DNA from: an uncultured Actinomycetota bacterium
GTDB taxonomy: Bacteria > Actinomycetota > UBA4738 > HRBIN12
NCBI GenBank assembly: GCA_963737525.1
Contig: CAVTTD010000017.1
Location: 515-64,514 of the forward strand
Length of the DNA: 64,000 nt
Reading direction: 5' to 3'
Part shown: piece by piece, positions 1-64,000 of the stretch
How the letters are laid out: each line of letters begins with the position of its first letter
Position numbering within the stretch: the first letter of the stretch is position 1
Program-made: the position numbers and the translations under genes
Notes under the pieces: generated by a model
The model's input: the letters and a program-made list of their open reading frames with translations, nothing else
Databases searched by the model: none
Told to the model about the DNA's origin: nothing

Positions 1-592
1 TGTCGGGCGCCTCGCCCTCGATCATGAGGATGTCGATCCCGCCCTGCTCGTTCTTCGAGCCGGCCACGACGATGTCGAAGGTGGCGTCATCGAGCTCCTG
101 GAACGTGGGGTTCACGGCCCACTCTCCGCCGATGAGGCCGAGACGGACCGCGCCGACCGGGCCGTCGAACGGCAAGCCGGCGATCCCGACCGCGAGCGAC
201 GCGGCGTTCATCGCGGGGATGTCGTATGCGTTGGCCATGTCGACCGACAGGACCGTGATGACGACCTGGACCTCGTCCCGGTAGCCCTCGCGGAACGAGG
301 GCCGCAGGGGGCGGTCGATCAGCCGTGCGGTGAGGATCGCGGTTTCGGAGGGGCGTCCTTCGCGACGGAAGAAGCTGCCGGGGATCTTGCCCCGCGCGTA
401 CATGCGCTCCTCGACGTCGATCGTGAGCGGGAAGAAGTCGATCCCCTCACGTGGCGCGGAGCTGACGCAGGTTGCGAGCACCATCGTGTCGCCGTAGCGA
501 GCGACGGCGGCGCCGTCTGCGAGCTTCGCGAACGTGCCGGACTCGAGGAGCAGATCCTTGGTGCCGATCTGCCGAGACATGCTGGTGGCCAT
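1..592 (-). CDS. pnp: polynucleotide phosphorylase (PNPase), N-terminal part; gene runs off the window start
   Basis: Minus-strand ATG at 592 preceded by AGGAGG. Translation [43 protein letters not shown]... matches the PNPase N-terminal RNase-PH-like domain. Canonical position downstream of rpsO. Confidence 0.85.
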
Positions 593-830
593 AGGCCGTG
601 TACCTCCTGTTGTGGGCGGCGCCCTCGTGGCGCCGCGGCTGCGGGAGGCGGCGGGGCCGGTTGTCAGTGGTGGGCCTCCGGTTCGTGGTGCTGGCGCTGC
701 GCGGGATCCTGGGCGCGCGCTGTCCGGGGGTCCGCGACTGAGAACCGACCGTGATGGGGCTCCTCCGCCTCCGATGGTCGGTCAGTGGGTCGTTCGCATC
801 ACTCCTCTTCGGGGCTCCTGACGCTTCCGG

Positions 831-1100
831 TCAACGACGCAGCCCGAGCTTCGCGATGAGTGCCCGGTAGCGCTCGATGTCCTCACGCTTGATGTACTCC
901 AGGAGCCTCCGCCGCCGTCCCACCATCTTGAGCAGACCCCGCCGGGACGCATGGTCCTGCTTGTGGGTCTTCAGGTGCTCGGTGAGCTCAGCGATCCGTT
1001 GGGTCAGCACCGCGACCTGCACGTCGGCAGATCCCGTGTCGCCGCTGGAGAGGGCGTGCTCCTGGATGATCTCGTGCTTGGCTTCTTTGGTCAGCGTCAT
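831..1100 (-). CDS. rpsO: 30S ribosomal protein S15
   Basis: 89-aa [60 protein letters not shown]... is a classic S15 sequence. Confidence 0.95.
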
Positions 1101-2489
1101 GGTTGCAGGTCAAGGCTACCAGCACCTTCTTCCCCGCGACCCCGCTCAACGCCTTCTCCGATCGCGGTCGCCGTCGCAGCTCGGACGGTATCGACGAGTC
1201 GGGCGCGGCGGGCGCGGAGGTCCTCCACGAGGCCGGACGCTGCGGCCAGCCGCCGGAGACCCAGCCGCGCCCGCCGCGCCCGGATCGCCCTCCCGACGCA
1301 CCAGAGGGCGGCCAGGCCGCAGGCCGGGCCGACGACCAAGGTGAGCAGCCAGGGATGAGAGGCGGTGTCGAAGACCGCCCATCTGAGGAGGGCCCAGTTC
1401 GCCGGGAACAGGACGATCGCCGTCAGGAACTTCGCCGTCGCGTGGGTCACCGGCGGCATGGCCCGCCGTCCGACCGCGTCGACCGCGATCACAGGGATCG
1501 CGTTCGCCAGGAGCCCCACCGCCGCCAACGGCGCCAGCGCGAGGGTCAGGAGCCATCCCAGCCGGCTCCGGCGCGCCGAGCGCCTCTTCGGCTCCCGGCG
1601 CGACGACGGCATCGGGGACCCCCGCGGCCGCGAGGCCTTCGCGGTAGGCGATCGCCGCCGAGCGAACGGCCTCCTCCTCGGCCGCGGGCGCTTCGGACAA
1701 GCGGTCGGCCAGCCGCTCCACCTCCCCCACCGGGGGTCGTCCCCGAGGGTCCCCGTGCTCCCATCGGAGCGCGACGTTGGCGGCCAGACGCAGAGCCGAT
1801 CGTTGCTCCGCGCTCCGGAAATCGACGGCCGCATCGGTCAGCCGCGCCTCGATCGTGCGCGTGAGCGCCGCGACCGCGGCGCGGTCGGTCTCGTCCGGAG
1901 GAACGGCGGGATTCGTCGCGAGGTCCGAATCGAGCTCGAGCGGATCGCCGACGCGAACGTACGCGCGAGAGCGCGCTCGCTGCTTGTCCTCGTAGATCAG
2001 ACCGACGGGCACGATCCGCAGGCCCATCGCGCCGCGCGAGTGCGCGCCGAGCGCGATGCGCGCGGCGCCCGTCCGGATCGGAAGCAGGTGGGCCTCGTCG
2101 CTCGCCTCGCCCTCCGGGAAGATGCCGATCGCGCCGCCGCCGCGCAGATGCGCGAAGGAGGCGTCGAACGCGTCTACGTTCCGCCGCGCTCCCGCTCCGT
2201 CTGGGGCGGCATCCCGCGCCCGCTGAACCGGGATCGCACCTGCGAACGCGAGCAGCGGGCGGAGCGGCACGATCCGGAACAGCGACGCCATCGCGAGGAA
2301 GCGCACGGGCCGCGGAACGGTCGCGACCAGCAGAGCGGGGTCGACGAAACCGCCGTGATGGTTGGCCACGAGCAGGACCGGCCCGGTTCGAGGGATGCGC
2401 TCGAGGCCCGTGACCTCCACGGCCCGGAACCAGCCGAACGTCGCGGCCTTCGCGATCAACCGCACGAGCCGGTCGGCGAATCCCCGCAT
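1097..2489 (-). CDS. PlsC-family lysophospholipid acyltransferase with C-terminal membrane domain; apparent frameshift between the two parts
   Basis: Frame from 2489 has the acyltransferase motifs [10 protein letters not shown] (HX4D) and IFPEGEAS. A second frame (about 1561 down to 1097) encodes a hydrophobic membrane segment [27 protein letters not shown]... Its stop overlaps the rpsO start as ATGA. Frames join somewhere in 1560-1650. Confidence 0.6.
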
Positions 2490-2520
2490 CGCCGCATGGT
2501 CCCACCTCTACGATGTCCGT

Positions 2521-3195
2521 GTGTCCAGGAGCGATCGTCTTGGGGCGTGGTGCGGGTTTCTCGGACCCGCCGCGTTCACGGCCGCGTGGTTGGTGGCTCA
2601 GCGGCGTCAGGACGAGTACGAGGTCAGGCACGAGCACATCAGCGGTCTGGCAGCGAAGGACGCGAACGATCCACACGTGATGACGGCGGGCTTCGTCGCC
2701 CTCGGCAGCTGCACGGTCGCGTTCGCGTCCGCGCTGGAACGGCGGCTCGGCCCGCGGGCGGGCCCGGGTCCGGCGTTGATCGGGGTGGCGGGCCTCGCCA
2801 CGATCGTAGCCGGCGCCTTCCGGCGCGATCGCCGGTCCAACTTCCCGCCGCCCGGAGAGCCCGAAGGACAATCGAGGGAGAACGACATGCACGACGCCGC
2901 TGCCGTCGTCGGTGGGGTCGCCGGCACGCTCGGCCTCGCCGCGCTCGCGCCGCGCCTCGCGCGGGACCCGGTGTTCCGCGATCTCGCGAGACCCGCGCTC
3001 GGTGCCGCAGGCGCGAGCGCAGGGATCTCGGCGTGGTTCCTTCGCGACGTGGTCCGGCCCGGCAACGGCCTGCTCCAGCGCACGAACATCACGATCCCAC
3101 TCGTGTTCATGGCACGCCTCGCACTGCGGATGTTGCGTGAGCGAGCCAGGGAAGCGGGACCTCGGACGACGGCCGAGGTCAGCTCCGCCTCGTGA
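2521..3195 (+). CDS. DUF998-like integral membrane protein
   Basis: GTG start at 2521, 32 bp from the divergent acyltransferase start. Translation ...LGAWCGFLGPAAFTAAWLVAQRRQDEYEVRHEHISGLAAKDANDPHVMTAGFVALGSCTVAFASA... resembles DUF998 membrane proteins. The longer ORF call from 2362 overlaps the neighbouring gene. Confidence 0.4.
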   Translation: MSRSDRLGAWCGFLGPAAFTAAWLVAQRRQDEYEVRHEHISGLAAKDANDPHVMTAGFVALGSCTVAFASALERRLGPRAGPGPALIGVAGLATIVAGAFRRDRRSNFPPPGEPEGQSRENDMHDAAAVVGGVAGTLGLAALAPRLARDPVFRDLARPALGAAGASAGISAWFLRDVVRPGNGLLQRTNITIPLVFMARLALRMLRERAREAGPRTTAEVSSAS

Positions 3196-3198
3196 AGC

Positions 3199-4140
3199 TC
3201 AGTCCTCGGCGAGGTCGACCGCCGCGCGCGTCCGCTCGACGTCCTGCCCGATCGCCGCCACGAGGTCGTCGACGGCGTCGAATCTGATCTCGTCGCGCAG
3301 GCGCTCCCAGAACTCGACCGTGAGCGTGTCGCCGCGGAGCTCGTCGTCGGGGAAGGCCAGGAGGAACGCCTCGACATGCAACGGCTCCGTCCCGAACGTC
3401 GGATTCGTCCCGACGTCGATCGCCGCCACATACCGATCGCCGTCCTCGAGCTGCGCGACGCCGGCGTAGATCCCCTGGCCCGGGAGCAGGAGCCGAGGCC
3501 AGGTGCGGAGGTTCGCGGTCGGGTAGCCGAGGTCCTTTCCGCGGCCCGCACCGGCTACGACCTCCCCGTCGACGGCGAACCGACGGCCGAGCCCGGTCCG
3601 CGGCCATAAGAGGTCGCCCGCGCCGAGCGCTGCCCGGATCGACGACGAGGAGACGACCCGGTCGTCGATCGCGAACAGGCCGACGTCGTCCGCGGTCATG
3701 CCGAGCGGCTCACCGACGTCACGCAGGGTCGCCACGGTGCCGGCGGCGCGATGTCCGAACCGGAAGTCGGCCCCCACTCGGGCATGCACGGCATGCAGTC
3801 CCCCCACGAGCACGTCGCGGACGAAGTCCTCGGCCGAGACCTCGGAGAACCGCTGCGTGAACTCGAGCACGACCAAGACGTCGATCCCACAGGTCGCGAT
3901 CAGCTCCGCCTTGCGCTCCACGGTGGTCAGCAGGCGCGGTTCCTCGCCCGGTGTGAGGATCTCTCGCGGATGTCGATCGAAGGTCACGGCCACGCTCCGC
4001 GCGTCCCGCTCCTTCGCTGCTTCGACGGTCCTCCGGATGACCTCCTGGTGACCCAGATGGACCCCGTCGAAGAAGCCGATCGTCACGGCCGACGGGCCGT
4101 CGGGCAGCGGGAGAGCGTCGAGGCCCCGGACGACGTCCAT
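3199..4140 (-). CDS. ribF: bifunctional riboflavin kinase / FMN adenylyltransferase
   Basis: 313 aa with N-terminal FAD-synthetase motif GFFDGVHLGHQ and a C-terminal riboflavin-kinase domain (GRGKDLGYPTANL...). Confidence 0.93.
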   Translation of the reverse strand: MDVVRGLDALPLPDGPSAVTIGFFDGVHLGHQEVIRRTVEAAKERDARSVAVTFDRHPREILTPGEEPRLLTTVERKAELIATCGIDVLVVLEFTQRFSEVSAEDFVRDVLVGGLHAVHARVGADFRFGHRAAGTVATLRDVGEPLGMTADDVGLFAIDDRVVSSSSIRAALGAGDLLWPRTGLGRRFAVDGEVVAGAGRGKDLGYPTANLRTWPRLLLPGQGIYAGVAQLEDGDRYVAAIDVGTNPTFGTEPLHVEAFLLAFPDDELRGDTLTVEFWERLRDEIRFDAVDDLVAAIGQDVERTRAAVDLAED

Positions 4141-4180
4141 AGGCGTTGGAGGGTACCGGTCGGGCCAAGTCAGCGAAGCG

Positions 4181-5029
4181 TCAGAGGGGAGCGAGGATGA
4201 CCTGCGGCCGGGCCCGAGGCCCGTCGTCTTCGTAGACGCCGATCAGGCGACCGTCCGGTGCGAACACGCCGTACGGGCCGGTCAGGCCGGCGGGGCCGAG
4301 CGGCCTCCCGTGGGAGGCCGCGACGGCCTCGTCGGCATCGAGGTCGAGTCGGGGGAGGTGGCCGACCGCGGCATCCAGTGGTAGGGGCTCCGTGGCACCG
4401 TCCGGCGAGACGGCGTCATCGACCGCGTAGGGCCCGATCGCGGTGCGGCGGAGCGCGACGAGGTGGGCGCCGCACCCGAGTGCGGTGCCCACGTCGGCGG
4501 CGAGGACGCGCACGTAGGTCCCGCCCGAACACGTGACGCGGAACGTCGCGTCCGGTGCGTCGTAGGACACGAGATCGAACGCGTCGACGCGGACCGGGCG
4601 AGGCTCCGCCTCGAGCCGCTCCCCCTCCCGGGCGGCCTCGTAGAGCTTGCGACCACCGACCTTGACCGCGCTGTACGCGGGCGGACGCTGGAGCGAATCC
4701 CCCACGAGCGTGTGCATCACGTCGGTCAGCTGTGCTGCCGCGACGTCGACCGACGTCTCGGAGACGACGTCGCCATCGGCGTCGAGGGTGGTCGTCTCGA
4801 TCCCCAGCCGCATCGTCCCGTCGTAGGTCTTGGGCAGCGCCCCCAGGAAACGGAGCAGGCGGGTCGCTCGACCGACGCCGATCAGCAGCAGCCCCGTGGC
4901 CATCGGGTCGAGCGTCCCCGCATGACCGACCTTCCTCGTGCCGAGGCCCCGTCGCACGACGTCCACGACGTCGTGCGACGTCACTCCATGAGGCTTGTCG
5001 ACGAGGAGCAAGCCCTCTATCTGAGTCAT
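4181..5029 (-). CDS. truB: tRNA pseudouridine(55) synthase
   Basis: 282 aa; GLLLVDKPHGVTSHDVV...HAGTLDPMATGLL is the TruB catalytic-Asp motif. Confidence 0.93.
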   Translation of the reverse strand: MTQIEGLLLVDKPHGVTSHDVVDVVRRGLGTRKVGHAGTLDPMATGLLLIGVGRATRLLRFLGALPKTYDGTMRLGIETTTLDADGDVVSETSVDVAAAQLTDVMHTLVGDSLQRPPAYSAVKVGGRKLYEAAREGERLEAEPRPVRVDAFDLVSYDAPDATFRVTCSGGTYVRVLAADVGTALGCGAHLVALRRTAIGPYAVDDAVSPDGATEPLPLDAAVGHLPRLDLDADEAVAASHGRPLGPAGLTGPYGVFAPDGRLIGVYEDDGPRARPQVILAPL

Positions 5030-5055
5030 GGAGTCATCGCGCAGTCAGGGCGCCG

Positions 5056-6030
5056 TCACGCCCGCCCCAGCGCCTCGACGAGCTCCTCGATCGTGCCTTC
5101 CGGCCCGTGTTCGGAGGTGTACCCGGCCGCGAGGCGATGGCCGCCGCCTCCGAACGACGCCGCGACGGCAGACAGATCGTGCCCTCCTCGAGAGCGAACG
5201 CTCACCTTGAACCGTCCGTCCCGCTGCTGCTTCAGCACCGCGGCGACGTCGACGTCGCGCGCGGTCCTGAGCACGTCGATCAGGTCGTCCGTTTCGCCGG
5301 GCCCGACGCCTGCTTCCGCCAGATCCGCCTGCGTGATGTAGGTCCAGACGACGCTCGCCTCCGGCACCTCGGTCATCCTCCCGAGCGCCGTCCCGAGCAG
5401 GCGGAGGAACGAGGGGTCGTTGTCCTCGTACATCGCGCGAACGAGCGCGGCGTGATCGAAGTCCTGCTCCCGCAAACGTGCGGCGATCCGGAGCGTCTCC
5501 GGCGTCGTCGCCTGGTACTGGAATCGCCCGGTGTCCGTCACCAGGCCGGCGTACAGGCACACGGCGACGTCACGATCGAGCTCGCCGCCCATCGCTTCGA
5601 TCAGGCGGAAGACCATCTCGCAGGTGGACGACGCGTCGGGATCCACCACACGGACGGTGCCGTAGCCCTCGTTCGAGCGGTGATGGTCGATCCAGATCAG
5701 CTCGCCCGCACGTGAGGCTGAAGTCCCGAGGACCCCGAGCCGATCGAACGACGCGCAGTCGCAGGTCACCATCACCGCAGGCTCCGCGGGGAACGCGCTC
5801 GGGGAGACGACGTGCTCGCTCCCGGGCAGGAGCGACGCCCAGCGGGGCAGGTCGAGCGGCTCGTTCCCGTACGAGCACACCGTGCGGGTTCCTCTGGCGC
5901 GGAGGTGATCCGAGAGCCCGAGCATCGACCCGAGCGCGTCGGCATCCGGATTCATGTGACAGGCGAGCGCGACCTCGTCGGCCCCGGAAAGGACCTCGCC
6001 GGCTCGTCGCAGCGCCTCGGCCTCAGTCAT
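5056..6030 (-). CDS. nrnA: DHH-family phosphoesterase (NrnA-like oligoribonuclease / pAp phosphatase)
   Basis: 324 aa; DHH motifs (ALACHMNPDADALGS, WIDHH) plus a C-terminal DHHA1 GGGH. Conserved position between rbfA and truB. Confidence 0.85.
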   Translation of the reverse strand: MTEAEALRRAGEVLSGADEVALACHMNPDADALGSMLGLSDHLRARGTRTVCSYGNEPLDLPRWASLLPGSEHVVSPSAFPAEPAVMVTCDCASFDRLGVLGTSASRAGELIWIDHHRSNEGYGTVRVVDPDASSTCEMVFRLIEAMGGELDRDVAVCLYAGLVTDTGRFQYQATTPETLRIAARLREQDFDHAALVRAMYEDNDPSFLRLLGTALGRMTEVPEASVVWTYITQADLAEAGVGPGETDDLIDVLRTARDVDVAAVLKQQRDGRFKVSVRSRGGHDLSAVAASFGGGGHRLAAGYTSEHGPEGTIEELVEALGRA

Positions 6031-6380
6031 CCGATCCCTCCGCGATGGAGGCGAGCGATGAGCTCCTCGATGTGTTCGTACTGCGCGATCGTCTGGTCCA
6101 ACTGGAACTCGATCTCCGGCAAGGTCCGCAGGCGCACCTGTCGCCCGAGCTCCCTGCGGAGATGGGGGGTGGCCGAGCGCAATCCCGCACCCGTCGCCCG
6201 TTGCTGTTTCTCGTCCCCGAGCACCGTGTAGGAGACCCAGGCGCGCCGGAGGTCGGCGGTCACCTGCACGCCCGTGACCGTGACGAAGCCGATCCGCGGG
6301 TCCTTCAGCCGTTGGATCTCCTCGGCGAGGACCTCACGGAACTCCTCCGCCACGCGAGCTCTCCGAGCACCTTGAGGCAC
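6027..6380 (-). CDS. rbfA: ribosome-binding factor A
   Basis: 117 aa; RIGFVTVTGVQVTADLRRAWVSYTVLG is a typical RbfA sequence. Its stop overlaps the nrnA start as ATGA. Confidence 0.9.
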   Translation of the reverse strand: MPQGARRARVAEEFREVLAEEIQRLKDPRIGFVTVTGVQVTADLRRAWVSYTVLGDEKQQRATGAGLRSATPHLRRELGRQVRLRTLPEIEFQLDQTIAQYEHIEELIARLHRGGIG

Positions 6381-6398
6381 GTCATCCCTCCGCGTCGA

Positions 6399-6692
6399 TC
6401 AGTCGTCCGGCGAGTGCAGGGTCAGGTCGCTGTCGATGATCTCGACCTCTGCCCATCGCTCGACGAATCGCTCCACCGAGTGCATCACCTTCTTGAGGTG
6501 ATACCCCTCGGTCGCGACCGCGGCGACCCCGAGCTCCGCTCGCTGCCACTTGTCCAGATAGCCGGTCTCCGCGACGGCGACCTCGAACGTCGACCGGATA
6601 CCGCTCGAGAGCGCCTTCACCACGTGACGCTTCTCCTTCAGCGAGCCGCAAGCCGGGATCCGGAGATCGAGCCGAAGCGCGGCCATCAGCAT
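6399..6692 (-). CDS. DUF503 (YlxP-like) protein
   Basis: About 97 aa from an internal ATG: MLMAALRLDLRIPACGSLKEKRHVVKALSSGIRSTFEVAVAETGY... This is the standard infB-DUF503-rbfA arrangement. The start abuts the infB stop. Confidence 0.7.
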   Translation of the reverse strand: MLMAALRLDLRIPACGSLKEKRHVVKALSSGIRSTFEVAVAETGYLDKWQRAELGVAAVATEGYHLKKVMHSVERFVERWAEVEIIDSDLTLHSPDD

Positions 6693-8890
6693 CAGGAGAT
6701 CTGGCGCGCGAACTCCTCGACCTCGAAGGCCTCGATCACGTCGCCCTCCTTCACGTCCTGGAAGTTCTCGAGCCCGATCCCACACTCGAATCCTTCGCGA
6801 ACCTCGGCCACGTCGTCCTTGAACCGGCGGAGCGAGGCCACCCGGCCCTCGTACACGACGACACCGTCGCGGATCAGCCGGACCTGCGCGTTCCTCCGGA
6901 TCGTGCCCTTGGTGAGGTAGCAGCCCGCGATCACGCCGAGCCTCGGCACGCGGAACGTCTGACGGACCTCCGCCTCGCCGAGGATCGACTCGCGTTCCTC
7001 CGGCTTGAGCATCCCGGAGAGGGCCGCCTTCACGTCGTCGATCGCGTCGTAGATCACCCGGTACAGCCGGATGTCCACGCCTTCGCGTTCGGCGAGCTCG
7101 CGAGCGTTGGCGTTCGGTCGGACGTTGAAGCCGACCACGATCGCGTTCGCCGTCTTCGCGAGGTCGACGTCGTGCTCGGTGATCGCGCCGGCGCCGGAGT
7201 GAACGAGGTTCACGCGCACCTCGTCCTGCGGGAGCTTCAGGAACGCGTCTGTGAGGGCGCCGAGCGAACCCTGGACGTCCGCCTTGACGACCAGATTCAG
7301 CTCCGGGATCTCCGAGCGCTCCTGCCGGCGAAGCAGCTCTTGCAGCGACGCCGGCCGTTGGTTCACGACCTCGGCCGACCGAACGCGTGACTCACGCTCG
7401 GCCGCGATGTGCCGTGCCTCGCGCTCGTCCTCGACCTCGCGGAATTCGTCGCCAACGTTGGGAACCCCGTTCCAACCGAGCACCTGGGCCGGCTTCGCGG
7501 GACCGGCGACGTCGACGGGCTGTCCGTTCTCGTCGACCATCGCACGCACCTTGCAGTACGTGGTGCCGCAGACGAGGGCGTCGCCCACCTCGAGCCGCCC
7601 CTTCTGCACCAGTACGGTCGCCACGGGGCCCCGACCCTTGTCGAGGTGCGCCTCGAGAACGGTGCCGCGCGCATGGCCCGTAGGATCGCCCTTGAGCTCA
7701 GCGAGGTCGGCGACGATCAGCACCGTCTCCAGCAGTCCCTCCAGGTTCGCGTTCGTCTTCGCGGAGACATCGACGAACTCGGTGTCGCCGCCCCATTCCG
7801 ACGGGACGAGGCCGCGTTCCACCATCTGCGTCCGCACGCGGTTCGGATCGGCCTCTTCCTTGTCGATCTTGTTCACGGCGACGATCACCGGCACGCCCGC
7901 CGCCCTCGCGTGGTCGAGCGCCTCGACGGTCTGCGGCATCACGCCGTCGTCGGCGGCGACGACGAGGACGGCGATGTCGGTGATCTGTGCGCCTCGCGCA
8001 CGCATCGCGGTGAAGGCCTCGTGACCTGGCGTGTCGATGAACGTGATCTCACGACCGTTGACGTGGGCCTGATACGCGCCGATGTGCTGGGTGATCCCGC
8101 CGAACTCGCCGGAGACGACGTCGGTCACCCGGATCGCGTCGAGGAGCTTCGTCTTGCCGTGGTCGACGTGACCCATCACGGTCACGACGGGCGAGCGAGG
8201 AACGAGCTTGGACTCGTCGACATCCTCCTCGAGCTCCTCGGCCTGGATCTCGTCTTCGAGGCCGACGATCTCCACGTGATACCCGAGCTCCGATCCGAGG
8301 GTCTGGAGGGCCTCGTCGGAGAGCGAAGTCGTCGCCGTGACCATCTCGCCCGCCATGAACAGGATCTTCACGATGTCGGCCGGTGACCGATTGGTCTTCT
8401 CCGCGAACAGCTGCGGCGTGGATCCCCGAACCACCTGCAGCACGGGGCCCGTGGGGGCCGGGGCGGCCACGGGCGCGGGCGCGATCGGTGTCGGGATCGG
8501 TGACACGGAGGCGGCCGGGGGGGCCGGCGGGGCGGGGGTGGTGCGTGCCGCCGGCGCACCGGATGGTGCGGGAGCCACGGTCGCGACCGCCGGCGTCGAG
8601 GGCGCGGGAGCCGCACCTCCCGGGGCCTGCTCTTCCTCGACGTCGGGCGCCGGGGTCGCCGCCTTGGTCGTCTTCGGTTTGGGCTTCGCGCGTGGCTTCG
8701 GCGGCGGTTCCATGACCTGGCGAGGCTTGGCCGCCTTGGTCGCCTTGCCACCCGAGGCACGCAGGCGTGGCACGAGGTCTTCGGGCACGCTGGAGGAGGC
8801 GGACTTGCCGGTCACGCCCATCTTCTCGAGCGTCTCCAGCAACTCCTTGCTGGAGACGTCGAGCTCCTTCGCGAGCTCGTGGATCCTCAT
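6692..8890 (-). CDS. infB: translation initiation factor IF-2
   Basis: 732 aa. Pro/Ala-rich N-terminal linker, then G domain VVTVMGHVDHGKTKLLD...DTPGHEAF...NKIDK, then the C-terminal beta-barrels. Confidence 0.97.
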   Translation of the reverse strand: MRIHELAKELDVSSKELLETLEKMGVTGKSASSSVPEDLVPRLRASGGKATKAAKPRQVMEPPPKPRAKPKPKTTKAATPAPDVEEEQAPGGAAPAPSTPAVATVAPAPSGAPAARTTPAPPAPPAASVSPIPTPIAPAPVAAPAPTGPVLQVVRGSTPQLFAEKTNRSPADIVKILFMAGEMVTATTSLSDEALQTLGSELGYHVEIVGLEDEIQAEELEEDVDESKLVPRSPVVTVMGHVDHGKTKLLDAIRVTDVVSGEFGGITQHIGAYQAHVNGREITFIDTPGHEAFTAMRARGAQITDIAVLVVAADDGVMPQTVEALDHARAAGVPVIVAVNKIDKEEADPNRVRTQMVERGLVPSEWGGDTEFVDVSAKTNANLEGLLETVLIVADLAELKGDPTGHARGTVLEAHLDKGRGPVATVLVQKGRLEVGDALVCGTTYCKVRAMVDENGQPVDVAGPAKPAQVLGWNGVPNVGDEFREVEDEREARHIAAERESRVRSAEVVNQRPASLQELLRRQERSEIPELNLVVKADVQGSLGALTDAFLKLPQDEVRVNLVHSGAGAITEHDVDLAKTANAIVVGFNVRPNANARELAEREGVDIRLYRVIYDAIDDVKAALSGMLKPEERESILGEAEVRQTFRVPRLGVIAGCYLTKGTIRRNAQVRLIRDGVVVYEGRVASLRRFKDDVAEVREGFECGIGLENFQDVKEGDVIEAFEVEEFARQIS

Positions 8891-9156
8891 ATCCCCTGCA
8901 ACGCCTCCTCGATCTCCGTCCTAAGCCTAGCGAGTTCCTCTTGGGCCAACCCCGTGCGCAACGCGCTCGCGAGTGCACCCTTCCGCAGTGCGGCTTCCAC
9001 GCATCGGGTGTCGCGATGGACGTACGCCCCCCTTCCGGGGGCGTTGCCCTGCGGGTCCGCGCGCACGCCTGCCGGCGTGCGCGCGACCCGCAGGAGCTCA
9101 GCCTTCGGTGCGCGTTGCCTGCACCCGACGCACGAACGCTCCGGCTCGCGCGACAC
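8887..9156 (-). CDS. ylxR: YlxR-family (DUF448) RNA-binding protein
   Basis: 89 aa with CVGCRQRAPKAELLRV...GRGAYVH; sits between nusA and infB. Confidence 0.85.
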   Translation of the reverse strand: MSREPERSCVGCRQRAPKAELLRVARTPAGVRADPQGNAPGRGAYVHRDTRCVEAALRKGALASALRTGLAQEELARLRTEIEEALQGI

Positions 9157-9162
9157 GACCCA

Positions 9163-10419
9163 TCATTCCCCCGCCGGCGCCTCCGCTGGCGCGGCCTCGA
9201 CCTGCGTCTGGGGGACCGCGACCGGCTCGGCCAGCACGGGCTCCGCTTCCTCGGGCGTCGGCTCGGCGCCGGCGCCCGTAGCGACGTCTTCCTCCGTCGC
9301 CGCCTGAGGCTCCTCGGCCGCAACCACTTCAGCCGCCTCGTCGGGCGGCGGCGCAGAAGGCCTCGGCGCCGGCGAAGGCTCCGCCGCCTGGCTCTCGGAC
9401 TTGATGTCGATCCGCCATCCGGTCAGACGGGCCGCCAGTCGGGCGTTCTGCCCCTCCCTGCCGATCGCGAGCGAGAGCTGGTAGTCGGGGACGATCACGA
9501 GGGCGGTCTGCGTGTCGGGGTTGACCGTGACCTCCTTCACCTTCGCCGGCTGCAGCGCGTTCGCGACGAAGGTGGCCGACTCGTCCGACCACGGAACGAC
9601 GTCGATCTTCTCGCCACGGAGCTCGTTGACCACCATGCGCACGCGCGAACCCTTCGGTCCGACGCACGCGCCGACCGGATCGACGGCCGGCTCGTTCGAC
9701 GCGACCGCGATCTTCGACCGGTGTCCCGGCTCGCGGGCCACGGCCATGATCTCCACGATCCCCTCGTCGATCTCGGGCACTTCGAGCGCGAACAACGCCT
9801 TCAGCAGGCCCGGATGCGTCCGCGAGACGACGATCTGCGGACCCTTCGTCCCGCGACGAACCTCCGTGATGAATGCTTTGAGTCGCTCGCCATGGCGAAG
9901 CGGCTCCGACGGAACCTGCTCGCCCTGCGGAAGCAGTGCCTCCACCTTGCCGAGATCCAGCAACGTGTACCTGCGCTCCTGCTGCTGGACGATCCCGGTG
10001 ACCACGTCGCCCTCGCGTCCCGCGAACTCCTCGTAGGTCATCTCCCGTTCCGCATCTCGGAGCTTCTGGAAGATCACCTGCTTCGCCGTCTGGGCGCCGA
10101 TCCGTCCCTTGAAGTCATCCGTGACCTCGACCTCGGCCTCCGAGATGACCTTCATCTCGACCCCGGGCTCCTCGCTGCCCTCGGCCGGCGGGGTATCGAT
10201 CTCTTCGAGCTCCTGCTGCCACATACGAAGGTCGCCCGTCTCCGGGTCGATCACCGCGCGGAACCCGACGAACTCGTCGTTGCCGTCAGGGTGTTCCTGC
10301 TTCCAATGCGCCTTGTAAGCCGAGGCCATCGCCTCTTCCAAGCCGCCAAGGATCGTCTCGAAGGCGATCCCCTTCTCCCGCTCGAGCTCGCGCAGTGCGG
10401 CGATCATCTCGGCGTTCAT
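9163..10419 (-). CDS. nusA: transcription termination/antitermination factor NusA
   Basis: 418 aa with S1 and KH domains ([59 protein letters not shown]) and an acidic C-terminal tail. Confidence 0.95.
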
Positions 10420-10868
10420 CGGTCGCTCCCCTTCAGCTCCGCATCCCAGTCGACGATCGTCTTCGCGGCGGCCACCGCATCCAGCGGGACCCGATGCTCG
10501 ACCTCGTCGGCCGCGATCCGGATCTCATCGTCTTCGGCGGCGCGCAGCTCGCCCTCGAGCACACCCTCGTGGGTCTTCACCGATACCCGCTGCCCGACGG
10601 CGCGGCGGAAATCCTGCGGACGGCGCAAAGGCCGCTCGATCCCGGGCGTCGTCACCTCAAGGGCGTAGGGGCCGGGCTCGAAACCCTCCAGATCGAGGCG
10701 ACGTGACACCTTGCCCGACAACTGCGAGATCGTCCCGAGGTCGACGCCGCCGTCGCGATCGACGGTCACGCGGAGGATGCGGCGGCCGCCCTCGCGACCG
10801 AAGGTCACGTCGACGAGCTCGAGGCCCTCGCCCTCGATCACGGGTCTGACCAGCGCCTCCGCGTCCAC
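10416..10868 (-). CDS. rimP: ribosome maturation factor RimP
   Basis: 150 aa; GLELVDVTF...RILRVTVDRDGGVDL...YALEVTTPGIERPL is RimP-like. Its stop overlaps the nusA start. Confidence 0.9.
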   Translation of the reverse strand: MDAEALVRPVIEGEGLELVDVTFGREGGRRILRVTVDRDGGVDLGTISQLSGKVSRRLDLEGFEPGPYALEVTTPGIERPLRRPQDFRRAVGQRVSVKTHEGVLEGELRAAEDDEIRIAADEVEHRVPLDAVAAAKTIVDWDAELKGSDR

Positions 10869-10904
10869 GTTCCCCTCCTCTCGCCCTCGGGCCCGATGTC
10901 ACCC

Positions 10905-10935
10905 CTCGAAAAAGAAAGTGGGCGGCGAGCCCACT
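10905..10935 (-). terminator. Rho-independent terminator downstream of proS
   Basis: Minus strand reads AAGTGGGC-GCCGC-GCCCACTT (8-bp stem) followed by TTCTTTTTC, placed about 70 nt after the proS stop. Confidence 0.55.
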
Positions 10936-11008
10936 TCCGGCCGTGCAGATCGTCGTCGACCAGCCAGTATAGACAGCGCTCCCGGAACCGAGGTGGACGA
11001 GCGGCCCG

Positions 11009-12718
11009 CTACGGAGCGCTGCTGAGGAGGTCCTCGACCGCCTGTGAGGCGTCGGCCAGCGGAGCACTGGACCGTTCCCCCGTGGCACGGACCTTGAGGT
11101 CGACCGTGCCGCTCTCGAGGCCACGGGAGCCGACGACCACCTGGACGGGATAGCCCACGAGGTCGGCGTCGGCGAACTTGACGCCGGCCCGCTCCTCACG
11201 GTCGTCGAGGACAGCCTCGATCCCGCGCTCTCCGAGCTCTCGATAGATCCGCTCCGCCTCCTCCGTCACCACCGGCGCGTCGGCGTTGGCCATGATCACC
11301 GCGACCTCGTAGGGGGCGAGGAGCTTCGGCCAGATCATCCCGGCGTCGTCATGGTGCTGCTCGACCGTCGCCGCCATGATCCGGCTGATCCCGATCCCGT
11401 AGGACCCCATCACGTAGTGACGCTGCGATCCGTCCTCGGCTTGGTAGGTGGCCCCCAATGGCTCCGAATAGTTGGTCCCCAGCTGATAGATGTGACCGAC
11501 CACGATCGACCGCCCGATCTGCAGCGCTCCCCCGTCCACCGGGCATCGGTCGCCGTCGCGGATCTGGACGAGGTCCTCCCACCGATCGACCCGGAAGTCG
11601 CGATCGACATTGGCTCCCGTGACGTGGACGTCGACGCGGTTCGCGCCGGTGACCCAGTTGTTCCGTCCACGGACCGAGTGGTCCGCGAAGATCGTCACCT
11701 CCGGGCCGAGACCCTGCGGGCCGACGAAGCCTTTCGCGAAGCCCTTCGCCGCGAAGTCCTCGTCCTCGAAGCGGCGCACGCGCTCGGGGAAATGGAGGCG
11801 CGCGAGCTTCTCCTCTCCCACCTCGCGGTCGCCAGGGACCAGGGCGGCGACGGTCCGGCCCTCGACGTCGAACATGATGCATTTCAGGGTGGCCTCGGCC
11901 GGAACCCCCATCTGCTCCACCATCAGCTCGATCGTCACCGCGCCCGGCGTCTCCACCTCGGTCAGCGGCTCGAGGCCTTCCGCGGTCGCGGGGTCGGGCG
12001 CCCGGGGAGTGGCCGCCTCCGTGTCCGCGAGATAGTCGCCGTTCTCGCAGCGGACGAACAGATCCTCGCCCACGTCCGCCAGGGCCATGAACTCATGGTT
12101 GACGCTCCCCCCGATCGTTCCGGGGTCGGCCTCGACGATCACGTATTCGAGCCCGAGCCGGTCGAACACGCGCTGGTAGGCCTCGTACATCACGCGATAG
12201 GACTCGCGCATCCCGTCCTCGTCCCGGTCGAACGTGTAGGCGTCCTTCATCAGGAACTCCCGTGCACGGAGAAGCCCGAATCGGGGACGGAACTCATCCC
12301 GGTACTTCCATTCCACCTGGTAGACGTTGACGGGCAGGTCACGGTAGGAGGGGAACTCCTGCTGCACGAGGGGTGCCACGACCTCCTCCTGGGTGGGGCC
12401 CAGCAGGAACTCGCGTCCGTGCCGGTCCTCGAGGCGGAAGACCACGTCGCCGTAGGCCTGCCAGCGACCCGTGAGCTTCCAGGGCTCGGCGGGCAGGACG
12501 ATCGGCATGCGGAGCTCCTGGGCCCCGGATGCATCCATCTCCTCGCGAACGACCCGCGCGATCTTGTTCATCGTGCGGAGCCCGAGGGGCATCGAGGTGT
12601 AGATCCCCGCAGCGACCTTGCGGATGAACGCGGCGCGCAGCAGCAACCGGTGGGATGGGACGTCGGCCTCGGCCGGATCCTCCCGGAGCGTGCGCGCGAA
12701 CAGCCTGGATACCCGCAT
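11009..12718 (-). CDS. proS: prolyl-tRNA synthetase
   Basis: 569 aa bacterial-type ProRS with class II motifs (FRLEDRHGREFLLGPTQEEVV, MKDAYTFD, HVMGSYGIGISRIMA). Confidence 0.95.
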   Translation of the reverse strand: MRVSRLFARTLREDPAEADVPSHRLLLRAAFIRKVAAGIYTSMPLGLRTMNKIARVVREEMDASGAQELRMPIVLPAEPWKLTGRWQAYGDVVFRLEDRHGREFLLGPTQEEVVAPLVQQEFPSYRDLPVNVYQVEWKYRDEFRPRFGLLRAREFLMKDAYTFDRDEDGMRESYRVMYEAYQRVFDRLGLEYVIVEADPGTIGGSVNHEFMALADVGEDLFVRCENGDYLADTEAATPRAPDPATAEGLEPLTEVETPGAVTIELMVEQMGVPAEATLKCIMFDVEGRTVAALVPGDREVGEEKLARLHFPERVRRFEDEDFAAKGFAKGFVGPQGLGPEVTIFADHSVRGRNNWVTGANRVDVHVTGANVDRDFRVDRWEDLVQIRDGDRCPVDGGALQIGRSIVVGHIYQLGTNYSEPLGATYQAEDGSQRHYVMGSYGIGISRIMAATVEQHHDDAGMIWPKLLAPYEVAVIMANADAPVVTEEAERIYRELGERGIEAVLDDREERAGVKFADADLVGYPVQVVVGSRGLESGTVDLKVRATGERSSAPLADASQAVEDLLSSAP

Positions 12719-12756
12719 GAAGGAGAAGGATACCGGCGGGCTCGAGCCCGCCGACC

Positions 12757-14340
12757 CTAGACGTCCGTCACGGTGGCGATCACCTGTTGCCAGACCTCCG
12801 TTTGGCTTCCTCCGCCGTCATCGACCGGGTACGCCCCGTAGGTCGCCATCGCGGTCTGGTCGACGGGATCCCGCGAGATCGCGGTGAAATCACCCCATCG
12901 TTCCAGCCCCGGCGCGTACTCGTATCGCCCGGAACCCGCCTGGATGAGCACCGAGGCGGACGCCGTCGCACCGGGCTGGATCACGCCCGCGTAGGCGGCG
13001 AGGCACTCGCCCGCTCCCGCGCGCGCGTAGTTCACCCACACCTTGCCGTCGCCGTCGGTCGCGATGGAGGCCCACGCGGCGTCGTGACCGGCGGCGCCCA
13101 CCCGCCCCTTGCGGAGCACACGGGAGTCGCCCAGGATCGACGCGGGATCGACCTCCCACCAGCGGATCACCGACTCGTGAGGGCCACCACCGACGTTTCC
13201 TTCGATCGCGGTGGTCGTGTACAGGCTCCCACGGACGCCGTCCCAGAAGGACGACGTCAATCGGAGATCGCCGGTGTCCCACTTCGTGTTGAGGCCCGAC
13301 GTGTTCCCGCATTGCCGACCGAAGGGCGGATAGGCGATCGCCCCACCGCCCAGCGAAGCCCGCGTCAGCTTCAGCACGCCGTTCACCGTCTTCAGTCGCC
13401 ACAGGATCAGCTTCCCCGTGGAGCCGTTGAAGTCGAGCGACGTCATGTACTGGGTCGTGGGTGCAGCACCGAAGGAGATCGCGGGCACGATCGTGAACGC
13501 GGGCGACCCGTCCGGATCCTTCGTTTGGGTCCGGCTGAAGACCTTGATCGGGACCACGGGCACCGAGCAGTCATAGAGCTGTGACTTGCGGAACGAGACA
13601 ACCTGGACGTACTGGAAGCCTCCCACGAACGGAGCGTTCGTGTAGCCGAACTGGTTGGTCGTGAGCGTCACCCTGTTCTCCGTGAATCCGACCATCGGGT
13701 AGTCGGCCAGCTGCTTCCCGTTGTTGCTCACCTGGTCGCCGGACATGTGAAGCACGCACCAGTCCGCGGTGACATCCTCCGATCCTTCCGGGATCACCAC
13801 GATGGAGAGGAAACTCTGGGTGTTGCTCGCCGAGGCGAAGACCAACACGAAGTGCTGCCGGTACGGGTCGTAGAAGACCTTCGGGTCGAAGTCGTCGACA
13901 CCGGCGGGGAGTTGGTCGTCGAGGGAACGGAGACGTCTGGGTGGATCGAGCTGGACCCCGGCCCGATCGTAGAACGCCATATGGACGTTCACCGCCGCGA
14001 GATGGTCGGTGACCCCGAGGGCGCCGGTCGGGTCGGCCGGCGACACGAGCGCAAGATCGTCCACGCCGTCGAAGGGCGTCGGCACGACCGTCGGTGCGAG
14101 CGGTCCCCTTCCACGAGACGCCGAAGCATCCGATCCCGCCGGCGTCGCCCGACGGTCGCTCCCCGCCCGGACGAGCCTGGGGACCCGCGTCGACCGGGGG
14201 CCGCCGCCAGCGTCGACCCCGGAGATCCCCGCGACGTGGACCCTCGGTGACCGGTCGGTCGCAGTCGCTGATTGCGAGGGTGACGGGAACGCAAGCACCG
14301 TGACGACTGCCGTGAGACACCAAGTGAGTCGACGAAGCAT
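12757..14340 (-). CDS. secreted hypothetical protein (signal peptide; likely beta-rich fold)
   Basis: ATG at 14340 with GGAGGA about 8 nt upstream. N-terminus MLRRLTWCLTAVVTVLAFPSPSQSATA is a signal peptide. 527 aa, rich in W/G/T with no recognisable catalytic motif. The 841-aa ORF call is inflated by an in-frame upstream run with junk composition. Confidence 0.65.
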   Translation of the reverse strand: MLRRLTWCLTAVVTVLAFPSPSQSATATDRSPRVHVAGISGVDAGGGPRSTRVPRLVRAGSDRRATPAGSDASASRGRGPLAPTVVPTPFDGVDDLALVSPADPTGALGVTDHLAAVNVHMAFYDRAGVQLDPPRRLRSLDDQLPAGVDDFDPKVFYDPYRQHFVLVFASASNTQSFLSIVVIPEGSEDVTADWCVLHMSGDQVSNNGKQLADYPMVGFTENRVTLTTNQFGYTNAPFVGGFQYVQVVSFRKSQLYDCSVPVVPIKVFSRTQTKDPDGSPAFTIVPAISFGAAPTTQYMTSLDFNGSTGKLILWRLKTVNGVLKLTRASLGGGAIAYPPFGRQCGNTSGLNTKWDTGDLRLTSSFWDGVRGSLYTTTAIEGNVGGGPHESVIRWWEVDPASILGDSRVLRKGRVGAAGHDAAWASIATDGDGKVWVNYARAGAGECLAAYAGVIQPGATASASVLIQAGSGRYEYAPGLERWGDFTAISRDPVDQTAMATYGAYPVDDGGGSQTEVWQQVIATVTDV

Positions 14341-14614
14341 CGAGGCATCCTCCGTTGGATCGGCGCAGCGCCCTCCCGCCGCGTGAGCCGCAAAACCTAG
14401 CAGGCCGTTGACTCGGCGGGAACCCGGATGCCACCATCCAGCCGACGATGACGGTGACCAGAGGCGACTGGGCGTGGCCGGGGGGCTCCGAGAGCCCTGG
14501 GCCGCCGTCGCGCTAGTTCGTCTCGCATCACCCGCGACGAGCCCCGGACGGATCCCGGGGCTCGCTTCATGACAGGACCCGAGTCGTCGTCGACAAGACC
14601 CCAGGAGGGAGCGC

Positions 14615-16108
14615 GTGGCACCGAAGCTCGAGATACGGCCGGATCGGGACCGGTTCGACGCGCTCGCCCGGGAGTGGGCGCTCGTCCCGGTGTGGGCCGA
14701 GCTGCTCGCGGACGTGTCCACGCCCGTGGGGCTGTTCCCCACCGTCGCGGGCTCGGGGTCGGGCGTCCTCTTGGAATCGGTCGAGCGCTCCGAGCGCTGG
14801 GGACGGTACTCCTTCGTTGCCGGCGACCCGGCCGCGACCCTGGTCCTCGACGGCGACGGACTCCGCATCCAGGGGGCGGTCCGAGAGCTGCCGATCGAGA
14901 TCCCCGACCTCGGATCGGCGCGAGAGGCGCTCATCGGAGCAGCCCGTTCGATCCGAGGTCCTCGACTCCCCGACCTGCCGCCGCTCACGGGTGGGCTGAT
15001 GGGATACCTCGCGTACGAGGCAGCCGGCCTGCTCGACGGGCATCCGGCGCCCCATCCCGCTGAGGCACCATGCCCCCCGGTCGGTCTCCTCGCGATCGAC
15101 CGTGCCGTCGTGTTCGACCACTGGCGGCAGCGGCTCATCCTCGTCGCGCACGTCGCCGCCGGCGGATACGACGGCGGCGTCGCGGCCCTGGAGGACCTCG
15201 CGAACCGGATCGCGGAGGCCGCGACGCCGCCGCTCGCCTCGGTGGGCGACGGCGATGGCGCGGAGGCCGGTGAACCGAACATGGCGGACGAGGACTACCG
15301 CCGGATCGTGATGTCTTTCAAGGAGCACATCCTGGCCGGGGACATCTACCAGGGGGTGCCCTCCCGGCGCGTGTCGTTCGATGCACCCGACGGCGGCTTC
15401 CCGATCTACCGTCGCTTGCGCGTGTCGAACCCCGCGCCCTACATGTTCTTCCTGCGGATGCTCGGCATGGAGCTCGCCGGTTCGTCGCCCGAGCCCCTCG
15501 TTCGCGTCGAGGGGCGTCGCGTGTCCACGCGGCCGATCGCCGGAACCCGGCCTCGGGGCGGAACGGACGTGCGCGACCGGTTGCTCGAGCACGAGCTCCT
15601 CGCGGATCCGAAGGAACAGGCGGAGCACGCGATGCTCGTGGACCTCGCCCGCAACGACCTGGGCCGTGTATGCGTGCCCGGAAGCGTCCGTCCCACCGAG
15701 CTGATGCAGGTGGAGCGATTCTCGAAGGTGATGCACATCGTGTCGACGGTGGAGGGTGACCTTCGGGAGGACACCCATCCGCTCGACGCGCTGGCGGCGA
15801 CCTTCCCGGCCGGGACCGTCACGGGCGCGCCGAAACGCCGAGCGATGGAGCTGATCGCCGAGTCCGAGCCGACCGCGCGGGGTCCGTACGCCGGTGCGGT
15901 CGGCTACCTCACCTTCGCCGGGGACCTCGACTTCTGCATCACGATCCGCACCGCGGTGGTCGCCGACGGCCGGGCGCACGTGCAAGCCGGCGCCGGGGTC
16001 GTCGCCGACTCCGACCCAGAGGCGGAGCTCGTCGAGACCAAGGCGAAGGCGGCCGCGCTGCTCCCCGCGATGGGTACGCTCGCGACCGAGCCGGAGTCGC
16101 GCGGATGA
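14615..16108 (+). CDS. trpE: anthranilate synthase component I (TrpE/PabB family)
   Basis: GTG start with AGGAGGGAG about 4 nt upstream. 497 aa with the LLES Trp-feedback motif (GVLLESVERSE) and the chorismate-binding core (PYMFFLR, GAPKRRAMELIAESE, GPYAGAVGY). Confidence 0.85.
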   Translation: MAPKLEIRPDRDRFDALAREWALVPVWAELLADVSTPVGLFPTVAGSGSGVLLESVERSERWGRYSFVAGDPAATLVLDGDGLRIQGAVRELPIEIPDLGSAREALIGAARSIRGPRLPDLPPLTGGLMGYLAYEAAGLLDGHPAPHPAEAPCPPVGLLAIDRAVVFDHWRQRLILVAHVAAGGYDGGVAALEDLANRIAEAATPPLASVGDGDGAEAGEPNMADEDYRRIVMSFKEHILAGDIYQGVPSRRVSFDAPDGGFPIYRRLRVSNPAPYMFFLRMLGMELAGSSPEPLVRVEGRRVSTRPIAGTRPRGGTDVRDRLLEHELLADPKEQAEHAMLVDLARNDLGRVCVPGSVRPTELMQVERFSKVMHIVSTVEGDLREDTHPLDALAATFPAGTVTGAPKRRAMELIAESEPTARGPYAGAVGYLTFAGDLDFCITIRTAVVADGRAHVQAGAGVVADSDPEAELVETKAKAAALLPAMGTLATEPESRG

Positions 16109-16671
16109 TCCTCATCGTCGATCACTACGACAGCTTCACCTACAACCTCGTCCAGCTGATCGAGGGGTTGGGACGAGCGACCGAGGTCGTGAAGTCCGAT
16201 GAGGCGCCCGCGGCCGAGCTCGTCGCACGCGAGCCCGACGCGGTCGTCCTCTCGCCCGGACCGGGCCACCCCAGGGACGCGGGGAGCTTCCCCGAGCTCC
16301 TGCGCCTGTTACCCGAGGGCACCCCCGTCCTGGGCGTGTGCCTCGGACATCAGGCGCTCGGCGTCGCGAGCGGCGGGACGGTGGACCGCACGACGCCGTT
16401 CCATGGGAAGGCCTCGCTGGTCCACCATGAGGGCCGAGGGATACTCGGCGGCGTCTCCAACCCCTTCGAGGCGGGGCGCTACCACTCCCTCGTCGTGATC
16501 CGTGACGATCTCCCCGACGACCTCGAGATGACGGCATGGACGGACGACGGGCTCGTGATGGCCACCCAGCACCGCGAGTGGCCGCGATACGGCGTCCAGT
16601 TCCATCCGGAGTCGATCCTCACGCCCGAGGGACCCCGGATCGTCGAGAACTTCCTGGCGCTCGTCGGCTGA
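16105..16671 (+). CDS. trpG: anthranilate synthase component II (glutamine amidotransferase TrpG/PabA)
   Basis: 188 aa; MILIVDHYDSFTYNLVQ, GVCLGHQALG (catalytic Cys) and GVQFHPES are class-I GATase motifs. Start overlaps the trpE stop. Confidence 0.88.
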   Translation: MILIVDHYDSFTYNLVQLIEGLGRATEVVKSDEAPAAELVAREPDAVVLSPGPGHPRDAGSFPELLRLLPEGTPVLGVCLGHQALGVASGGTVDRTTPFHGKASLVHHEGRGILGGVSNPFEAGRYHSLVVIRDDLPDDLEMTAWTDDGLVMATQHREWPRYGVQFHPESILTPEGPRIVENFLALVG

Positions 16672-17628
16672 TCAGGGAGAAGGGCAACCGGGGCCGTAGG
16701 CGAACGCGCCGGAGTTGAACGCCACCTTGCATGCGGAGGCGTCGACAGCGACGAACGCCCCCGCGGGGACACGCTTCAGCTGATCGACGAAGGAATAGGT
16801 CCACCGGGGATCCACGGCTCCCTGGAAATACCAATCGCTGCCATTGTCGGCGACGATCACCCCGTACCGCTTCATCGCGCGGAGCACGATCTGGGCGGGA
16901 GCCGAATATCCGCCGATGCCGTACCCGGCGCGCAGCCGGAACCGAGCCCCCATCGGGGGGCACGACGGGTTCGCGACACCCGCCTGGTGGCGCGCCGGCC
17001 AGACATAGCTCCGGCGCGTGCACCCGACGGTGAAGCGCAAGGCGTGGTGGATGCCGGCGTTCGGACCGAACACCTCGTCGTATCGAACGAGGCCGGGGAA
17101 GATCGGCAGGCCTGCCGCGTCGGCGCTCGTCCAGCCGGCGGGCCGGAGGGTGTTGGAGCCCAGGTCGAAGATCGCGCCGCTGCCGGCGGTGGGGTGCCCC
17201 CCGTTCCGCCGAACGCCGAAGAGCTCGTAGAGGACGCAGGTCCCCTCGTCGATCATGATCGCGTGCCGATCGGAGCCGCCCTCGATCTGCACGTCACCGC
17301 CGAACGGGTAGGGACCGGGATCGCTCTCTCCGGCGTAGTGGAAGTCGATCGAGACCTTCGCATGCGACGACGGCACGACGTCGAAGGGGATCCCGTACGA
17401 CGGCGGGCCGAAGTCCGGGTGCAGACGCGTCGAGCCGGCGTGGGTCGCACGTTTCCAGGTCGCGCTCTTGCGGTGGACGGGGAGCTTGCGGATGTCCATC
17501 CGCCAGACGTTGTTCGTCGGGAAGACCGAGCACGCGGTTCCGGGAACGTCGGCGGCGCCTGCCGGCGCCGCCGACGGGGCGGACGCGAGCGCCACGATCG
17601 CAGCCGACATCGCGAGGATCTTCTTCAC
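16672..17628 (-). CDS. secreted hypothetical protein
   Basis: 318 aa; N-terminal signal peptide MKKILAMSAAIVALASAPSAAPAGAA. No recognisable enzymatic motif. Its stop abuts the trpG stop at the palindrome TGATCA. Confidence 0.6.
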   Translation of the reverse strand: MKKILAMSAAIVALASAPSAAPAGAADVPGTACSVFPTNNVWRMDIRKLPVHRKSATWKRATHAGSTRLHPDFGPPSYGIPFDVVPSSHAKVSIDFHYAGESDPGPYPFGGDVQIEGGSDRHAIMIDEGTCVLYELFGVRRNGGHPTAGSGAIFDLGSNTLRPAGWTSADAAGLPIFPGLVRYDEVFGPNAGIHHALRFTVGCTRRSYVWPARHQAGVANPSCPPMGARFRLRAGYGIGGYSAPAQIVLRAMKRYGVIVADNGSDWYFQGAVDPRWTYSFVDQLKRVPAGAFVAVDASACKVAFNSGAFAYGPGCPSP

Positions 17629-17680
17629 GCCAGGGGTATCGGCCGGCTGGTGCCTCCCGTTGAACGCCGGATGCGAAGCC

Positions 17681-18772
17681 TCAATCCGGAACGGGAGCGT
17701 CCGTCGAGGCGGCCGCCATCTTCTTCGCCTCGGCGACCAGCCGCGTCACGAACTCCGACTCGGGGATCTTGTCGATGACCTCGCCCTTCACGACGAGGAA
17801 TCCCTGCCCCTTGCCCGCAGCGATGCCCAGATCCGCCTCGCGGGCCTCCCCGGGGCCGTTCACGACACAGCCCATGACCGCGACGCGGATGGGGGCCTTC
17901 AGTCCCTCGCGCTCGAGCGCCTCGTTCACCTGCTTCGTGAGACCGAGCACGTCGACCTCGGCGCGGCCGCACGAAGGGCACGCGACGAGATCCAGGCCAC
18001 GCTTCCGCAGTCCGAGCGACTGCAGGATCGCGGTCCCCACCTTGACCTCCTCGACGGGATCGTCGGTGAGCGACACCCGGATCGTGTCGCCGATCCCCTC
18101 GGAGAGCAGCGTCCCGATCCCGACCGCGCTCTTCACCCCGCCCATCGGCATCGGGCCGGCCTCGGTGACGCCGAGGTGCAGCGGGTAGTCGCACTTCTCC
18201 GCGAGCTGCCGGTAGGCCTCGATCATCACGAGCGGGTTCGAATGCTTGACGGAGATCTTGATGTCGAAGAAGTCTTCGTCCTCGAGGATCCGAGCTTCGT
18301 ACAGAGCGGATTCGACCAATGCTTCCGGCGTCGGGGCTCCGTATCGAGCGAGCAGGTCCTTGTGGAGCGACCCCGCGTTCACGCCGATCCGGATCGGCAC
18401 GCCCCTCGCCTTGGCCTCCCGCGCGATCACGCGCACCTTGTCGTCGTACTTGATGTTCCCGGGGTTCAGCCGCAGGCCCTGGATCCCGGCCTCCAGTGCC
18501 GCGATGGCGTACTTCCATTGGAAATGGATGTCGGCGACCACCGGGACCGTGGACTTGGCCGCGATCGCCTCCAGGGCGTTCGCGTCCTCCCAGTGCGGAA
18601 CGGCGACGCGCACGATGTCCACCCCCGCCGCCACGAGCGACGCGATCTGCTGGAGCGTCGCGTTGATGTCCGAGGTCTTGGTGGTGGTCATCGATTGGAT
18701 CGAGACGGGCGCCTCGCCACCCACGGCGACACGACCCACACGGAGCTGTCTCGACTTCCGTCGCTGGATCAT
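17681..18772 (-). CDS. ispG: 4-hydroxy-3-methylbut-2-enyl diphosphate synthase (flavodoxin)
   Basis: GcpE sequence [35 protein letters not shown]... with C-terminal CPSCGR / [10 protein letters not shown] Fe-S motifs. Start taken at the internal ATG 18772; the longer ORF would overlap yjbQ. Confidence 0.93.
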
Positions 18773-18785
18773 CACCACGAGTCTC

Positions 18786-19235
18786 TCAGCTCCCGAACAC
18801 GTGGAAGGTGACGGTCCTGTCCTTCGGTTCATCCATCTCGAAGAAGAGCAGCCGCTGCCAGGTGCCGAGGGACGGTTCGCCGTCCATCACCGGGATCGCG
18901 TGCGACGTGGCGGACAGCAGCATGGCTTTCACATGGGCATGTCCATTCTTCCGCTCATCGGGATGCATGTTCTGCGTCCTGATCTCGAAGTCGTCGTGGC
19001 GGAAGTACACCCCCTCATGCGGCACGAGCTCGGTGAGATGGCGGCGGAAGTCCTCGAGCGCGCCCTCCTCCCATTCGTTGATCAGCAAGGCACAGGTCGT
19101 GTGGGCGCAGAACGCGACGGCCACGCCCTCCGAGATCCCGGCGTCCTTGACCGCGCGGCGGAGATCGTCGGTGAGGTCGAGGAAGGCGAACCGCTCGGGC
19201 GGGCTGACGATCACGGTCGTCGTGCCCGTTCTCAC
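18786..19235 (-). CDS. YjbQ/UPF0047-family protein
   Basis: GTG start overlapping the kinase stop (GTGA). Translation [57 protein letters not shown]...[16 protein letters not shown] matches the YjbQ family. Confidence 0.75.
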
Positions 19236-20581
19236 GGGCCGCTCCTCTCGGCCGAGGGCAGATCGAACGTGAAGACGCTCCCATGGCCGGGTTCGCTCTC
19301 GGCCCTGATCTGGCCGCCGTGTGCCTCCACGACCGAACGCGCGATCGCGAGCCCGATCCCGGTGCCCCCGTCCCCGCGTGCCCGCGCCGGGTCGGCCCGG
19401 TAGAAGCGCTCGAAGAGACGCGGCAGATGCTCGGGCGGGATGCCGGCGCCCGTGTCGGAGACCGCCACCTCCACGGAGCCGTTCCGCCGCCGTGCCGAGA
19501 CCGTCACATGCCCGCCGTCCGGGGTGAACCGAACCGCGTTGTCGACGAGGTTGAAGAGCACCTGATGGACACGCTCGCGGTCGACGGAGAGCGCCGGCAG
19601 ATCGGCGGGGACGTGATTGTCGACCTGGACACCCCGGCCGGACAGTGCGACGTCGATCTCGGAGATCAGGTCGTCCACCAACGGCTGCAACGGCAGCTCC
19701 TCGATCCGAAGGGGGATCTCGCCGGATTCGAGCCGCGAGAGGTCGAGGAGCTGATCCACGAGCCTCCCGAGTCGCTCGACCTGGGTGAGCATCACCTCGA
19801 TCGTGGCCGGCTCGGGCTGCTCGACGCCGTCGAGCAGGTTCTCGAGGTGCGCCCGGATGGCCGTGATCGGGGTCTTGAGCTCGTGCGAGACATTGGCCAC
19901 CAGATCCCGGCGGCTCTTCTCGAGGTTCCCGAGCTCCCCGCTCATCCGATTGAACGCGGCGGCGAGCTTGCCGACCTCGTCGCGGCTCCGGGTCTGCACC
20001 CGCACCGAGTAGTCCCCCGTCTCCATCCTCCGGGCGGCGGACGCCATGTCTCGGAGAGGCTGTGTCATGCCTCGCGCGAAGAGACGCGCCACGCCGAGCG
20101 AGACGGTGGCCGCGACCACGCCGACGAGGAGGAACTGCCACCACACACTCTGGAGGAACCCCGTGGTCGCCGATACACGGCCCAGGAACCCCCGCGACCG
20201 CGAGTGGATGATGACGGTCACGGAGCTCCCGTTCTCGGTGGGGACGGTGGCGAACACGTTCGAGCCGATCACCCCCCACCGGGGAGCGTCGACCCGGAGC
20301 CGCGGCAGCTCGCCCAGGTCCGTTCCGCGGATCACCTTGGAGCCGTTCGGCCGGAGGGTCACCACCATCGTCCCGGAAGGCACCGAGTCCAACTGACCCG
20401 TCGCCGCCTGCCGCGCGAGGCTGAGCGCTTCGATCGCCTCGGAATCCCGAGGCGATCGTCGGAGGGCGAAGCCGATCAGGACGTAGCTGATGAGCAGTGC
20501 CAGCCCGACGGCGATCACGACCGTCGATCCGAGCTTCGCTCGGATCGACGTCAGCCTGTCCAGCGGATGGGTGGCCATCAC
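19232..20581 (-). CDS. sensor histidine kinase (TM-HAMP-HisKA-HATPase)
   Basis: 449 aa. Two TM segments; H-box LVANVSHELKTPITAI; N/G boxes NLVDNAVRFT, DTGAGIP, GGTGIGLAIA. Confidence 0.9.
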   Translation of the reverse strand: MMATHPLDRLTSIRAKLGSTVVIAVGLALLISYVLIGFALRRSPRDSEAIEALSLARQAATGQLDSVPSGTMVVTLRPNGSKVIRGTDLGELPRLRVDAPRWGVIGSNVFATVPTENGSSVTVIIHSRSRGFLGRVSATTGFLQSVWWQFLLVGVVAATVSLGVARLFARGMTQPLRDMASAARRMETGDYSVRVQTRSRDEVGKLAAAFNRMSGELGNLEKSRRDLVANVSHELKTPITAIRAHLENLLDGVEQPEPATIEVMLTQVERLGRLVDQLLDLSRLESGEIPLRIEELPLQPLVDDLISEIDVALSGRGVQVDNHVPADLPALSVDRERVHQVLFNLVDNAVRFTPDGGHVTVSARRRNGSVEVAVSDTGAGIPPEHLPRLFERFYRADPARARGDGGTGIGLAIARSVVEAHGGQIRAESEPGHGSVFTFDLPSAERSGP

Positions 20582-21270
20582 AGCTCCTTGAACGCGTACC
20601 CGACGCCGTGCACGGTCCGGATGAAACGCGGGTCGTTGCCGTCCTCGCCGATCTTCCGTCGCAGGCGAGCCACGTGCGAATCGACGACACGGCCACCCGC
20701 GTGATCGCGATAGCCCCAGATGCGATCCATCAGCTGGTCCCGGGAGAGGACGACACCCGGCTCGCGGGCGAGGGCGTGGAGGATCTCGAACTCGAGGGGC
20801 GTCAACGGCACCTCGGCGCCGTCCACCTCGACGCGGCGGCGCTTCGCGTCCACCAGGAGGCCTCCCCGCTCGATCGGTTCGCTGTCGGTCGACCCCTCGA
20901 TCCGCTCGCGCCGCCGCAGGATCGCCTGGACGCGGACGGAGAGCTCCCGGAGGCTGAACGGCTTGGTGAGGTAGTCGTCGGCTCCGACGGCGAAGCCGGC
21001 GACCTTATCCGCCTCCTCCGTCCGGGCGGTGAGCATGAGCACCGGGGTCCATCCGTTCCGCTGGATCCGGGTACACACCTCGAGACCGTCCATCCCCGGC
21101 AGCATCAGATCGAGCACGACCAGGTCGGGACGATGCTCCGCGTGCTTGCGGAGCGCCTCGGGCCCGTCGGAGGCGACGACCACGTCGTAGCCCTCGCTCT
21201 GGAGACGGGCCCGAACGGCTTCGGCGATCGCGTCCTCGTCCTCGACGACGAGCACGGTCTGAGCTGCCAC
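20578..21270 (-). CDS. OmpR/PhoB-family response regulator
   Basis: 230 aa; receiver (VLVVEDEDAIAE...LVVLDLMLPGMDG...TKPF) plus winged-helix (DSHVARLRRKIG...VGYAF). The kinase start overlaps its stop (ATGA). Confidence 0.92.
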   Translation of the reverse strand: MAAQTVLVVEDEDAIAEAVRARLQSEGYDVVVASDGPEALRKHAEHRPDLVVLDLMLPGMDGLEVCTRIQRNGWTPVLMLTARTEEADKVAGFAVGADDYLTKPFSLRELSVRVQAILRRRERIEGSTDSEPIERGGLLVDAKRRRVEVDGAEVPLTPLEFEILHALAREPGVVLSRDQLMDRIWGYRDHAGGRVVDSHVARLRRKIGEDGNDPRFIRTVHGVGYAFKEL

Positions 21271-21349
21271 GGAGCCATCGTATCCACCGCGTCCGGGGCA
21301 CCGTACGGCCGGGGGATGGAGAAATCGTGTCGGCGTGCTCCGGGGAGAG

Positions 21350-22476
21350 CTAGATGGTCGGGAGTGGCTGCGTGATGTCGAGGAAGACCGTCGCGATCGC
21401 GAAGATCGAGAGGAACACGATCACCGCCGCGGAGATGGGGACGAGCTTCCGGTAGTCGGCCTGCCGACCGGTGAGCTTCTCCCAAGCCAGGAGCGCCAGG
21501 TGACCTCCGTCGAGCGGCGGCAAGGGAACAAGGTTCACGACGCCGATGAACACGGTCACATACGCGGCGAAGCCGAGGAACAGAGCCCAGTCGCCCCGAT
21601 CACCCGCAACGCCGATCTGGCGGCTCACCCCGACGAGGCTCGTCGGGTCGTCGGCGCGACGTGGCTCGTCGCTGAACAGGACGGTGAACGTTCGACCCAC
21701 GCCTTGGGTGAAGATCTTCGGGATCGCCGCCACGCTGTTCCAGGTGGCCTTCCCGACCCATCGGCCCGACGCGACCGCCGCCTCCGGGAGCGAAAGGGGC
21801 TCCGGGCCCAAGCGTGAACCCGATCCTCCCCTTCGTCGCGCCGTCCTCCGTGACGAGCTTCGGCACGATCCGCAACGTGATGATCCGTCCGTCGCGTTCC
21901 ACCACGTAGCGAGGGGTTCGTCCGGGTGCTCGCTTCGCGAAGCGGGTCACGTACCGCCCGAGCGTCTCCGGAGTCGGACCGGACGATCTCGCCGACGCGC
22001 ACGACGACATCGCCGACCCGGAGTCCGGCTACCTTCGCCGGCGACACGTCGCCGCTGAGCGTCCCCGAGACATCACCGACGACCACCTTGTTGGTATCGA
22101 GGTTCCCGTACGTGGCGAAGAGCACGAAGTACAGGACGGCACCCATGAGGAAGTGCGATCCGGGACCCGCGAGGATCACCAGCGCTCGCTGCCAGATCGG
22201 CTTGGACCCGTACGCGCGCGGAAGATCTTCGGATGGAACCGTCTCGTAGGGATTCATCCCGGCGATCTTCACGTAGCCGCCGGCCGGGATCGCCTTGACG
22301 CCGTACTCGATCTCCCCGCGCTTCCTCGACCAGAGCCTCGGTCCGAACCCGACGAAATACTCCGTCACTTTGAAGGCGTAACGACGAGCCACCAGCAGGT
22401 GGCCGAGTTCGTGGAGGGGTATGACGACGAGGAGGATCAGCGCGAGGAAGCCGGCGATCGCGTAGACGCTCCCCAC
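21350..22476 (-). CDS. rseP: RseP-type site-2 protease (M50, with PDZ domain); two apparent frameshifts
   Basis: Three frames in order. HELGH N-terminus: MGSVYAIAGFLALILLVVIPLHELGHLLVARRY... PDZ middle: YVVERDGRIITLRIVPKLVTEDGATKGRIGF. C-terminus with NLVPLPPLDGGH. Frame joins at about 21969-21990 and 21800-21815 (GGGCCC context). Confidence 0.8.
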
Positions 22477-23633
22477 CTAGCGGGCCTCGATGATCTCGGC
22501 GGTGCGTCGGCGAGCCCATGCATCTGCCCGCTCGATGTGCACGACCGAGACCACCGAGGGTGGTTCGTGTTCATCGACGATCGTCTGGACGATCTCCACG
22601 ATGCGTGGGAGCGGGATCTTCCCCTCGAGGAACGCCATCACGGCCACCTCGTTCGCAGCGTTCATCACGGCGGGGAACGTGAGCCCGAGTCCCCCGACGC
22701 GGTAGGCGAGGTCCACCGCGGGGAAGGCCTCGTGGTCGACGGGCTCGAACGTGAGCTTCGTCTCCGTGAGCGGCAGCGAGGCCACGCCGGTCGGGAGTCG
22801 CTCCGGCCACCCCAGGGCGAGCTGGATCGGCAAGCGCATGTCCGCCGTCGCCATCTCCGCGCGCATCGAGCCGTCCTTGAACTCCGCGATCGCGTGCACC
22901 ACCCCTTGGGGTGGATCAGCACGTGGATCTGCGAGTACTCGAGACCGAAGAGGTAGTGCGCCTCGATCACCTCGAGACCCTTGTTCATCAACGTCGCCGA
23001 GTCGATCGTGATCTTCGGTCCCATCGACCACACCGGGTGCTGCAGCGCCTCCTTCATCGAGGCCTTCGCGAGCTCCGTCGCGGTCCAGCCCCGGAAGGGG
23101 CCACCGGAGCCCGTGATGACGACGCGCTTGAGATCTTCCCGGCGCTCGCCGCGGAGCGCCATGGCGAGCGCCGCGTGCTCGGAGTCGACGGGCCGCAAGC
23201 GTTCGGGCTCGCCCTTGATGAGGTCCATGACGAGCTCTCCGCCCACGACGAGCGATTCCTTGTTGGCGAGCGCGACGGTCTTGCCGTTCTGCAACGCAGC
23301 GAGCGTCGGCGCCAAGCCGGACGACCCCACCAGGGCGTTCAGGACGATGTCGGCCTCGGTGTCTGCGGCGAGTCGCTCGGCGGCATCGGGCCCGATGAGG
23401 AGCTCGACGCCGCGCAGCGAACTGAGGACCGCCCGCACCTCCTCGGCCGCGTCCTCATCAGCGATCGCGACGAACGGCGGCAGGAACTCGCGGATCTGGC
23501 CGATCAACAGTTCCTGATTGGTTCCGGCGACGGAGAGTCCGACGACCTTGAATCGCTCGGGATTGCGACGGACGACATCCAGCGCCTGGGTCCCGACCGA
23601 CCCGGTCGAACCGAGGATGGTGATGCTCCGCAT
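22477..23633 (-). CDS. dxr: 1-deoxy-D-xylulose 5-phosphate reductoisomerase; one apparent frameshift
   Basis: N-terminal frame MRSITILGSTGSVGTQALDVV...SQIHVLIHP. C-terminal frame QGVVHAIAEFKDGSMRAEMATADMRLPIQLALGWPERL... Shift at a G4 run near 22908. Confidence 0.88.
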
Positions 23634-23687
23634 GGGGAACAGACTACCCCCGACCGCAAGGCAACAAGCGGCGGATCGCCCAGATCT

Positions 23688-25263
23688 CTAGAACGCGATG
23701 AGGCGAAGCAGGAGAAGAGCCGCGGGCGCCACGAACAAGAGCGAATCGATCCTGTCGAGAACACCCCCGTGGCCGGGCAGGACGCTCCCCATGTCCTTCA
23801 CGCCGACGTCTCGCTTGATCAACGATTCGGCCAGATCGCCGAAGGTGGCCGCCAGCGAGACGACGATGCCGAGCAACACGGCGTTCAGCCGCCCGTCCAC
23901 GAAGATGCCCGGACCCGCGTCGACGAACGCGGTGACGAAGGCGGACGAAAGGATGATCGTCCCGAGCGAGGCCACGATGAGGCCTTCGATCGACTTCTTC
24001 GGGCTCGTGGCCGGGGCGAGCGGCCGCTGGATGAACGATCCCCCCCAGACGGAGCCGGTCAGGAACGCCAACGTGTCGAACGCGAACGTGAGACCGATCA
24101 CGGCGACCACGACGGAGGTCTCGAACGTGGTGAGGATGATCAGCAGCGAGCCCGCGAGCCCGGGGATCCAGAGCAACCCGAGCAACGTGAGTCCGATGTT
24201 CCCGGCGGTGTCCTTCCGGTGGGCCGCCGGAACCGTCATGTACCAGAGGAAGGTCGCCAGCACGCCGAGCGTCAGCATCGACAGGAGGCCGGCCTCGCCG
24301 TGGTAGTACGCGCCGGCGAGCATCAACGCGCCACTCACGAGTCCGACCGCCGTCGCGGGTTGGCGATGATGCTTCACCATCACCCCGATACAACTCACCC
24401 TGGGCCACGAGCGCGACGATGGAAGCGACGAGCGCGAAGACACCGTCGCCGATCAACAGGGCGACCAGCGCGACCCCCGCCAGCACGACGCCGGTCAGGA
24501 ACGCGGCGGGAACGTCGCGCTCGGTTCCCCGCCGGTCGAGGTCGGCTCCGACCTCGACGGCCGCCGGCTCCTGCCAGCTCGGACCGCCGAGTCCTTCGGC
24601 GCCGACGACGATCGTGCGGGCCGGTTCCTCCTCGGCCATCGCGGCGAAGACGTCCTCGTCCGCGTCGCCCGGTGGGTACGGCTCCGCGCCGAGCTCGTCC
24701 ATCAGGTCCGCGGCGTTCTCCTCGTCGATCTGGACGACGCGTGCAGCCGGCGCCCCGGCCCCTTCATCGCCAGCCGGTTCGGCGAAATGGGCCGCGGCTT
24801 CCTCCAACTCCTCGGCGGACGGCCGCTCATCCTCGTCCTCTTCCGCAGGCCACTCATCGGTCGCGGCCGGCCGCGCGAAGAGGTCTCCCTGGTCGTCGTC
24901 CGGCTGCTCCATCTCGGCGGCACGGACGACGGGCTCCTCGTCGGCATGGGCGTCGTCGCTGTCTTCGGCCGAGGCTCCGAGCGCCTGGTCGACGGGCTCG
25001 AGCGAGGCCGTGTCGTACCAGTCGGTCTCGTCTTCCTCGTCGTCGTCCTCGAAAGCGTCCGCGCCTCCGGGCGCTTCCGCGCCGGCTGGGGGGACCGAGA
25101 CCACCGCTTCGGGCTCGCTCCGCACGGACACGTGCTCCTCGCCCGGCGGTCCGCCCGCGGGCGCTGCGTCCTCCGACTCGTCCCACTCGACGTCCTTGAT
25201 CGGAGCGAAGAACTTGTCGAGATCCTCGAACAGATCGTCGCCCTCGTGCTCGTCGTCGGGCAC
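23688..25263 (-). CDS. cdsA: phosphatidate cytidylyltransferase with ~230-aa acidic N-terminal extension; one apparent frameshift
   Basis: GTG at 25263 overlaps the frr stop. D/E-rich low-complexity region, then the first TM AFLTGVVLAGVALVALLIGDGVFALV...AQGELYR. Frame switch near a C4 run at about 24381-24386. Remainder includes the signature GDLAESLIKRDVGVKDMGSVLPGHGGVLDRIDSLLF. Confidence 0.75.
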
Positions 25264-25823
25264 TAGACCTCCATGAGCTCAGATTCCTTGTGGCGCTGGA
25301 TCTCATCGATCTCGGCCACGTACCGGTCCGTCAGCTTCTGGAGCTCCTTCTCTCCCCTCGAGAGCTCATCTTCCGAGATGGAATGCTCTCGCTCAAGCTT
25401 CTCCATATCATCCTTGGCGTGCCGCCGGACGTTGCGGACCGCCACGCGGCCCTCCTCAGCCCGGTGATGCAGCTGTTTGACGAGCTCCTTCCGGCGTTCT
25501 TCCGTGAGCGGCGGGAACGCGAGGCGAACCACCTGCCCGTCGTTCGACGGCGTGATCCCGAGGTCGCTCTGCTGGATCGCCTTCTCGATCTGCACGATCG
25601 AGTTCTTGTCGAACGGCTGGACCACGAGCAGCCGGGGCTCGGGGACGTTCACGGAGGCCAGCTGGTTCAGCGGGACAGGCGAGCCGTAGTACTCGACCAT
25701 GATCCGGCTGAGCACGGCGCCCGAGGCGCGTCCGGTCCTGATGGCCGACAGATCCTCGCGAAGGTGGAACACCGCCTGCTCCATCTTGTGATCCGCGTCC
25801 TTCAGTGCCGAGTCGACCGTCAT
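25263..25823 (-). CDS. frr: ribosome recycling factor
   Basis: 186 aa; typical RRF sequence (...[48 protein letters not shown]...). Confidence 0.95.
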
Positions 25824-26554
25824 ATCGCGCCGCCGTGGACCAGCGATCCCACCGGCTCACCTGTGACGACCCGGCGGATGTTGCCCTCCTCCCAGAGGTC
25901 GAACACGATGATCGGCAGCTTGTTCTCCATGCAGAGGGAGATCGCCGTGGCATCCATCACCTGGTAGCCCTCGCGGAGGATGTCCACGTACTCGATCGTG
26001 TCCAATCGCGACGCCCCCGGCACCACTTTCGGGTCGGCGGTGTAGACCCCGTCCACCTTGGTCCCCTTGAGGAGCGCGTCGGCGCCGATCTCGAGGGCAC
26101 GCTGCGCGGCGCACGTGTCCGTCGAGAAGTACGGAACGCCGAGGCCGGCCGCGAAGATCACGACGCGACCCTTCTCCAGATGACGTCGCGCGCGCAGCGG
26201 GATGAACGGCTCGGCGAGCTGGGTCATCTCGATCGCGGTCTGGACCCGCGTCGCCACGTGCAGCTTCTCGAGGGAGTCCTGCAGTGCGAGGGCGTTCATC
26301 ACGGTGGCCAGCATCCCCATGTAATCGGCGCGGCTCCGCTCGATCCCAGGGGCCTGACGGCCCCGCCAGATGTTGCCGCCGCCGACGACGACCGCGATCT
26401 GGACGCCGAGATCCACGACCTCGGCGAGCTGCCGGCCGATCAACGCGGTCGCCTCGGTGCTGATCCCGGAACCTTCGGGCGACGCGAACGCCTCGCCCGA
26501 GAGCTTGAGGAGGACGCGGTGGTACCCGGCCCTCCCGGCCCTCTTGTCGGTCAC
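25820..26554 (-). CDS. pyrH: UMP kinase
   Basis: 244 aa; [36 protein letters not shown]. Confidence 0.95.
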
Positions 26555-26610
26555 GTTCGCGCGCGCTCCCCTCGTGAACGCCGTGGCGCCGGCGTCTCTC
26601 CTTGAAGACC

Positions 26611-27222
26611 TTAGGCCTCGGTGGACTCACCCAGCTTGTATCGGACGAACCGGCGGACGGCAACCTTCTCCCCGACCTTGGCACCCATCTCGTCGAGGAG
26701 CTGCTGGATCGTCTTCGAGTCGTCCTTGACGAACGGCTGGTCCAGCAGGACCGAATCCTCGTAGAACGCCCGGAGCTTCCCTTCGACGATCTTGTCGATG
26801 ACGTTGTCCGGCTTCCCGGACTCCTTGGCCTGCACGCGGGCGATGTGCTCCTCCTGTTCCACCACCTGTGCGGGAACGTCCTCGCGAGTGAGCCACTGTG
26901 GCGCGGCCGGGCTCGCGATGTGAAGCGCGATGTCTTTCACGAGCTGCCGGAACTCGTCCGTGTTCGCGACGAAGTCCGTCTCGCTGTTCACCTCGACGAG
27001 GACGCCCACCGTGTTGTTGAAGTGGATGTAGCTGTCGATCAGACCTTGGTCCGCTGCGCGACCCGCCCGCTTCGCAGCCGAAGCGAGGCCCTTCTCGCGG
27101 AGCAGCTCGATCGCCTTGTCGACGTCACCGTCGGTTTCCTGGAGGGCTCGTTTGCAATCCATCATCCCCGCGCCGGTCAGGTCGCGGAGGTTCTTCACCT
27201 GCCCTGCTGAGATCTCGGTCAT
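26611..27222 (-). CDS. tsf: elongation factor Ts
   Basis: 203 aa; N-terminal UBA-like motif [19 protein letters not shown]. Confidence 0.93.
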
Positions 27223-28145
27223 CCGGCGTTGTCCACCACGGTGTCACCGGGGGCCTCGGCTGCGCCGCCGTCATCGGACTCGACGACGACCTCGGGTTCG
27301 GTGCTGGGGAGGTCGGGCTCGAACACGGTGCTGGCCGCGATCGCCCTCGCGTCCTCGGGCGACGGCACGTCTTCGTCCGCAGGACCCGGAGCGGCGGTGG
27401 TGGATCGACGGGGGGCGGCGGAAGGCCGCCGCGAGACCGACTTCTCGATCACCTCGTCCTTCGCCATCCCGTATCCCTCGGCGAGTGCATCCGCGATCAC
27501 GCGGGTGACGAGGCTGACCGCGCGGATCGCGTCATCGTTCCCCGGGATGACGTAGTCGACCTCGTCCGGGTCGCAGTTCGTGTCGACGATCGCGATCACC
27601 GGGATGTCCAGCTTCCTCGCCTCGGTGACGGCGATCTGCTCCTTCTTGGTGTCCACGACGAAGACGGCGTCCGGGAGGCGCTCGAGCGCCTGGATCCCGC
27701 CCAGGTTCCGTTCGAGCTTCTCGCGCTCGTGTTGGAGACGGATCACTTCCTTCTTGGGCAGGTTGTCCATCGCGCCCGACGATTCCATCTCCCGCAGCTC
27801 GCGGAGACGGATCAGCCGGCGGGAGATCGTGGTGAAGTTCGTCAACATCCCGCCGAGCCAGCGGTGGTTCACGAAGGGCATGCCGACGCGGTTCGCGTGC
27901 TCCTCGACGACTTCCTGGGCCTGCTTCTTGGTGCCGATGAACAGGACCGTTCCCCGGCGACGCCCGAGATCGCGAACGAACTCGTGCGTCTCCTCGATGC
28001 CTTCCAGCGACTTCTCGAGGTCGATGATGTAGATCCCGGATCGCTCCCCGAACAGGTAGCGCTGCATCTTCGGGTTCCACCGTCTGGTCTGGTGGCCGAA
28101 GTGCACGCCGGCCTCGAGGAGCTCCCGCCTGGTGACGACAGGCAC
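27219..28145 (-). CDS. rpsB: 30S ribosomal protein S2
   Basis: 308 aa; [27 protein letters not shown]..., plus an actinobacterial-type acidic C-terminal extension. SD AGGAGGGA lies upstream. Confidence 0.95.
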
Positions 28146-28324
28146 GTTTCCCTCCTGATGTGTGGTTTTCCCTCCGTCCGGATCTTCCCGTGGACGGCCC
28201 GGCCCGTGTGAGTCCTCGGACCCGGGACCCCGTCATCGCGGTCCTCGGACGTGTGTGCTCGACGGCTCGCGCCGTCGGCGTTGGGCAGTCTACCAGCGGC
28301 GATGCGCGCTCACGGCGGTGGTCG

Positions 28325-29242
28325 CTACCGCCGACCCCTCGTGCCCGCCCGGTCGCGAGAAGCTGCCGGGCGGACGGGCGCGTCCGGCACCTCGCCGGCG
28401 ATGGCGAGGTAGCGCAGCGCGAAGGCACCCAGGATCGCCGCGTGGAGAAGGTTCATCAGCACCACGTAGATCCAGGCCGAGAAGGGCGGGTTGACGTCGA
28501 GCAGCACCCCGGGGAGGCCGGGTGTGAGGAAGGTGGCGAAGATCGGCACGGCATAGAGGGCCGCGAACGTCAGGTTGCCGGAACCGGGCATCCTGGCGGC
28601 GCGCATCGAGCGCCCGAGGCAATCGAGGAGTCGCCGGCGTTCCGTCACCGCGATCACCGGTGCGAACGCGAACACCCAGGTCGCCCCCACGAGCGCCGCC
28701 ATCTGGACGATGAGGGCCAGCCCCCCTCCCCCCAGCGCCGCCACGATCTGGGCCGCGAACACGACGGCCACGCCGATCACGTGGAGCGCAAGGACCACGG
28801 GGTAGGCGCGGAGCCCCCGGATGGCACCCCACCGCGTGGCACCACCGCTCTCGATCGTCTCGATCGCGAGACCGACGAGGACCGAGAACCACAAGGCATG
28901 CACCGCCGCGGTGACGAACACGAAGAGGAGTCCTTGCCGGACGCCGAGGATGCCGGTCGAGAGGGAAAGATCCGTGAACGTGCTCAGTGGGGTGGGCGCC
29001 GACACGTGGGCGAGCAACGCGAACGGCCCCGGATACCCGAGAGCGATGACCACCAGCCACTCGGCGAGGAGCCAAACGAGGATGGCACCGACGACCAAGG
29101 GACTCGACCACGTGCCCGCGAGACCTCGAGTGAACGCCGTCCGGATCCTCGGCATCGAATCCATCGTCGGAGCCGACATGCCGGACAACAGTCCTCGCCG
29201 CGGTGGCGGCGCGGGCGCTCTCGCTCGGCTCCGTGCGCTCAT
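28325..29242 (-). CDS. polytopic integral membrane protein, hypothetical
   Basis: ATG at 29242 overlaps the upstream gene's stop (ATGA). 7-8 predicted TM helices (LVVGAILVWLLAEWLVVIALGY..., VVLALHVIGVAVVFAAQIVAALGGGGLALIVQMAAL...). Confidence 0.55.
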   Translation of the reverse strand: MSARSRARAPAPPPRRGLLSGMSAPTMDSMPRIRTAFTRGLAGTWSSPLVVGAILVWLLAEWLVVIALGYPGPFALLAHVSAPTPLSTFTDLSLSTGILGVRQGLLFVFVTAAVHALWFSVLVGLAIETIESGGATRWGAIRGLRAYPVVLALHVIGVAVVFAAQIVAALGGGGLALIVQMAALVGATWVFAFAPVIAVTERRRLLDCLGRSMRAARMPGSGNLTFAALYAVPIFATFLTPGLPGVLLDVNPPFSAWIYVVLMNLLHAAILGAFALRYLAIAGEVPDAPVRPAASRDRAGTRGRR

Positions 29243-30735
29243 CCCGACTCCTCGAGCGAGGGAGGGAGGGCCGGGCCGAGACGTCGCTGGAGCGGTCGGG
29301 CGAGGAGGAGCGCCACGAGACCCGTGAGCACGCCGCCGAGGAGGAACCCGATGAGCAGCTCGCCGATGTCGATCGTGGTCGGCGACGGCTCGTCGATCAA
29401 CGGAGCGGCCGGGTCCGCCCGGAACGCCACGAGCGCGGCATCGTCGAAGCCCATCACCCCGACGAGGAGGTCGCCCGCATCCGACAGGCCACGAAGGAAG
29501 GTCCGCCCCCCATCGACCCGCGAGACGACGTGCCCGCTCCGACGATCGACCGCGTACAGCGTGCCGGAGTCGGTTGGGACGAGCACCTGATCCCGCGTGA
29601 GGAGCGGCGGCGAGAACTGGGACGGATCGTTCAACGCCTGATCCCAGAGGAGGGCGCCGGTCTCGGCGTCGAAGGCGTAGACGCGCCCTGTCACATCGAC
29701 CGCGAAGACCTGACCGTCCGCCGAGACCGGCGCCGGCGCTCCCACCCCCTGCAAGAGGAACGGCTGGCCGCGGGGGGCGATCGGGTTGATCACCTCCGTG
29801 CGCCAGAGGAAGTGACCATCGGCGGCGTCGAACGCGATCACGCCCCCGAGGGCATCGAGCGTGAGCATGCGCGCGTCCGCCACGACCGGGGCGCTGACGA
29901 AGTTCGACGCATCTTCGGCGCTGGCACGCCACAGCTCGTCTCCGCTCTTGTCATCGAGCGCGACGATCTCCGAAGGCTTTTCCTGACCTCCCAGCGTGGT
30001 CGCGAGCACTCGGCCGGCGTCCAGGGTGACGGCGCCCGAGATCGGCGTCCCGAGCTCCTTCGTCCACCGCACGTCACCCGAGGCGAGATCGATGACGGTG
30101 ACGCGGCCGCCGACGTCTCCGATGTAGGCGCTGGTCTCATCAACGGTGACCGGGGTCTGGACGATGTCCTCGAGCTGGACCGGCGAAGGCCACGCCGGCT
30201 CGCCGGTCTCGAGGTCCACCGCGTTGACGTGGGAGTCGAAACCCCCGCCCGCGTCGTTCTGCCCCGCCGGGGACGGCGAGGGCGTGACGGATCCGCTCCC
30301 CGCAGGCCCGGTGTCCCCGAAACCCTCCGTGAACACGACGATCGAGCCGTCTGGCGCTTGCCCGATCGCGGGCTGCGAGGATGGTCCGAAGTCGCGTTCG
30401 GCGCTGAACACCGGTGATCCGTCTCGACCGTCGAATCCCAGGACGGCGGTCGGTGCGACCACGACGATCGTGCCGTCCTCCGCGACGACCGGGGACGACA
30501 GCCCACCGGTGGTGTCCGTTCCCTCGAGCGTGATGTCGTCGTTCGTCCACGCGACCGCCAACGGGGCCTGCGGGCCGTCGGAGAGGCCGTCGTGGGCGCC
30601 CGCGCCCTGGAATTGGGCCCAGTCGGCCAGCGCGGCGATCGGGGCGCCCGATGACGATCGCGACCGTGCAGGAGGCGACCGCCAGCGAGCGATGTGACGC
30701 GCGGGAGAGGTGGAAGAGGCGCAAGGCCGCGTCAT
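29239..30735 (-). CDS. PQQ-like beta-propeller repeat protein with C-terminal TM anchor; possible N-terminal frameshift
   Basis: Repeated motifs such as VYAFDAETGALLWD, GTLYAVDRRSGHVV, DVRWTKELG. C-terminal IGELLIGFLLGGVLTGLVALLLARP is a TM anchor. An alternative TTG start about 30724 in a neighbouring frame would add a signal peptide (MRLFHLSRASHRSLAVASCTVAIVIG), joined near 30640-30650. Confidence 0.7.
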   Translation of the reverse strand: MTRPCASSTSPARHIARWRSPPARSRSSSGAPIAALADWAQFQGAGAHDGLSDGPQAPLAVAWTNDDITLEGTDTTGGLSSPVVAEDGTIVVVAPTAVLGFDGRDGSPVFSAERDFGPSSQPAIGQAPDGSIVVFTEGFGDTGPAGSGSVTPSPSPAGQNDAGGGFDSHVNAVDLETGEPAWPSPVQLEDIVQTPVTVDETSAYIGDVGGRVTVIDLASGDVRWTKELGTPISGAVTLDAGRVLATTLGGQEKPSEIVALDDKSGDELWRASAEDASNFVSAPVVADARMLTLDALGGVIAFDAADGHFLWRTEVINPIAPRGQPFLLQGVGAPAPVSADGQVFAVDVTGRVYAFDAETGALLWDQALNDPSQFSPPLLTRDQVLVPTDSGTLYAVDRRSGHVVSRVDGGRTFLRGLSDAGDLLVGVMGFDDAALVAFRADPAAPLIDEPSPTTIDIGELLIGFLLGGVLTGLVALLLARPLQRRLGPALPPSLEESG

Positions 30736-30762
30736 CCTAGCGGCTCGCCTCTCGCGGAGTGT

Positions 30763-31260
30763 TCAGACCTCCAGCGGCGCGAGCCGGATGAACCGCCAGA
30801 CCTCGACCGGTCCGAGGTACTCGAGCGGATCCACGTAGGTGTCGTCGAGGAGCACCCCGAAATGCAGGTTGGGAACGAGGTCTCCGGCATGGCCGGTGCC
30901 TGACCGCGCGACCACCTGTCCCATGGAAACCGTGTCGCCGCGCCTGGCGGCGAGCGCGCTGAGGAAGGAGTACCGGGATTCCAGCCCCGCCCCGTGATCG
31001 ATCGTGAGGAACAGCCGCCCGCCGACCGGACCGGCGAACGTGACGACCCCCGCCTCCGCGGCGATGACGGGGGTGCCCACCGACGTGGCGATGTCGATCC
31101 CCCGGTGACCCGAGCCGAACGGAGTGTCCGGCGGGTCGAACCCGCGGATGACGGGACCGACGACGGGCCACGACCAGTCCGCGGCGGCGCGCGCCTGCCC
31201 GGCGGCTGCGGGCGCGAGCACCACCCATGCGACCGCTACGAACATGAGCAGCCTCTTCAC
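30763..31260 (-). CDS. secreted M23-family (LytM-domain) peptidase
   Basis: 165 aa; signal peptide MKRLLMFVAVAWVVLAPAAAGQA, then the M23 motifs HRGIDIA ... DHGAGLESRY ... HLHFGV. Confidence 0.85.
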   Translation of the reverse strand: MKRLLMFVAVAWVVLAPAAAGQARAAADWSWPVVGPVIRGFDPPDTPFGSGHRGIDIATSVGTPVIAAEAGVVTFAGPVGGRLFLTIDHGAGLESRYSFLSALAARRGDTVSMGQVVARSGTGHAGDLVPNLHFGVLLDDTYVDPLEYLGPVEVWRFIRLAPLEV

Positions 31261-31331
31261 GAGAACGACGCTAGAAGGCCTCGGCGGCGCGCGCCGTGAA
31301 ACGCGTCACATCGACGCGGAGGAACCGTCGG

Positions 31332-42069: not shown

Positions 42070-43578
42070 ATGGCGATCACCGCCGAGAGGTTGAGCCGGT
42101 CGAGCGGCGGGCGAAGGATCGTCTCGATGGACGCTGGGCAACCACCTCTTCGGGCCACCTCCCTTCTCGGGCTGGGCGATCGCCTTCGGGCTGATGGCGG
42201 ATGTGCTGACGGACGGTCCTCCCGGGGTCGGCTTCCTCCTCACGACCACGTGGCGGCGCTCGGAGTGGCCCTCGTCGCACGCCCGAAAAGCCAAGCGATC
42301 GCGTTCCTGGTCGCCGGGGTCGCCCTGGTCTCGTTCACCGTCGTTCGCGCGAGCCCCGTGCTCGCGGGTCTCGACCTCCTCAGTCGGGATCGGCCTGTTC
42401 GCCCTCGCGGGCGCATTCGCCCGCGAGGGAAACGTCGTGCGGACGGGCGTGCGCGCCTACGTCGCCCGCGCCTTCGGATGGACGGCACGATCCCGGCTGC
42501 CGGAGCGTTCCTGCTTCGCCCACTCGGGAGGCTGGTCCCCGGTCGGCGTCCAACTGGTCCTCCCACGCGCGCTGCTGATCGCGCTCCCCGTCGGCATCGC
42601 CTTCGCCGTCCTGTTCGCATCGGCGGACGCGGTCTTCGCGAAGCTCCTGCGGACCCCGTTCGAACAGCTTCCGCTCGGCGAGATCCCGAGGCACATCGTG
42701 GTCGTGGCTGGCGGCGCCGCGGGGTTCTCGACGCTCGCTGTCCGATCCTCGGTCCCGATCCGGCTCGGCCGATCCGCGCAGCCCATCGAAGGAGGCGGAC
42801 TCCGTCCGGCCGACTGGATCTCTCTGCTCGCGACCGTCGACATCGTGTTCGCGTTGTTCGTCGGGGTGCAGCTGTTCACGTTCTTCGGCGGGCGACGGTA
42901 TGTCTCGGCGGTCACCGGCCTGACGTTCGCCGAGTACGCCCGCTCGGGGTTCTGGCAGATGCTCGCCGCGGCGACGCTCACGGGACTCGGTGATCACCGC
43001 CTCCTGGATCGGCGGACGCCCGGCGTCGAGCGGTCGAACGGACATCGTTCAAGATCCTCGCCGGCGTGCAGATCGCTCTGGCGCTCGTCGTCCTGGCGAG
43101 CGCCTTCCAACGCCTCGTCCTCTACGAGACCGAGTTCGGCTACACGTGGCCACGGCTGATCCCGCACGCGGCGATCCTGCTCACCGCGGCGTTGCTCGGG
43201 TGCGGCCTCGTCGCCATCCTCACGGGACGCACGGTGTGGCTCCCCACGGCTGCGCTCTGCCTCGGGCTCCTCACGGTGGTCGGACTCAACGTCCTCGACC
43301 CGGAAGCCTTCATCGCGGAGCGCAACATCGCCCGCGTCGCGCGTGGGTACGAACTGGACACGCGGGAGCTGGCTTCCCTTTCGGCGGACGCGGCCCCGGC
43401 CATCGCGACCGCGCTTCCCGAGCTGGATCCGCCGATCAGGCAGCAGGTGGCGCGGGACCTCTCGTGCCTTCGCGCCGAGCTCCGGAAGGGCGTGTCTCGC
43501 TTCGGATGGGCCTCGTTCAACGTGGCGCGCGACACCGCGCTCGAACGACTGGATGGGCTGCGACTTCCGCCGTGCTGA
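42070..43578 (+). CDS. DUF4173-family polytopic membrane protein; at least two apparent frameshifts, 5' end uncertain
   Basis: Family-typical segments [56 protein letters not shown] and [43 protein letters not shown], read across three frames. Joins near 42380-42400 and 43034-43045. Confidence 0.45.
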
Positions 43579-43599
43579 ACAGGCGCGACGACGGATCGG

Positions 43600-44271
43600 C
43601 TAGTGCTCGAGGTCAGGCCGGTTCCGATGCGTCTTCTCGAGTGCGGCGTCGGCGCGCCACCGCTCGATCGCGCCATGATCGCCAGAGAGCAAGACCTCGG
43701 GCACGGCCATGCCACGGTACTCGGGCGGCCGGGTGTAGTGGGGATGGTCCAAGGACCAGGGTTCCGCGAAGGAATCCCGCTCGTGGGACTCCTCCTTGCC
43801 GATGACGCCGGGAACGAGCCGGGTGACGGCCTCGATGACCACCAGCGCAGGGATCTCGCCGCCCGCGACCACGTAGTCCCCGATCGACACCTCTTCGGCC
43901 GGGAGCCCTTCGACGACCCGCTCGTCCACACCTTCGTACCGGCCGCAGAGGAGTGTCAGGTGTTCCTCCTCGGCGAGTTCTCGCACGAAGGCCTGGTCCA
44001 GAGGCCGTCCTGCCGGGGACAGGAGCAGCACACGGCCGCGGTCTGGATCCAGCGACTCGACCGCGGCGAAGAAAGGCTCGGGCTTCATCACCATCCCCGG
44101 ACCGCCGCCGTACGCCGTGTCGTCGACCATCCGGTGGCGATCGTCGGACCATTCCCGGAGGTCGTGCACCCGGACGTCGAGCAACCCTTCCGCGATCGCC
44201 TTCCCCAGGAGGCTCTCCCGCACAGGCCCTCCGAAGATCCCCGGGAAGATCGTGAACACGTCGATCCGCAT
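43600..44271 (-). CDS. trmD: tRNA (guanine37-N1)-methyltransferase
   Basis: 223 aa; MRIDVFTIFPGIF...DVRVHDLREW...VDDTAYGGGPGMVMKPEP...LLCGRYEGVDERV is classic TrmD. Confidence 0.93.
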   Translation of the reverse strand: MRIDVFTIFPGIFGGPVRESLLGKAIAEGLLDVRVHDLREWSDDRHRMVDDTAYGGGPGMVMKPEPFFAAVESLDPDRGRVLLLSPAGRPLDQAFVRELAEEEHLTLLCGRYEGVDERVVEGLPAEEVSIGDYVVAGGEIPALVVIEAVTRLVPGVIGKEESHERDSFAEPWSLDHPHYTRPPEYRGMAVPEVLLSGDHGAIERWRADAALEKTHRNRPDLEH

Positions 44272-44352
44272 CGAGCGAGGCTAGCAACGTTGCGTCCGCG
44301 ACCGCGTCGAGGCACGATGCGCCCGACCGGCCGCGGGCCGGACGGAGGAACG

Positions 44353-46632
44353 ATGACGCCGATCGTCCTGGTGGTGCTCATGTTCGTCGGGATCGTGATC
44401 GCCGTGGACACCGTGCGTCGGCGGAAGATCCGCATCGCGCGAACGATCGATCTCCAAGGGTGGGTCGCCGCGCGCCTTGCGGAACCGGGGCCGCCGGTGC
44501 TCACGGAGGCGCTCGCCTCGGCGTTGACGCGCGAGCCGCCGGTCCACGTGGATCTCTACGTCAAGCTGACCGAGTCCCTGGAGATCGCCAACCTGCGCCC
44601 TCGGCTGCGGGACGGGTGCGAGGTGAAGATCTTCCGGCTCCGCTGGGGGAACGACTTCGCGATGATCGCTCGCGACGACCGTGAGCTCCACTATCGGCTC
44701 GAGGTCTGGGAGGCGGAGCTGCTCCCGAAGCTGGACGGGACGAGGACCGTCGGTGATCTGGTCGTCGAGCGGATGGAAGCCGGTGGTGGGCTCGACGCCG
44801 AGCCGGTGACCGATCTCGTCGTGGCCTTGTACGGAGGCGGTTTCCTCGATCCCGCTCCCATCGCGACCAACGAGCTGATCGTGGACCGGCTCGATCCCTC
44901 GTCCCCGGGCCGAAAGAAGCTGACGCGGTTCGGCAAGACACTCTCGATCGAGTGGAAAGGCGCGGACCGTCTGGTCCGCTTCTGCTATCGGAACCTCCTG
45001 CGGCCGTTCTTCTGGTGGCCCGTCGCGCTCGTGTCCGGCCTCGTCGCGATCGCTGGGCTGGCAGCCTTCGTCGATGTCTATGCCTCCGGACGGTTCTCGA
45101 TCGGGGGGGAATCCGCCCCGACCGAGGCGGCGATCTTGCTCGCCCTCGCGTTCTTCCTGACGTTCATGCACGAGCTCGGGCACTCGGTCGTCATCTCCCG
45201 TTACAACCGGAAGGTGAAGGGCGCCGGCTTCATGATCTATTTCGGCTCGCCTGCCTTCTTCGTCGAGGCGACGGACAGCCTCATGCTCGAACGAAGACAG
45301 CGCATCCTCCAAGCTTCCGCCGGGCCGTTCACGGAGCTGATCATCGCCGGAGTGGCTTCGCTCGTGATCTTCGCTTCCCCAGACGGTCCGCTTGCGGACC
45401 TGCTCTACAAATTCGCGCTCCTCAACTACATCGTGATCTTCCTGAATCTCGTCCCCTTGCTGGAACTCGACGGCTACTTCATCCTCTCCGACCTGATCCA
45501 GGTCCCCGACCTCCGACCCCGCTCCCTTCAGTTCATCCAGCACGACCTGTGGCACAAGATCTCGTCGCGCGAACGCCTGACGCCCCAGGAGTGGGGTCTC
45601 GGGGGATACGGGTTCGCCGGGATCGCGTTCACGATCTTCTCCTTCTGGACGGGATTGTTCTTCTGGAAGGTGATCTTCTTGAATCTGGCCGTCGGTCTTT
45701 GGAACGGCGGCATCGGCTCGAAAGTCTTGTTGGTGCTGCTGGGCGCGTTCCTCGCTGGACCGATCATCCGCGGCCTGCTCACACTGACTCTCAGCCTCGT
45801 GAGGCGCATCAGGGGACTCGTTCGAGCGATCCGGTTCCGCCTCGAGACCACCTGGCGGGTCGAGGCGGCGGAGCTGATCGACGCGCTCCCGGCGTTCGAC
45901 GATCTTCCCGAGGATGTCCTCTCGGACCTCGCGGGGCGTGTGCGACTGCGGATCCTTCGCGCCGGCGAGCCGGCCTTCCGCCAAGGGGACCAGCCGGACG
46001 CCTTCTACATCGTGCGGCGGGGCACCGTGCGCATCGAGGACGAGGATCCGGAGACGAGCGCCACACGCATCATCCGGACGATGGGTCGGGGCGAATCGTT
46101 CGGCGAGATGGGGCTCCTCGGCGGGCGACGGCGCCAGGCGACCGTCCGGGCAGGGGACGACGTGGAGCTCTTCGAGGTGGACAAGGGCACCTTCGACCGG
46201 CTGCTCGCCGATGACATGCGCGCGCCTGAGTTCGGTCACACGATGCAGGCGCTCGCCGAGCTCCGGGAGCTCTCGGTCTTCCACGGGCTGGACTCCGAGC
46301 AGCTGAACGTCATCCTTGAACACGGGGAGTGGATCACTGCCGTCCACGGCGACGAACTCATCACACAAGGTGAGCCGGGAGACCGGTTCTACGTGATCGA
46401 GTCGGGACGGGCCGAGATCATCCGGGACGGGACCGGCCTCGACTCCGTGAGCAAGGGGATGTACTTCGGCGAGGTTGCCCTGCTTCGCGACGTCCCGAGG
46501 ACGGCCACGGTGGTCGCCTCCACCCCGATGCGTCTGTTCGCCCTCGATCGTGAAGGCTTCGAGCTCGTCGTCGCCGATGCCTTCCGGCGCGGTACGCTCC
46601 GCCCCGCCGCCGACCGCATCTGGCAGCACTGA
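44353..46632 (+). CDS. M50-family (site-2-protease-like) metalloprotease fused to two C-terminal cyclic-nucleotide-binding domains
   Basis: ATG at 44353 after GGAGGA. 759 aa.
- N-terminal TM MTPIVLVVLMFVGIVIAV.
- An about 200-aa domain of unknown type.
- M50 core with HExxH (FFLTFMHELGHSVV) and the S2P second motif (LNLVPLLELDGYFIL) amid TM helices.
- Two CAP_ED domains: FGEMGLLGGRRRQATVRA and FGEVALLRDVPRTATVVA. Confidence 0.75.
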   Translation: MTPIVLVVLMFVGIVIAVDTVRRRKIRIARTIDLQGWVAARLAEPGPPVLTEALASALTREPPVHVDLYVKLTESLEIANLRPRLRDGCEVKIFRLRWGNDFAMIARDDRELHYRLEVWEAELLPKLDGTRTVGDLVVERMEAGGGLDAEPVTDLVVALYGGGFLDPAPIATNELIVDRLDPSSPGRKKLTRFGKTLSIEWKGADRLVRFCYRNLLRPFFWWPVALVSGLVAIAGLAAFVDVYASGRFSIGGESAPTEAAILLALAFFLTFMHELGHSVVISRYNRKVKGAGFMIYFGSPAFFVEATDSLMLERRQRILQASAGPFTELIIAGVASLVIFASPDGPLADLLYKFALLNYIVIFLNLVPLLELDGYFILSDLIQVPDLRPRSLQFIQHDLWHKISSRERLTPQEWGLGGYGFAGIAFTIFSFWTGLFFWKVIFLNLAVGLWNGGIGSKVLLVLLGAFLAGPIIRGLLTLTLSLVRRIRGLVRAIRFRLETTWRVEAAELIDALPAFDDLPEDVLSDLAGRVRLRILRAGEPAFRQGDQPDAFYIVRRGTVRIEDEDPETSATRIIRTMGRGESFGEMGLLGGRRRQATVRAGDDVELFEVDKGTFDRLLADDMRAPEFGHTMQALAELRELSVFHGLDSEQLNVILEHGEWITAVHGDELITQGEPGDRFYVIESGRAEIIRDGTGLDSVSKGMYFGEVALLRDVPRTATVVASTPMRLFALDREGFELVVADAFRRGTLRPAADRIWQH

Positions 46633-46643
46633 AAGGGGAACGC

Positions 46644-46856
46644 GTGGATTGCTGGCACTGCCGCCGGACCGCCGTGGGGACCTGCCGATTCTGCGGTCGC
46701 GGCGTCTGCGAGGACCACGCGGAGACCCAGCCGTTCGTGCTCGAGCTGTTCCGGAGCAAGGACGTCACCCGCGCGCTCGTCGTGGAGGACGCGCTCTGGT
46801 GCGCGGCCTGCACACCTCGCCCGGACCCGGTGGACCTGCCGGAGCTCGATGCCTGA
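46644..46856 (+). CDS. small four-Cys zinc-ribbon protein
   Basis: GTG start 11 nt after the protease stop, with AAGGGG SD. 70 aa: (M)DCWHCRRTAVGTCRFCGRGVCEDHAE...LWCAACTPRPDPVDLPELDA, carrying CxxC-x7-CxxC-x4-C ... CxxC. Confidence 0.5.
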   Translation: MDCWHCRRTAVGTCRFCGRGVCEDHAETQPFVLELFRSKDVTRALVVEDALWCAACTPRPDPVDLPELDA

Positions 46857-46870
46857 CGTCCCGTTCCAGG

Positions 46871-46970
46871 TGTGACCTACGTCACATCCCGCGCCTGTTC
46901 CGCGTCACATCTCGCGGTCGTTGGGCGTCACAACGCTCCTGGTGACGAATGTCACCGTCTTCGCGTGACA
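46871..46970. promoter_or_regulatory. cluster of CRP/FNR-type boxes
   Basis: Perfect TGTGA-N6-TCACA (TGTGACCTACGTCACA, 46871-46886). GTCACA half-sites at 46904 and 46927. GGTGACGAATGTCACC (46941-46956). GTGACA at 46965, giving TGTCAC-N9-GTGACA. The cluster lies 14 bp after the zinc-ribbon ORF and upstream of the small basic ORF and the CRP-family gene. Confidence 0.55.
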
Positions 46971-47065
46971 CGCACCACCGACCGGCCGTGCCCGAGGCGA
47001 CATGATTCGGGTGTCGAAGAACAGGGCCCGACTCGGGCCCACGGACTCAGGAGGAGGACCCTGGG

Positions 47066-47200
47066 ATGGCGGACAAGAAGATCACTCCGAAGGCGGCAAG
47101 CTCCAAGGACAAGGCGTCGGGCGACCGCGCCGCGGCTCGCGTCTCGCTGAGGACCACCAAGCGGACGACCAAGCGGACCACCAAGCGGACCACCAAGTAG
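47066..47200 (+). CDS. 44-aa highly basic peptide with C-terminal (TTKR)x4 tandem repeat
   Basis: ATG at 47066 with strong SD AGGAGGAGGA (47049-47058). Translation: MADKKITPKAASSKDKASGDRAAARVSLRTTKRTTKRTTKRTTK. A hairpin GGGCCCG-ACT-CGGGCCC (47024-47040) precedes it and a terminator follows. Too short for the ORF track. Confidence 0.45.
   Translation: MADKKITPKAASSKDKASGDRAAARVSLRTTKRTTKRTTKRTTK
47153..47197 (+). repeat. 12-nt tandem repeat (ACCACCAAGCGG x3.75) encoding the TTKR repeats
   Basis: Units: accaccaagcgg / acgaccaagcgg / accaccaagcgg / accaccaag. Confidence 0.8.
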
Positions 47201-47231
47201 CAGGTCCGATCTTCGGACTGAACGTGATCGA

Positions 47232-47266
47232 GGACGGGCGCCGCAGGCGCCCGTCCTTCGTTTTGG
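47232..47266 (+). terminator. Rho-independent terminator after the small basic ORF
   Basis: GGACGGGCGCC-GCAG-GCGCCCGTCC (perfect 10-11-bp stem) followed by TTCGTTTTGG. Confidence 0.6.
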
Positions 47267-47301
47267 CTTGCACGAGGCAGCCGGGCTAGGCTCCTCTCGT
47301 C

Positions 47302-48003
47302 ATGCGAAGGGCCGACGACCTCCAGGTAGGCAAGGTGATGGCGGGCGCCCCGTTCCTCGAGCAGGTCCCGCACGAGGCCCTGGATCGGTTCGCCACGCAG
47401 GGCGCCGTCCACCGCTTCCGCCGGGGGACCTACCTCTGTCACCAGGGCGACCCGGACGGAGACGTCTTCTTCCTGGTATCCGGCCGGGTCGAGATCAGCT
47501 CCGAGACGGCCAACGGGAACAGGGTGTTGCACGCGACCTTGGATACCCCCGGGTTCGTCGGCGAGCTCTCGGCCCTCGGGAAGATGCCGAGGACCGCGAG
47601 CGTCCTCACCCTCGACGACTCGGACGTGTGGTCGACGGGGCCAGAGTCCTTCCTCGACTTCGTGACGGCCGAACCAGCCGCGTCTCGCGGCTTCCTCCAG
47701 GCGCTGGCCCGCCAGGTTCGGGAGCATCAGTCCTTCACCGACGACCTCCTGCACCTCGACCTGAAGGGCCGGCTCGCGAAGCGGCTCCTCCAGCTCGTGA
47801 CGCCCACCCTCGACGATCTTCCGAAGGACGGGGTACTCGTCCCGGCCGTCACGCACGCCGACCTTGCGAGCCTGTGCGGCGGCAGCCGGGAGAACGTGAC
47901 CCGCATCCTCACCGAGTGGCAGCGGCGCGGGCTCGTGGAGCGCGATGGGCATCGCTACGTCCTGAAGAAGGTGTCCGGCCTGGCGAAGATCGCCGACCTC
48001 TAG
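47302..48003 (+). CDS. CRP/FNR-family transcriptional regulator (CRP-like, no Fe-S cysteines)
   Basis: cNMP-binding domain (GDPDGDVFFLVSGRVEI...FVGELSALG...RTASVLT). C-terminal HTH with TGTGA-reading residues ADLASLCGGSRENVTRILTEW. Alternative start ATG 47338 (MAGAPFLEQ...) has a better SD. The stop shares CTAG with the rimM stop. Confidence 0.85.
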   Translation: MRRADDLQVGKVMAGAPFLEQVPHEALDRFATQGAVHRFRRGTYLCHQGDPDGDVFFLVSGRVEISSETANGNRVLHATLDTPGFVGELSALGKMPRTASVLTLDDSDVWSTGPESFLDFVTAEPAASRGFLQALARQVREHQSFTDDLLHLDLKGRLAKRLLQLVTPTLDDLPKDGVLVPAVTHADLASLCGGSRENVTRILTEWQRRGLVERDGHRYVLKKVSGLAKIADL

Positions 48004-48533
48004 TCCTGAGTCTCCTCTGGGGACTCTTCGGGCGCGGTGAGTCCCGGCACGTCTTTCACCACGATCGTTCGAGCGACGACGTCGACGTCGACGAGGAGGT
48101 CGGCGAGCGCCGGGACCAATGTTTCGTTCCCTTCCTCGTCCACGGCGACCCAGAGGTCGTTGGCTGGGTTCGGGATGACCTCCTTCACGATGCCGAGGAC
48201 GCGGCCCGACGCGGTCCGCACCTCGCACCCCTCGAGCTGGTAGGCCCACCACTCTTCGTCCGCCAGATCGGGCAGCCAGGACTCCGGGACGACGAGAACG
48301 GCACCACGGAGATCCTCGGCGGCGCTGCGATCCACGATCCCCGCGAACTTCACGATCAGTCGGCGGCCGTGGCGTCTGCTCGCTTCGATCGTGAGCGCGG
48401 CACCGTCTTCGCGGAGGACGGTGCCACCCGGCGCCCAGCGATCCGGATTGTCGGAGCGGTTCTGTACGGAGACATCCCCGCGAAGGCCGTGGACCCCTGT
48501 CACCACGCCGACGACGACGGTCGGCTCGTCCAC
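48000..48533 (-). CDS. rimM: 16S rRNA processing protein RimM
   Basis: GTG start 1 nt after the KH-protein stop: (M)DEPTVVVGVVTGVHGLRGDVSVQNRSDNPDRW... plus PRC barrel ...VLGIVKEVIPNPANDLWVAV. 177 aa. Confidence 0.88.
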   Translation of the reverse strand: MDEPTVVVGVVTGVHGLRGDVSVQNRSDNPDRWAPGGTVLREDGAALTIEASRRHGRRLIVKFAGIVDRSAAEDLRGAVLVVPESWLPDLADEEWWAYQLEGCEVRTASGRVLGIVKEVIPNPANDLWVAVDEEGNETLVPALADLLVDVDVVARTIVVKDVPGLTAPEESPEETQD

Positions 48534-48534
48534 C

Positions 48535-48765
48535 TCAGTCTTCGATGTCCACCATGGCGCCATGACCCTGGCGCTGCGCGGCCGCGCGGACGACGGTGCG
48601 GATCGCCTTGGCCGTTCGGCCGCCCCGGCCGATGACCTTGCCCATGTCATCCGGGGCCACCCGAACGCGATAGCGAGGACCACGCTCGTCGAAGGTTTCC
48701 TCGATGGAGACGGAATCGGGCTCGTCGACCAACTCCTGCACGAGGAACTCGACGAGATCCTTCAC
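48535..48765 (-). CDS. KH-domain RNA-binding protein
   Basis: 76 aa; [56 protein letters not shown]. Conserved rpsP-KH-rimM arrangement; ATGA overlap with rpsP. Confidence 0.8.
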
Positions 48766-49346
48766 GCGTCCTCCGTGTCGGACGTCTCGGCCGCAGGGAG
48801 TTCCTCGGCCTCGACCGGTGCCGTTGCCTCGGCCGGTGCCGCTTCCGTCGGCGACTCCTCCGCGGGTACGTCAGCGACGGCCTCGACCGCTTCGGCGGCA
48901 CCCGCCTCCGCGACCTCTGGCTCCGCGACCTCTGGCTCGGCGACCTCTGGCTCGGCCTCCACTGCGGGGGCTTCTTGAACGGTCGGCTCGGGTTCGGAGG
49001 CCGCGGCCTCAGCTTTCTGCTTGGCCTTCTTCGACAGCTTCGGCTTGGACGTCCGCTCTTTCGCGGGACCGGCGTCCGCCGACGGACGCTCCTTCACGAA
49101 CTCCTCCCAGATACCCACCTTCTTCATCAGGTTGCGGACCTGGTCCGAGGGTTGTGCCCCCACACGCAGCCAGTGCAGGGCCCGGTTCTGGTCGATCTCG
49201 ATCACGCTCGGATCGTCGAGCGGGTGGTACTTGCCGATGTTCTCGATGAAACGGCCGTCGCGGGGACTCCGCTGGTCCGCCACCACGACGCGGAAGAACG
49301 GGCGCTTGTTCGAGCCCATCCTCCGGAGCCGGATCCTGGTCGTCAT
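48762..49346 (-). CDS. rpsP: 30S ribosomal protein S16 with Ala/Glu/Pro-rich C-terminal extension
   Basis: [43 protein letters not shown]... then a repetitive (AEPEV)n tail. Confidence 0.93.
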
Positions 49347-49363
49347 GTCCGCGTGTCCTCTCG

Positions 49364-50719
49364 CTAGCTCTTCCGCATCGGGGGCATCTTGGGCATCGAC
49401 AACATGCCCGGAAGTCCCTTCCCGCCGCCCATCATCGACCGCATCATCTTCCTCGCGCCCTCGAAATCCTTCAGGAGCGTGTTGACGTCGGAAGTGGTGG
49501 AGCCCGCTCCGTGGGCGATCCGCAGGCGGCGGGACCCGGAGATGATACCGGGATTCCGTCGTTCCTCCGGCGTCATGGAAAGGATCAGCGCCTCGGCCTG
49601 GCGGAGCTTCCCCTCGTCGACCTGATCGGCGATCTCCTTGAAGGCGTTCTTGCCGCCCGGCATCCCCGGGAGCATCTTCAGCAGATCCTGGATCGGTCCG
49701 AGCTGCCGCATCTGTCGCAGCTGGGCGAGGAAGTCCTCGAGCGTGAAGGCGCCCTGGAGCATCTTCTCCGCCGACGCTTTCGCTTCGTCCGCGTCGAGCT
49801 TCTCGCTCGCCTTGTCGATCAGGCTCAACACGTCTCCCATCCCCATGATGCGCCCGGCCATCCGGTCGGGATGGAAGTCCTCGAGGTCCTCGGGTTTCTC
49901 TCCGATGCCGGCGAAGAAGACGGGACGACCGGTGACGGCGGTGATGGAAAGAGCCGCGCCGCCTCGCGCATCTCCATCCAGCTTCGTGAGCACGAATCCG
50001 GTCGTGTCGACCTCCTTCAGGAACTCGCGAGCCTGGACCACCGCGTCCTGTCCGGTCATCGCGTCGGCGGCCATCAGGACGTGATCGGGTTTCACGGCGT
50101 CGCGGATGCGACGCGCCTGCTTCATCATCTCCACGTCGACGTGCAGCCGGCCGGCGGTATCCACGATCACGACGTCATTGCCTTTCCTCTCCGCATCCTT
50201 CAACGCGTTCTTCGCGACCTTCACGGGGTCCCGACCCTCGGAGACGACGGGGACGCCCACCTCCTCACCGAGGGTGAAGAGCTGCTCCACCGCGGCCGGC
50301 CGTTCCAGGTCCGCGGCAACCAACAGGGGCCGTCGCCCCTGCATCTTGAGCCGGAGGGCGAGCTTGGCGCACGCGGTCGTCTTCCCCGAGCCCTGGACCC
50401 CCGCCAGCATCACGACCGCGGTCCGGCCGGAGGGCAGCACGAACTTCCGATGCTCGCCTCCGAGGGTCTCCTGAAGCTCCTCCCGGACGACCTTGATCAC
50501 CTGTTGCGCGGGAGTGAGGCTCTTCATCACCTCTTCGGACAACGCGCGCGTGCGCACGCGCCCGAGGAAGTCGTCGGTGACCTCCACCGCGACGTCTGCG
50601 TCCAACAGCGCCGTCCGCATGTCACCGAGCGCGTTGTCGACCTGCTTGGGGTGGAGCTTGCCGCGAGAGCGGAGCTTCTTGAACGTGCTGTCGAGCTTGT
50701 CTGTGAGGGTGTCGAACAT
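49364..50719 (-). CDS. ffh: signal recognition particle protein Ffh
   Basis: ATG at 50719: [22 protein letters not shown]..., NG domain ([33 protein letters not shown]) and Met-rich M domain ([24 protein letters not shown]). The 672-aa ORF call is inflated upstream. Confidence 0.93.
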
Positions 50720-50787
50720 CGCGTCGGCTTCCGTTCGGGTCGTCCTGCGAACCAGGTGCCGGCGGCCACGCCGGCGGAGCAGGAATC

Positions 50788-51174
50788 CTACTCGGCAGGC
50801 GCCGCGTCCTCCGGTCCGAGGACGTCCTCGACGGCTTGGAGGAGCGCGATCGGACTGAACGGCTTGGTGAAGTAGTGGTCCGCACCCGCGGTCATCGCCG
50901 CGGCTCTCCCTTCTTCCCCCGTCGCGGTCACCACGATCACCCGAACCTCCGAGGTAACCGGGTCGCTCTTCACGGCGGCGAGCACTTCCGACCCGGACAC
51001 GCCGGGGATGCTCATGTCGAGCAAGACGAGGTCGGGTCGTTCGTCCTGGACGGCGGCGAGTGCTTGATCGCCGTCGGACGCCTCGTCGATGTCGAACCCC
51101 TCGCCCTCGAGCACGAGGCGCATCGCCTCCCTCATCGTCGGATGGTCTTCGACGATCAGGATCCGGGCGCTCAC
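50788..51174 (-). CDS. single-domain (CheY-like) response-regulator receiver protein
   Basis: 128 aa; [14 protein letters not shown]...[15 protein letters not shown]...TKPF; no output domain. Lies between ftsY and ffh; ATGA overlap with the ftsY stop. Confidence 0.8.
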
Positions 51175-52169
51175 GACGCGAGGACCCGGTCTGCGAACAG
51201 CGCCGCGCGGAACGGCTGGAGGTCGTCGAGGCCCTCGCCCGTGCCGACGAGACGAACGGGGACCCCCAGCTCTTCGCGGACCGCGAGGACGACGCCGCCT
51301 TTGGCCGTTCCGTCCAGCTTCGTGAGCACGATCCCCGACACATCAACCGCCTCCGTGAAGGCTCTCGCCTGGGCGATCCCATTCTGACCCGTCGTCGCGT
51401 CGAGGACGAGCAGGGTCTCGGAGACGGAGGCGCCGGCCTTCTCGACCACGCGCCCGATCTTCTGGAGCTCGTCCATCAGCGGGACCTTCGTGTGGAGCCG
51501 GCCGGCCGTATCCACGATGAGCACGTCGGAGCCTCGAGCGACGGCCGACGTGACGGCGTCGAACACCACCGAGCCTGGATCGGCTCCTCGCTCTTGCGAG
51601 ACGAGATGCGCGCCGGCGCGAACGGCCCAGACCTCGAGCTGCTCGCCGGCGGCGGCTCGGAACGTGTCGGCGCCGGCGAGGCTGACGGTGTGCCCCTCCC
51701 CGACCAGGCGCCGCGCGAGCTTCCCGATCGTGGTCGTCTTGCCGGTGCCGTTGACGCCGACCACCATGATCACACCCAGGCCCTCGTCCGGGAGCGCCAG
51801 ACGAGAGTCCGGACCGAGGATCGCGACCATCTCGTCTCGGAGGAGCGCTTCCGGATCCGCGTCACGGGTCCAGCGTGCCCGCACTCGCTCCACGAGCTCC
51901 GAGGCCGCCGTGGGCCCCACGTCGGCCTTGAGCAGCATGTCGTGGAGCGCGGTCCAGGCATCCTCGCCGGCGCCCCGGGACAGGACGGATCGGACCTTCG
52001 TACCCAGCCTCTCGGGACGCTCCGGCAGTGGCGCCGGGACCTCAGGCGTGGTGCCATCTGCCTCCGAGTCACCACCGAGCCGTTGGGCTTCCCTCCGCGC
52101 GCTCGTGAGTCGGACGAAGATGAATGCGACCGCGACGCAGACGAACAGGACGGCGACGGCGATCTCCAC
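51171..52169 (-). CDS. ftsY: signal recognition particle receptor FtsY
   Basis: 332 aa; N-terminal TM anchor, then NG domain ([34 protein letters not shown]). Confidence 0.92.
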
Positions 52170-52178
52170 GCCCGGACG

Positions 52179-55100
52179 CTAGCCCACGGGCTCGGTCGCC
52201 GACACCTCGATCGGTTGCCGATCCGGCTGCGCGGTCGCTTCCGAGGGCTCGGGCGCGAGGTCGTCCGGGTGCTCGAGACGTTGGCAGAGGATCTTCGTGG
52301 TGCCGTCCTTGTTGAGCGAGACGCCGTACATCATCGAGCCGATCTCCATCGTGCGCTTCTGATGCGTCACGATCATGACCTGCGCATCGCGCGCGAAGCC
52401 CGCGACCAGTCGGAGGAACCGGTGGAGGTTCAGGTCGTCGAGTGCCGGCTCCACCTCGTCCATCAGGTAGAAGGGAGACGGGCGTGCGGTGAAGATCGCG
52501 AACAGGAACGCGAGGGCCGCCAGTGAGCGCTCACCGCCCGAGAGCAACGAGATGCGCTTGACCCTCTTGCGGCCCGGGCTCGCCTCGATCTCGATCCCCG
52601 ACTCCAGGGGATTCGCCGGATCGGTCAACACCAGCCGACCGTCGCCCCCGGGGAAGAGCTCCTTCACCAGTCGTTCGAACTGGGTGGCGACGTCTCGGAA
52701 CGCAGCGTCGAAGGTCTCCTGGATCTCCGCGTCCACCTGCGCGACGAGTTCCAAGAGATCCCGGCGTGCCTTCCGGACGTCGTCCAGCTCCCGCTGCATG
52801 AAATCGTGCCGCTCCTGGACCGCCTCGAACTCCCCGGTCGCGAGCAGGTTGACCCGGCCGAGGAGGCCGAGCCGTCGCTGGACGAGTTCGCTCGCCTTCT
52901 CGATCGAGGGGACCGAGTCGTCGTCGGTCAGCATGGCGAGCGCCGCCTCCGGCTCGAGGCCGTGTCCCTCGCGCAGCAGACGTTCGGCGTCGCGGATCCG
53001 GCGCTCGATGTCGCCCCGGAGACGATCGTCCTCCTCGTAGGTCTCGCGGAGCCGGTCGAGCTCGGTCGACGCGTCACGCCATGCCTTGTTGATCTCGGCT
53101 TCGCGGGATGCCGCCGAGCGCTCCGCCGCTGCGGCGGCGTCCCGCTCGTCCGCGGCTTCGGTGGCTCGCTCGTCGGCGCGTGCGGCTGCCTGCTCGGCCG
53201 CCGACCGCGCCGCCTCCGCTTCCTCCAGCGCCAACCGCAGTTGCTGCGGATCGTGCGCCGACGCCTCGTCCCGCTCGGTCTGCGATCTCCCCCGGCGCGC
53301 GTCCAAGGACGCGCGATCGCGCCGGAGGGTCTCCACCACCACGCGAGCCTGGATCGGAGGTTGTGGGAGCGGCGGCAGCTCGGGGATGTCGTCCGGACCG
53401 GTGGGGCCCAGCTCGGTCGAGTCGATCGCGTGCGGTGGTCTGCGCCTCCCGCACGGCCGCCAGCCGTTCCGCGATCAGCTCCCGCTCCTTGCCGGAGGAG
53501 GCAAGATCTCGCTCGAGGGTGACGAGCCGCTCGGCGGCGATCGTGATGTCGGCGTCGGCGGCCTCGATCTGCTGGTTCAAGAACTCGATCTCTTCCGTCG
53601 TTTCCCCGAGACGCTGGCGTAGCGGCTTCAGCCGGCTGCGGGTCCCGGCGAGATCGTGGGCGAGGACCTGGAGCTCCGACCGGATCTCGCGAGCCCTCGT
53701 GTCGATCTCGCGGGGGGTGTGGATCACGGCGGGTCCGACGAGGGTGCCGTCCGGGGTGACGAAGGAGGCGCGCGGGTGCGCGGCCTGCTTCTCGGCGGCC
53801 TCTTCGATCGAGTCTGCGAGGTAGACGTCGCGCAGCACGGTGCTGACGATCCCGCGGGCGGCGGGGTCGGCGTCCACCTCCGAGAGCAACGGCCGTTCCC
53901 CGGAGAGTCCCTGCGGCACCGGCCCCCCCGCGGCGATCGCCAGGATCGCGCCATCGCCCTCCGGAGCGACCGCGAGCGCCTGCTCCCGATCCTCGTAGAC
54001 GACGGCGTCGGCCAGCGGTCCGAGCGCAGAGACGAGAGCCCGCTCGAGGCCTTCTCCCGCGCGGACGAGGTCCTTCAGGACACCCGCCGCGCGGCCGCGG
54101 TGCGTCTTCAAGAACCGCGACCCGGCCGTCTCCTCGATGTCACGGCGGCGCGCTTCCAACAGCTCGAGGCGCGCCTGCTGCCGCCGCTCGATGTCTTCGA
54201 GCTCCTCGACCTTCTCGGCGGCACGGCGTCGCTCGTCTTCGAGCTGTGTCCGACGTTCGGCGAGCGGAGAGGACTGGCCGTCGAGGCCCTCGATGTCCGC
54301 CTCGATCTCCTCCTGCTCGGTCCGAAGGGCGCCGCTCCGTTCGTCGATCTCGCGAAGCTCCGCTTCCAGCCGATCACGCTCCCGTTCGCCGGAGGAGAGC
54401 GCGCGCTCCAGCGCTTCGATCTCCACCCGGCGCCCTATAGCCTCCTCGCCTGCCCGCCGCCGGAGCTCGTCCACCTCGCGCCGGTGCTGGTCGGCGTCCC
54501 GGAACGCGGCCTCGGCTTCGTCGAGCTCACGCTCCCGCGCGGCGAGCTCCCCGAGGGTGCGCTCCAGATCCGCCTCCACGCGGGCGAGCTCGGCCTCGAT
54601 GGCATCGAGCCGAGCCGCTCGGCCGGCCTGGGAGGCGAGTTCCTCCCGCGATGCGCCTTCGCGCTCGAGGGCGATCCGGAACGCTTGCTGCGCCTCGGAC
54701 CGATCCGCTTGTGCCGAACGGAAGCGGAGCTCGCTCTCCGCGAGTCGCCTCGAGGCCGCGGCCCGCTCATCCGCCCCATCGAGCACCTCGGCATCGAGGG
54801 CGTCCAATCGGGCACGAGCTGCTTCTCGCTCGGCCAGACCATGGTCCCAGCCGCCGCTCCGCCGCTCGCGTTCCGCCAGCAGCGCCCGCAGTCGAGCCGC
54901 CGCCAGCTTCCGTGACAGCTCCTCCGCCTGTTCCGTCAGCGTCTCGTGTTTCTTGGCCATCTCGGCCTGTTGACGCAACGGTTTCAGCTGTCGCCTGAGC
55001 TCTCCCATCACGTCCTGGAGCCGGAGGAGGTCTTGGTCCAAGCCGGCCAGCTTGCGCTCGGCTCGCTCCTTTCGACGACGATGCTTCGCGATGCCGGCCG

Positions 55101-55590
55101 CTTCCTCGATGTATTTCCGGCGCTCCTCCGGTCTCGATAGGAGCACCTCCTCGAGCTGTCCCTGTCCGACGACCGTATGCAGCGCTCGGCCGATGCCCGA
55201 CTCCGAGAGGAGCTCCTGGACGTCGAGCAACCGGACCAGCTTGCCGTTGATCCGGTATTCGCTATCCCCCGAGCGGAAGATGGAGCGGGAGACCTCGATC
55301 TCCGACATCGGCACCGGGATCAGACCGGCCTCATTGTCGATGACCAGCTTCACCTCGGCCATGCCGAGCGCGGGGCGGGTGGGCGTGCCGGCGAAGATCA
55401 CGTCGGCCATCTGCCCCCCTCGGAGCGCGCGAGGACCCTGCTCGCCGAGCGCCCAGCTGATCGCGTCGACCAGGTTCGACTTCCCAGATCCGTTGGGGCC
55501 CACGATGACGCTGACGCCGGGGATGAACTCCAAGACGGTCTTGTCCGCGAAGGACTTGAACCCGCGGATCTGGATCTGTCGCAAGAACAT
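52179..55590 (-). CDS. smc: chromosome partition protein SMC; apparent frameshift in the C-terminal coiled coil
   Basis: ATG at 55590: MFLRQIQIRGFKSFADKTVLEFIPGVSVIVGPNGSGKSNLVDAI (Walker A). The C-terminal part is in another frame: ...LGLLGRVNLLATGEFEAVQERHDFMQRELDDV...LLSGGERSLAALAFLFAIFTARPSPFYLMDEVEPALDD (signature and Walker B). Join at about 53340-53400. Confidence 0.85.
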
Positions 55591-55648
55591 GCGGCGCGAT
55601 GCTAACAGTGGTCCGGTTCCCGACCCGGTAGCCGGGAGCGTGCATTTC

Positions 55649-55933
55649 CTAGTGGATGATGCGGAAGCCCGCCTCGCCGGTCGGCGCTTCCTCCTCCGAA
55701 CGGACCCGGTCCACACGCGCGAGCGGCGGACCTTCCCGGCACCAGGTCAACATCCTCGACACGGCGGACGGAGGCCCTTCGAAGACGGCCTCCACGCTGC
55801 CACCGGGGACGTTCCGAACCCAGCCGGACAGGCCCAGGTCCTCCGCCAGACCCGCGCACGAGGTACGGAAAAATACGCCTTGCACGTGCCCGGAGATGCT
55901 TACCCGCACGCGGCGCATGCGATATGGTCCCAC
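55649..55933 (-). CDS. acyP: acylphosphatase
   Basis: 94 aa; RVRVSISGHVQGVFFRTSCAGLAEDLGLSGWVRNVPGGSVEAVFEG fits the VxGxVQGVxFR / GWVRN motifs. Confidence 0.8.
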   Translation of the reverse strand: MGPYRMRRVRVSISGHVQGVFFRTSCAGLAEDLGLSGWVRNVPGGSVEAVFEGPPSAVSRMLTWCREGPPLARVDRVRSEEEAPTGEAGFRIIH

Positions 55934-56042
55934 TGGGGACCGAAAGACCTAGGGAACTCGAGGTTATCTGGGTCGTTCGTCGGGGTAAGCCTTCCGGGAT
56001 GGGGAGAACTCCCTACAGAGGATCCACTGTGAGGAGGACGGG

Positions 56043-56645
56043 GTGAAGAAGCTTCTGGTGATTCCGGTACTGCTCATGTTCGCGTTCGCCTTCCCGGCGT
56101 TCGCGGATCCGGGGCCGACCGATGAGGTCGAGGTGATCCTCGGCACGTGCGAGGACGGGACGACGATCCTCCGCGCACATAACACCACGGACGTGGAGCT
56201 CGGATGGCTGATCAGGATCGACGGCCGGCTCGTCGACCAGGGCCGGCTCGCTCCCGATGAGCGCGTCGAGCGAACGTACGAGGTTTCCGCCGGCGAGTCG
56301 CACTTCTTCCGGATCAGGCTCGGCCTGATGGGCGAGAGCCACTACTTCTCGACCGAAGGCTGGACGGACCGCACGAACTGCGAGAGCGAGACCCCGACGC
56401 CGAGCGAGACGGAAACCCCGACACCGACCGAGACGCCGTCGGAGTCGGAGACCCCCTCCGAGAGCGTCGGCGGCGGCTCGCACACCCCCTCGACGAGCGT
56501 GCTCGGTGGATCCGAGACCCGATCGCCGGGGTCGGGCGGCACGGCGTTCACCGGATCCGAGGTGGGTTGGCTCATCGCGGCCGGACTGGGCCTGCTCCTG
56601 CTCGGGGCGGCGGCGCTGCGCTTCGCCTCCCGTTCGACCGAGTAA
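56043..56645 (+). CDS. cell-surface protein: signal peptide, ~100-aa domain, Thr/Pro/Glu/Ser-rich linker, C-terminal sorting-signal-like anchor
   Basis: GTG start with GAGGAGGA SD. Signal MKKLLVIPVLLMFAFAFPAFA. Linker ETPTPSETETPTPTETPSESETPSES. C-terminus GTAFTGSEVGWLIAAGLGLLLLGAAALRFASRSTE (AxTG-like motif, hydrophobic span, basic tail). Locally lower GC. Confidence 0.6.
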   Translation: MKKLLVIPVLLMFAFAFPAFADPGPTDEVEVILGTCEDGTTILRAHNTTDVELGWLIRIDGRLVDQGRLAPDERVERTYEVSAGESHFFRIRLGLMGESHYFSTEGWTDRTNCESETPTPSETETPTPTETPSESETPSESVGGGSHTPSTSVLGGSETRSPGSGGTAFTGSEVGWLIAAGLGLLLLGAAALRFASRSTE

Positions 56646-56668
56646 CGATCCACCATCGCGTCGCGCTG

Positions 56669-56692
56669 AGGCCGGCGGGCTCGCCCGCCGGC
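56669..56692 (+). terminator. GC-rich hairpin after the surface-protein gene (possible terminator, no U-tract)
   Basis: GGCCGGCGGG-CTCG-CCCGCCGGCC, perfect 10-bp stem. Confidence 0.35.
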
Positions 56693-56715
56693 CTCACCGC
56701 TAGGCTGACGAGGCG

Positions 56716-57312
56716 ATGCACGGCAGCGGAAGCCGCTACGACGGAGCGACCGCGTTGCTCGTCGTCGACCTCCAGAACGATTTCGCGGATCCGAACGGCT
56801 CGTTGTATGTCCGGGAAGGCGAGCTCGTGATCTCGGTGGCGAACGGCGAGATCGCGGAGGCGGAGGGAGCCGGCGCACTGATCGTCTACACGCAGGACTG
56901 GCACCCGGAGTCGACACCCCATTTCGAGAAGGACGGCGGGCTCTGGCCGGTCCATTGCGTGCACGACAGCTGGGGAGCGATGTTCCACCCGGATCTCCGG
57001 GTGGTCGGAGACGTCGTTCGCAAGGGAACGGGAGGAGAGGACGGGTACAGCGCGTTCAGCGTGCGCGACCCTCTCAGCGGCGACACGGCACCGACCATCC
57101 TCCCGGGTCTGCTGGCGGAACGCGGCGTCGAGCGGATCGTGCTGTGCGGGTTGGCAACCGACTTCTGCGTGGTCGAGTCGGTCACCGATGCTCGTGAGCT
57201 CGGCTATCCGGTCGTCGTCATCGGGAACGGGATCCGCGCGGTTGATCGGAAGGCGGGCTCGGGCGAGCGGGCCGTCGAGATGATGCGTCACGCCGGCGCC
57301 GAGCTCGTCTGA
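56716..57312 (+). CDS. pncA: isochorismatase-family cysteine hydrolase (nicotinamidase/pyrazinamidase-like)
   Basis: 198 aa; ALLVVDLQNDF (Asp), RKGTGGEDGYSAF (Lys), LCGLATDFCVVES (Cys) form the catalytic triad. YTQDWHPE...H..CVHDSWGA is a metal-binding region typical of PncA. Confidence 0.78.
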   Translation: MHGSGSRYDGATALLVVDLQNDFADPNGSLYVREGELVISVANGEIAEAEGAGALIVYTQDWHPESTPHFEKDGGLWPVHCVHDSWGAMFHPDLRVVGDVVRKGTGGEDGYSAFSVRDPLSGDTAPTILPGLLAERGVERIVLCGLATDFCVVESVTDARELGYPVVVIGNGIRAVDRKAGSGERAVEMMRHAGAELV

Positions 57313-57342
57313 GGACCGTCTCGCTCGCTCGGCAGACGCCGG

Positions 57343-58185
57343 TCAGCTCTGACACTGTGGGCAGAAATACGATGTGCGCTGGGAAACCTTGACGGTCTGG
57401 ATCGGCGTGCGGCAGCGGCGGCACGGCTCGCCCTCGCGCCCATAGACCTTCAGCTCCCCCTGGAACTCCCCCGGCTTCCCGAAGAGATCGACGTAGGCCT
57501 CGTCGCCCAGCGTTGTACCCCGCATCTTGATCGCGTCCTGCACCGTCTCCTGGATCGCCCGATAGAGGCGGCGGACCTCCTGGGAAGAGAGGGTGTCGGA
57601 CAATCGGTCGTAGCGGAGCCCGGCCGCGAACAGCACCTCGTCCGAGTAGATGTTCCCCAATCCGCTGATGAACTTCTGGTCCATCAGGAGCTGCTTCATC
57701 TTCGCGCCGCGCTGCGCGAGCAGGTACTGGAAGGTGGGCCACGTGAAGACCTGGTCGAGCGGGTCGATCGCGATGTGCTGCAGTTCCTTCACCTTGCCGA
57801 GTTCGTCCGCGCTGGTCACGAACATCTCGCCGAACGTGCGCGGGTCGATGAAGCGGAGGTCACCACCCTGCTGGAACGTGAGGACCACGTGGGTGTGCGG
57901 TTCGATGACGACGCGGCCGTTCCCCCGTTGGAACTGGCCACTCATCCCGAAATGGGTGACGAGGGCATCGCCCGAGTCCAGATGCAGCAGCAGATACTTC
58001 CCCCTGCGCTCCACCTTGGTGAGCTTCCGCCCCTCGAGGCGGGAGGTGAAATCCTTCCGCTTCCCGTGCCGGCGGATCACGCGCATCGCGTTCCGGGAGC
58101 TCTTCACCTCCGCGGTCTTGATCCGGCGACCCACGACGTCCTTCTCCAGGTCCCGGCGCATCACCTCGACCTCCGGTAGCTCCAC
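57343..58185 (-). CDS. mutM: formamidopyrimidine-DNA glycosylase
   Basis: 280 aa; MELPEVEVMRRDLE (N-terminal PELPEVE), H2TH and C-terminal zinc finger CRRCRTPIQTVKVSQRTSYFCPQCQ. Confidence 0.9.
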   Translation of the reverse strand: MELPEVEVMRRDLEKDVVGRRIKTAEVKSSRNAMRVIRRHGKRKDFTSRLEGRKLTKVERRGKYLLLHLDSGDALVTHFGMSGQFQRGNGRVVIEPHTHVVLTFQQGGDLRFIDPRTFGEMFVTSADELGKVKELQHIAIDPLDQVFTWPTFQYLLAQRGAKMKQLLMDQKFISGLGNIYSDEVLFAAGLRYDRLSDTLSSQEVRRLYRAIQETVQDAIKMRGTTLGDEAYVDLFGKPGEFQGELKVYGREGEPCRRCRTPIQTVKVSQRTSYFCPQCQS

Positions 58186-58194
58186 GCCGCCCCC

Positions 58195-58911
58195 CTACGC
58201 CCCGACCCGCTCGGAGATGTGGTCGAACGCTTCGCGGGCGGCACGCTGTTCGGCCTCCTTCTTCGACCTGCCGATGCCCTCGCCCAGTGGCTCGCCGCCC
58301 AGGAACACGGTGGCCGTGAACTCCTTCTCGTGATCGGGTCCGCGTTCCTCCAGCCGGTACTCCGGCATCGTGTGCAGCTGGCGAGAGGCGAGCTCCTGCA
58401 GGATCGTCTTGTAGTCCCGATCGCCCTCGCCCCTGACGTAGGCCTCCATCAGCGGGCGGAAGAGGCGCTCGATCAGCCGACGGGTTTCGTCGAGTCCGAG
58501 ATCCAGGTACACCGCTCCGATCACGGCCTCGAGGGCGTCGGCCAGGATGCTCGCCTTGTCGCGGCCGCCGCTCTGCTCTTCCCCTTTCCCGAGTCGCACG
58601 AGCGCGCCGAGCCCGAGCGAGCGCGCGACGTCGGCGAGGGCCTGCGCGTTGACGACCGCGGCTCGTAGCTTCGCGAGCTCACCCTCGGGCATGTTCGGGA
58701 ACGCTTCGAACGCCATGTCCGTGACCACCAGCCCGAGGACGGAGTCACCGAGGAATTCCAGCCGCTCGTTCGTGGCGTCGACGCCGTGCTCGAAGGCGTA
58801 CGAACGGTGGGTCAGAGCGGTCTCGCGGAGCTCCTCATCGCGGAACCGGATGCCCAGCGCCCGATCCAACGCCTCCGGCCCGGGCAACGACGAGGCTTCC
58901 GCTTGGGTCAC
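58195..58911 (-). CDS. rnc: ribonuclease III
   Basis: GTG start 4 nt after the rpmF stop. RNase III signature ERLEFLGDSVLGLVVTDMAF; C-terminal dsRBD ...GRSKKEAEQRAAREA. Confidence 0.88.
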   Translation of the reverse strand: MTQAEASSLPGPEALDRALGIRFRDEELRETALTHRSYAFEHGVDATNERLEFLGDSVLGLVVTDMAFEAFPNMPEGELAKLRAAVVNAQALADVARSLGLGALVRLGKGEEQSGGRDKASILADALEAVIGAVYLDLGLDETRRLIERLFRPLMEAYVRGEGDRDYKTILQELASRQLHTMPEYRLEERGPDHEKEFTATVFLGGEPLGEGIGRSKKEAEQRAAREAFDHISERVGA

Positions 58912-58915
58912 GCCG

Positions 58916-59092
58916 TCACTCGACCTCGACGGCCTGTCGGCCGGCGTAATAGCCGCAGTTCCCGCACACGCGGTGTGGGAGCTTGGCCTGGTGACACTGC
59001 GGGCATTCCGAGTACGCGGGCGGCTTCGCCTTCCAGTTGGCCGCGCGCTTGTCTCCTCGCGTCTTGCTCTGCTTCTTCTTGGGAACCGCCAT
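58916..59092 (-). CDS. rpmF: 50S ribosomal protein L32
   Basis: 58 aa: MAVPKKKQSKTRGDKRAANWKAKPPAYSECPQCHQAKLPHRVCGNCGYYAGRQAVEVE. Too short for the ORF track. Confidence 0.85.
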   Translation of the reverse strand: MAVPKKKQSKTRGDKRAANWKAKPPAYSECPQCHQAKLPHRVCGNCGYYAGRQAVEVE

Positions 59093-59152
59093 CCGTTCAT
59101 CCCTTTCCTATCCGTTGGCCCATCCGTTGGCCCGATCGGGCCGTTCGTCGGC

Positions 59153-60253
59153 CTATCGCTTCGGTCGATCCTTCGGACCGTCCTCGGTGTGCTGGTTCCA
59201 TTCGTCCAGGAGCGCCTCGAGCCCGTCCCACCGGGGGTCGATCTCGGACTCGGTGCACGTGCACTGGCCGAGGTTGAGATCGCCGCCGCATCGGGCACAG
59301 AGCCCACGACAGTCTGGCCGGCACACCGGAGCGAACGGCAGCTCGACACCGATCGCGTCGCGCATCATCTGATCCGGATCGAGGAATCCTTCGGGATCCA
59401 ACGGATATTCATCCGAATCCTCGTGCGGGAACGGGACGAACAGCTCGCGCAGCTCGACCGAGAACCCCTGCTCGAACTCCTTCAAGCAACGAGCGCACCG
59501 GAGTGACAGGGCACCCTGGAGCCGGCCGCTCGCGAGGATGCCCTCCGCGAGCGATTCGAGGACCAACTCTCCGGAGATCGGCGTGTCGTCGCTCAAGCCC
59601 GCGAGCTCGGTCGCAAGATCGTCGATCGTGCCCGAGACCTGCTCCGCCTTCCAGGTTCCGTATCGCCCGACGAGATCGCGAACGTCGATGACGCCGATCA
59701 CACGCTCCTCCTCATCGAACAGCTCGTTCTCCTCCGGCGGCCGCGCGAACTCCGCTTCGGCCGCGTTCGCCGGTCCTCGAAGCCGCTCGCGACCCACCTC
59801 CACCTGGTCGAGCGTCCGGTTGAGGGCCTTCGTGGATCCCTGCGACGCCTCGAGGATCTTGCGGATCGAGATCTCGAATTGAGCGAGCTTGGCATCGACG
59901 TAGTCCTCTGCCTCGGCGCGCATCGCGCGGGCGCGCTCCTCCCCCTCCGAGATCACGCGATCGGATTCGGTCGTGGCTCTGGCGACGATCTCCTCCTTCC
60001 GGGCCATCCGGAGCTGCTCCTCGTGCGCTTGCTCGACGATGCGCTCTCCTTCCTCACGCGCCTTCGCGAGAAGCTCGTCTCGATCCCGAACGATCCACCG
60101 GGCTTGCTTGATCTCCTCGGGCATCGCGTCCTTCATCTCCGCGATCATCTCGAGGATCTCCTCGCGATTGACGAGCACCGACGAGGAGAGCGGCATCGAT
60201 TTGGCCTCCCTGATCAGCTCTTCCAGCTGCTCGAGCCGTGTCGAGAAGTCCAT
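59153..60253 (-). CDS. YceD/DUF177-family protein with ~190-aa N-terminal coiled-coil extension (single frame, no intervening stop)
   Basis: ATG at 60253 overlaps the coaD stop (TGATG). N-terminal part MDFSTRLEQLEELIREAKSMPLSSSVLVNREEILEMIAEMKD... is charged and helical. C-terminal part has the DUF177 Cys motifs LRCARCLKEF ... PVCRPDCRGLCARCGGDLNLGQCTC. Sits upstream of rpmF as usual. Confidence 0.7.
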   Translation of the reverse strand: MDFSTRLEQLEELIREAKSMPLSSSVLVNREEILEMIAEMKDAMPEEIKQARWIVRDRDELLAKAREEGERIVEQAHEEQLRMARKEEIVARATTESDRVISEGEERARAMRAEAEDYVDAKLAQFEISIRKILEASQGSTKALNRTLDQVEVGRERLRGPANAAEAEFARPPEENELFDEEERVIGVIDVRDLVGRYGTWKAEQVSGTIDDLATELAGLSDDTPISGELVLESLAEGILASGRLQGALSLRCARCLKEFEQGFSVELRELFVPFPHEDSDEYPLDPEGFLDPDQMMRDAIGVELPFAPVCRPDCRGLCARCGGDLNLGQCTCTESEIDPRWDGLEALLDEWNQHTEDGPKDRPKR

Positions 60254-60738
60254 CAGCGATCGTCCAACCTGTCTGCCAGCGAGGCCTTGACGTGATCGGG
60301 GACGAGTCCCGAGACGTCGCCGCCGAGGCGGGCGACCTCCTTCACCAGCGACGACGACAGGAAGGACCATCTCGGACTCGTCGACATGAACAGCGTCTCC
60401 ACGCCGGCGAGGCGATGGTTCATCTGTGCCATCTGGATCTCGTACTCGTAGTCGGAGATGGCCCGGAGACCCTTGACGATGACGGCGTCGCCGTGGGCCC
60501 TGGCGAGGTCGACGAGGAGCCCGCGGAACGAGACCACGGTGACATCGGGCATGCCTACGCACGCTTCCTTGAGCATCGCGACTCGCTCCTCGAGCGAGAA
60601 CATCGGCTGCTTGGAGGGGTTCTCCAGCGCGCCGACGACCACCGTCTCGAAGGTTTCGGATGCCCTTCCGATGATGTCGAGATGACCGTTCGTCACGGGA
60701 TCGAACGTCCCCGGACACAGGGCGGTCAGGCCCATCAC
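60253..60738 (-). CDS. coaD: phosphopantetheine adenylyltransferase
   Basis: 161 aa; CPGTFDPVTNGHLDII (HxGH) and C-terminal ISSSLVKEV. Confidence 0.92.
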   Translation of the reverse strand: MMGLTALCPGTFDPVTNGHLDIIGRASETFETVVVGALENPSKQPMFSLEERVAMLKEACVGMPDVTVVSFRGLLVDLARAHGDAVIVKGLRAISDYEYEIQMAQMNHRLAGVETLFMSTSPRWSFLSSSLVKEVARLGGDVSGLVPDHVKASLADRLDDR

Positions 60739-61313
60739 ACCTCCACGTCTCTTGGCAGGCTTCGTGACCGGAACAACATGACGACGCTGTCTCCGTAGGA
60801 GAGGCGCCGCGCGACTGCCCAGTGTAGCGGAATCACATGTGTGGAACTCCTGGAGCCGCGGGTGAGCACGACCGTGAAACCCTCCTTGAGCAGGGGTTTC
60901 ACGTCCAGGAGCGCCAGGACGGGGTCCAGGTCGGATCCCCAGGTCTCATACGGTGGGTCCAGGAACACGAGGTCGAATCCCTCCTCATCGGCGGACCCGC
61001 GTTCGAGGAACGTCCGAACGTCCGAACGCCTGACCGCCGCTCGACCGTGGAGGCCCGTGCGAGCGAGGTTGTCCCGCACGGCGGTCACCGCGGCGGGGTT
61101 GGAGTCCACGAACACCGCCTCGTCGGCTCCCCGCGACAATGCCTCGACGCCGAGCGCCCCCGTCCCCGCATACAGGTCGAGCACGCGCGCACCCTCGAGG
61201 CGGGCCCCGAGACTCGAGAAGAGGCCCTCTCGGACCCGGTCGGACACCGGCCGGACACCGGCCGGGACACGCCCGAGCCGTGCCCCCTTCGCGCTGCCGG
61301 CGATGACCCGCAT
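60735..61313 (-). CDS. rsmD: 16S rRNA (guanine966-N2)-methyltransferase
   Basis: 192 aa; MRVIAGSAKGARL...RVREGLFSSLG...VLDLYAGTGALGVEALSRGA...VFLDPPY. Confidence 0.88.
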   Translation of the reverse strand: MRVIAGSAKGARLGRVPAGVRPVSDRVREGLFSSLGARLEGARVLDLYAGTGALGVEALSRGADEAVFVDSNPAAVTAVRDNLARTGLHGRAAVRRSDVRTFLERGSADEEGFDLVFLDPPYETWGSDLDPVLALLDVKPLLKEGFTVVLTRGSRSSTHVIPLHWAVARRLSYGDSVVMLFRSRSLPRDVEV

Positions 61314-61355
61314 CGCCGCGAGGATAGGGGGCGAAGCCGGATGACGCAGGGAACC

Positions 61356-63611
61356 TCAGGAGCTGAAGAGCCACGCGATGGAGTCTTCGAACCGATCATG
61401 CAGCTCTTCGAGGAGCCCAGGATGATGCTCGAGGGTCGGATCCTCCTCGACCAGAGCGAACGCCCGCGCCCGAGCGCGCTTCACGAGGTCGAGATCCTCG
61501 GACAGGCGCGCCAGCTTCAGGTCGGGCATCCCCGACTGCTTCGTGTCGAACAGGGTGCCCTCCCCTCGGAGACGGAGATCCTCGTCGGCCAGCTCGAACC
61601 CATCGGTGGTGCGGGTCATGGCGTCGATGCGGGCTCGGGCCTCGATGTTCGTGTCCTCGGACTCGTCGAACAACACGCAGAACGACACGTACGCGCCGCG
61701 GCCGATACGCCCGCGCAGCTGATGGAGCTGGGCGAGGCCGAAGCGTTCCGCGTTCTCGATCAACATCACCGTCGCGTTCGGAACGTCGACGCCGACCTCG
61801 ATCACGGTGGTCGAGATGAGGACATCGGCCCGCCCCGATCGGAAATCCTCCATCACGCGATCCTTGTCCTTCGGTCGCATGCGCCCGTGGAGCAGCTCGA
61901 CCCGCAGATCGGGGAAGATCTCCGTCGCGAGCCGCTCGGCTTCGGCCTCCGCCGCGCGGACCTGCGTGCGGTTGCCTTCATCGATCGCGGCGCAGACCAC
62001 GAAGGCCTGCCGTCCGGCGCGGATCTCGCGCCGGACGAGGTCGTAGGCGTCGGCGCGCTCCGTGTCGGAGCGCGCCGCCGCGGTCCCGATCGGCTGCCTG
62101 CCCTTCGGCATCTCGTCGAGCACCACGACGTCGAGGTCCCCGTAATACGTGAGCGCGAGCGTCCGCGGGATCGGGGTCGCGGTCATGATCAACACGTCGA
62201 CCTCGCCGTCCCCCTTGCCCTTGAGGGCCATCCGTTGATGCAGGCCGAACCGATGCTGCTCGTCCACGACCGCGAGCGACAGGTCGTCGAAGGTGACCCC
62301 TTCCTGCACGAGCGCGTGCGTGCCGATGACGAGATCCACGCCGCCGTCCGCGATCCCCGCGAGGATGCGCGCGCGGTCCCTCCCGGTGACGGCCGAGGTC
62401 AGGAGCGCGTAGGTCACCCCGTCCGCGGTCGCGTGGTCTGCCGTCTCTTCCATCGACTCCAGCAAGGAACCTTGCCCATCGGCTCCCGCGGGCGCGGAGG
62501 CCGCGCGATCCAGCTGGTTCACCGCGCCGACACCTTCCAGGAGGGTCCGCACCGAGCGTGCGTGCTGGCCCGCCAGGACCTCGGTGGGCGCCATGATCGC
62601 GGCCTGATGGCCCGACTGGATCGCGACGAGGCAGGCGTGGACCGCGACCAGGGTCTTGCCCGATCCCACGTCGCCCTGGAGCAGCACGTTCATCGGCCGC
62701 GCGGCGGCCATCGCCTCCCCGACCTCCTCGATCGCGCGGAGCTGCGCCTTCGTGGGCTCGAACGGTGTCGTGGCCGTCAGGCGGTCGGTCAGCACGCCGT
62801 CGACGCGGTGGGCCAAGCCCTTCCGCTCGGACTCCAGCCGATGCTTCCGGAAGGCGACACCCAACTCGAGCGTGAACAGCTCGTCGAACTTCAACCGCTC
62901 GACGGCTCGAGCCAGCTGCTCTGCGTCCTCGGGGAAGTGCACCCGCCGGAGGGCCGCGTCGAGGTCCTCCAGCCCCTCGGCCTCGATCAGCTCGGTCGGC
63001 ATGGGGTCGACGATCGGCGGTAGCCGTTCGAGCGCGGCGAAGACCAGCTCACGGATGGTCCGGGTCGTGACGCCCTCGGAGGCCCGATGGACGGGCGTGA
63101 TCCGACCGGTGTGGACCAGGTCGCGCTCCTCGCCACCGAGGATCTCCGCCTCCTGGTTCGCGAGCTGGAGATGCCCTCGGTAGCGGGTCACGGTGCCCGA
63201 GACGGCGATCTCCAGCCCTTCCTTGTAGATCCCGGCGGCCCAGGGCTGGTTGAAGAACGTCATGTCGAGGAAGCCCGTGCCGTCGGTGATCGTGACGGTC
63301 ACCATCGTCTGACGTCGCCGGGTCAGGCGCTTGGCGGTCTTGTGGACACGAGCGATCACCGTGGCCTGTTGCCCGATCCGCAGGTCGCCGATCCGCTCCA
63401 CGGCGGATCGGTCGATGTAGCGGCGCGGGTAGTGACGGATGAGATCGCCCACGGTCCTGATCCCCATCCCGGCAAGGATCACGTGGGCTTCCTCGCCCTT
63501 GTCCCGGAGGCCGGTCCGGCGCGTGGCCAGCTTTCGGTCCACGAGGAGGACCGGGGTGTCGAGCGCGAGCTTCGAGGGAGAGGCGGACAATCTCGTGAAG
63601 GGTTCTACCAT
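61356..63611 (-). CDS. recG: ATP-dependent DNA helicase RecG
   Basis: ATG at 63611: MVEPFTRL...; wedge domain, helicase motifs LLQGDVGSGKT, VVDEQHRFG, MTATPIPRTL, ISTTVIEVGVDVPNATVM, QLRGRIGRG. Confidence 0.92.
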   Translation of the reverse strand: MVEPFTRLSASPSKLALDTPVLLVDRKLATRRTGLRDKGEEAHVILAGMGIRTVGDLIRHYPRRYIDRSAVERIGDLRIGQQATVIARVHKTAKRLTRRRQTMVTVTITDGTGFLDMTFFNQPWAAGIYKEGLEIAVSGTVTRYRGHLQLANQEAEILGGEERDLVHTGRITPVHRASEGVTTRTIRELVFAALERLPPIVDPMPTELIEAEGLEDLDAALRRVHFPEDAEQLARAVERLKFDELFTLELGVAFRKHRLESERKGLAHRVDGVLTDRLTATTPFEPTKAQLRAIEEVGEAMAAARPMNVLLQGDVGSGKTLVAVHACLVAIQSGHQAAIMAPTEVLAGQHARSVRTLLEGVGAVNQLDRAASAPAGADGQGSLLESMEETADHATADGVTYALLTSAVTGRDRARILAGIADGGVDLVIGTHALVQEGVTFDDLSLAVVDEQHRFGLHQRMALKGKGDGEVDVLIMTATPIPRTLALTYYGDLDVVVLDEMPKGRQPIGTAAARSDTERADAYDLVRREIRAGRQAFVVCAAIDEGNRTQVRAAEAEAERLATEIFPDLRVELLHGRMRPKDKDRVMEDFRSGRADVLISTTVIEVGVDVPNATVMLIENAERFGLAQLHQLRGRIGRGAYVSFCVLFDESEDTNIEARARIDAMTRTTDGFELADEDLRLRGEGTLFDTKQSGMPDLKLARLSEDLDLVKRARARAFALVEEDPTLEHHPGLLEELHDRFEDSIAWLFSS

Positions 63612-63617
63612 CCCGGT

Positions 63618-64000
63618 ATGACCCCCCGACGGCTGACGGCACTCCTCGCCGGGCTCGCCCTGCTGGCTTCCTGTTCCGGGGAGCCCGAGCCGAGCGCGTC
63701 CGCCGGGACGATCCCGGCCGCGGAACGCCACCGAGGCCGCCCTGTTGCCGACGTTCGCCGACACGCTGCCGGCGATGGACCCCGACACCTTCCTGCGGCT
63801 GCTGGGGCAGCTGAAGGGGACGCCCGTCGTCGTCAACTTCTGGGGGGAATGGTGCCCGCCCTGCACGCGAGGAGATGCCTCGTCTCGTCGCCGCCCACGA
63901 GGAGTTCGGAGATCGCGTGCAGTTCGTCGGTGTCGACGTCTTGGACTCGCGGACCCAGGCGAGATCGTTCATGAAGGAATTCGGGATGACGTTCCCGAGC
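63618..64000 (+). CDS. TlpA/ResA-like thiol-disulfide oxidoreductase lipoprotein, 5' part (runs off the window end); two apparent frameshifts
   Basis: Lipoprotein signal MTPRRLTALLAGLALLASCSG. Second frame FADTLPAMDPDTFLRLLGQLKGTPVVVNFWGEWCPPC (thioredoxin CxxC). Third frame REEMPRLVAAHEEFGDRVQFVGVDV. Joins at about 63722-63740 and 63863-63870. Confidence 0.65.

Follow-up and report, generated by a model that had tools for sequence, protein, structure and literature searches.

The 64,000-nucleotide stretch of DNA analysed here (the window) carries 29 frame-breaking indels in 16 genes, and these are very likely consensus errors, probably introduced when a noisy-read metagenome assembly collapsed related strains, rather than mutations of the organism. 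That they are artefacts of assembly or polishing in general, we have little doubt. The events were located by aligning the proteins of intact orthologues to the DNA of called genes with our own frameshift-aware protein-to-DNA dynamic programme. A six-frame ORF search by tblastn with the proteins of relatives was dropped as too noisy, because all frames cross-match at 86% DNA identity. The spectrum consists of 24 one-base insertions, four one-base deletions and one two-base deletion, so that insertions outnumber one-base deletions 24:4 (p=2e-4). The inserted bases roughly follow composition (G10, C5, T5, A4; n=24), and the events are clustered along the contig (variance/mean 3.2 in 4-kb bins, p=3e-5). 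They concentrate at 21.8-43.1 kb, whereas 43-53 kb is clean, as is 1.6-21.8 kb apart from the rbfA deletion described below. The length spectrum of indels in the coding DNA of the window is unselected: among window-specific coding indels, 22 are of +1, four of -1 and two of -2, with 28 of lengths not divisible by three vs four of lengths that are, and frame-breaking lengths have not been filtered out. Essential single-copy genes are affected, namely dxr, cdsA, lepB, smc, rseP and xerC, and several genes carry more than one event, including LysE (four), DUF4153 (seven), redoxin (two) and rseP (four).

On the minus strand, a one-base insertion splits the acyltransferase gene (1576..1577), which is one ORF of 447-462 aa in relatives, and a two-nucleotide deletion (6041..6044, placed at 6042) alters about the last five codons of rbfA near its 3' end; the latter is found in none of eight relatives. 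In rseP (Peptidase_M50), bases are inserted at 21984..21985, 21934..21936 and 21812..21813, the last at the third position of a Thr codon where both G and C are written, and one base is deleted at 21908..21910. The dxr gene has lost the third base of a Gly codon (22902..22907), the sole event compatible with a run change from G5 to G4, whereas cdsA, a gene of 524 aa in relatives, has gained a base in a Tyr codon TAT/TAC (24387..24388), where T and C are both written. Further insertions on this strand lie at about codon 25 of a PQQ/BamB-like beta-propeller gene (30649..30650), in xerC (32757..32758), in dprA (33781..33785) and in a TolB-like (PD40) gene (37636..37641). LysE contains four (39335..39338, 39204..39205, 39104..39105 and, in a run of 3, 39042..39046). 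The lepB insertion (40956..40957) falls in an Ala codon GCC/GCG with both alleles written, and that of smc (53417..53418) at a G/A polymorphic column, again with both bases present. Finally, an insertion at 59701..59702, where a 184-aa gene overlaps yceD, removes the stop of the former and fuses it in frame with yceD. On the plus strand, one base is inserted in a PLP-dependent decarboxylase gene (36449..36453). The DUF4153 gene carries insertions at 42169..42171 (a run of 3), 42382..42385, 42550..42553 (with the closest relatives L171/L172 as reference), 42989..42990 and 43037..43038, and one-base deletions at 42250..42251 (a polymorphic column) and 42485..42488. The redoxin (tlpA-like) gene has insertions at 63720 and 63865, the second immediately 3' of the CPPC motif.

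A preliminary description of this DNA had listed about 19 single-base frameshifts and ascribed them to assembly indel errors. The frameshifts themselves stand and their number does not, as there are 29 events, one of them a two-nucleotide deletion. All 14 genes that it named do span two or more frames, and their Pfam domains continue from one frame to the next at consecutive profile positions: DNA_processg_A runs over positions 2-126 and then 125-210 in dprA, Peptidase_S26 over 2-67 and then 66-168 in lepB, and SMC_N over 1-141 and then 135-219 in smc. Most of its join coordinates fall within a few bases of those obtained by frameshift-aware alignment against intact orthologues. Its two joins in rseP, at 21985 and 21812, are confirmed, with a further pair at 21935 and 21910 bringing the count to four. 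LysE has four joins (39336, 39205, 39105 and 39044) where three had been given, and the gene called DUF4173 with two joins is DUF4153 (PF13687) with seven. The join in the decarboxylase gene had been set at a GGGG run at 36464; it lies instead at 36449-53, and the true reading is ...YGADSWGVLTSGG. Likewise, the cdsA motif given as ELYR-VMVKHH reads ELYG-VMVKHH, with the additional base located within the Tyr codon, outside the G run. The rbfA deletion at 6042 and the insertion at 59701 were absent from the earlier list.

The indels are specific to the window. The same alignment was applied to 11 further contigs from close relatives, mostly short-read-style: their copies of these genes, about 135 kb of sequence, yielded no frameshift, vs 18 events in 26.7 kb of the window. 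Gene calls on the 11 contigs give every affected gene at full length, and gene content and synteny are the same as in the relatives. In relatives, Smc has 1136 aa, LysE 213 and the DUF4153 protein about 500. Once corrected, Dxr is 385 aa long, as in all 120 listed homologues, to which it is 90-97% identical. The contig L178 is 98.7% identical to the window over 55.5-64 kb, and all three of the window's insertions in that region (the one at the yceD junction and the two in redoxin) are missing from it. L178 also carries a foldback inverted duplication at 81% identity.

The insertions are associated with sites that vary among relatives. The extra base equals an allele found in relatives at the adjacent column in 13 of the 24 insertions, vs 16% under random insertion (p=2.6e-5), and a polymorphic column flanks 19 of the 24, vs a null of 48% (p=0.002), where polymorphic columns are those defined from lineages 85-91% identical and not from strains co-assembled in the sample. 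The four one-base deletions all lie at third-codon or polymorphic columns. The same signature was recovered from two 'contig_N' ENA contigs of this lineage, at an event rate of 1-2.8 per kb: L175 has 35 insertions and four deletions in coding DNA, with a merged-allele p=0.006, and L178 has eight insertions and no deletions, with p=4e-7. The other 11 of the 24 insertions repeat no known alternative allele, and some of these may be plain random errors.

Could the strain itself have inactivated these genes, or at least the dispensable ones (LysE, DUF4153 and redoxin)? It is true that the genes with several events include accessory or membrane proteins (four in LysE, seven in DUF4153, two in redoxin), and that the affected genes have a slightly higher dN/dS (0.05-0.27, median 0.16) than the intact ones (median 0.11, p=0.016), a pairwise estimate over dS of about 0.4 that is blind to very recent inactivation and serves as supporting evidence only. 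Decaying genomes, such as those of Mycobacterium leprae and recent endosymbionts, accumulate pseudogenes, and they resemble the window in having many frameshifted genes per unit length. However, relaxed selection and many additional stops, which would argue against an artefact, were looked for: no internal stop codon was found in the corrected affected genes, no large deletion or insertion element was seen in them as a lesion of decay, and dN/dS does not exceed 0.27. After correction, the proteins share 75-96% identity with intact orthologues, and the out-of-frame segments are each conserved in their own frame; LysE, with its four insertions, still matches its orthologue at 94% identity. Unlike what is seen in decaying genomes, single-copy essential genes are hit too, and lesions are missing from the 98.7%-identical contig as well as from the 11 contigs of relatives. 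A mutational origin also offers no explanation for the merged-allele pattern, and we regard it as extremely improbable. The attribution of the indels to assembly and not to decay, already made in the preliminary description, is thus upheld by the intact relatives, by L178, by the lack of nonsense codons, by the low dN/dS and by the excess of coding indels not divisible by three. Recoding, that is, programmed ribosomal frameshifting or transcriptional slippage restoring the frames in vivo, is raised only by the number of essential genes affected, with nothing specific in its favour. No common slippery motif is present, +1, -1 and -2 changes are mixed with up to seven in one gene, none of the sites recurs in a relative, and every relative has these proteins encoded in one frame, so that this reading has next to no chance of being correct.

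If the indels are sequence errors, one candidate source is a platform that miscounts G/C runs, gaining or losing one base inside them. This is the commonest residual error class in Nanopore assemblies (PMC8812927, PMC9262707), and a few events would be compatible with it: dxr 22903-07, where a change from G5 to G4 is possible, and LysE 39042-46 and DUF4153 42169-71 in runs of 3. The preliminary description had placed many events at G/C homopolymers and taken miscalled run length as their cause, neither of which survives the run-length analysis. Run length at the 24 insertions is 1 in 17, 2 in five and 3 in two, with none in runs of at least 4, vs 58%, 30%, 8% and 3.6% for runs of 1, 2, 3 and at least 4 among all window bases; in other words, 17 of the inserted bases differ from both neighbours and extend no run. 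Runs of at least 3 hold two of the 24 insertions vs a background of 12% (p=0.8). Runs in the window reach 7 at most, and those of at least 5 number only 118. Because the sequence is 69% GC, the nearness of the events to G/C runs is at chance level. The 24:4 excess of insertions is, moreover, the reverse of typical run under-calling. The events are insertion-biased, non-homopolymeric and tied to sites polymorphic among relatives; run-length miscalling is largely refuted as their cause and is very unlikely to account for them. A closer competitor is that random single-base insertions of noisy reads survived a low-coverage consensus with no strain mixture involved. The insertion bias, the non-homopolymer context and the roughly compositional bases would all fit, as would the lack of a merged allele in 11 of the 24 insertions and the density of such events in L175 and L178. 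Against it stand the excess at polymorphic columns and of alternative alleles, in the window and in both of these contigs, and the strong clustering along the contig; we consider this reading possible but rather unlikely.

Together, the insertion bias, the non-homopolymer context and the link to polymorphic sites indicate consensus errors from collapsed strain variation, which is probably the main source of the events, although the read-level mechanism is deduced from the assembled sequence. Soil metagenomes hold many relatives at 90-99% identity. Under strain collapse, reads of closely related strains of a soil Actinomycetota population would have been merged into one sequence, and read alignments could render a substitution between strains as a deletion together with an insertion. 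During consensus building or polishing, both alleles would then sometimes be written in tandem, giving a spurious +1, and sometimes neither, giving a spurious -1. Clustering of the events is expected if the error rate tracks local strain mixture or coverage. The behaviour of the contig suggests a noisy-read, long-read-style metagenome assembly, the platform being judged from the errors themselves.

Errors of this kind have precedents. Watson and Warr (2019) reportedly drew attention to the interrupted-ORF problem caused by indel errors of long-read assemblies. As in the window, a conserved gene hit by such a one-base indel is broken into neighbouring ORFs that lie in different frames; the indels are visible against intact orthologues and missing from other assemblies of close relatives. 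That indels fragment genes is a known property of long-read assemblies (Kastor tool paper, PMC12007338), but the residual errors of Nanopore data as usually described differ from the spectrum found here, which is insertion-biased and non-homopolymeric. In Nanopore, 454 and Ion Torrent data, miscounted homopolymers (PMC9262707, PMC8812927) likewise shift the frame of otherwise intact genes by one base, but with an association to run length that the window lacks. A nearer parallel is the allele-specific assembly of Trypanosoma brucei, in which collapsed nearby variants led to misaligned reads and to ORFs truncated by INDEL errors (PMC8445201). There too, apparent frameshifts mark sites of allelic difference at which misaligned reads were merged into the consensus, and the window's insertions repeat the alternative allele; the mixture in T. 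brucei is one of two homologous chromosomes of a diploid, whereas in the window it would be one of co-occurring soil strains.

One feature of the window is not predicted by strain collapse. The tetranucleotide GATC occurs within 10 nt of 18 of the 29 events, vs eight expected, an association noticed post hoc as the best of 123 four-mers (Bonferroni p of about 0.015), and it was not reproduced when checked in the insertions of L178. GATC is 4.4-fold over-represented in this genome. It would surprise us greatly if a minority of the events were genuine strain-specific inactivations (for example in LysE, DUF4153 or redoxin), or if the lineage tolerated frequent frameshifts by recoding; were either the case, the GATC enrichment could mark a sequence-directed mutational or editing process and not a base-calling effect.

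Several other candidates were discarded. An apparent frameshift of pnp at 694 was not counted, as it falls 5' of the start of pnp, in the conserved rpsO-pnp leader. The difference at ribF 4101 is one of start region or junction and not a frameshift, that of nusA at 9135-9165 is natural variation in C-terminal length (418 aa in L183), and that of pabB at 16030 is an error in the relative L088 itself. Neither the response regulator nor the N-terminal fragment of dxr gave a match in an exact look-up.

From a practical perspective, at least 16 genes would be split or wrongly extended by gene calling on this contig, among them dxr, cdsA, smc, lepB, xerC and dprA, and one false fusion would result, that of the 184-aa gene with yceD. 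Pseudogene counts would thereby be inflated, and apparent completeness and coding density lowered. As the errors are non-homopolymer insertions at strain-variable sites, homopolymer-aware polishing would not repair the contig, and strain-aware polishing or polishing with high-accuracy reads is needed. The same signature in L175 and L178 suggests a problem at the level of the pipeline, relevant to database users. As for the organism, its real dxr, cdsA, smc, lepB, xerC, rseP and other affected genes are almost certainly intact, and the broken genes are almost certainly a problem of sequence quality, not biology.

The 64-kb window has a GC content of 66-72% and an actinobacterial core-region gene order, which runs by Pfam through pnp, rpsO, ribF, truB, rbfA, infB, nusA, rimP, proS, ispG, rseP, dxr, cdsA, frr, pyrH and tsf, followed by rpsB, xerC, dprA, lepB, rplS, trmD, rimM, rpsP, ffh, ftsY, smc, rnc, rpmF, coaD, rsmD and recG. 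Four conserved and intact genes match no Pfam family (12760-14562, 16675-17664 and 28319-29242 on the minus strand, 56043-56642 on the plus strand; 600, 330, 308 and 200 aa), with orthologues in relatives at 78-94% identity.

A six-frame codon-usage Viterbi pass over this sequence revealed many same-strand frame switches with no stop between, and consecutive profile positions of Pfam domains continue across them (DNA_processg_A 2-126 then 125-210, Peptidase_S26 2-67 then 66-168, SMC_N 1-141 then 135-219, Peptidase_M50 2-106 then 130-215, LysE 2-85 then 88-128, DUF4153 90-231 then 245-372). Close relatives at 85-91% DNA identity supplied syntenic contigs for comparison, mostly short-read-style assemblies with MEGAHIT-type k141 names or from JGI metagenomes. 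A frameshift-aware dynamic programme that aligned the proteins called on these contigs to the window, an approach the preliminary description had suggested, located 24 one-base insertions, four one-base deletions and one 2-nt deletion, a total of 29 frame-breaking events spread over 16 genes. Every gene named in that description is indeed frameshifted, mostly within a few bases of the join it gave, but its count of about 19 was too low: rseP and LysE hold four events each rather than two and three, the gene it called DUF4173 is DUF4153 with seven rather than two, and the decarboxylase join maps to 36449-53 instead of the GGGG at 36464. In addition, rbfA has lost 2 nt at its 3′ end (6042), and an extra base at 59701 abolishes the stop of a 184-aa hypothetical gene for which relatives show a GTGA/TTGA overlap with yceD (59156-60253, minus strand); the two genes are thereby fused in frame, and a gene caller would report a false fusion protein.

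The same procedure and reference proteins, applied to 11 other close-relative contigs, found not one event across the roughly 135 kb of coding DNA aligned, versus 18 in 26.7 kb of the window. A separate DNA-level scan, counting net length differences from the window on which at least 75% of relatives agree, found 22 coding differences of +1, four of -1, two of -2 and four in multiples of three. As true divergence among relatives includes zero frameshifts, this spectrum is one of unselected changes. Reference choice matters for frameshift calling, because some relatives are frameshifted themselves: L088 (MFD09212.bin.1.18) in its acyltransferase and pabB genes, equivalent to 1701 and 16030 of the window, while in L183 (CAJDUF010000012.1, 10760-12573) gene calling splits pnp into two ORFs (303 and 300 aa).

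Several lines of evidence separate sequence errors from gene decay. The affected genes include single-copy essential ones (dxr, cdsA, lepB, smc and rseP), and the corrected proteins are 75-96% identical to their orthologues, with zero internal stop codons. Soil metagenomes and MAGs labelled Actinomycetota contain hundreds of homologues of corrected Dxr at 90-97% identity, all of them 385-386 aa long. CdsA (23691-25263, minus strand) has 524 aa in the window and in all relatives; CTP_transf_1 covers its C-terminal part only, and its N-terminal ~290 residues are conserved (82% identity to the relative L001) and match no Pfam family. LysE retains 94% identity despite four insertions, each out-of-frame stretch being conserved in its own frame. 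The dN/dS of affected genes is 0.05-0.27 (median 0.16, against 0.11 for intact genes). An independent contig, L178 (contig_87572 of a different ENA assembly, ERZ25039464), shares 98.7% identity with the window at 55.5-64 kb; it has none of the three window insertions there and carries 12 private extra-base differences where the window's genes are intact. Taken together, these sequence comparisons effectively rule out both decay and recoding, and the events are almost certainly assembly errors, as the preliminary description had concluded.

The cause it proposed, indels at homopolymers, is wrong. For each insertion, the extra base was taken as the one whose removal best restores identity to relatives; in 17 of 24 cases it differs from the base on either side, five insertions fall in runs of 2 and two in runs of 3, and longer runs contain none. 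With 58%, 30%, 8% and 3.6% of random bases in these classes, the 24 window insertions show no homopolymer enrichment. There is a bias towards insertions over deletions, 24:4 (p=2e-4).

Inspection of the alignments often shows two bases in the window for one variable base in relatives: TA[T][C] for TAC in cdsA (24387), AC[G][C] for ACT in rseP (21812), GC[G][C] for GCC or GCG in lepB (40956), CTC[G][A]CC where relatives have G or A in smc (53418), and CG[T][G]TGA at the yceD junction (59701) for CGTTGA (L178) or CGGTGA (L179, another relative). The extra base equals an allele found at the adjacent column in 13/24 insertions; 3000 random insertions simulated in these alignments give an expectation of 16% (p=2.6e-5). 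A polymorphic flank accompanies 19/24 (48% expected, p=0.002), and the columns of all four one-base deletions are third-codon or variable ones. Such a pattern is expected if reads of closely related strains were collapsed into one consensus, a substitution between strains then being resolved as an insertion or deletion; such collapse is documented for diploid assemblies (PMC8445201). With some reserve, we therefore favour as source a noisy-read metagenome assembly whose consensus went wrong at strain-variable sites. Plain random insertion errors are the main alternative and seem to us rather unlikely.

Strain collapse at variable sites would also explain why the events cluster (variance/mean 3.2 in 4-kb bins, p=3e-5) and why affected genes have a slightly elevated dN/dS, as more variable genes offer more sites. 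A third of the window, 21.8 to 43.1 kb, holds 24/29 events, with frr, pyrH, tsf, rpsB, a sigma factor gene, comM, rnhB and rplS intact among the affected genes; 1.6-21.8 kb and 43-53 kb are nearly event-free. This regional clustering could reflect coverage, strain mixture or partial polishing. GATC occurs 816 times in the window, 4.4 times the 184 that base composition predicts, and 18/29 events lie within 10 nt of one, where 8 would be expected (p=1.2e-4); among 123 four-mers GATC ranks first, and the best six-mer is GATCGG/CCGATC. Proximity to GATC is not seen for L178's own insertions, and the association could be methylation-related base-calling trouble or chance. The 260-nt pnp leader in the rpsO-pnp spacer (572-839) is highly conserved in 10 relatives, and only the window departs from it, with CCC shortened to CC near 694 and three nucleotides missing near 716, both probably the same error class in non-coding DNA.

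The excess of merged alleles, in which the inserted base is the alternative allele beside the window's own, recurs in two ENA contigs of the same lineage with Flye-style 'contig_N' names, L178 (p=4e-7) and L175 (p=0.006; ERZ25039583 contig_1615, an 824-kb record compared over 1-20177). Gene calls are heavily fragmented in both, with recG of L175 in three pieces and smc in several. L175 has 39 coding frameshifts in 14 kb, and coding insertions to deletions stand at 35:4 there and 8:0 in L178, the insertions of both being non-homopolymeric; the error signature of L175 is that of the window, at a higher rate. L178 also contains an inverted duplicate of itself (4047-12511 and 12516-19123, 81% identity, 151 gaps); both copies match the window at 55.5-64 kb, one at 98.7% and the second in reverse at 81%. 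Foldbacks are typical of chimeric long reads, and this one is probably such an artefact. Long-read soil MAG projects have used Flye and one Medaka round, with quality reported as limited by microdiversity and low coverage (PMC12313526), and the window may come from such a project.

Polishing aimed at homopolymers will not mend this error class, and the case serves as a reminder of that. The events are not a biological feature, and the practical value of finding them is that of a quality flag.

Follow-up and report, generated by a model that had tools for sequence, protein, structure and literature searches.

The window, which is the whole 64-kb stretch of DNA analysed, carries four intact plus-strand genes between the minus-strand genes trmD and rimM (Table 1). 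They encode a membrane M50 protease with two cyclic-nucleotide (cNMP)-binding domains, a Cys/His mini-protein (ZnR70), a 44-residue basic peptide (pep44) and a CRP-family regulator. The first-pass annotation had listed all four at these positions, and profile searches for Peptidase_M50, cNMP_binding and the Crp-type HTH were all matched. The regulator gene and rimM, whose start codon was checked, converge with a 4-nt overlap. Next to rimM come KH, rpsP and then ffh, likewise encoded on the minus strand. Transcription of the protease/zinc-finger operon presumably starts in the intergenic region beside trmD, where the site search found no CRP-type box.

Table 1. Features of the locus and its flanks (positions in the 64-kb window)
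Feature	Position	Strand	Remarks
trmD	43600-44271	-	PF01746, E 2.7e-63; left flank, outside module
Divergent trmD/protease intergenic region	44272-44352	.	81 nt
Membrane protease, 759 aa	44353-46632	+	Peptidase_M50 E 2e-7 (above Pfam cut-off); two cNMP_binding E 2e-39
RRE-like (PqqD-type) peptide-recognition domain, putative, residues 90-161	44620-44835	+	Three strands then three helices in model
HELGH zinc-binding/catalytic motif (H273, E274, H277)	45169-45183	+	Invariant in 35 homologues; translation checked
NLVPLLELDG, second M50 motif, D373 third zinc ligand	45445-45474	+	D373, G374 invariant; N365, P368 at least 90% conserved
cNMP-binding domain A, residues 520-621	45910-46215	+	Pfam; cassette FGEMGLL...RRQATV; G584 invariant, E585/R594 nearly
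cNMP-binding domain B, residues 628-746	46234-46590	+	Pfam; cassette FGEVALL...PRTATV; F705/G706/E707 invariant, R716 nearly
ZnR70, 70-aa soluble Cys/His zinc-finger protein	46644-46856	+	Own AAGGGGA Shine-Dalgarno; 12 nt after protease stop codon
Array of CRP-type boxes upstream of pep44 gene	46871-46979	.	Site search
Perfect array box TGTGAcctacgTCACA	46871-46886
GTCACA half-sites of array	46904-46909, 46927-46932
Array box GTGAcgaatgTCAC	46942-46955
Array box GTGAcacgcaCCAC	46965-46978
GC hairpin, 5' leader of pep44 mRNA	47024-47040	+	Compensatory changes in 3 of 6 pairs
Shine-Dalgarno of pep44 gene, AGGAGGAGGA	47049-47058	+	Nearly invariant in alignment
pep44, 44-aa basic peptide	47066-47200	+	15 K+R, (RTTK)x4 tail; proposed substrate; orthologues in 26/26 loci extending that far
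Intrinsic terminator of pep44 gene	47230-47268	+	13-bp stem (47230-47258) and T-run; terminator scan
TAGGCT, putative -10 element of regulator gene	47287-47292	+	9 nt before ATG; CTAGGCTCC conserved in 26/27 sequences
CRP-family regulator, 233 aa	47302-48003	+	Pfam cNMP_binding, HTH_Crp_2 and Crp
rimM	48000-48533	-	Pfam RimM (PF01782) and PRC_RimM barrel; right flank, outside module

The same four-gene order was found in 25 other loci that span the whole cassette, all from independently assembled MAGs, and the genes co-occur across many uncultured soil Actinomycetota. A metagenome relative whose protease is 53% identical (L029) has the same genes in the same order. In L028 the cassette has moved as a block to a site between rplS and trmD. 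L030 (43% identity) and L031 (39% identity, complete but rearranged) carry it in non-ribosomal contexts. The four genes travel together, as a self-contained unit of the kind that the first-pass annotation had proposed. Insertion between trmD and rimM, which it also reported, holds for one clade and not for L028, L030 or L031, and no link of the cassette to ribosome function is implied.

Spurious open reading frames are abundant in high-GC DNA, the exact pep44 sequence has no match in the protein collection searched, and apparent frameshifts in lepB and DUF4153 elsewhere in the window indicate some indel errors and an imperfect assembly. The cassette itself, unlike those two genes, has no frameshift. 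Both small open reading frames are under purifying selection, conservation extends to the Shine-Dalgarno sequence, the terminator and the operators, and identical gene order recurs in the 25 independent MAG loci and several metagenome contigs. An assembly chimera or a set of chance reading frames therefore has a negligible probability; the synteny survey already refutes it.

The protease and its zinc-finger partner

The protease begins with a transmembrane helix, followed by an RRE-like domain, a six-helix M50 core and the tandem cNMP-binding domains (AlphaFold model, mean pLDDT 79.5). Six of its seven hydrophobic segments separate the RRE-like from the cNMP-binding domains, so both are predicted on the same, cytoplasmic, side. 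The HExxH and LDG residues are kept in all 35 homologues aligned, down to 26% identity, which upholds the protease assignment of the first-pass annotation. Each of the cNMP-binding domains has retained its phosphate-binding cassette, with FGE...R(T/Q)A, and their tandem arrangement resembles that of PKA/PKG regulatory subunits (E 3e-47 against PKG). A Pfam search found no PDZ domain.

Residues 90-161 are tentatively assigned as an RRE-like domain from their predicted topology, weak matches to the PaaA RRE (Pfam, E 0.086; PDB 5ff5, E 0.081) and alignment to the N-terminal region of the daptide RRE-peptidase model, itself matched below cut-off. The signature MDGxRTVxEL...GFL is conserved among homologues. 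That model, the daptide RRE-S2P peptidase family NF041824 of NCBIfam, aligns with residues 100-446 at 157 bits and E 8e-46, below its cut-off of 300 bits. It is the best NCBIfam match for every family member tested (130-163 bits), and YydH/LiaK comes next. The closest relatives are therefore RRE-fused site-2 proteases that remove RiPP leaders (daptide MpaP, YydH/LiaK). The daptide enzyme (bioRxiv 10.1101/2023.03.08.531785) is a site-2 protease with an RRE domain fused to its N-terminus, and it cleaves off the leader peptide. Cleavage of soluble RiPP peptides by M50 enzymes is on record for EpeP, TglG and TmoG (PMC10885120). Judged from its sequence, the protease is a member of this RRE-fused leader-peptidase branch of M50, and not an RseP/Rip1-type anti-sigma cleaver.

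ZnR70 has eight invariant putative ligands, C3, C6, C14, C17, C22, H25, C53 and C56. Its acidic tail, PRPDPxDLPELD, is likewise conserved. It matches DUF2180, C5HCH and B-box-like families weakly, and the PDB search returned no significant fold match. In all 10 lineages examined the ZnR70 gene neighbours the protease gene, either immediately downstream or otherwise adjacent. Between loci the protein keeps 84-99% identity, against only 51-80% for rplS, and its pN/pS is 0.13. ZnR70 is more conserved than the adjoining ribosomal proteins. The better reading of it is an obligate partner of the protease and not its substrate, although it could itself be cut.

The first-pass annotation had started from the usual role of site-2 proteases, which is to cleave membrane anti-sigma factors. 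Neither ZnR70 nor pep44 has a transmembrane segment in the hydrophobic-segment scan, so that membrane anti-sigma proteolysis does not describe this locus. The kinship with RRE-S2P peptidases, the missing PDZ domain and the lack of any sigma or anti-sigma gene in the cassette, both here and in the relatives L001-L031, also count against that role. The substrate here would be a soluble cytoplasmic peptide.

In classical regulated intramembrane proteolysis, as proposed in the first-pass annotation, the cNMP-gated protease would cleave a regulatory protein. This could be ZnR70, if it serves the CRP paralogue as an anti-factor, or a membrane anti-sigma factor encoded elsewhere, and the pep44 gene would simply be a target of the released regulator. 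ZnR70 accompanies the protease in all lineages examined, and in L031 translational coupling joins the zinc-finger gene to the CRP gene. Distant members of the family (L032 and the P0130 locus) share an operon with genes for an ECF sigma factor and a ZAS-like (HxxxCxxC) anti-sigma protein. However, ZnR70 is conserved over its full length like a structural subunit, and still shows 84% identity when that of the CRP gene has fallen to 61%. The anti-sigma-like protein of L032, which takes the place of the peptide gene, carries a Frankia_peptide-like domain, favouring leader-type recognition over site-1/site-2 logic. Together with the points above, this makes the classical scheme unlikely.

The basic peptide and its control region

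In each of the 26 pep44 orthologues a conserved head is followed by a variable tail. The head, the N-terminal 28 residues (MADKKITPKAAxSKDKxxGDRAAARVSL), has a pN/pS of 0.29; the tail of polycationic tandem repeats is hypervariable. The peptide thus has the look of a leader and core. The repeat tails (RTTK, AKRVH, RSTRNT), however, look more like low-complexity tails that bind nucleic acids or polyanions than like bioactive cores. Only 34 homologues are annotated, each as a hypothetical protein. The gene has its own Shine-Dalgarno sequence and terminator, as the first-pass annotation had read, and both are conserved; the terminator stem shows covarying changes. Support for the leader hairpin is modest, its covariation score being reached by 2 of 500 shuffles.

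The array boxes are spaced 23-24 bp apart, and this phasing is kept in 27 of 27 related loci, with GTCACA and GTGACGAACGTCAC invariant in their alignment. Five perfect GTGA-N6-TCAC palindromes occur in the window against about 1.07 expected by chance, and two of the five lie within 46872-46955. The array boxes occur only where the locus carries a CRP gene, and every such locus (L029, L030, L031, L033) has a perfect box upstream of the peptide gene. The CRP boxes noted earlier between the genes are thus predicted to be conserved CRP-type operators. Of the CRP regulon also suggested then, the boxes at the peptide promoter can be retained, and this promoter is the sole evidence for any regulon.

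The regulator keeps R-E-x3-R in its recognition helix (RENVTR) and a phosphate-binding cassette, GELSAL...PRTAS. It is 88-97% identical within the clade. The regulator is a dedicated paralogue, and its match to CRP of M. tuberculosis (3d0s) reaches only about 77 bits. The TAGGCT element so close to its ATG suggests that the mRNA is leaderless or nearly so.

In a rival explanation, pep44 is comparable to the E. coli protein SRA, which is also basic and has 45 residues. Like such stationary-phase-type proteins, pep44 might be CRP-controlled and bind ribosomes, nucleic acids or polyphosphate without ever being cleaved. The protease and ZnR70 would then cut other cellular substrates when cNMP rises, and the genes would cluster as one cNMP response with a shared signal and separate pathways. 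The tail is a low-complexity polycation with a variable repeat period (4, 5, 6, 13 or 14 residues), which is typical of charge-driven binding, and the L029 peptide has a weak HC2 histone-like match (E 0.029). The pep44 gene has its own promoter as well as a strong Shine-Dalgarno sequence and a terminator, the cassette has no exporter, and the neighbouring bL19 and bS16 bear long acidic tails. Yet the peptide gene follows the protease and ZnR70 genes into four genomic contexts. It stays with them in L036 and L037, where it is divergent in orientation and no CRP gene is visible. RiPP-precursor-like genes fill its place in other branches of the family, and the protease bears a peptide-recognition-type domain. 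Separate pathways are thus an improbable explanation.

Variation in the family and a proposed model of peptide processing

The third component beside the protease and ZnR70 varies within the family, being a basic repeat peptide, a Frankia_peptide RiPP-like precursor or an ECF sigma/anti-sigma pair. Repeat peptides with other repeat units are found in L029-L031, L036 and L037, and these share with the window clade an N-terminal KKI(T)PK or KIKP motif. In L033 and L034 a Frankia_peptide protein (PF14407), of a predicted RiPP precursor family (PMC8939145, PMC12353581), occupies the position of the peptide gene. No similarity between pep44 and Frankia_peptide leaders could be detected, so that the case for their equivalence as substrates is one of gene position only.

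We propose, as a tentative model given slightly less than an even chance, that the locus is a cNMP-gated, leader-dependent peptide-processing unit with two sensors for one class of signal. The identification of pep44 as substrate, the direction of regulation, the nucleotide, and the fate and function of the product are inferred here. In the transcriptional sensor, the cNMP-loaded CRP paralogue would bind the phased TGTGA-N6-TCACA-type boxes and switch the strongly translated, separately terminated pep44 gene. The nucleotide is probably cAMP, although the sequence would fit cGMP or other cNMPs as well. Control by cyclic nucleotides over both transcription and proteolysis, proposed in the first-pass annotation, is still the natural reading.

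The cassette has neither a modification enzyme nor an exporter gene, and it is therefore not a standard RiPP cluster. No published description of the four-gene module was found, and papers from the Aravind laboratory may already cover the neighbourhood. The module looks like an undescribed link from cAMP-type signals to peptide processing.

The proteolytic sensor would be the membrane-bound, RRE-fused site-2 (M50) zinc protease, with its RRE and tandem cNMP-binding domains in the cytoplasm. The RRE may capture the conserved N-terminal leader of pep44 (KKITPK...RVSL). Cleavage would then take place at the HExxH/LDG site, close to the cytoplasmic face, either between leader and repeat tail or between repeats. 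ZnR70 may serve as an obligate soluble binuclear zinc-finger subunit of the protease, as adaptor or gate. Nucleotide bound to the C-terminal domains would open or close access to the protease, similar to the gating of SpoIVFB by its CBS domain and to that of PKA, Epac and CNG channels by cNMP-binding domains.

Gene content and conservation of the cassette

The housekeeping genes in this part of the window run on the minus strand in the order rnhB, lepB, rplS, trmD, rimM, KH-protein gene, rpsP and ffh. Four plus-strand genes lie between trmD and rimM, encoding a protease, the zinc-finger protein ZnR70, the basic repeat peptide pep44 and a CRP-family regulator. The first-pass annotation had listed these genes with CRP boxes in between, and each item proved accurate by ORF analysis, Pfam and palindrome search. 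The coordinates are collected in the table.

Coordinates of the features in the window and in distant loci (L031 to L033, L036, L037) of the protease family
Feature	Position	Strand	Description
Perfect GTGA-N6-TCAC palindromes outside the array	9527-9540, 24088-24101, 31296-31309		possible extra CRP-family targets
lepB	39970-41498	-	split over two frames; PF10502 positions 2-67 in an ORF running into rnhB
lepB, overlapping ORF	40641-41498	-	PF10502 positions 66-168
bL19	41365-42294	-	very acidic C-terminal extension, ~87 aa
DUF4153 membrane-protein gene	42194-43578	+	two overlapping ORFs, PF13687 90-231 and 261-372
trmD	43600-44271	-	left flank of the cassette
Protease	44353-46632	+	759 aa; Peptidase_M50 and two cNMP_binding domains (Pfam)
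ZnR70	46644-46856	+	70 aa, Cys/His-rich; start 12 nt past the protease stop; own RBS AAGGGGA
Operator array	46871-46979		TGTGAcctacgTCACA, GTCACA half-sites, GTGAcgaatgTCAC, then GTGAcacgcaCCAC
First operator box, perfect	46871-46886		TGTGAcctacgTCACA
Operator box	46942-46955		GTGAcgaatgTCAC
pep44	47066-47200	+	44 aa, 15 Lys/Arg; four C-terminal RTTK repeats; RBS AGGAGGAGGA
pep44 terminator	47230-47258		13-bp stem, downstream of pep44
CRP-family regulator	47302-48003	+	233 aa; cNMP_binding and HTH_Crp_2 domains
rimM	48000-48533	-	right flank of the cassette
bS16	48762-49346	-	Ala/Glu/Pro-rich acidic tail of ~120 aa with EPEVA repeats
Stand-alone cNMP-binding protein	L031:11566-11991	+	141 aa
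Locus with small HxxxCxxC protein	L032:145-3435		ZAS-like protein
Ser/Thr kinase/nSTAND NTPase/WD40 protein	L033:942-6128		1728 aa
Peptide gene	L036:302-601	-	(NTNATTRKTRGxTx)x5
Peptide gene	L037:137-478	-	(NHNESRQTRGLTG)x5

One genome per GTDB species was scanned for the locus, which yielded 28 loci, all from uncultured Actinomycetota MAGs, with protease identity of 60–89%. The order trmD(-), protease, ZnR70, pep44 and CRP (+), rimM(-) occurs in all 25 loci long enough to be judged. In L028, the most distant of the 28, the identical four-gene order is placed between rplS and trmD. Alignment of the intergenic regions shows that the ribosome binding sites, the operator motifs and the terminator stem, the last with covarying changes, are kept. 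ZnR70 exhibits 84–99% identity across the related loci, as against 51–80% for bL19 and 60–81% for bS16 in the same loci, and its pN/pS is 0.13. For the first 28 codons of pep44 the value is 0.29. The synteny, the pN/pS values and the conserved RBS, terminator and operator sequences thus establish that both small ORFs are genes and that the arrangement is not an assembly artefact. An artefactual origin, by assembly chimera or chance ORFs, has practically no probability left after the synteny survey, and the chimera that the first-pass annotation had named as a possible pitfall is refuted by the gene order shared by the 25 judgeable MAG loci.

Apparent frameshifts in the window affect lepB and the DUF4153 gene, with zero inside the cassette. 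As lepB encodes signal peptidase I and is essential, its frameshift is most likely an assembly indel error. The DUF4153 gene, located between rplS and trmD, is in a single frame in the related locus L003 and absent from some other related loci; its split is probably a second indel or a pseudogene. Horizontal insertion was also considered from the base composition and rejected, the GC dip at 45000–45750 being a stretch that encodes transmembrane (TM) helices and giving no sign of foreign origin. The Rfam scan of the whole window gave no match.

Protease, regulator and operator array

The protease carries HELGH at residues 273–277 and a second M50 motif, NLVPLLELDG, at residues 365–374, which holds the third zinc ligand. 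In 35 homologues with identity down to 26%, H273, E274, H277, D373 and G374 never vary, and the HExxH/LDG assignment made at first pass therefore stands. The PF02163 score is 30.9 bits against a gathering cut-off of 27.2, a narrow margin, and several relatives fall below the cut-off. By its motifs the protein belongs to M50, and proteolytic activity is predicted. A HMMER scan collected 722 cluster representatives at E < 1e-30. They include proteins of about 700 aa covering the same span with 26–53% identity, and longer ones, of about 1100 aa, in which an insert separates the protease core from the cNMP domains. Databases name the protease 'cyclic nucleotide-binding domain-containing protein' or 'CRP-like cAMP-binding protein/Zn-dependent protease'.

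The top curated family for the window protease and six relatives is NF041824, the daptide intramembrane metalloprotease, with 130–163 bits; YydH/LiaK ranks second for the window protease and relatives. The window protease scores 156.9 bits (residues 100–446, model positions 15–350) against a cut-off of 300, and is therefore a homologue, not an equivalog. In the AlphaFold model (mean pLDDT 79.5), residues 90–161 form three strands followed by three helices, the topology of the PqqD/RRE peptide-recognition domain, and the conserved signature MDGxRTVxEL...GFL falls within this segment. Direct sequence matches of the N-terminal region to an RRE (PaaA) are weak, with E of about 0.08. The profile of this domain searched against PDB sequences gave spurious matches to designed beta-trefoil repeats and a weak one to PaaA.

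Hydropathy identifies seven TM segments, one of them an extra N-terminal helix. The other six lie between the RRE-like and cNMP domains, so both domains should face the cytoplasm. The M50 catalytic motifs are predicted near the inner ends of the helices, facing the cytoplasm. Pfam finds no PDZ domain in the protease. ZnR70 and pep44 contain no hydrophobic or TM segment by hydropathy. From the NF041824 kinship, the RRE-like domain, the absence of PDZ and the small proteins without hydrophobic segments, the enzyme appears to be a site-2 protease of the leader-peptidase type, not of the RseP/Rip1 type. Cleavage of a membrane anti-sigma factor, which the first-pass annotation gave as the normal task of site-2 proteases, is not borne out at this locus, as PDZ and a sigma/anti-sigma gene are missing and the small proteins are soluble.

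The two C-terminal domains of the protease contain the phosphate-binding cassettes FGEMGLL...RRQATV and FGEVALL...PRTATV. In the alignment of protease homologues, the Gly-Glu and Arg positions of both cassettes show little or no variation. The regulator has an N-terminal cNMP-binding domain (PF00027, E 1e-19) and a C-terminal HTH_Crp domain (PF13545, E 5e-15; PF00325, E 2e-6), which places it by sequence in the CRP/FNR family. Its own phosphate-binding cassette reads GELSAL...PRTAS. With the cassettes intact, we predict that both the tandem domains of the protease and the regulator bind a cyclic nucleotide; either protein might fit cAMP or another cNMP, between which sequence does not discriminate.

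The recognition helix of the regulator, RENVTR (R-E-x3-R), is consistent with TGTGA-type sites, and binding to the operators is predicted. The regulator gives about 77 bits with M. tuberculosis CRP and 71.8 bits with NF008732, the CRP equivalog, whose cut-off is 266. Such low similarity rejects it as the organism's global CRP (the CRP/GlxR orthologue) and marks it as a dedicated paralogue. It shares with CRP/GlxR the fold, the phosphate-binding cassette, the R-E-x3-R helix and an operator of TGTGA-N6-TCACA type; it differs in the low score and, as far as visible, in a predicted action on one promoter with an unusual phased array. The conserved TAGGCT 9 nt ahead of its ATG suggests that its mRNA may be leaderless.

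Of the five perfect GTGA-N6-TCAC palindromes in the 64-kb window, where about 1.07 are expected by chance, two lie in the 210-nt spacer between ZnR70 and pep44. The boxes are spaced at a constant 23–24 bp in all 27 related loci, with four to seven boxes per locus; in L005, for instance, their centres are at -163, -140, -116, -93 and -70 from the ATG. Such phasing is an unusual promoter architecture and suggests cooperative or wrapped binding. Wherever a CRP gene is present, a perfect box closely precedes the peptide gene; loci lacking CRP have no such box. The array may serve activation or repression. On its 3′ side follow the conserved element CAnGnT, a GC hairpin in which some changes are compensatory, and a strong RBS. 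The hairpin, which RNAalifold did not recover, was specified by hand; its support is modest.

Small proteins and their companions in distant loci

The eight ligands of ZnR70 are invariant and follow the pattern C-x2-C-x7-C-x2-C-x4-C-x2-H-x27-C-x2-C. These would suffice for two zinc ions in a B-box-like cross-brace. The tail is acidic, proline-rich and conserved (PRPDPxDLPELD). The match to DUF2180 (PF09947), 23.0 bits against a threshold of 22.2, covers the N-terminal 27 residues only, and those to C5HCH and B-box models are weak. Foldseek with the ZnR70 model (pLDDT 80.6) found nothing significant in the PDB, the best hit being the NSD3 C5HCH domain with E 0.63. All 511 homologues found are unnamed or called DUF2180. 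Prokaryotic B-box-like fingers were reportedly treated by Burroughs et al. in 2011.

The relatives of pep44 share the head MADKKITPKAAxSKDKxxGDRAAARVSL. Their tails vary in the unit and number of repeats (RQTK, RTHK, AKRVH, RSTRNT) and often finish with KK plus N, H, I, L or V. A conserved head of 28 residues with a hypervariable repeat tail is the pattern of leader/core precursors, cleavage being hypothetical. Pfam reveals no post-translational modification enzyme in the cassette, and pep44 would therefore be, at most, made on the ribosome and matured by proteolysis alone. Gene callers largely miss the family: no more than 34 homologues are annotated anywhere, and among 15 billion predicted proteins none has exactly the pep44 sequence. 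In this clade the polycationic-peptide cassette is flanked by the acidic-tailed bL19 and bS16, a functional link being pure speculation.

Pep44 may also share nothing with the protease except the signal. It would then be a small protein under CRP control that binds polyanions or the ribosome and is never touched by the protease. This is favoured by the low-complexity tail of pep44 and by its transcription as an independent unit, yet the peptide gene stays linked to the protease pair in four contexts, some of them without a visible CRP gene, and we regard this alternative as rather improbable.

The neighbourhoods of ten members of the 722-representative set (L029–L037 and P0130) were inspected. 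L029 (protease identity 53%) retains the location and gene order of the window. In L030 (43%) the protease, a 69-aa zinc finger, a 45-aa peptide and CRP are found amid P450, dehydrogenase and methyltransferase genes. In L031 (39%) one strand encodes the protease and an (RSTRNT)n peptide of 55 aa, the other a zinc finger with translational coupling to CRP. Beside this rearranged cassette, divergent from the zinc-finger/CRP operon, a 141-aa protein constitutes a third cyclic-nucleotide sensor. In L036 and L037 (38–39%) a divergent upstream gene encodes a peptide of 99 or 113 aa, and the zinc finger overlaps the protease stop. These peptides begin with MAKIKP or MARIKP, followed by five basic repeats of 13–14 residues, and look like multi-core precursors. 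L035 (39%) contains the protease and the zinc finger.

Other members have different small proteins. In L033 (33%, protease of 1102 aa) the cluster comprises a CRP gene, a pair of Frankia_peptide (PF14407) genes preceded by a TGTGACggaggTCAC box, the protease, the zinc finger and the start of an ABC transporter; the 1728-aa kinase/NTPase protein is encoded immediately upstream of this cluster. L034 (31%) has Frankia_peptide genes directly upstream of the protease and the start of a zinc-finger ORF directly downstream. PMC8939145 attributes PF14407 to Iyer et al. 2009. In L032 and the P0130 locus (33–37%) an ECF sigma factor is encoded together with a small HxxxCxxC protein. In L032 this small protein matches the RiPP-precursor family Frankia_peptide over its C-terminal half (E 9e-5), and the zinc finger follows it. 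The protein would be an anti-sigma factor with a leader-peptide-like handle.

These sigma-linked branches favour a classical signalling proteolysis, in which the substrate is ZnR70 or an unlinked anti-sigma factor. As ZnR70 is soluble and conserved over its whole length, and the window cassette lacks a sigma gene, we consider this unlikely.

The neighbourhood survey proposed at first pass demonstrates that the genes do co-occur elsewhere. The zinc finger is the invariable partner, found beside the protease in 10 of 10 lineages. The usual third member is a short protein with a conserved recognition part, and often a CRP paralogue is present too, its cognate box preceding the peptide gene. Repeat peptides accompany proteases of 38–53% identity, sigma/anti-sigma pairs those of 33–37%, and Frankia_peptide those of 31–33%. 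The type of third component thus tracks protease similarity, which in this small sample supports co-evolution of protease and substrate.

Proposed mechanism and relation to known systems

The reading we favour, at somewhat less than an even chance, is that a cyclic nucleotide is read twice, with pep44 switched by the CRP paralogue and cut by the gated protease. A rise or fall in the nucleotide would let the paralogue on the phased array switch pep44 synthesis. The same nucleotide, bound to the tandem domains of the protease, would alter access to the active site. The RRE-like domain would hold pep44 by its conserved head and the M50 site would cut it, and ZnR70 may be a stoichiometric adaptor or gate. 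The substrate, ligand, sign of regulation and function of the product are putative, and the scheme is built on the observed gene content, motifs, co-travel, operators and family kinship.

By analogy, the cassette would unite two modes of action, that of a RiPP leader peptidase dependent on an RRE and that of a site-2 protease gated by a ligand, as in SpoIVFB. The daptide enzyme has an RRE domain N-terminal to an intramembrane site-2 protease and removes the leader (bioRxiv 10.1101/2023.03.08.531785). Other membrane M50 enzymes, EpeP, TglG and TmoG, also cut soluble RiPP peptides (PMC10885120). The window protease, in which a putative RRE-like domain precedes an M50 core with HExxH and LDG, would match daptide MpaP/DapP in domain order. 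Both, and the more distant YydH/EpeP/LiaK, are encoded beside short peptide genes with a conserved N-terminal part. RiPP site-2 leader peptidases cut soluble peptides at the cytoplasmic face, and the same is proposed here. The cNMP pair, the extra N-terminal TM helix and the zinc-finger partner distinguish the window protease from the daptide and epipeptide clusters as described. Daptide peptides have an ELExMEAP leader, a hydrophobic core and a C-terminal Thr, whereas pep44 lacks all three; it and its relatives are polycationic and end in K, R, I, L, H or N. Enzymes of MpaB/C/D/M type are absent from the four-gene cassette, which has housekeeping genes on both sides. The score, the precursor and the missing modification enzymes thus reject membership in the daptide clusters.

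The CBS domain of SpoIVFB makes its activity ATP-dependent. Like the window protease, SpoIVFB has a site-2 core followed by a C-terminal cytoplasmic domain that senses a small molecule, CBS in SpoIVFB and a tandem cNMP-binding domain here. The SpoIVFB substrate is a membrane-tethered pro-sigma factor, unlike the candidate substrates at the window locus. The window protease also has a putative N-terminal RRE, and its partner is a soluble zinc finger instead of a membrane protein. Substrate access of SpoIVFB is controlled by the small proteins BofA and SpoIVFA (PMC11486902, PMC12632252, bioRxiv 10.1101/2021.07.09.451828).

RseP and Rip1 resemble the window protease in their M50 motifs and in the ECF sigma/anti-sigma pairs beside some distant members of the cNMP-domain-fused family. 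The window locus lacks PDZ and site-1 protease logic, and its candidate substrates are soluble. Membership in this group was rejected, since PDZ was not found, and a sigma factor with an anti-sigma substrate is absent from the cassette and orthologous loci and occurs only in L032 and P0130. TIGR03896 ('cyc_nuc_ocin'), a bacteriocin-type transport-associated protein, gives weak matches of 52–84 bits with the window protease and relatives, all below the 161-bit cut-off. There too a tandem cNMP-binding module is genomically tied to peptide processing and export, but it is a stand-alone protein next to ABC/HlyD exporters with no protease fusion. The Pycsar anti-phage system was rejected as well. 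The PADLOC matches arise through the shared cNMP-binding domain only, with no adjacent PycC or cyclase domain, and the cassette sits among housekeeping genes in stable synteny across the clade.

A wider reading, more tentative still, is that of a hitherto undescribed signalling device widespread in Actinomycetota and relatives, in which a membrane protease with RRE, site-2 core and tandem cNMP domains and an obligate binuclear zinc-finger subunit process dedicated small proteins directly on cAMP or cGMP. In the window clade the substrates would be polycationic peptides with tandem repeats, and the device would be tied to its own CRP paralogue and phased array in a feed-forward loop; other branches would use it on precursors of Frankia_peptide type or on anti-sigma factors.

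Bacterial cyclic nucleotides are known to signal through transcription factors, acetyltransferases, channels and defence effectors. A protease under their direct control would be an output of a new class, and the locus would offer a built-in comparison, as the CRP paralogue would read the same signal transcriptionally. If the wider reading is true, this protease would be the first in bacteria described as regulated by a cyclic nucleotide, and the small polycationic repeat peptides, hardly any of which is annotated, would constitute a new ribosomal family. Targeted full-text searches of the literature returned no paper joining M50/site-2 proteases with cyclic-nucleotide domains and none on DUF2180, and an earlier computational mention may exist. 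The family bridges RiPP-type leader-dependent peptidases and site-2-protease signalling, usually separate fields, and some of its branches carry sigma/anti-sigma pairs in which the anti-sigma protein has a RiPP-leader-like domain.

Follow-up and report, generated by a model that had tools for sequence, protein, structure and literature searches.

A predicted S2P-family intramembrane protease with an RRE-like domain and tandem cyclic-nucleotide-binding domains heads a conserved cassette in uncultured Actinomycetota

Introduction

Intramembrane proteases of the S2P type usually cut hydrophobic or amphipathic segments. Their known modes of control are a preceding site-1 cut, inhibitory proteins, and perhaps ATP acting through CBS domains. 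Actinobacteria also have cAMP-gated enzymes of other kinds, such as the acetyltransferase Pat, in which cAMP on the cyclic-nucleotide-binding (CNB) domain relieves auto-inhibition of the acetyltransferase domain. RiPP recognition elements (RREs) normally bind families of ligands in which the leader is conserved and the core varies, often present in several copies. One described protease, the daptide leader peptidase MpaP (NF041824, PMC10036551), has an N-terminal RRE fused to an S2P/M50 core, as is predicted for the protein reported here; the daptide cluster encodes a DUF-RRE protein, an oxidative decarboxylase, an aminotransferase, and a methyltransferase, and its precursors end in Thr (PMC10036551). 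Our literature search found no described fusion of a CNB domain to an intramembrane protease, and no paper on M50/S2P proteins with cNMP domains, on RREs with cyclic nucleotides, or on DUF2180; the NHLP paper of Haft (2010) does not mention CNB proteins.

Here we describe a gene in a 64-kb stretch of DNA (the window, meaning that whole stretch) whose product is a predicted seven-TM zinc intramembrane protease of the S2P/M50 type, its core flanked by two cytoplasmic modules. The protease heads a conserved cassette that includes a peptide gene under a CRP-type operator, and cAMP-type signals therefore probably govern both the making and the cutting of the peptide.

Results

The protease gene is intact and its architecture recurs

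ORF analysis identified a single intact gene (Table 1). The open frame around it spans 43603-46632, and the initial ~250 codons of that frame overlap trmD on the opposite strand (43600-44271; Pfam tRNA_m1G_MT, E 3e-63). The protease start is the ATG at 44353, which has a GGAGGA Shine-Dalgarno sequence 6 nt 5' of it, and homologues at 77-91% identity are 759-762 aa long with 100% query coverage. From the Shine-Dalgarno sequence, the trmD overlap, and the homologue lengths, we conclude that 44353-46632 is the correct extent of the gene.

The protein consists, in order, of an N-terminal TM helix, a cytoplasmic domain of ~200 aa, a six-TM M50/S2P core, and two cNMP-binding domains. Hydropathy placed one helix at residues 3-21 and six more segments within about 218-478. 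The first helix is common to the closest clades only; the remaining family begins at about residue 65. The positive-inside rule, together with the cytoplasmic CNB domains, would put both the RRE and the face that bears the active site on the cytoplasmic side. The AF2 model has a mean pLDDT of 75, and its placement of the domains relative to each other is unreliable because the pTM is 0.48.

The preliminary description of this DNA had proposed the same succession of parts (TM helix, ~200-aa domain, M50 core, and two cNMP domains), and Pfam, hydropathy, and motif positions bear it out; every catalytic and phosphate-binding cassette (PBC) motif that it quoted lies at the expected place in the translation. 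Its view of the architecture as unusual did not survive, and the refuting case that it named, two genes joined by a sequencing error, did not hold. The architecture recurs in full-length homologues and belongs to a large family that automated annotation calls 'CRP-like cAMP-binding protein/Zn-dependent protease': 1226 database proteins match the protease, PF02163 and PF00027 are both found over the full length in the best 120/120 of the 1226, and two CNB domains are present in 54/67 full-length cluster representatives (at least 640 aa, from 50%-identity clusters, nearest to residues 1-500). This recurrence rules out a fusion artefact. Family members abound in uncultured soil Actinomycetota, with related forms in Dormibacterota and Solirubrobacterales, groups whose signaling biology is, to our knowledge, very little characterized.

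Table 1. Features of the protease gene and its cassette (positions in the window; residues are those of the protease)
Feature	Position	Strand	Evidence
RRE-S2P(M50)-CNB-CNB protein (predicted), 759 aa + stop	44353..46632	+	ORF/start, Pfam + NCBIfam, full-length homologues
Clade-specific N-terminal TM helix, residues 3-21, followed by RRRKIRIAR (positive-inside)	44359..44415	+	hydropathy 2.67; AF2 helix 2-30
Predicted RiPP recognition element, PqqD-like winged helix, residues ~65-165; three strands 90-117, helices 118-161	44545..44847	+	
Six-TM M50/S2P core (predicted), residues ~215-480, re-entrant beta-hairpin 290-305	44995..45792	+	PF02163, 3b4r profile match, hydropathy, AF2
HELGH zinc-binding and catalytic motif, residues 273-277	45169..45183	+	H273, E274, H277 invariant in three alignments
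NLVPLLELDG, residues 365-374, with D373 as predicted third zinc ligand	45445..45474	+	N365, P368, L372, D373, G374 invariant
Predicted continuous helix 454-510, TM6 to CNB-A (interdomain linker)	45712..45882	+	AF2 secondary structure
cNMP-binding domain A, residues ~512-622, PBC FGEMGLLGGRRRQATV at 583-598	45886..46218	+	Pfam, PDB sequence/fold matches to PKA-R + PKG, PBC conservation
cNMP-binding domain B, residues ~631-746, PBC FGEVALLRDVPRTATV at 705-720	46243..46590	+	Pfam, PDB sequence/fold matches to PKA-R + PKG, PBC conservation
zf70, 70-aa Cys-rich predicted metal-binding protein	46644..46856	+	DUF2180 E 9e-5, above its cut-off; loci conservation
Perfect CRP box TGTGACCTACGTCACA, TGTGA-N6-TCACA	46871..46886	.	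sole perfect site in 64-kb window
Second palindrome GTGACGAATGTCAC, 4-nt spacer, possible auxiliary site	46942..46955	.	inverted-repeat scan
Small cationic repeat peptide, 44 aa, candidate RRE ligand and substrate	47066..47200	+	SD GGAGGAGGA 5' of gene
Terminator-like hairpin, 13-bp stem, 10 GC pairs, T-rich tail	47230..47268	+	directly 3' of peptide gene
Crp/Fnr-family regulator, CNB + HTH_Crp_2, recognition helix GGSRENVTR	47302..48003	+	Pfam + NCBIfam

The core carries the S2P catalytic motifs

Pfam Peptidase_M50 (PF02163) matches the core at E 2.2e-7 (30.9 bits versus a gathering score of 27.2), and the family profile matches MjS2P (3b4r) at E 3e-7 from HExxH through LDG. Both catalytic motifs are buried in hydrophobic segments: HELGH in segment 257-277, and the second motif, with NLVPLLELDGYF at residues 365-376, in segment 349-379. 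AF2 strands at 290-296 and 299-305 form a predicted re-entrant hairpin after the HExxH helix. Because fold searches with the whole model gave only CNB matches among the matches listed, the assignment of the S2P fold draws on sequence evidence plus AF2 secondary structure. Pfam matched neither a PDZ nor a CBS domain in the protease; hydropathy indicates no sizeable extracytoplasmic loop, and the C-terminus is the tandem CNB pair.

The N-terminal domain is a predicted peptide-recognition module

The preliminary description could name no match for the ~200-aa region that follows the first helix. In the AF2 model it has three strands followed by three helices, the topology of the winged-helix RRE fold, and the NCBIfam daptide model NF041824 aligns to residues 100-446 (E 8e-46, 156.9 bits). 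The RRE part of NF041824 matches the domain alone at E 0.006, and among RRE matches PaaA-like_N gives E 0.05-0.28 and PaaA (5ff5) E 0.9. We conclude from the topology and the NF041824 match that the region is a predicted RRE/PqqD-like peptide-recognition module. With this identity, a small peptide bearing a leader-like motif becomes the expected substrate, in place of a membrane-anchored anti-sigma factor.

We considered and ruled out membership in a daptide cluster: the NF041824 score is well short of the 300-bit equivalog cut-off, and daptide modification genes are neither nearby nor conserved. The local peptide, in addition, ends in Lys, whereas daptide precursors end in Thr.

Both CNB domains retain canonical cassettes

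Pfam finds cNMP_binding twice in the protease (E 1.9e-39), and the pair is most like those of PKA-R and PKG, by sequence (E 3e-47) and by fold. The motif FGEMGLLGGRRRQATVRA begins at residue 583 and FGEVALLRDVPRTATVVA at residue 705. Gly-Glu and Arg-x-Ala-[ST] of the PBC are retained in both CNB domains in 340/386 full-length family members, and parts of cNMP signaling surround the protease: a Crp regulator and CRP box here and in nearly all loci, and stand-alone CNB proteins and a nucleotide cyclase in other clades. With both cassettes kept and this neighborhood, direct second-messenger control of the protease, as the preliminary description had suggested, gains support as the natural reading of the architecture.

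The same data bear on whether the CNB domains might be blind to cAMP and cGMP, serving as an oligomerization or docking scaffold or binding a different ligand. The PKA-R of trypanosomes, which binds nucleosides, is a precedent for other CNB ligands, the fold matches of the pair include cAMP-independent PKA-R structures, and a strict two-PBC pattern failed in 46/386 family members. We nevertheless regard this as rather improbable, since both cassettes keep, across the family, the Glu that contacts ribose and the Arg that contacts phosphate, and cNMP-signaling genes lie in the neighborhood.

The cassette is conserved over deep divergence

In the window, the neighbors of the protease are trmD, zf70, the peptide gene, crp, and rimM. 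About 80 genomes of uncultured Actinomycetota share the cassette, and it is kept even in clades with only about 36% identity; the counts given here cover about 80 loci, out of more than 582 genome matches. Protease, zf70, and Crp occur together in about 78/80 loci irrespective of the flanking genes. No other universal cassette gene of at least 80 aa was found across the about 80 loci, and the remaining neighbor clusters delimit just two alternative genomic contexts. Across these loci the cassette has no conserved modification enzyme, and so the peptide would be made without modification, an unusual outcome where an RRE is involved. The same parts recur in clades at about 36-40% identity, accompanied there by a Guanylate_cyc-domain cyclase and stand-alone CNB proteins; in one clade an ECF sigma factor replaces Crp, and other branches of the family adjoin NHLP-clan precursor-like proteins. 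Rfam matched no RNA element in 43500-48800. No sigma-70-type promoter was found in 44100-48100, which is uninformative for a high-GC actinobacterium.

zf70 is linked to the protease as tightly as the peptide

The zf70 gene starts 11 nt past the protease stop. Its candidate ligand residues are C3, C6, C14, C17, C22, H25, C53, and C56, and it ends in the tail PRPDPVDLPELDA. It is present in 80/82 loci at 64-100% identity, and in distant clades too. It is linked to the protease as tightly as the peptide is, and is more conserved than the peptide.

This linkage raises the question of which protein the RRE recognizes. If its partner were zf70, bound through the acidic tail PRPDPxDLPELD, then zf70 would be either cleaved by the protease or restraining it, much as BofA and SpoIVFA restrain SpoIVFB, and the cationic peptide would be a separate CRP-regulated product. 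The proximity and near-universality of zf70 favor such a partnership; zf70 is also more conserved than the protease itself, its tail is nearly invariant, and it accompanies the protease at about 36% identity and in locus L085, where Crp is absent. Yet it is the cationic peptides, unlike zf70, that combine a conserved leader, a variable core, and multiple copies. Moreover, zf70 resembles a folded soluble metal-binding domain (DUF2180) with no hydrophobic segment, and in branches with NHLP-type neighbors no called gene of its size adjoins the protease. On balance we think it unlikely that zf70 is the RRE partner.

A cationic repeat peptide lies between a CRP box and a hairpin

The 44-aa peptide has the sequence MADKKITPKAASSKDKASGDRAAARVSLR followed by (TTKR)x3 TTK. 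Its family comprises 78 distinct peptides from 74 loci, 36-92 aa long, with a conserved N-terminus (consensus MA-x-KK-I-x-PK...AA-x-RV-T over the 74 loci) and hypervariable basic tandem repeats; at some loci the gene is present in 2-3 copies. Pfam and NCBIfam scans matched the small peptides to no family, the protein collection holds no gene with the exact 44-aa sequence, and the cationic repeat peptides may be a new peptide class. They are uncalled as genes in the source genome.

The CRP box is found at the same place in 76/77 loci, and also in L083 and L084; its density of 2.67 per kb, compared with a background of 0.016 per kb, is an enrichment of about 170-fold. A Crp regulator lies within the cassette in nearly all loci and retains R-E-x-x-x-R in 73/76. 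In E. coli CRP, R180, E181, and R185 read TGTGA. In the other loci, too, the peptide gene is followed by a GC hairpin (mean dG -37 kcal/mol, mean z -3.8).

An ORF that ends 30 nt ahead of a strong hairpin preceding crp, with a tail of Thr, Lys, and Arg codon runs, might be taken for an attenuation leader that senses Lys/Arg/Thr supply for crp and is no substrate of the protease. We consider this highly improbable. The N-terminal 30 residues of the peptide are conserved at the protein level over deep divergence, and at 36-92 aa the ORFs exceed typical attenuation leaders, which are shorter. We ruled the attenuator out because the peptide and its hairpin are still found where crp is convergent (L083, L084), where it is absent (L085), and where the peptide is triplicated.

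The small genes could also be passengers beside a protease that performs classical regulated intramembrane proteolysis, in which a membrane-anchored regulator encoded elsewhere is cut and the CNB pair tunes the reaction. All well-studied bacterial S2Ps act by regulated intramembrane proteolysis (review PMC10202637), which counts in favor of this explanation, as does one Frankiales locus where the genes after the protease and zf70 encode an ECF sigma factor and a 356-aa protein that contains a hydrophobic segment. However, the RRE domain suggests a peptide ligand, no sigma/anti-sigma pair is conserved beside the protease in the about 80 loci, and the protease has neither a PDZ nor a sizeable extracytoplasmic domain with which to sense a site-1 cut. 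The CRP box, the hairpin, and the small genes linked to the protease are also conserved far above chance, which speaks against their being passengers. We judge classical proteolysis of a distant regulator to be distinctly improbable.

A model for coupled expression and cleavage of the peptide

The arrangement of the cassette suggests a reading in which one cyclic nucleotide drives transcription of the peptide through Crp and also gates its RRE-guided cleavage through the CNB pair, a proposal whose chances we put as about even. A rise in cAMP (or cGMP) would load the Crp-family regulator, which would bind TGTGA-N6-TCACA and turn on the peptide gene. The same nucleotide, on the tandem CNB domains, would relieve auto-inhibition through the TM6 linker helix. 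The RRE would then take the leader-like part of the peptide, MA(E/D)KKI(T/S)PKAP...AA(A/T)RV(T/S), by strand addition and deliver it to the membrane-embedded active site, where the cut would part the leader from the cationic repeat tail, so that the tail is freed (and possibly exported) or destroyed. Cys-rich zf70 would act as an obligate partner.

More tentatively, we propose as a possible function that the protease is a cyclic-nucleotide-gated intramembrane protease that processes and releases a hitherto unrecognized class of unmodified cationic tandem-repeat peptides, with zf70 as obligate third component and with transcription and maturation under one second messenger. Several observations speak against the coupled reading. 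Gene linkage alone points to the peptide as the RRE ligand, and zf70 is equally tightly linked. Some tails, among them (TTKR)n, (TRQ)n, and (ARN)n, consist of polar residues only, unlike the usual S2P substrates. The cassette also lacks conserved modification enzymes, and in one clade Crp is replaced by an ECF sigma factor.

Discussion

If the proposed model is right, the cassette would contain the first intramembrane protease directly gated by a cyclic nucleotide, linking a second messenger to proteolysis, and RiPP biology would gain a leader peptidase with signal-dependent activity. The cassette is compact, and the inferred steps are divisible into CRP box and Crp, peptide leader and RRE, and CNB pair and cAMP.

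Among S2P enzymes, the group I protease RseP shares zinc-protease motifs with the RRE-S2P-CNB protein. The window has a copy at 21350-22476, which had been listed as a canonical rseP; it is not one open frame but is split across three. By BLASTP, its likeness to the RRE-S2P-CNB protein is found only at HELGH and a short stretch beyond (E 0.011); RseP has PDZ domains and the RRE-S2P-CNB protein has none, and both the domain set and the gene context differ. Like the cassette protease, in which the loop is predicted, the group III proteases SpoIVFB and MjS2P have HExxH and LDG in a six-TM core, a re-entrant beta loop that follows the second core helix and precedes the third, and an interdomain linker into a C-terminal cytoplasmic nucleotide-type sensor domain. 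Sequence likeness is limited to the catalytic motifs (3b4r, E 3e-7; 8vjl, E 0.23). The sensor of SpoIVFB and MjS2P is a C-terminal CBS domain, whereas here it is a tandem CNB pair, accompanied by an N-terminal RRE, and the substrate of SpoIVFB is Pro-sigmaK, whereas here it is likely a small soluble peptide.

MpaP resembles the cassette protease in its small peptide genes as well, which lie beside the protease and, in some of our loci, are present in multiple copies. As described, however, MpaP is without CNB domains, and the present cassette adds zf70, the CRP box, and the Crp regulator.

For the CNB pair, TIGR03896 ('cyc_nuc_ocin') describes a soluble, stand-alone tandem-CNB protein about 317 aa long, and its NCBIfam name, 'bacteriocin-type transport-associated', ties such pairs to bacteriocin handling by annotation. 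Its match here is confined to the CNB domains (52 bits versus a 161-bit cut-off). The cAMP-gated Pat (Rv0998) is matched by both sequence and fold. In the PKA regulatory subunit and PKG, CNB-A and CNB-B stand in tandem with canonical PBCs as they do here, while the predicted output in the present protein is an intramembrane protease.

Architecture of the protease

The target gene (44353-46632, +) lies within a frame that is open from 43603 to 46632. The first ~250 codons of this frame are antisense to trmD (43600-44271; Pfam tRNA_m1G_MT, E 3e-63), and a GGAGGA ribosome-binding site stands 6 nt 5' of the ATG at 44353. The 759-residue product contains every motif quoted in the preliminary description: HELGH at residues 273-277, the second M50 motif NLVPLLELDGYF at residues 365-376, and the phosphate-binding cassette (PBC) motifs FGEMGLLGGRRRQATVRA and FGEVALLRDVPRTATVVA, which begin at residues 583 and 705. 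A Pfam scan recovered both expected families, Peptidase_M50 (30.9 bits versus a gathering score of 27.2) and two cNMP_binding domains (E 1.9e-39), and hydropathy indicated one helix (residues 3-21) and a further six segments within ~218-478.

This layout had been called unusual. We found 1226 database matches, the best 120 of which are 77-100% identical, 758-780 aa long and carry both Pfam domains without exception; a profile search extended the same layout to further clades of 51-59% and 31-54% identity. When residues 1-500 were searched exhaustively (E<=1e-3), 9670 cluster representatives were returned, and among the top 150, two cyclic-nucleotide-binding (CNB) domains were present in 54 of the 67 full-length representatives. 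Thus, the architecture is almost certainly real and is common in sequence databases, so that the layout stands while its supposed rarity does not. Because the layout recurs across the best 120 homologues and the divergent clades, we reject the fusion of two ORFs by error and regard the target as a single gene. The architecture is already visible in automated annotation, under the labels "CRP-like cAMP-binding protein/Zn-dependent protease" or "cyclic nucleotide-binding domain-containing protein". A 782-aa antisense ORF (44281-46629, -) spans nearly the whole gene; we take it to reflect the high G+C content (68.8%) rather than a real gene.

Comparison with the rseP gene of the window (21350-22476, -) gave similarity limited to HELGH and a short following stretch. 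This rseP, previously taken as canonical, is spread over three frames (21625-22476, 21600-22010 and 21350-21811), with one frame change at a short GGG/CCC run and the other near GTCCGGTCC, and is either a pseudogene or the product of assembly indel errors. The DUF4153 gene (42194-43578, +) is likewise broken, into the overlapping frames 42194-43159 and 43066-43578, where the related locus L001 has a single 491-aa gene, and the pyridoxal-dependent decarboxylase (36432-37502, +) has 356 aa, compared with 503 aa for its L001 counterpart. Both again point to indel errors in the contig; the target gene is intact. Elsewhere in the window (50788-51174, -), just downstream of an SRP54-type GTPase gene, lies a 128-aa stand-alone response-regulator receiver gene. 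In L001 (14484-14870) and in a second related locus, L002 (14424-14810), this gene sits between ffh and ftsY, both of the SRP54 GTPase family.

The N-terminal domain resembles a RiPP recognition element

The ~200-residue region after the first transmembrane (TM) helix, earlier said to match nothing that could be named, proved recognizable. Divergent family members align from near residue 65 and share a pattern typical of PqqD-like domains (...Y.RL...E..L...MDG.RTV.ELV......G.L....V..LV..L...GFL). The AlphaFold2 model that had been suggested (mean pLDDT 75) places a helix at 68-76, strands at 90-94, 102-106 and 113-117, and helices at 118-126, 133-142 and 150-161, and a separate model of residues 60-215 agrees with this topology. 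Finally, the NCBIfam daptide intramembrane metalloprotease model aligns to residues 100-446 (E 8e-46; 157 bits, cut-off 300), beginning well upstream of the M50 core; the later-ranked entries named for the N-terminal domain were LynD, MibB, NisB, MccB and TglI. From the conserved pattern and the predicted topology, we conclude that the region is a putative RiPP recognition element (RRE) followed by juxtamembrane helices. The RRE probably faces the cytoplasm, because the CNB domains are necessarily cytoplasmic and RRRKIRIAR follows the first helix, which (residues 3-21) is an addition limited to the target clade and its nearest sister. The HExxH motif is at the cytoplasmic end of its helix.

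The protease belongs to a conserved CRP-box cassette

The target gene interrupts an opposite-strand rpsP-rimM-trmD-rplS cluster and is followed by four features on its own strand, the small ORF and its hairpin counting as one.

Features that follow the protease gene in the window
Feature	Position	Strand	Remarks
zf70, 70-aa Cys-rich ORF	46644-46856	+	11 nt past protease stop; DUF2180, E 9e-5
CRP box TGTGACCTACGTCACA	46871-46886		sole perfect TGTGA-N6-TCACA in the 64-kb window
Small basic ORF, 44 aa	47066-47200	+	strong Shine-Dalgarno
Hairpin, 13-bp GC-rich, with T-rich tail	47230-47268		after small ORF
Crp/Fnr regulator	47302-48003	+

A scan of one genome per species gave at least 582 relatives, and the best 80 (45-88% identity) all come from uncultured Actinomycetota or Actinomycetes MAGs. 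The linkage of protease, zf70, CRP box, peptide, hairpin and Crp is conserved: protease, zf70 and Crp follow one another on one strand in ~78 of these 80 loci, and since only ~35 share the trmD/rimM context, the cassette coheres independently of its location. Clustering of flanking ORFs revealed no further universal gene. In one locus labelled Planctomycetaceae (GCA_050257835.1), the cassette lies between trmD and rimM just as it does in the Actinomycetota loci; the contig may be mis-binned.

With 64-100% identity across loci, zf70 is more conserved than the protease; its eight metal ligands are invariant and its tail, PRPxP..PELD, nearly so. Directly after it, a CRP box (at most one mismatch) occurs in 76 of 77 loci, 51 of them perfect, at 2.67 sites/kb versus 0.016/kb in the flanks, often with a second site 22-24 bp from the first. 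E. coli CRP reads TGTGA with R-E-x-x-x-R residues, which the recognition helix of the cassette Crp, GGSRENVTR (kept in 73/76 loci), matches.

The small peptide ORF was present in 74 of the 87 loci retrieved, in 78 distinct sequences of 36-92 aa, and is duplicated in several. At the N-terminus the consensus reads MA-x-KK-I-x-PK-A-P ... AA-x-RV-T; the C-terminal half is built from short basic units repeated in tandem, and these units vary even among close relatives (TTKR, ETKR, QTKR, KKLSH, ARN, TAR, KKQLA, RRWSA, GRAGLKKT), giving a tail with 23% Lys, 19% Arg and 11% Thr. Throughout, a GC-rich hairpin lies 3' of the gene, with a dG that averages -37 kcal/mol over 70 nt (mean z -3.8). An attenuator function for the small ORF is highly improbable and we reject it, because both the peptide and the hairpin are retained in loci with a convergent crp or none at all.

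Distant clades vary the cassette

At L083, whose protease P0141 is 36% identical to query residues 1-500, the gene after the protease encodes a peptide, MEMPKKITPEYEG...(TRST/TRNT)n, and a zf70 homologue, Crp and a stand-alone CNB protein (9566-9991, +) adjoin them. A Mycobacteriales MAG (L084) has protease, zf70 and a peptide with ten terminal TRQ repeats, next to Crp and a 1213-aa Guanylate_cyc/AAA_16/TPR cyclase (9600-13241, -), with a stand-alone CNB protein at 4499-4942 (-). The stand-alone CNB proteins have 141-147 aa, and in each of the two loci the sole CRP-like box in 13-14 kb is just upstream of the peptide gene. With the cyclase and the stand-alone CNB proteins, the cassette locus would also contain a source of cyclic nucleotide and additional sensors.

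A Frankiales MAG (L085) has zf70, an ECF sigma factor instead of Crp, and three tandem peptide genes (5170-5871, -) encoding 66-80-aa paralogues with a common leader-like start, KIQPxKPG, and repeated NHNETTR / TTRGW units, a less basic variant of the peptide family. Beside the proteases of two further branches (L087 and a JGI contig with P0458), the small cationic peptides are replaced by NHLP-clan precursor-like proteins of 106 and 379 aa, of Frankia_peptide PF14407 and the Os1348 family NF038399 (49 bits, cut-off 40); in L087 (137-4220) the Crp gene and the start of the protease gene share 4 nt. Lastly, a long form of 1000-1160 aa (P0166-P0266; for example P0174, from a Solirubrobacterales MAG) has ~350-400 residues inserted between S2P core and CNB pair, with several extra predicted TM helices, a soluble stretch and no Pfam match.

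A proposed mechanism

Drawing on comparative genomics and structure prediction, we infer a scheme to which we give an even chance as a whole. A cyclic nucleotide would load Crp, which would act at the CRP box and so control the peptide gene. The same nucleotide would bind the CNB pair and, through a continuous helix predicted to run from the last TM segment into CNB-A (residues 454-510) and attached to TM6, open or activate the protease. The PBC residues are conserved, and CNB domains that do not sense cyclic nucleotides seem quite unlikely.

The RRE may bind the peptide at its conserved N-terminal part and present it to the active site, much as substrate capture by SpoIVFB involves beta-sheet augmentation on the re-entrant loop, with contacts along the interdomain linker (PMC11486902). 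The highly conserved zf70 is an alternative RRE partner, which we consider unlikely. Cleavage would part leader from cationic tail, and the tail might be released outside the cell, act inside it, or be destroyed. Classical regulated intramembrane proteolysis, with an unlinked membrane regulator as target, is very unlikely. It is possible, though we are doubtful, that signalling is here coupled to proteolysis by a genuinely new mechanism and that the peptides form a new class. Seen in its genomic context, the protease is more interesting than its domain string alone.

Comparison with known site-2 proteases

Three alignments reaching down to ~28% identity show no variation at H273, E274, H277, N365, P368, L372, D373 and G374, a beta hairpin (290-305) is predicted at the position of the S2P re-entrant loop, and the family profile matches MjS2P (3b4r) from HExxH to LDG (E 3e-7) and SpoIVFB weakly. 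Motifs, profile and topology thus all identify the protease as an M50/S2P member, with bona fide CNB and RRE folds.

S2Ps have been grouped by PDZ, CBS or no extra domain (PMC10202637), and a review of RiPP proteases includes the M50 enzymes EpeP, TglG and TmoG (PMC10885120); CNB fusions are absent from both. Searching full texts for DUF2180, for M50/S2P combined with cNMP domains, or for RRE combined with cyclic nucleotides gave no result. We conclude that RRE-S2P proteases with tandem cNMP sensors form a large family, so far uncharacterised, which is embedded in a compact peptide cassette under proposed CRP control, and that the protease belongs to neither group I (PDZ) nor group III (CBS). 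Nor is it an orthologue of the daptide leader peptidase MpaP (NF041824), because it falls below the score cut-off and lacks the cluster context; the likeness we propose is one of working mode, that of an RRE-dependent RiPP leader peptidase. In SpoIVFB and MjS2P, CBS domains occupy the place where this protease carries its C-terminal CNB sensor.

Follow-up and report, generated by a model that had tools for sequence, protein, structure and literature searches.

The window analyzed here, a 64-kb stretch of DNA from an uncultured actinobacterium, contains a group of CRP-like sequences lying between two short genes. The first-pass annotation had described a dense cluster of CRP boxes placed between a Zn-ribbon ORF and a small basic ORF, with a CRP-family gene next. 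The boxes and their neighbors were recovered at the positions reported (Table); however, the cluster was not a loose one. Positions 46871-47002 contained six 16-bp CRP-type sites in regular order, the predicted operators O1 to O6, set at a pitch of 23-24 bp upstream of the putative promoter of the small ORF.

Anatomy of the box array

The six boxes followed each other in a register of 23/23/24/23/23 bp. A 23-bp period was detected independently by TRF, with a tandem repeat across 46880-46932 and three direct copies of CGTCACA within it. The perfect palindrome claimed earlier was present as O1, which matched 10 of the 10 specified bases of TGTGA-N6-TCACA, and the second claimed palindrome was present as O4, where the core GTGA-N6-TCAC was matched. 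The additional half-sites were located as well, GTCACA at 46904-46909 and 46927-46932 and GTGACA at 46965-46970. Reverse complementation of GTCACA does not give GTGACA; what the two hexamers share is the pentamer GT(G/C)AC. The array began 15 nt past the stop codon of the Zn-ribbon gene, and no terminator was found between that codon and the array.

Table. Coordinates of the array, of the genes and predicted signals around it and of the second box-bearing promoter in the window. Box centers are given relative to the predicted transcription start.
Feature	Position	Strand	Sequence	Remarks
Membrane M50 (site-2-protease-type) metalloprotease gene	44311..46632	+		two cNMP-binding domains; first gene of the cassette; start approximate
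Zn-ribbon protein gene (DUF2180)	46644..46856	+		70 aa; member of the conserved four-gene cassette
O1, predicted operator	46871..46886		TGTGACCTACGTCACA	perfect palindrome; distal, strongest box; predicted center about -134.5
O2, predicted operator	46894..46909		CCTGTTCCGCGTCACA	right half-site alone intact; 23 bp from O1; predicted center about -111.5
O3, predicted operator	46917..46932		GTCGTTGGGCGTCACA	right half-site alone intact; 23 bp from O2; predicted center about -88.5
O4, predicted operator	46941..46956		GGTGACGAATGTCACC	two intact half-site cores; predicted center about -64.5
O5, predicted operator	46964..46979		CGTGACACGCACCACC	left half-site intact, right half CCACC; class II-like; predicted center about -41.5
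O6, predicted operator	46987..47002		CGTGCCCGAGGCGACA	decayed in the window; overlaps the -10 hexamer; predicted center about -18.5
Putative -10 hexamer, small-ORF promoter	47001..47006	+	CATGAT	family pattern CA-N-G-N-T
GC-rich hairpin, predicted 5' untranslated region	47024..47040	+	GGGCCCGACTCGGGCCC	
Shine-Dalgarno sequence, small ORF	47050..47057	+	GGAGGAGG	invariant in close loci; GAAGGAGC in L027-L030
Small basic protein gene (small ORF)	47066..47200	+	MADKKITPKAASSKDKASGDRAAARVSL then (RTTK)n	44 aa
Intrinsic terminator after the small ORF	47230..47268	+	13-bp stem, then CGTTTTGG	hairpin 47230-47258
-10 element of the regulator's own predicted promoter	47287..47292	+	TAGGCT	leaderless mRNA (predicted)
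CRP/FNR-family regulator gene	47302..48003	+		233 aa; candidate binder of the boxes
Second CRP-type box	31295..31310	-	TGTGACGCGTTTCACG	upstream of the M23 peptidase gene
Hexamer of the M23 promoter	31273..31268	-	TAGCGT	
Leaderless M23 peptidase gene	31260..30763	-		

The statistics of single sites were weak. O1 was the sole CRP box without a mismatch in the 64 kb. With up to one mismatch, 2 sites were observed against 0.53 expected, a count reached by 9 of 100 shuffles, and with up to two mismatches there was no enrichment in the window (11 observed against 10.45 expected). The signal of the array sat in the clustering. Seven GTGAC/GTCAC cores fell within 46872-46969, i.e., in less than 100 bp, whereas the densest 100-bp window in Markov simulations (n = 200) held five cores at most and usually three. 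The concern, raised with the initial description, that such a density might arise by chance could thus be set aside. A plain count of TGTGA-N6-TCACA matches would by itself have missed the region.

Further, the window was scanned with a weight matrix trained solely on independent M23-promoter sites of other loci. Among 63,985 window positions O1 ranked 2nd, O4 12th, O5 28th and O2 42nd, and O6 and O3 were poor matches (ranks 281 and 953, respectively). When 277 kb of related loci were considered, 41 of the 42 sites with at most one mismatch fell in homologous arrays.

Conservation of the array and of the putative small-ORF promoter

The layout was found again in 36 modules from 35 related loci. 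Relative to the putative -10 hexamer, the boxes started at -14, -37, -60, -84, -107 and -130, with an inter-box spacing of 23 bp (n = 107) or 24 bp (n = 29); the number of boxes per module varied between genomes from 3 to 7. The distal-most box was the best match in all 36 modules (10-12 of 12 specified bases), and it was nearly always perfect or one mismatch away from it, two boxes scoring 10/12. In a footprint alignment, 25 distinct close sequences were anchored on the hexamer and compared without gaps. The motifs CGTCACA, GTGACGAACGTCAC, GTGAC and CACCG were conserved at 90-100%, and the spacers at about 40-60%. The sequence CGTCACA was near-invariant in the O2 register, GCGTCACA was retained at 90-100% in the O3 register, and the O4 motif, including its GAAC spacer, was almost invariant within the close clade. 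The counterpart of O6 in many relatives was GTGACCGGCGTGACA; its GTGAC core, at -13 from the hexamer, was kept in most close relatives, absent from L027-L030 and decayed in the subclade of the window itself.

The central spacers observed included CCTACG, GTACGT, CCCGCG, CCTGTG and GCGCGT around invariant half-sites. The register persisted in distant loci where the regulator was just 66% identical, and also in two loci (L033 and L034) where the cassette has a different genomic neighborhood. In three loci (L027, L028 and L035) the small ORF was duplicated in tandem, and each copy had its own array, promoter and terminator. It was concluded that the array is real and conserved across an uncultured lineage of soil actinobacteria. 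Its reading as a set of CRP-type operators is a prediction supported by the TGTGA-N6-TCACA palindrome and by the invariance of the half-sites across relatives in which the spacers vary.

A hexamer of the CA-N-G-N-T family, whose second base was always A and whose sixth was always T, occurred in 36 of 38 modules; it kept a constant distance to the boxes, and its distance to the ATG ranged from 44 to 68 nt. It was separated from O5 by 21-22 nt in 36/36 modules though the intervening sequence was unconserved. The assignment as a -10 element rests on this comparative evidence, since a generic sigma-70 consensus scan of 46600-47400 found no promoter. The first base of the hexamer is C, where T is usual, and a -35 element is absent. 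Within the predicted 5' untranslated region, compensatory variants of the GC-rich hairpin were read by eye (GGGTCC...GGACCC in L011, GGACCC...GGGTCC in L013 and GGGCTC...GGAGCCC in L026); an RNAalifold run on these regions yielded no consensus structure, the alignment being poor and the hairpin misaligned.

The small ORF is a real gene, as judged from its codons: pN/pS was about 0.2 over the N-terminal 28 codons, with plentiful synonymous variation. All of its 119 homologues came from uncultured Actinomycetota and none had a name, and no family was matched in Pfam or NCBIfam. The C-terminal basic repeats, 4-5 residues long, differed between loci, and in the window a 12-bp DNA repeat extended across 47151-47197. 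An identity with CrsL, a small actinobacterial RNA-polymerase/CarD partner (PMC12709188), was rejected, the MLGIGP motif being absent. The hairpin of the terminator behind the gene was conserved with compensatory changes and read AAGCCCGGGCC...GGCCCGGGCTT in distant loci.

Control of the small ORF by the array, which had been suggested at the outset, is strongly supported by the comparison of loci, since in 36 modules the boxes stayed in constant register with the putative -10 element, and since in L027, L028 and L035 the array was duplicated together with the gene.

The CRP-family regulator, its cassette and a second predicted target

The regulator matched Pfam PF00027 (cNMP_binding, 70.7 bits, cut-off 27.5), PF13545 (HTH_Crp_2, 55.7 bits, cut-off 27) and PF00325 (27.9 bits, cut-off 21). 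Its nearest solved structures were M. tuberculosis CRP Rv3676 and Corynebacterium GlxR (E about 1e-20, about 30% identity); identity to E. coli CRP was 24%, and to characterized CRPs about 24-30%. The protein was rejected as an equivalog of E. coli CRP (NCBIfam NF008732, 71.8 bits against a cut-off of 266), being a member of the family only. The CRP-type recognition helix announced by the first-pass annotation was borne out by alignment of the pattern R-E-x-x-x-R with E. coli CRP. The helix SRENVTRIL aligned column by column with SRETVGRIL of E. coli CRP, whose R180, E181 and R185 are the base-contacting residues, and with SRETVNKAL of M. tuberculosis CRP. All three base-contacting residues were present, and the helix was closer to that of E. 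coli CRP than the M. tuberculosis helix is. The cNMP-binding GE...RTA motif, VGELSALGKMPRTAS, aligned with IGELGLFEEGQERSA of E. coli CRP and FGELSIFDPGPRTSS of M. tuberculosis CRP, and the sequence thus contains the residues Gly-Glu ... Arg-Ser/Thr-Ala of the cAMP-binding CRP subgroup. No further CRP-family gene was found in the 64-kb window, and a scan of the ten unassigned window ORFs revealed no adenylate cyclase.

Autoregulation, which had been thought likely, was not supported, because the conserved terminator (47230-47258 and the T tract) stands between the small ORF and the regulator gene, and the latter has its own invariant TAGGCT promoter. This element stood 6-9 nt before the start codon in all loci and was essentially invariant (TAGTCT in one locus); at such a short distance the mRNA is predicted to be leaderless. 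The array could be coupled to the regulator gene only through read-through of the terminator. No box was found near the regulator's own promoter in the window. In some relatives a weak box, TCTGATCC(T/A)C(C/G)(A/T)CACA, was seen about 100 nt upstream; it is partly made of the last codon and the stop codon of the small ORF and is not conserved in the subclade of the window.

The regulator gene, the array and the small ORF were kept together in 35/35 loci and had moved jointly in L033 and L034. Of the two remaining cassette members, the M50 protease contained the Pfam domain Peptidase_M50 and two cNMP_binding domains, and its nearest NCBIfam family was the daptide intramembrane metalloprotease (156.8 bits, below the cut-off of 300). 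The Zn-ribbon protein matched DUF2180 at 23.0 bits (cut-off 22.2) and was 82-100% identical across loci, with seven Cys and one His invariant. Its AlphaFold model (mean pLDDT 75.7) had no significant match among PDB folds, the best hits being cross-brace/PHD-like zinc fingers with an E-value of 0.49.

The box at the M23 peptidase gene provided a point of reference for the array. That promoter consists of the box, 21 nt, TAGCGT, 7 nt and a GTG start codon, and the layout was conserved in about 30 metagenomic loci with a protein identity of 55-88%. The leaderless start codon pins the transcription start, so that the box would be centered at about -42.5. Since the spacing of O5 to the -10 hexamer equals the 21 nt of the M23 promoter, O5 would stand at about -41.5, in a class II position. 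With the motif present at this promoter too, the protein that binds it may act beyond its own neighborhood.

Binder and sign of regulation

We proposed that the phased CRP-family array is the upstream control region of the small-ORF promoter, that it is bound by the neighboring regulator and that it activates; a probability of about 0.65 was assigned to this reading. A CRP-family dimer with bound cyclic nucleotide would occupy the boxes, the likeliest candidate being encoded 236 bp downstream of the start codon of the small ORF. Binding would be tight at O1 and O4, which have both half-sites, and side-by-side cooperativity would fill O2, O3 and O5, where one half-site is intact. The dimer on O5, in a class II position 21 nt upstream of the weak CATGAT without a -35 element, would then bring about activation. 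As for O6, it overlaps that -10 element, and many relatives carry a strong version of it; its filling at high occupancy could silence transcription, in the manner of the tandem CRP sites of M. tuberculosis whiB1. The transcription start, the identity of the binder, the cooperativity and the sign of regulation are the parts of this scheme that we infer. Several points count against it. A pitch of 23 bp would set successive dimers about 69 degrees apart around the helix, unlike the same-face sites of classical class I promoters, and the full array may be a repressor complex, comparable to the adjacent sites of whiB1. The C-initial hexamer that escaped the sigma-70 scan, the poor matrix ranks of O3 and O6, the distance of the regulator from characterized CRPs and the motif at the M23 promoter, which a general CRP of the lineage may bind, weigh on the same side.

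The same boxes and the same binder might instead exert net repression, a real if unlikely possibility. Once filled, O1-O6 would cover -142 to -11 and occlude the promoter, and they may also block read-through from the M50/Zn-ribbon operon upstream; synthesis of the small protein would in that case be confined to low cyclic nucleotide levels. The overlap of O6 with the -10 hexamer in most relatives fits such a role, as does the start of the array 15 nt behind the Zn-ribbon gene with no terminator in between. There are precedents in whiB1, whose two adjacent sites repress when occupied (PMC2844151), and in Cmr, a CRP-family paralogue with clustered sites that is an autorepressor (PMC4705688). 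However, O6 has decayed in the subclade of the window and is missing from L027-L030, and the non-consensus -10 element without a -35 suggests activator dependence. The strict spacing of 21-22 nt between O5 and the hexamer, maintained without sequence conservation and common to the single-box M23 promoter, points to activator-polymerase geometry, of which a repressor has no need. As to the binder, we consider it unlikely that the boxes belong to a different, general CRP of the lineage (an Rv3676/GlxR orthologue) and that the neighbor is a paralogue with other targets or another ligand. The motif at the unlinked and conserved M23 promoter would indicate a regulon rather than a private operator, and the neighbor is distant from the characterized actinobacterial CRPs (about 30% identity, E about 1e-20). 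Several CRP-family genes are common in actinobacterial genomes, M. tuberculosis having both CRP and Cmr (PMC4705688). Against this stand the linkage of regulator gene, array and small ORF in 35 loci and their joint move in L033 and L034, the three CRP base-contacting residues in the neighbor's helix and the single CRP-family gene found in the 64-kb window; moreover, the neighbor could itself be the general CRP of the lineage.

Two further readings would deny the boxes their CRP identity. The GTCACA repeats could be taken as boxes of an MtrA-type response regulator, the palindromes being incidental, since mycobacterial MtrA motifs are direct repeats of GTCACAgcg and the Streptomyces motif is GtnAcC-n5-GTnAcn (PMC13189361). 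The three direct CGTCACA copies resemble the former, and GT-N-AC is its own reverse complement save for the middle base. An MtrA dimer, however, binds two 6-7-bp motifs in direct orientation, 5-6 nt apart, with an 11-bp period (PMC13189361), whereas the paired cores here are inverted and 9 bp apart (TGTGAC-N4-GTCACA) and the unpaired ones are 23 bp apart. In the strongest boxes conservation extends to the outer T and A of TGTGA/TCACA, and both the motif and its distance from the -10 element are as expected for CRP. An MtrA identity was rejected on spacing and orientation and is very improbable. Very improbable as well is the view that the stretch acts as RNA, either as 3' hairpins of the Zn-ribbon gene or as a long 5' leader, or that it is a neutral 23-bp repeat. 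The palindromes can form hairpins, both of which occur in the minimum-free-energy fold, TRF does detect the repeat, and the number of boxes does change between genomes. Nevertheless, the folding of 46857-47000 was ordinary (z = -1.57, with 14 of 200 shuffles at least as stable), and Rfam gave no match in the whole window at the gathering threshold. The half-sites were conserved in sequence without compensatory change, and it was the spacer bases, i.e., the loops, that varied. These views are also contradicted by cores that stayed invariant across a divergence that randomized the spacers, and by the fixed register to the hexamer.

Class II CRP promoters have a box centered at -41.5, for example E. 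coli galP1. In the same way, O5 and the M23 box would each take the place of a -35 region, with a constant spacing to the putative -10 hexamer; however, O5 is flanked by five further boxes, the -10 element is CA-N-G-N-T and the start of the small-ORF transcript is a predicted one. Among actinobacterial CRP-family operators, whiB1 of M. tuberculosis is alike in having directly adjacent 16-bp sites with one in the class II region, where O5 is predicted to lie: CRP1 at -58.5 and CRP2 at -37.5 are 21 bp apart and cooperative, one activating and one repressing, and when both are occupied the promoter is repressed because the C-terminal domain of the RNA polymerase alpha subunit cannot dock (PMC2844151). 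By analogy, the weaker sites of the array may be filled via the stronger ones and the output may be set by the number of occupied sites. In contrast to the two sites of whiB1, three to seven boxes are present, six of them in the window, and the strongest is the most distal; the target is the gene of a 44-aa basic protein, and Rv3676 and the regulator share only about 30% identity.

The likeness to Cmr (Rv1675c) lies in a CRP-family member distinct from the main CRP of M. tuberculosis, a 16-bp palindrome, clustered sites and a regulator gene beside a strong site. Cmr recognizes TGTCA-N6-(C/T)GACA at clustered cooperative sites, six of them at acr/acg; it binds single sites poorly and groups well, and it represses its own gene (PMC4705688). 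The present motif is instead TGTGA-N6-TCACA, the Cmr clusters spread over up to 1 kb with no fixed phase, and, unlike that of the autorepressor Cmr, the regulator gene here has a separate promoter behind a terminator. The boxes were rejected as Cmr operators on sequence, TGACA occurring only in the right half of O6 in some relatives. Several CRP boxes in front of one promoter are also a feature of E. coli mtl and malK (class III architecture), where five sites spaced by 43-44 and 73 bp and four sites spaced by 34 bp, respectively, extend over 200-270 bp, and the mtl spacing recruits the bridging co-repressor MtlR (PMC13421365). It is by analogy with these promoters that precise inter-site spacing may matter and the upstream sites may be architectural in the array, whose six boxes, unlike those of mtl and malK, are packed into 132 bp. 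We know of no bridging partner of the MtlR kind for the array.

A more speculative and quite improbable extension is that the cassette is a doubly cyclic-nucleotide-gated peptide system of which the array is the transcriptional half. The small ORF would be the precursor, with a hypervariable cationic repeat core behind a conserved leader of 28 residues, and it would be processed by the M50 protease with its two cNMP-binding domains, whose nearest curated family is the leader protease of daptides, which are RiPPs (ribosomally made, post-translationally modified peptides). Six CRP dimers would spiral once over about 11 helical turns (5 x 23 bp = 115-116 bp), and this cooperative, switch-like nucleoprotein filament would turn precursor synthesis on. 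The 23-bp spacing might even recruit a bridging partner such as the invariant Zn-ribbon protein, if MtlR on paired CRP dimers is a valid analogy. RiPP precursor genes are often tandemly duplicated, and so is the small ORF in some genomes.

CRP boxes are textbook knowledge, both in tandem and in promoters with multiple sites. What is unusual here is the strict 23-24 bp pitch of three to seven boxes, conserved in a widespread uncultured lineage of soil actinobacteria, and their order, which runs from a perfect palindrome, the box most remote from the promoter, through half-site boxes to a constant, predicted class II register at the promoter itself. If the array is filled cooperatively, it would be a natural short filament of a CRP-family protein, beyond one or two dimers, and its response to cAMP may be sharp and possibly band-pass. 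The array also offers a first handle on a cassette whose members are all cyclic-nucleotide sensors or uncharacterized, namely a cNMP-gated site-2-type protease, a DUF2180 zinc protein, a 44-aa cationic repeat protein and a CRP-family regulator. For a lineage without a cultured member it provides a testable regulon motif, the second conserved target of which is the gene of an M23 cell-wall peptidase.

Anatomy and conservation of the box array

The region in front of the small ORF was found to hold six ordered 16-bp CRP-type sites (O1 to O6, numbered from the distal to the promoter-proximal end), successively spaced by 23, 23, 24, 23 and 23 bp. A 23-bp period was also detected at 46880-46932 by Tandem Repeats Finder, independently of the box reading. 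The elements described in the first-pass annotation were all present, namely a perfect TGTGA-N6-TCACA palindrome (TGTGACCTACGTCACA), the half-sites GTCACA at 46904 and 46927 and GTGACA at 46965, and a second palindrome (GGTGACGAATGTCACC). One correction was needed: GTGACA and GTCACA are not reverse complements of each other, and what they share is GT(G/C)AC.

Features of the array and its surroundings in the window
Feature	Position	Strand	Remark
O1	46871-46886		perfect palindrome
O2	start 46894		only right half GTCACA
O3	start 46917		only right half GTCACA
O4	46941-46956		both cores
O5	start 46964		left half GTGAC; right half CCACC
O6	start 46987		decayed in window
Hexamer CATGAT	47001-47006	+	conserved
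GC hairpin GGGCCCGACTCGGGCCC	47024-47040	+	predicted 5' untranslated region of small ORF
Strong Shine-Dalgarno GGAGGAGG	47050-47057	+	
Small ORF	47066-47200	+	44 aa
Intrinsic terminator	47230-47258 plus T tract	+	
CRP-family regulator gene	47302-48003	+	
M23 box TGTGACGCGTTTCACG	31310-31295	-	second CRP-type box
M23 peptidase gene	31260..30763	-	leaderless; box-controlled candidate

O1 was the sole match without mismatch in the 64-kb window. The single-box statistics were weak, as 2 sites with at most one mismatch were observed against 0.53 expected, and 11 with at most two against 10.45. Seven GTGAC/GTCAC cores were counted within 46872-46969. A similar density arising at random had been named as grounds for dismissing the cluster, but the densest 100-bp window of 200 Markov simulations contained no more than 5 cores, usually 3. 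The significance of the array lies in clustering, not in single boxes. By arithmetic only, the five 23-24 bp steps amount to 115-116 bp, or ~11 helical turns, so that neighbouring dimers would be rotated by ~69 degrees and six of them would encircle the DNA about once.

One genome per species was searched, yielding 31 loci from uncultured soil Actinomycetota, and further loci were added through homologues of the small protein. The regulator, a CRP/FNR-family protein encoded downstream of the small ORF, was 88-97% identical in most of the 31 loci and 66-67% in four. When 36 modules (array, promoter, small ORF and terminator) were anchored on the hexamer CA-N-G-N-T, a putative -10 element, the boxes started at -14, -37, -60, -84, -107, -130 and sometimes -153. 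There were three to seven boxes per module, with 107 spacings of 23 bp and 29 of 24 bp, and the best-matching box was the distal-most in every module. Half-site cores were 90-100% conserved and spacers ~40-60% when 25 distinct close sequences were aligned without gaps. Of the 42 boxes with at most one mismatch in 277 kb from related loci, 41 were located inside homologous arrays.

Tandem duplication of the array, promoter, small ORF and terminator was recorded in three loci, L027 (3097-3860), L028 and L035 (2838-3545). Each small-ORF copy had its own phased array, which indicated that the array is tied to the small ORF and not to the regulator gene.

Promoters of the small ORF and the regulator gene

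The hexamer, with an invariant A in second and an invariant T in sixth place, reads as the actinobacterial TA-N-N-N-T pattern with C replacing the first T. O5, the nearest full box, was separated from it by 21-22 nt in every module, the intervening sequence being unconserved between clades. The distance from the hexamer to the start codon varied from 44 to 68 nt. The earlier proposal that the boxes control the small ORF was supported by this fixed register to the predicted -10 hexamer and by the joint duplication.

A comparable layout was found at the M23 peptidase gene (31268-31310, minus strand), where 21 nt separate the box from TAGCGT and a further 7 nt separate TAGCGT from the GTG start codon. 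It was kept from box to -10 element in ~30 loci of a metagenome scan, at 55-88% protein identity. Since this gene is leaderless, transcription begins at its start codon, and the box centre would then be at about -42.5; the 21-nt spacing common to both promoters would place the centre of O5 at about -41.5. We infer from this the small-ORF transcription start, with the other box centres predicted at about -18.5, -64.5, -88.5, -111.5 and -134.5. With a weight matrix trained only on the M23 sites of other loci, O1, O4, O5 and O2 ranked 2nd, 12th, 28th and 42nd of 63,985 window positions. Upstream of the M23 gene lies a gene for a sigma factor of the sigma-70 family with regions 2, 3 and 4.

Just 3' of the hexamer, a block TTCG-N-GTGTCGAAGAA (47007-47022), ~90% conserved in the close clade, contained a short inverted repeat TTCG/CGAA and covered the predicted transcription start. 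It was missing from locus L022 together with O6 and the hexamer (~40 bp, about 3660-3737), a gap that reflects either genuine loss of the promoter or misassembly. The GC hairpin, with compensatory variants in L011, L013 and L026, is palindromic as DNA too, so that a protein-binding role is conceivable; read on the minus strand, it scored as terminator-like.

The cNMP_binding and HTH_Crp_2 domains of the regulator exceeded the Pfam cut-offs, and its closest solved relatives were M. tuberculosis CRP (Rv3676) and Corynebacterium GlxR (E about 1e-20). Its 24% identity to E. coli CRP and a score far under the NCBIfam CRP equivalog cut-off indicated a family member rather than an orthologue of a characterised CRP. 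As had been suggested for the recognition helix, SRENVTRIL aligned with SRETVGRIL of E. coli CRP (R180, E181, R185), where these three residues read TGTGA. The GEL...PRTAS segment aligned with the cAMP phosphate-binding residues of E. coli CRP. Both the recognition helix and the box cores were unchanged in the 66%-identical clade.

The regulator gene was preceded at 6-9 nt by TAGGCT, essentially invariant in all relatives (window region 47264-47302), and by a terminator whose stem showed compensatory changes, which suggests that it is transcribed separately as a leaderless mRNA. In distant relatives the regulator aligned only from residue 13 and had its own GTG start 6 nt after TAGGCT. The autoregulation put forward in the first-pass annotation was therefore not upheld, as control from the array would require read-through into a gene with a separate promoter behind a terminator. 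A weak CRP-like site was observed just after the small-ORF stop (TCTGATCCACGTCACA, 1 mismatch, L006 3896-3911), its centre at about -92 from the regulator start codon; it reads TCTGATCCTCCACACA in L012, L015, L017, L022, L025 and L031, about -100 from the regulator start, and was absent from the window's own subclade. This site might mediate direct autoregulation in some relatives.

Proposed occupancy of the array

It was proposed, with a probability of about 0.65, that the array serves as an operator to which a CRP-family dimer, loaded with cyclic nucleotide, binds cooperatively, this being the best explanation of the whole. Binding would be strong at O1 and O4; O2, O3 and O5 would be filled through neighbour contacts, O5 would activate from a class II position, and O6, where intact, would cap expression at high occupancy. 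The main rival is that the dimer complex on the array acts as a repressor, as two adjacent CRP dimers do at M. tuberculosis whiB1 (PMC2844151). Alternatively, the boxes may be occupied by another CRP, one with a general role in the lineage, the motif being present also at the unlinked M23 gene as a predicted control site. The reading as MtrA boxes was rejected for their spacing and orientation, and RNA readings of the array were rejected from folding and Rfam results.

The proposed cooperative operator was compared with the nearest known systems. Two CRP sites lie 21 bp apart at whiB1 (PMC2844151), Cmr binds clustered sites cooperatively, and E. coli mtl and malK have five and four CRP sites spaced by 34-73 bp, the mtl spacing recruiting the bridging protein MtlR. 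In none of them do three to seven boxes run at a strict 23-bp pitch into the core promoter.

The cassette and its small protein

Within window region 43600-48683, the four-gene cassette was wedged between the minus-strand trmD and rimM, splitting the usual row rpsP-rimM-trmD-rplS. Its M50-cNMP protease and Zn-ribbon genes shared the plus strand with the elements downstream of the array. The order M50-cNMP, Zn-ribbon, array, small ORF, regulator was kept in all complete loci, including L033 and L034, where the flanks were a peroxiredoxin-like gene and moaA; hence, the four genes and the array travel together.

The Zn-ribbon protein (46644-46856) is a DUF2180 zinc protein of 70 aa with seven Cys and one His invariant, and its identity across the lineage (82-100%) was above that of its neighbours. 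Its AlphaFold model (pLDDT 75.7) gave no significant match to PDB folds. In distant relatives its stop codon overlapped the first box (GAGTGAC...).

The small ORF was judged a genuine gene because its first 28 codons vary widely at synonymous sites while the encoded residues hardly change (pN/pS ~0.2, purifying selection). Basic repeats of 4-5 residues (RTTK, RQTK, RETK, KATH, KRVHA), variable in number, make up the C-terminal tail of the protein, which in the window is encoded by a 12-bp tandem repeat of 3.9 copies (47151-47197), and both repeat unit and copy number differed among relatives. The protein thus combines a leader-like constant part with a hypervariable part. All 119 homologues came from the same uncultured lineage, and none was named.

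In the M50 protease (44311-46632), two cNMP-binding domains are fused to a membrane metalloprotease of the site-2-protease type that carries the motifs HELGH and NxxPxxxLDG. Among curated families it came closest to the daptide RiPP intramembrane protease (156.8 bits, under the cut-off of 300), and it also matched the YydH/LiaK epipeptide protease family. By analogy, the cassette may possibly be a doubly cNMP-gated peptide system, in which a leader-core precursor would be paired with an M50 enzyme akin to RiPP leader proteases.

Follow-up and report, generated by a model that had tools for sequence, protein, structure and literature searches.

A conserved polycationic mini-protein with predicted CRP control, encoded beside a candidate cyclic nucleotide-responsive membrane protease in uncultured Actinomycetota

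The window (the whole 64-kb stretch of DNA that was analysed, from an uncultured Actinomycetota bacterium) carries a module of four genes on the plus strand, covering about 3.7 kb. These encode, in order, a membrane protease (44353-46632), a 70-aa zinc-finger protein (46644-46856), a 44-aa mini-protein (47066-47200) and a CRP/FNR-family regulator (47302-48003).

The mini-protein gene (ATG at 47066, TAG at 47198-47200) encodes the polycationic sequence MADKKITPKAASSKDKASGDRAAARVSLRTTKRTTKRTTKRTTK, which has 15 Lys and Arg residues against three Asp and Glu, and a pI of 11.7. Its Shine-Dalgarno sequence, AGGAGGAGGA (47049-47058, plus strand), lies 7 nt upstream of the ATG, and the core GGAGGAGGA is unchanged across 30 aligned loci. 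A further 8 nt upstream, the 5' UTR contains a G+C hairpin (47024-47040, plus strand; GGGCCCG-ACU-CGGGCCC) with seven G-C pairs and a 3-nt loop. In GC-rich sequence this hairpin is unexceptional by itself (folding z = -0.86), and what speaks for it is that it is conserved with compensatory changes, since relatives have other stems at the same position (GGGCCC, GGGTCC/GGACCC, GGGCTC/GAGCCC and GGATCC). The ORF, the Shine-Dalgarno sequence and the 7-bp hairpin had all been proposed in the initial annotation, and all are present.

Directly 3' of the stop codon is a small hairpin (47204-47218, plus strand; GUCCGA-UCU-UCGGAC) that is not universal, close relatives having GAUC-UUCG-GAUC in its place. 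It is followed by an intrinsic-terminator-like hairpin and then UUCGUUUU (47230-47264, plus strand; the stem-loop itself is 47230-47258), with a short and interrupted U tract. The initial annotation was right that a strong terminator lies directly downstream, but the stem is not of 10 bp: it has 13 pairs, 11 of them contiguous and perfect. The folding z is -4.17, with none of 200 shuffles folding equally well, and a strong hairpin with compensatory changes is found 3' of the mini-protein gene in every locus. Here, folds of single sequences told more than RNAalifold applied to MAFFT-aligned 5' UTRs and terminators, where indels in the alignments led to under-called helices. A scan of 46000-48500 against Rfam at E ≤ 1 gave nothing relevant; the sole match, to ZTP, was at chance level (E = 0.9) and did not overlap.

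The mini-protein ORF is a genuine, conserved, monocistronic protein gene. Its three codon positions have GC contents of 0.43, 0.64 and 0.93, in a window of 68.8% GC, and the variable columns of the first 28 codons fall 8/8/22 by codon position among 31 distinct DNA sequences. Residues T7, P8, A10, A11, R21, A22-24 and V26 are invariant, yet are encoded by three to four synonymous codons. This synonymous pattern shows that purifying selection has acted on the codons. About 60 sequences keep the frame and start codon, and each related locus again has the ORF, Shine-Dalgarno sequence, 5' hairpin and terminator, so the gene has passed the comparison in which loss of the frame would have spoken against it. 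With a promoter region and terminator of its own and a separate promoter for the CRP gene downstream, it is also, as first suggested, a stand-alone gene unlike the spurious high-GC ORFs.

The roughly 60 homologues of the mini-protein come, every one, from uncultured Actinomycetota. They comprise 37 database entries, 29 MAG loci at species level and, from a search among 1.84 billion proteins, representatives of 26 clusters at 50% identity, and all are small proteins. Residues 1-28 are nearly invariant, with MA[DE]KK[IV]xPKA[AP], a spacer and then AA[AT]RV[ST]K. In the window protein, residues 29-44 form a tail of RTTK x4, encoded by a 12-nt tandem repeat of 3.9 copies with 94% matches (47151-47197, plus strand; Tandem Repeats Finder). 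The C-terminus had been described as (TTKR)x4; the 12-nt tandem repeat is there, but the protein has TTKR three times plus TTK. Repeat number does vary between relatives, as had been anticipated, giving lengths of 43, 47 and 51 aa. The TTKR repeat, conspicuous as it is, is lineage-specific and lies in the least conserved part of the family: by sequence comparison, it is the N-terminal 28 residues that define the family. In relatives the tails are built of repeats of 12 or 15 nt that differ in unit and copy number, and the units have 3, 4, 5 or 6 residues depending on the lineage. Periods of 3, 5 and 6 rule out a strict 4-residue structural periodicity. Net charge ranges from +9 to +22, and charge alone is conserved in the tail, neither sequence nor period. 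The alignments thus describe a fast-evolving, slippage-prone repeat that need only be polycationic, a natural case of selection for charge and length in which the repeat unit is free to turn over.

This is a new, undescribed family. The mini-protein has no match in Pfam at E ≤ 0.1 or in NCBIfam at E ≤ 1, its profile has none among PDB sequences at E ≤ 10, and across these three collections no ribosomal, nucleoid or other small-protein family gave a significant profile match. A literature search on the family and its KKITPKA motif returned nothing, in keeping with the earlier view that the peptide belongs to no known family. Automated pipelines call members "hypothetical" or miss them, and the mini-protein therefore founds an unannotated small-protein family.

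Upstream of the mini-protein gene is a cluster of predicted CRP sites. It begins with a perfect CRP-type palindrome, TGTGACCTACGTCACA (46871-46886), conserved in related loci, and two CGTCACA half-sites 23 nt apart (46903-46909 and 46926-46932, together 46903-46932) in conserved columns. A second palindrome, GGTGACGAATGTCACC (46941-46956), contains GTGACGAACGTCAC, which is nearly invariant among 32 loci. A degenerate site, GTGACACGCACCAC (46965-46978), belongs to a conserved GTGAC-N6-CAC(C) block with fixed spacing. The pattern GTGAC-N4-GTCAC occurs twice in the 64 kb, both times 5' of the mini-protein ORF, with 0.08 matches expected; TGTGA-N6-TCACA-type sites are thus enriched above chance at this promoter, and the placement of the ORF downstream of CRP boxes was well founded. 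CRP-type sites precede the mini-protein gene in distant clades as well.

A scan of the upstream region for a sigma-70 consensus promoter found none, so the promoter has been assigned by conservation alone: a putative weak -10 element, CATGAT (47001-47006, plus strand; CAnGnT in relatives), is conserved in position. The centre of the degenerate site is 29.5 nt 5' of this element, and if the putative -10 is correct, the site would have class II geometry (-41.5). The mini-protein is among the clearest candidate CRP outputs in a lineage without cultured members.

The CRP/FNR-family regulator has 233 aa with Pfam domains cNMP_binding and HTH_Crp_2. Among solved structures, M. tuberculosis Rv3676 and C. 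glutamicum GlxR come nearest to it (E ~1e-20), and its identity within the clade is 88-97%. A -10 element, TAGGCT (47287-47292, plus strand), lies 9 nt before its ATG, and related loci have a conserved CTAGGCTCC block 6-9 nt before the ATG. The position of TAGGCT points to a leaderless-type promoter for this gene.

An 11-nt gap separates the zinc-finger gene from the protease stop codon. The zinc-finger product has the Cys/His motif CxxC-x7-CxxC-x4-CxxH ... CxxC and an acidic tail, RPDPVDLPELDA, and scores 23.0 bits against Pfam DUF2180 (cutoff 22.2). Across loci its identity is 69-100% (76-100% excluding L035, the most distant), and it stays that high where the protease is only 42-60% identical.

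The protease (759 aa; Pfam cNMP_binding twice and Peptidase_M50) consists of an N-terminal TM helix, an RRE-fold domain (approximately residues 85-165), an M50 site-2-protease core and two cNMP-binding domains. Both zinc-ligand motifs, HExxH (HELGH at residue 273) and NxxPxxxLDG (NLVPLLELDG), are present, and both cNMP-binding domains have intact FGE...R[TQ]AT cassettes. Across 94 protease homologues, the two motifs and both phosphate-binding cassettes are at least 90% conserved. The Pfam PF02163 score is 30.7 bits (cutoff 27.2). In NCBIfam the match to daptide_HExxH (E = 8.7e-46; 157 bits, under the family cutoff of 300 bits) is followed by YydH/LiaK (2.9e-13), and there is also a weak match to TIGR03896, a bacteriocin-transport-associated cNMP protein.

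By its modelled fold, the N-terminal domain of the protease is a RiPP recognition element (RRE). An AlphaFold2 model of the region built from 21 close homologues was unusable (pLDDT 44.5), while 94 diverse homologues gave a pLDDT of 89.9 and a beta-beta-beta-alpha-alpha-alpha topology. In Foldseek, seven of the top eight matches to this model are TbiB1, lasso B1 and PqqD chains (probability 0.87-1.00), including leader-peptide-bound lasso B1 and PqqD (probability 0.97-1.00; TM-score 0.58-0.66 on the target), at modest E-values (6.5e-3). Sequence HMM matches of the domain are weak but concordant (PqqD, PaaA_N and ScmD; E 0.007-0.5). Literature searches on S2P/M50 with cNMP, RRE with intramembrane and cyclic nucleotide, daptide with metalloprotease, and DUF2180 returned nothing.

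The module is stable across genomes. In 35 of 35 loci found via the mini-protein, the protease, zinc-finger and CRP genes are present on the same strand, including three loci where the flanks differ and the module is still complete. Among seven loci found independently via divergent proteases (42-60% identical), six carry the mini-protein gene, in each case between the zinc-finger and CRP genes. In total, the protease neighbours the mini-protein family in 41 of 42 loci. The remaining locus, L040, has the protease and zinc-finger genes, yet no mini-protein or CRP gene within 3 kb, and therefore the protease with the zinc finger and the mini-protein with CRP can separate. Neighbours in all loci are the zinc-finger protein, CRP, trmD, rimM and similar genes, with no modification enzyme or transporter in or next to the module in the 42 loci. 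The position of the module is vertically inherited, as part of the core genome. Most clades have it inside the rpsP-rimM-trmD-rplS region, and this ribosomal-gene synteny is absent in L033-L036 and L042. A functional tie to the ribosome genes on the grounds of synteny was considered and judged weak, as the module lies elsewhere in several clades.

The almost constant neighbour of the mini-protein is a cAMP-sensing protease with a peptide-recognition domain, which makes the mini-protein a candidate dedicated substrate. Three roles had been suggested at first, a nucleic-acid-binding mini-protein, a regulatory peptide or a protease substrate; the last of these gains specific support from the adjacent M50 protease with its RRE, which among named families is closest to a RiPP leader peptidase. 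The family also shows the conserved leader and variable core generic to RiPP precursors. Counting against a substrate is the absence of a hydrophobic segment, in which the mini-protein differs from classical site-2-protease substrates. On balance we tentatively favour, at a little under an even chance, a mini-protein induced by cAMP/CRP, with an invariant N-terminus that the RRE would bind and the cAMP-gated protease as its processing enzyme.

In such a scheme, cAMP-CRP would bind the TGTGA-N6-TCACA-type cluster and activate the weak mini-protein promoter in class II geometry, and the 5' stem-loop, very strong Shine-Dalgarno sequence and dedicated terminator of the mRNA would be expected to give high, insulated expression. 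By analogy with RiPP leader capture, the RRE may then hold the invariant N-terminal segment in the cytoplasm, and the cAMP-gated M50 site may cleave the mini-protein, parting the "leader-like" conserved half from the polycationic tail. Cleavage could either release or destroy an effector that binds polyanions (nucleic acid or the ribosome). With synthesis driven by cAMP and cleavage gated by it, cAMP would control both synthesis and processing. An alternative ligand for the RRE is the zinc-finger protein, which is tightly coupled to the protease and far more conserved than the mini-protein.

A broader reading is possible, though less likely than not: RiPP leader-recognition machinery may have been repurposed so that a cAMP-gated, RRE-guided protease matures or destroys a CRP-induced mini-protein acting intracellularly on nucleic acids or ribosomes, in a core-genome cAMP circuit with a zinc-finger partner in this uncultured soil clade of Actinomycetota. 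If true, RRE domains, so far a hallmark of natural products, would also serve regulated proteolysis in signalling, cyclic nucleotides would be able to gate site-2 proteases, and cAMP would steer synthesis and processing of one effector in a feed-forward design. The compactness of the module, with four genes in about 3.7 kb, makes it directly testable by heterologous expression.

It is quite conceivable, if short of probable, that the mini-protein is never processed and is itself a small basic polyanion binder (nucleoid, RNA or ribosome) induced by cAMP/CRP. In that case the N-terminus would engage a cellular partner and the Lys/Arg tail phosphate backbones, with the protease acting elsewhere, for example on the zinc-finger protein. 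A tail that conserves only charge, within a net charge of +9 to +22, fits this well, as do CRP sites specific to the mini-protein gene, the 11-nt gap between the protease and zinc-finger genes, and the protease and zinc-finger pair of L040 that lacks an adjacent mini-protein. The ribosomal-gene setting of most clades points the same way, but is missing in the five loci named above, and the protein resembles no ribosomal or nucleoid family. Such a binder would also leave unexplained both the leader/core-like conservation pattern and the RRE-bearing, leader-peptidase-like protease beside it in 41 of 42 loci.

Very unlikely is a precursor of an exported RiPP or bacteriocin-like product, from which the RRE-S2P protease would remove the leader before the cationic core is secreted. 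The RRE-fused M50 type of protease, found also in daptide clusters, the weak TIGR03896 match and the conserved N-terminus with variable C-terminus would be expected of it, and one locus, L038, has two precursor-like copies of the mini-protein. Against this, none of the 42 loci has a modification enzyme or transporter in or next to the module, the module is vertically inherited in the core genome, the core contains no Cys or hydrophobic residues, and the mini-protein has neither the leader motif of daptides nor their invariant C-terminal Thr.

A short ORF and terminator that share the strand of the CRP gene and lie about 100 nt 5' of it could also be read as a regulatory uORF or attenuator in which translation and the hairpin set read-through into the CRP gene. 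We reject this model as highly improbable on the ground that a separate promoter, with the conserved TAGGCT -10 element, serves the CRP gene; in addition, purifying selection at the amino-acid level is strong across 28 residues, no alternative anti-terminator pairing was seen, and in L038 each of the two mini-protein genes has its own terminator, one copy having a full GTGA-N6-TCAC site and the other half-sites only. That the ORF is not a gene at all but a chance frame over a small RNA or repeat DNA, as its very short length and low-complexity repeat between two hairpins might suggest, is effectively refuted by the synonymous-substitution pattern, the frame and start codon kept in about 60 sequences, the GC3 of 0.93 and the lack of an Rfam match.

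Among known systems, the daptides offer the closest protease. Their precursor MpaA has the leader motif ELExMEAP and a C-terminal Thr that does not vary, and is served by MpaP, an RRE-fused intramembrane M50 leader peptidase (NF041824) (10.1101/2023.03.08.531785). The module protease has the same RRE-then-site-2-protease architecture, and NF041824 is by far its best HMM match (profile positions 15-350 of 379); in both systems the precursor, here a candidate one, is short, conserved in an N-terminal recognition region and variable towards the C-terminus, and sometimes present in several copies per locus. However, the module protease scores 157 bits against the family cutoff of 300 and has two extra C-terminal cNMP-binding domains. 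The module lacks the MpaB/C/D/M modification enzymes, and no locus encodes the oxidative decarboxylase, aminotransferase, methyltransferase or ABC transporter of daptide clusters. It belongs to the core genome, where a CRP regulator and a zinc-finger protein are its partners. ELExMEAP is absent from the mini-protein and all its homologues, which have KK[IV]xPKA and AA[AT]RV[ST] instead. The last residue is Lys in the window protein and I, V, L, N, H, K or, rarely, T in relatives, and where daptides have a hydrophobic, helical variable part, that of the mini-protein is polycationic.

Small Lys/Arg-rich nucleic-acid binders are known in the actinobacterial bS22 and bL37, and Lys-rich repeat tails in HupB and histone H1-like proteins. 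The mini-protein resembles them in size, extreme basicity, low-complexity repeat tail and, in many clades, proximity to ribosomal genes. It differs in showing no sequence similarity to any such family (Pfam, NCBIfam, PDB), in a conserved N-terminal module that has no counterpart there, and in a gene with dedicated predicted CRP control and a protease neighbour.

RREs of the lasso B1/PqqD type bind a leader peptide and pass it to a protease or modifying enzyme. The modelled N-terminal domain of the module protease shares the three-strand, three-helix winged-helix fold of the lasso B1/B2 and PqqD RREs (PDB 5v1u, 6jx3, 5sxy), but sequence identity is just 13-17%, and here the RRE is fused to a metalloprotease and cAMP sensors.

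In B. subtilis, the N-terminal pro-sequence of pro-sigma-K is cut off by SpoIVFB, an M50 site-2 protease whose cytoplasmic CBS domain senses nucleotides. The module protease instead senses through a tandem cNMP-binding domain and carries an RRE, its candidate substrate is a 44-aa basic peptide and not a sigma factor, and the module has no inhibitors of the BofA/SpoIVFA type. What the two have in common is an M50 intramembrane metalloprotease joined to a cytoplasmic small-molecule sensor, a dedicated regulatory circuit, and a substrate, here a candidate one, that is not an integral membrane protein.

The peptide gene runs from an ATG at 47066 to a TAG at 47198-47200 and encodes MADKKITPKAASSKDKASGDRAAARVSLRTTKRTTKRTTKRTTK, with the SD AGGAGGAGGA (47049-47058) 7 nt 5' of the start codon. 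A 5' hairpin occupies 47024-47040 (GGGCCCG-ACU-CGGGCCC), a 12-nt unit is repeated 3.9 times at 47151-47197 according to Tandem Repeats Finder, and a terminator scan places a 13-pair stem at 47230-47258, with UUCGUUUU directly after it. The sequence matches exactly the description in the initial annotation, a stand-alone gene for a basic peptide ending in TTKR repeats. The terminator folds with z = -4.17 (0 of 200 shuffles were as good), and the 5' hairpin alone is unexceptional at such composition (z = -0.86). In the minimum-free-energy fold of 47046-47065, CUCAGG (47046-47051) pairs with CCUGGG (47060-47065), looping out most of the SD. The GC content of the ORF by codon position (0.43/0.64/0.93; window GC 68.8%) is typical of genuine coding frames in GC-rich genomes.

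Among 5.8 billion proteins, a word-indexed search yielded 37 metagenomic, unnamed homologues, roughly 47 aa long; aligned, they are invariant in the N-terminal half and variable in the basic tail. Across 185,579 species genomes, a pattern scan located 29 loci, which all belong to MAGs of uncultured Actinomycetota (one in Microthrixaceae). Of 1.84 billion cluster representatives searched exhaustively with HMMER just 26 match, all of them small proteins in which MA[DE]KK[IV]xPKA[AP], a spacer and AA[AT]RV[ST]KK precede a poly-Lys/Arg repeat. The frame, whose loss in homologous loci the initial annotation would have taken as a sign against the gene, is held by selection at the codon level. Among 31 distinct DNA sequences, codons 1-28 have 8, 8 and 22 variable columns at codon positions 1, 2 and 3, and T7, P8, A10, A11, R21, A22-24 and V26 are invariant as residues while using three or four synonymous codons each. 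Purifying selection thus acts on the amino-acid sequence, and the ORF is a real protein gene. Searches of Pfam, NCBIfam, the PDB and the literature returned no family, structure or record for it. In one homologous locus, L032 (5001-5150), the peptide is frame-shifted past residue 13 and the protease and CRP matches are fragmentary too; the probable cause is an indel introduced when that MAG was assembled, not genuine decay.

The TTKR unit is lineage-specific: the tails of close relatives are built of RQTK, RETK, ATHK or KSTR or are irregular, and their lengths of 43, 47 and 51 aa reflect copy-number variation in one-unit steps. The units of wider relatives are KKM (three residues), KHVK (four), KKVAQ x7 and KKLSH (five) and RSVKKT (six), so a fixed four-residue structural period was dropped. 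Net charge spans +9 to +22. Charge and length are thus under selection, and the unit turns over by slippage. Locus L038 carries two tandem paralogous peptide genes (6681-6833 and 7059-7217). Both have an SD and a terminator of their own, and their tails are unlike (TARR/VARR and SRKx). The first copy has half-sites, and a full GTGA-N6-TCAC site is confined to the second.

All 35 loci that were located by way of the peptide have the same co-directional neighbours: a ~759-aa M50 and cNMP-binding protein, a 70-aa Cys/His protein, the peptide and a CRP regulator. In most loci the flanking genes are trmD and rimM, with the module on the strand opposite to theirs; three distant loci have other flanks. 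In the window, the module (within 43600-49346) is likewise on the opposite strand, inside a ffh-rpsP-KH-rimM-trmD-rplS cluster that is canonical in every other respect; other clades have it between rplS and trmD, or at a distance from these genes. A further sample, taken irrespective of the peptide, comprised seven divergent proteases (42-60% identical). Downstream of six of them are the zinc-finger gene, a peptide of the family and CRP, in four settings (rplS|trmD, trmD|rimM, beside glnA and beside moaA-like genes). The seventh, L040, has protease and zinc-finger genes only, followed by nuo genes, and the module is therefore made of two separable parts, protease with zinc finger and peptide with CRP. 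Nearby, the rpsP (S16) homologue (48762-49346, minus strand; 194 aa) has an acidic Ala/Glu/Pro-rich C-terminal extension with (PEVAE)x3 repeats. A conserved 56-69-aa ORF (ML.G[DE][IM]A..[RQ]I.D.[IL]R..E..R...) is present at L036:3659-3829, L038:3635-3805, L042:2699-2869 and L037:8312-8521 (all minus strand), with a hydrophobic C-terminus in the first three. In three distant clades it lies divergent and directly upstream of the protease gene; the window gave no match in a search with its motif.

Upstream of the peptide gene are a perfect CRP-type palindrome, TGTGACCTACGTCACA (46871-46886), a second palindrome, GGTGACGAATGTCACC (46941-46956), two CGTCACA half-sites and a degenerate site, GTGACACGCACCAC (46965-46978). 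The two palindromes are the only GTGAC-N4-GTCAC matches in the 64 kb (0.08 expected). These site blocks are kept in the 32 closely related loci, and distant clades also have GTGA-N6-TCAC sites upstream of the peptide gene. The nearest solved structures to the regulator are M. tuberculosis Rv3676 and GlxR, which bind TGTGA-N6-TCACA. A promoter scan found no sigma-70 consensus upstream of the peptide; a candidate weak -10, CATGAT (47001-47006; conserved CAnGnT), is conserved in position. The degenerate site is centred 29.5 nt 5' of it, which would be a class II CRP geometry by the spacing rule established for E. coli. A stem-loop directly 5' of the invariant SD recurs across loci with differing stem sequences. 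Further GTGA-N6-TCAC matches at 9527-9540, 24088-24101 and 31296-31309 bring the window total to 5 (1.07 expected); the last, which lies where two minus-strand ORFs meet and overlaps a CGTCACA half-site, could mark another CRP target.

In every locus the peptide gene is followed by a strong G+C hairpin that shows compensatory changes. In related loci a conserved CTAGGCTCC block lies 3' of it, 6-9 nt before the CRP ATG, and in the window's close relatives a -35-like TTGGCT is 18 nt upstream (window region 47287-47304). TAGGCT is an actinobacterial-type -10, and its distance from the ATG implies a leaderless CRP mRNA. With the conserved terminator hairpin and a separate CRP -10, the peptide gene is predicted to form a monocistronic unit, and attenuation is an unlikely model.

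The protease starts at ATG 44353, preceded by GGAGGA, and has HELGH at residue 273 and NLVPLLELDG; Pfam finds M50 and two cNMP-binding domains. By far the best NCBIfam match is the daptide biosynthesis intramembrane metalloprotease (E=8.7e-46; 157 bits, below the 300-bit cutoff; profile positions 15-350 of 379), followed among proteases by the YydH/LiaK RiPP family. The daptide enzyme is an RRE fused N-terminally to a site-2 protease and removes the leader (10.1101/2023.03.08.531785). At the sequence level the N-terminal domain has weak but concordant RRE matches (PqqD 0.007, PaaA_N 0.04, ScmD 0.015, PDB PaaA 0.5). AlphaFold2 reached a pLDDT of 44.5 with a shallow alignment and 89.9 with 94 diverse homologues, the latter model being beta-beta-beta-alpha-alpha-alpha. 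Its top Foldseek matches in the PDB are TbiB1 bound to leader peptide (probability 1.00, TM-score 0.64 on target), a lasso B1 with leader peptide (1.00) and PqqD (0.99), with RRE-containing CteB and SuiB lower in the list. The domain comes after a TM helix ending in RRRK, which should place it in the cytoplasm together with the cNMP domains. Among the 94 homologues, conservation is at least 90% for the catalytic residues and for both phosphate-binding cassettes. An RRE-S2P-cNMP fusion is described nowhere in the literature that we searched.

An RRE binds the leader of a peptide, and the module encodes two small products only. We tentatively favour the peptide, at a little under even confidence, as RRE ligand and protease substrate, because of its size, invariant N-terminus and hypervariable C-terminus, occasional duplication and charge complementarity: the RRE domain is net acidic by residue count, which the positive peptide would complement. 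The ligand may instead be the zinc-finger protein (46644-46856), with the peptide a CRP-induced polyanion-binding protein, a reading that is possible if somewhat doubtful. This Cys/His protein barely exceeds the Pfam gathering score of archaeal DUF2180. It is a serious alternative, being more tightly linked to the protease (11-nt gap), extremely conserved (69-100% identical across clades with the protease at only 42-60%) and equipped with an acidic tail, RPDPVDLPELD, whose DLPELD resembles acidic leader motifs; it may be the actual partner or substrate of the protease. That the peptide is an exported RiPP is very improbable, because a modification enzyme or transporter is absent from all 42 loci. 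The module, with its putative link between peptide and protease, is akin to an RRE-guided leader peptidase or to regulated intramembrane proteolysis.
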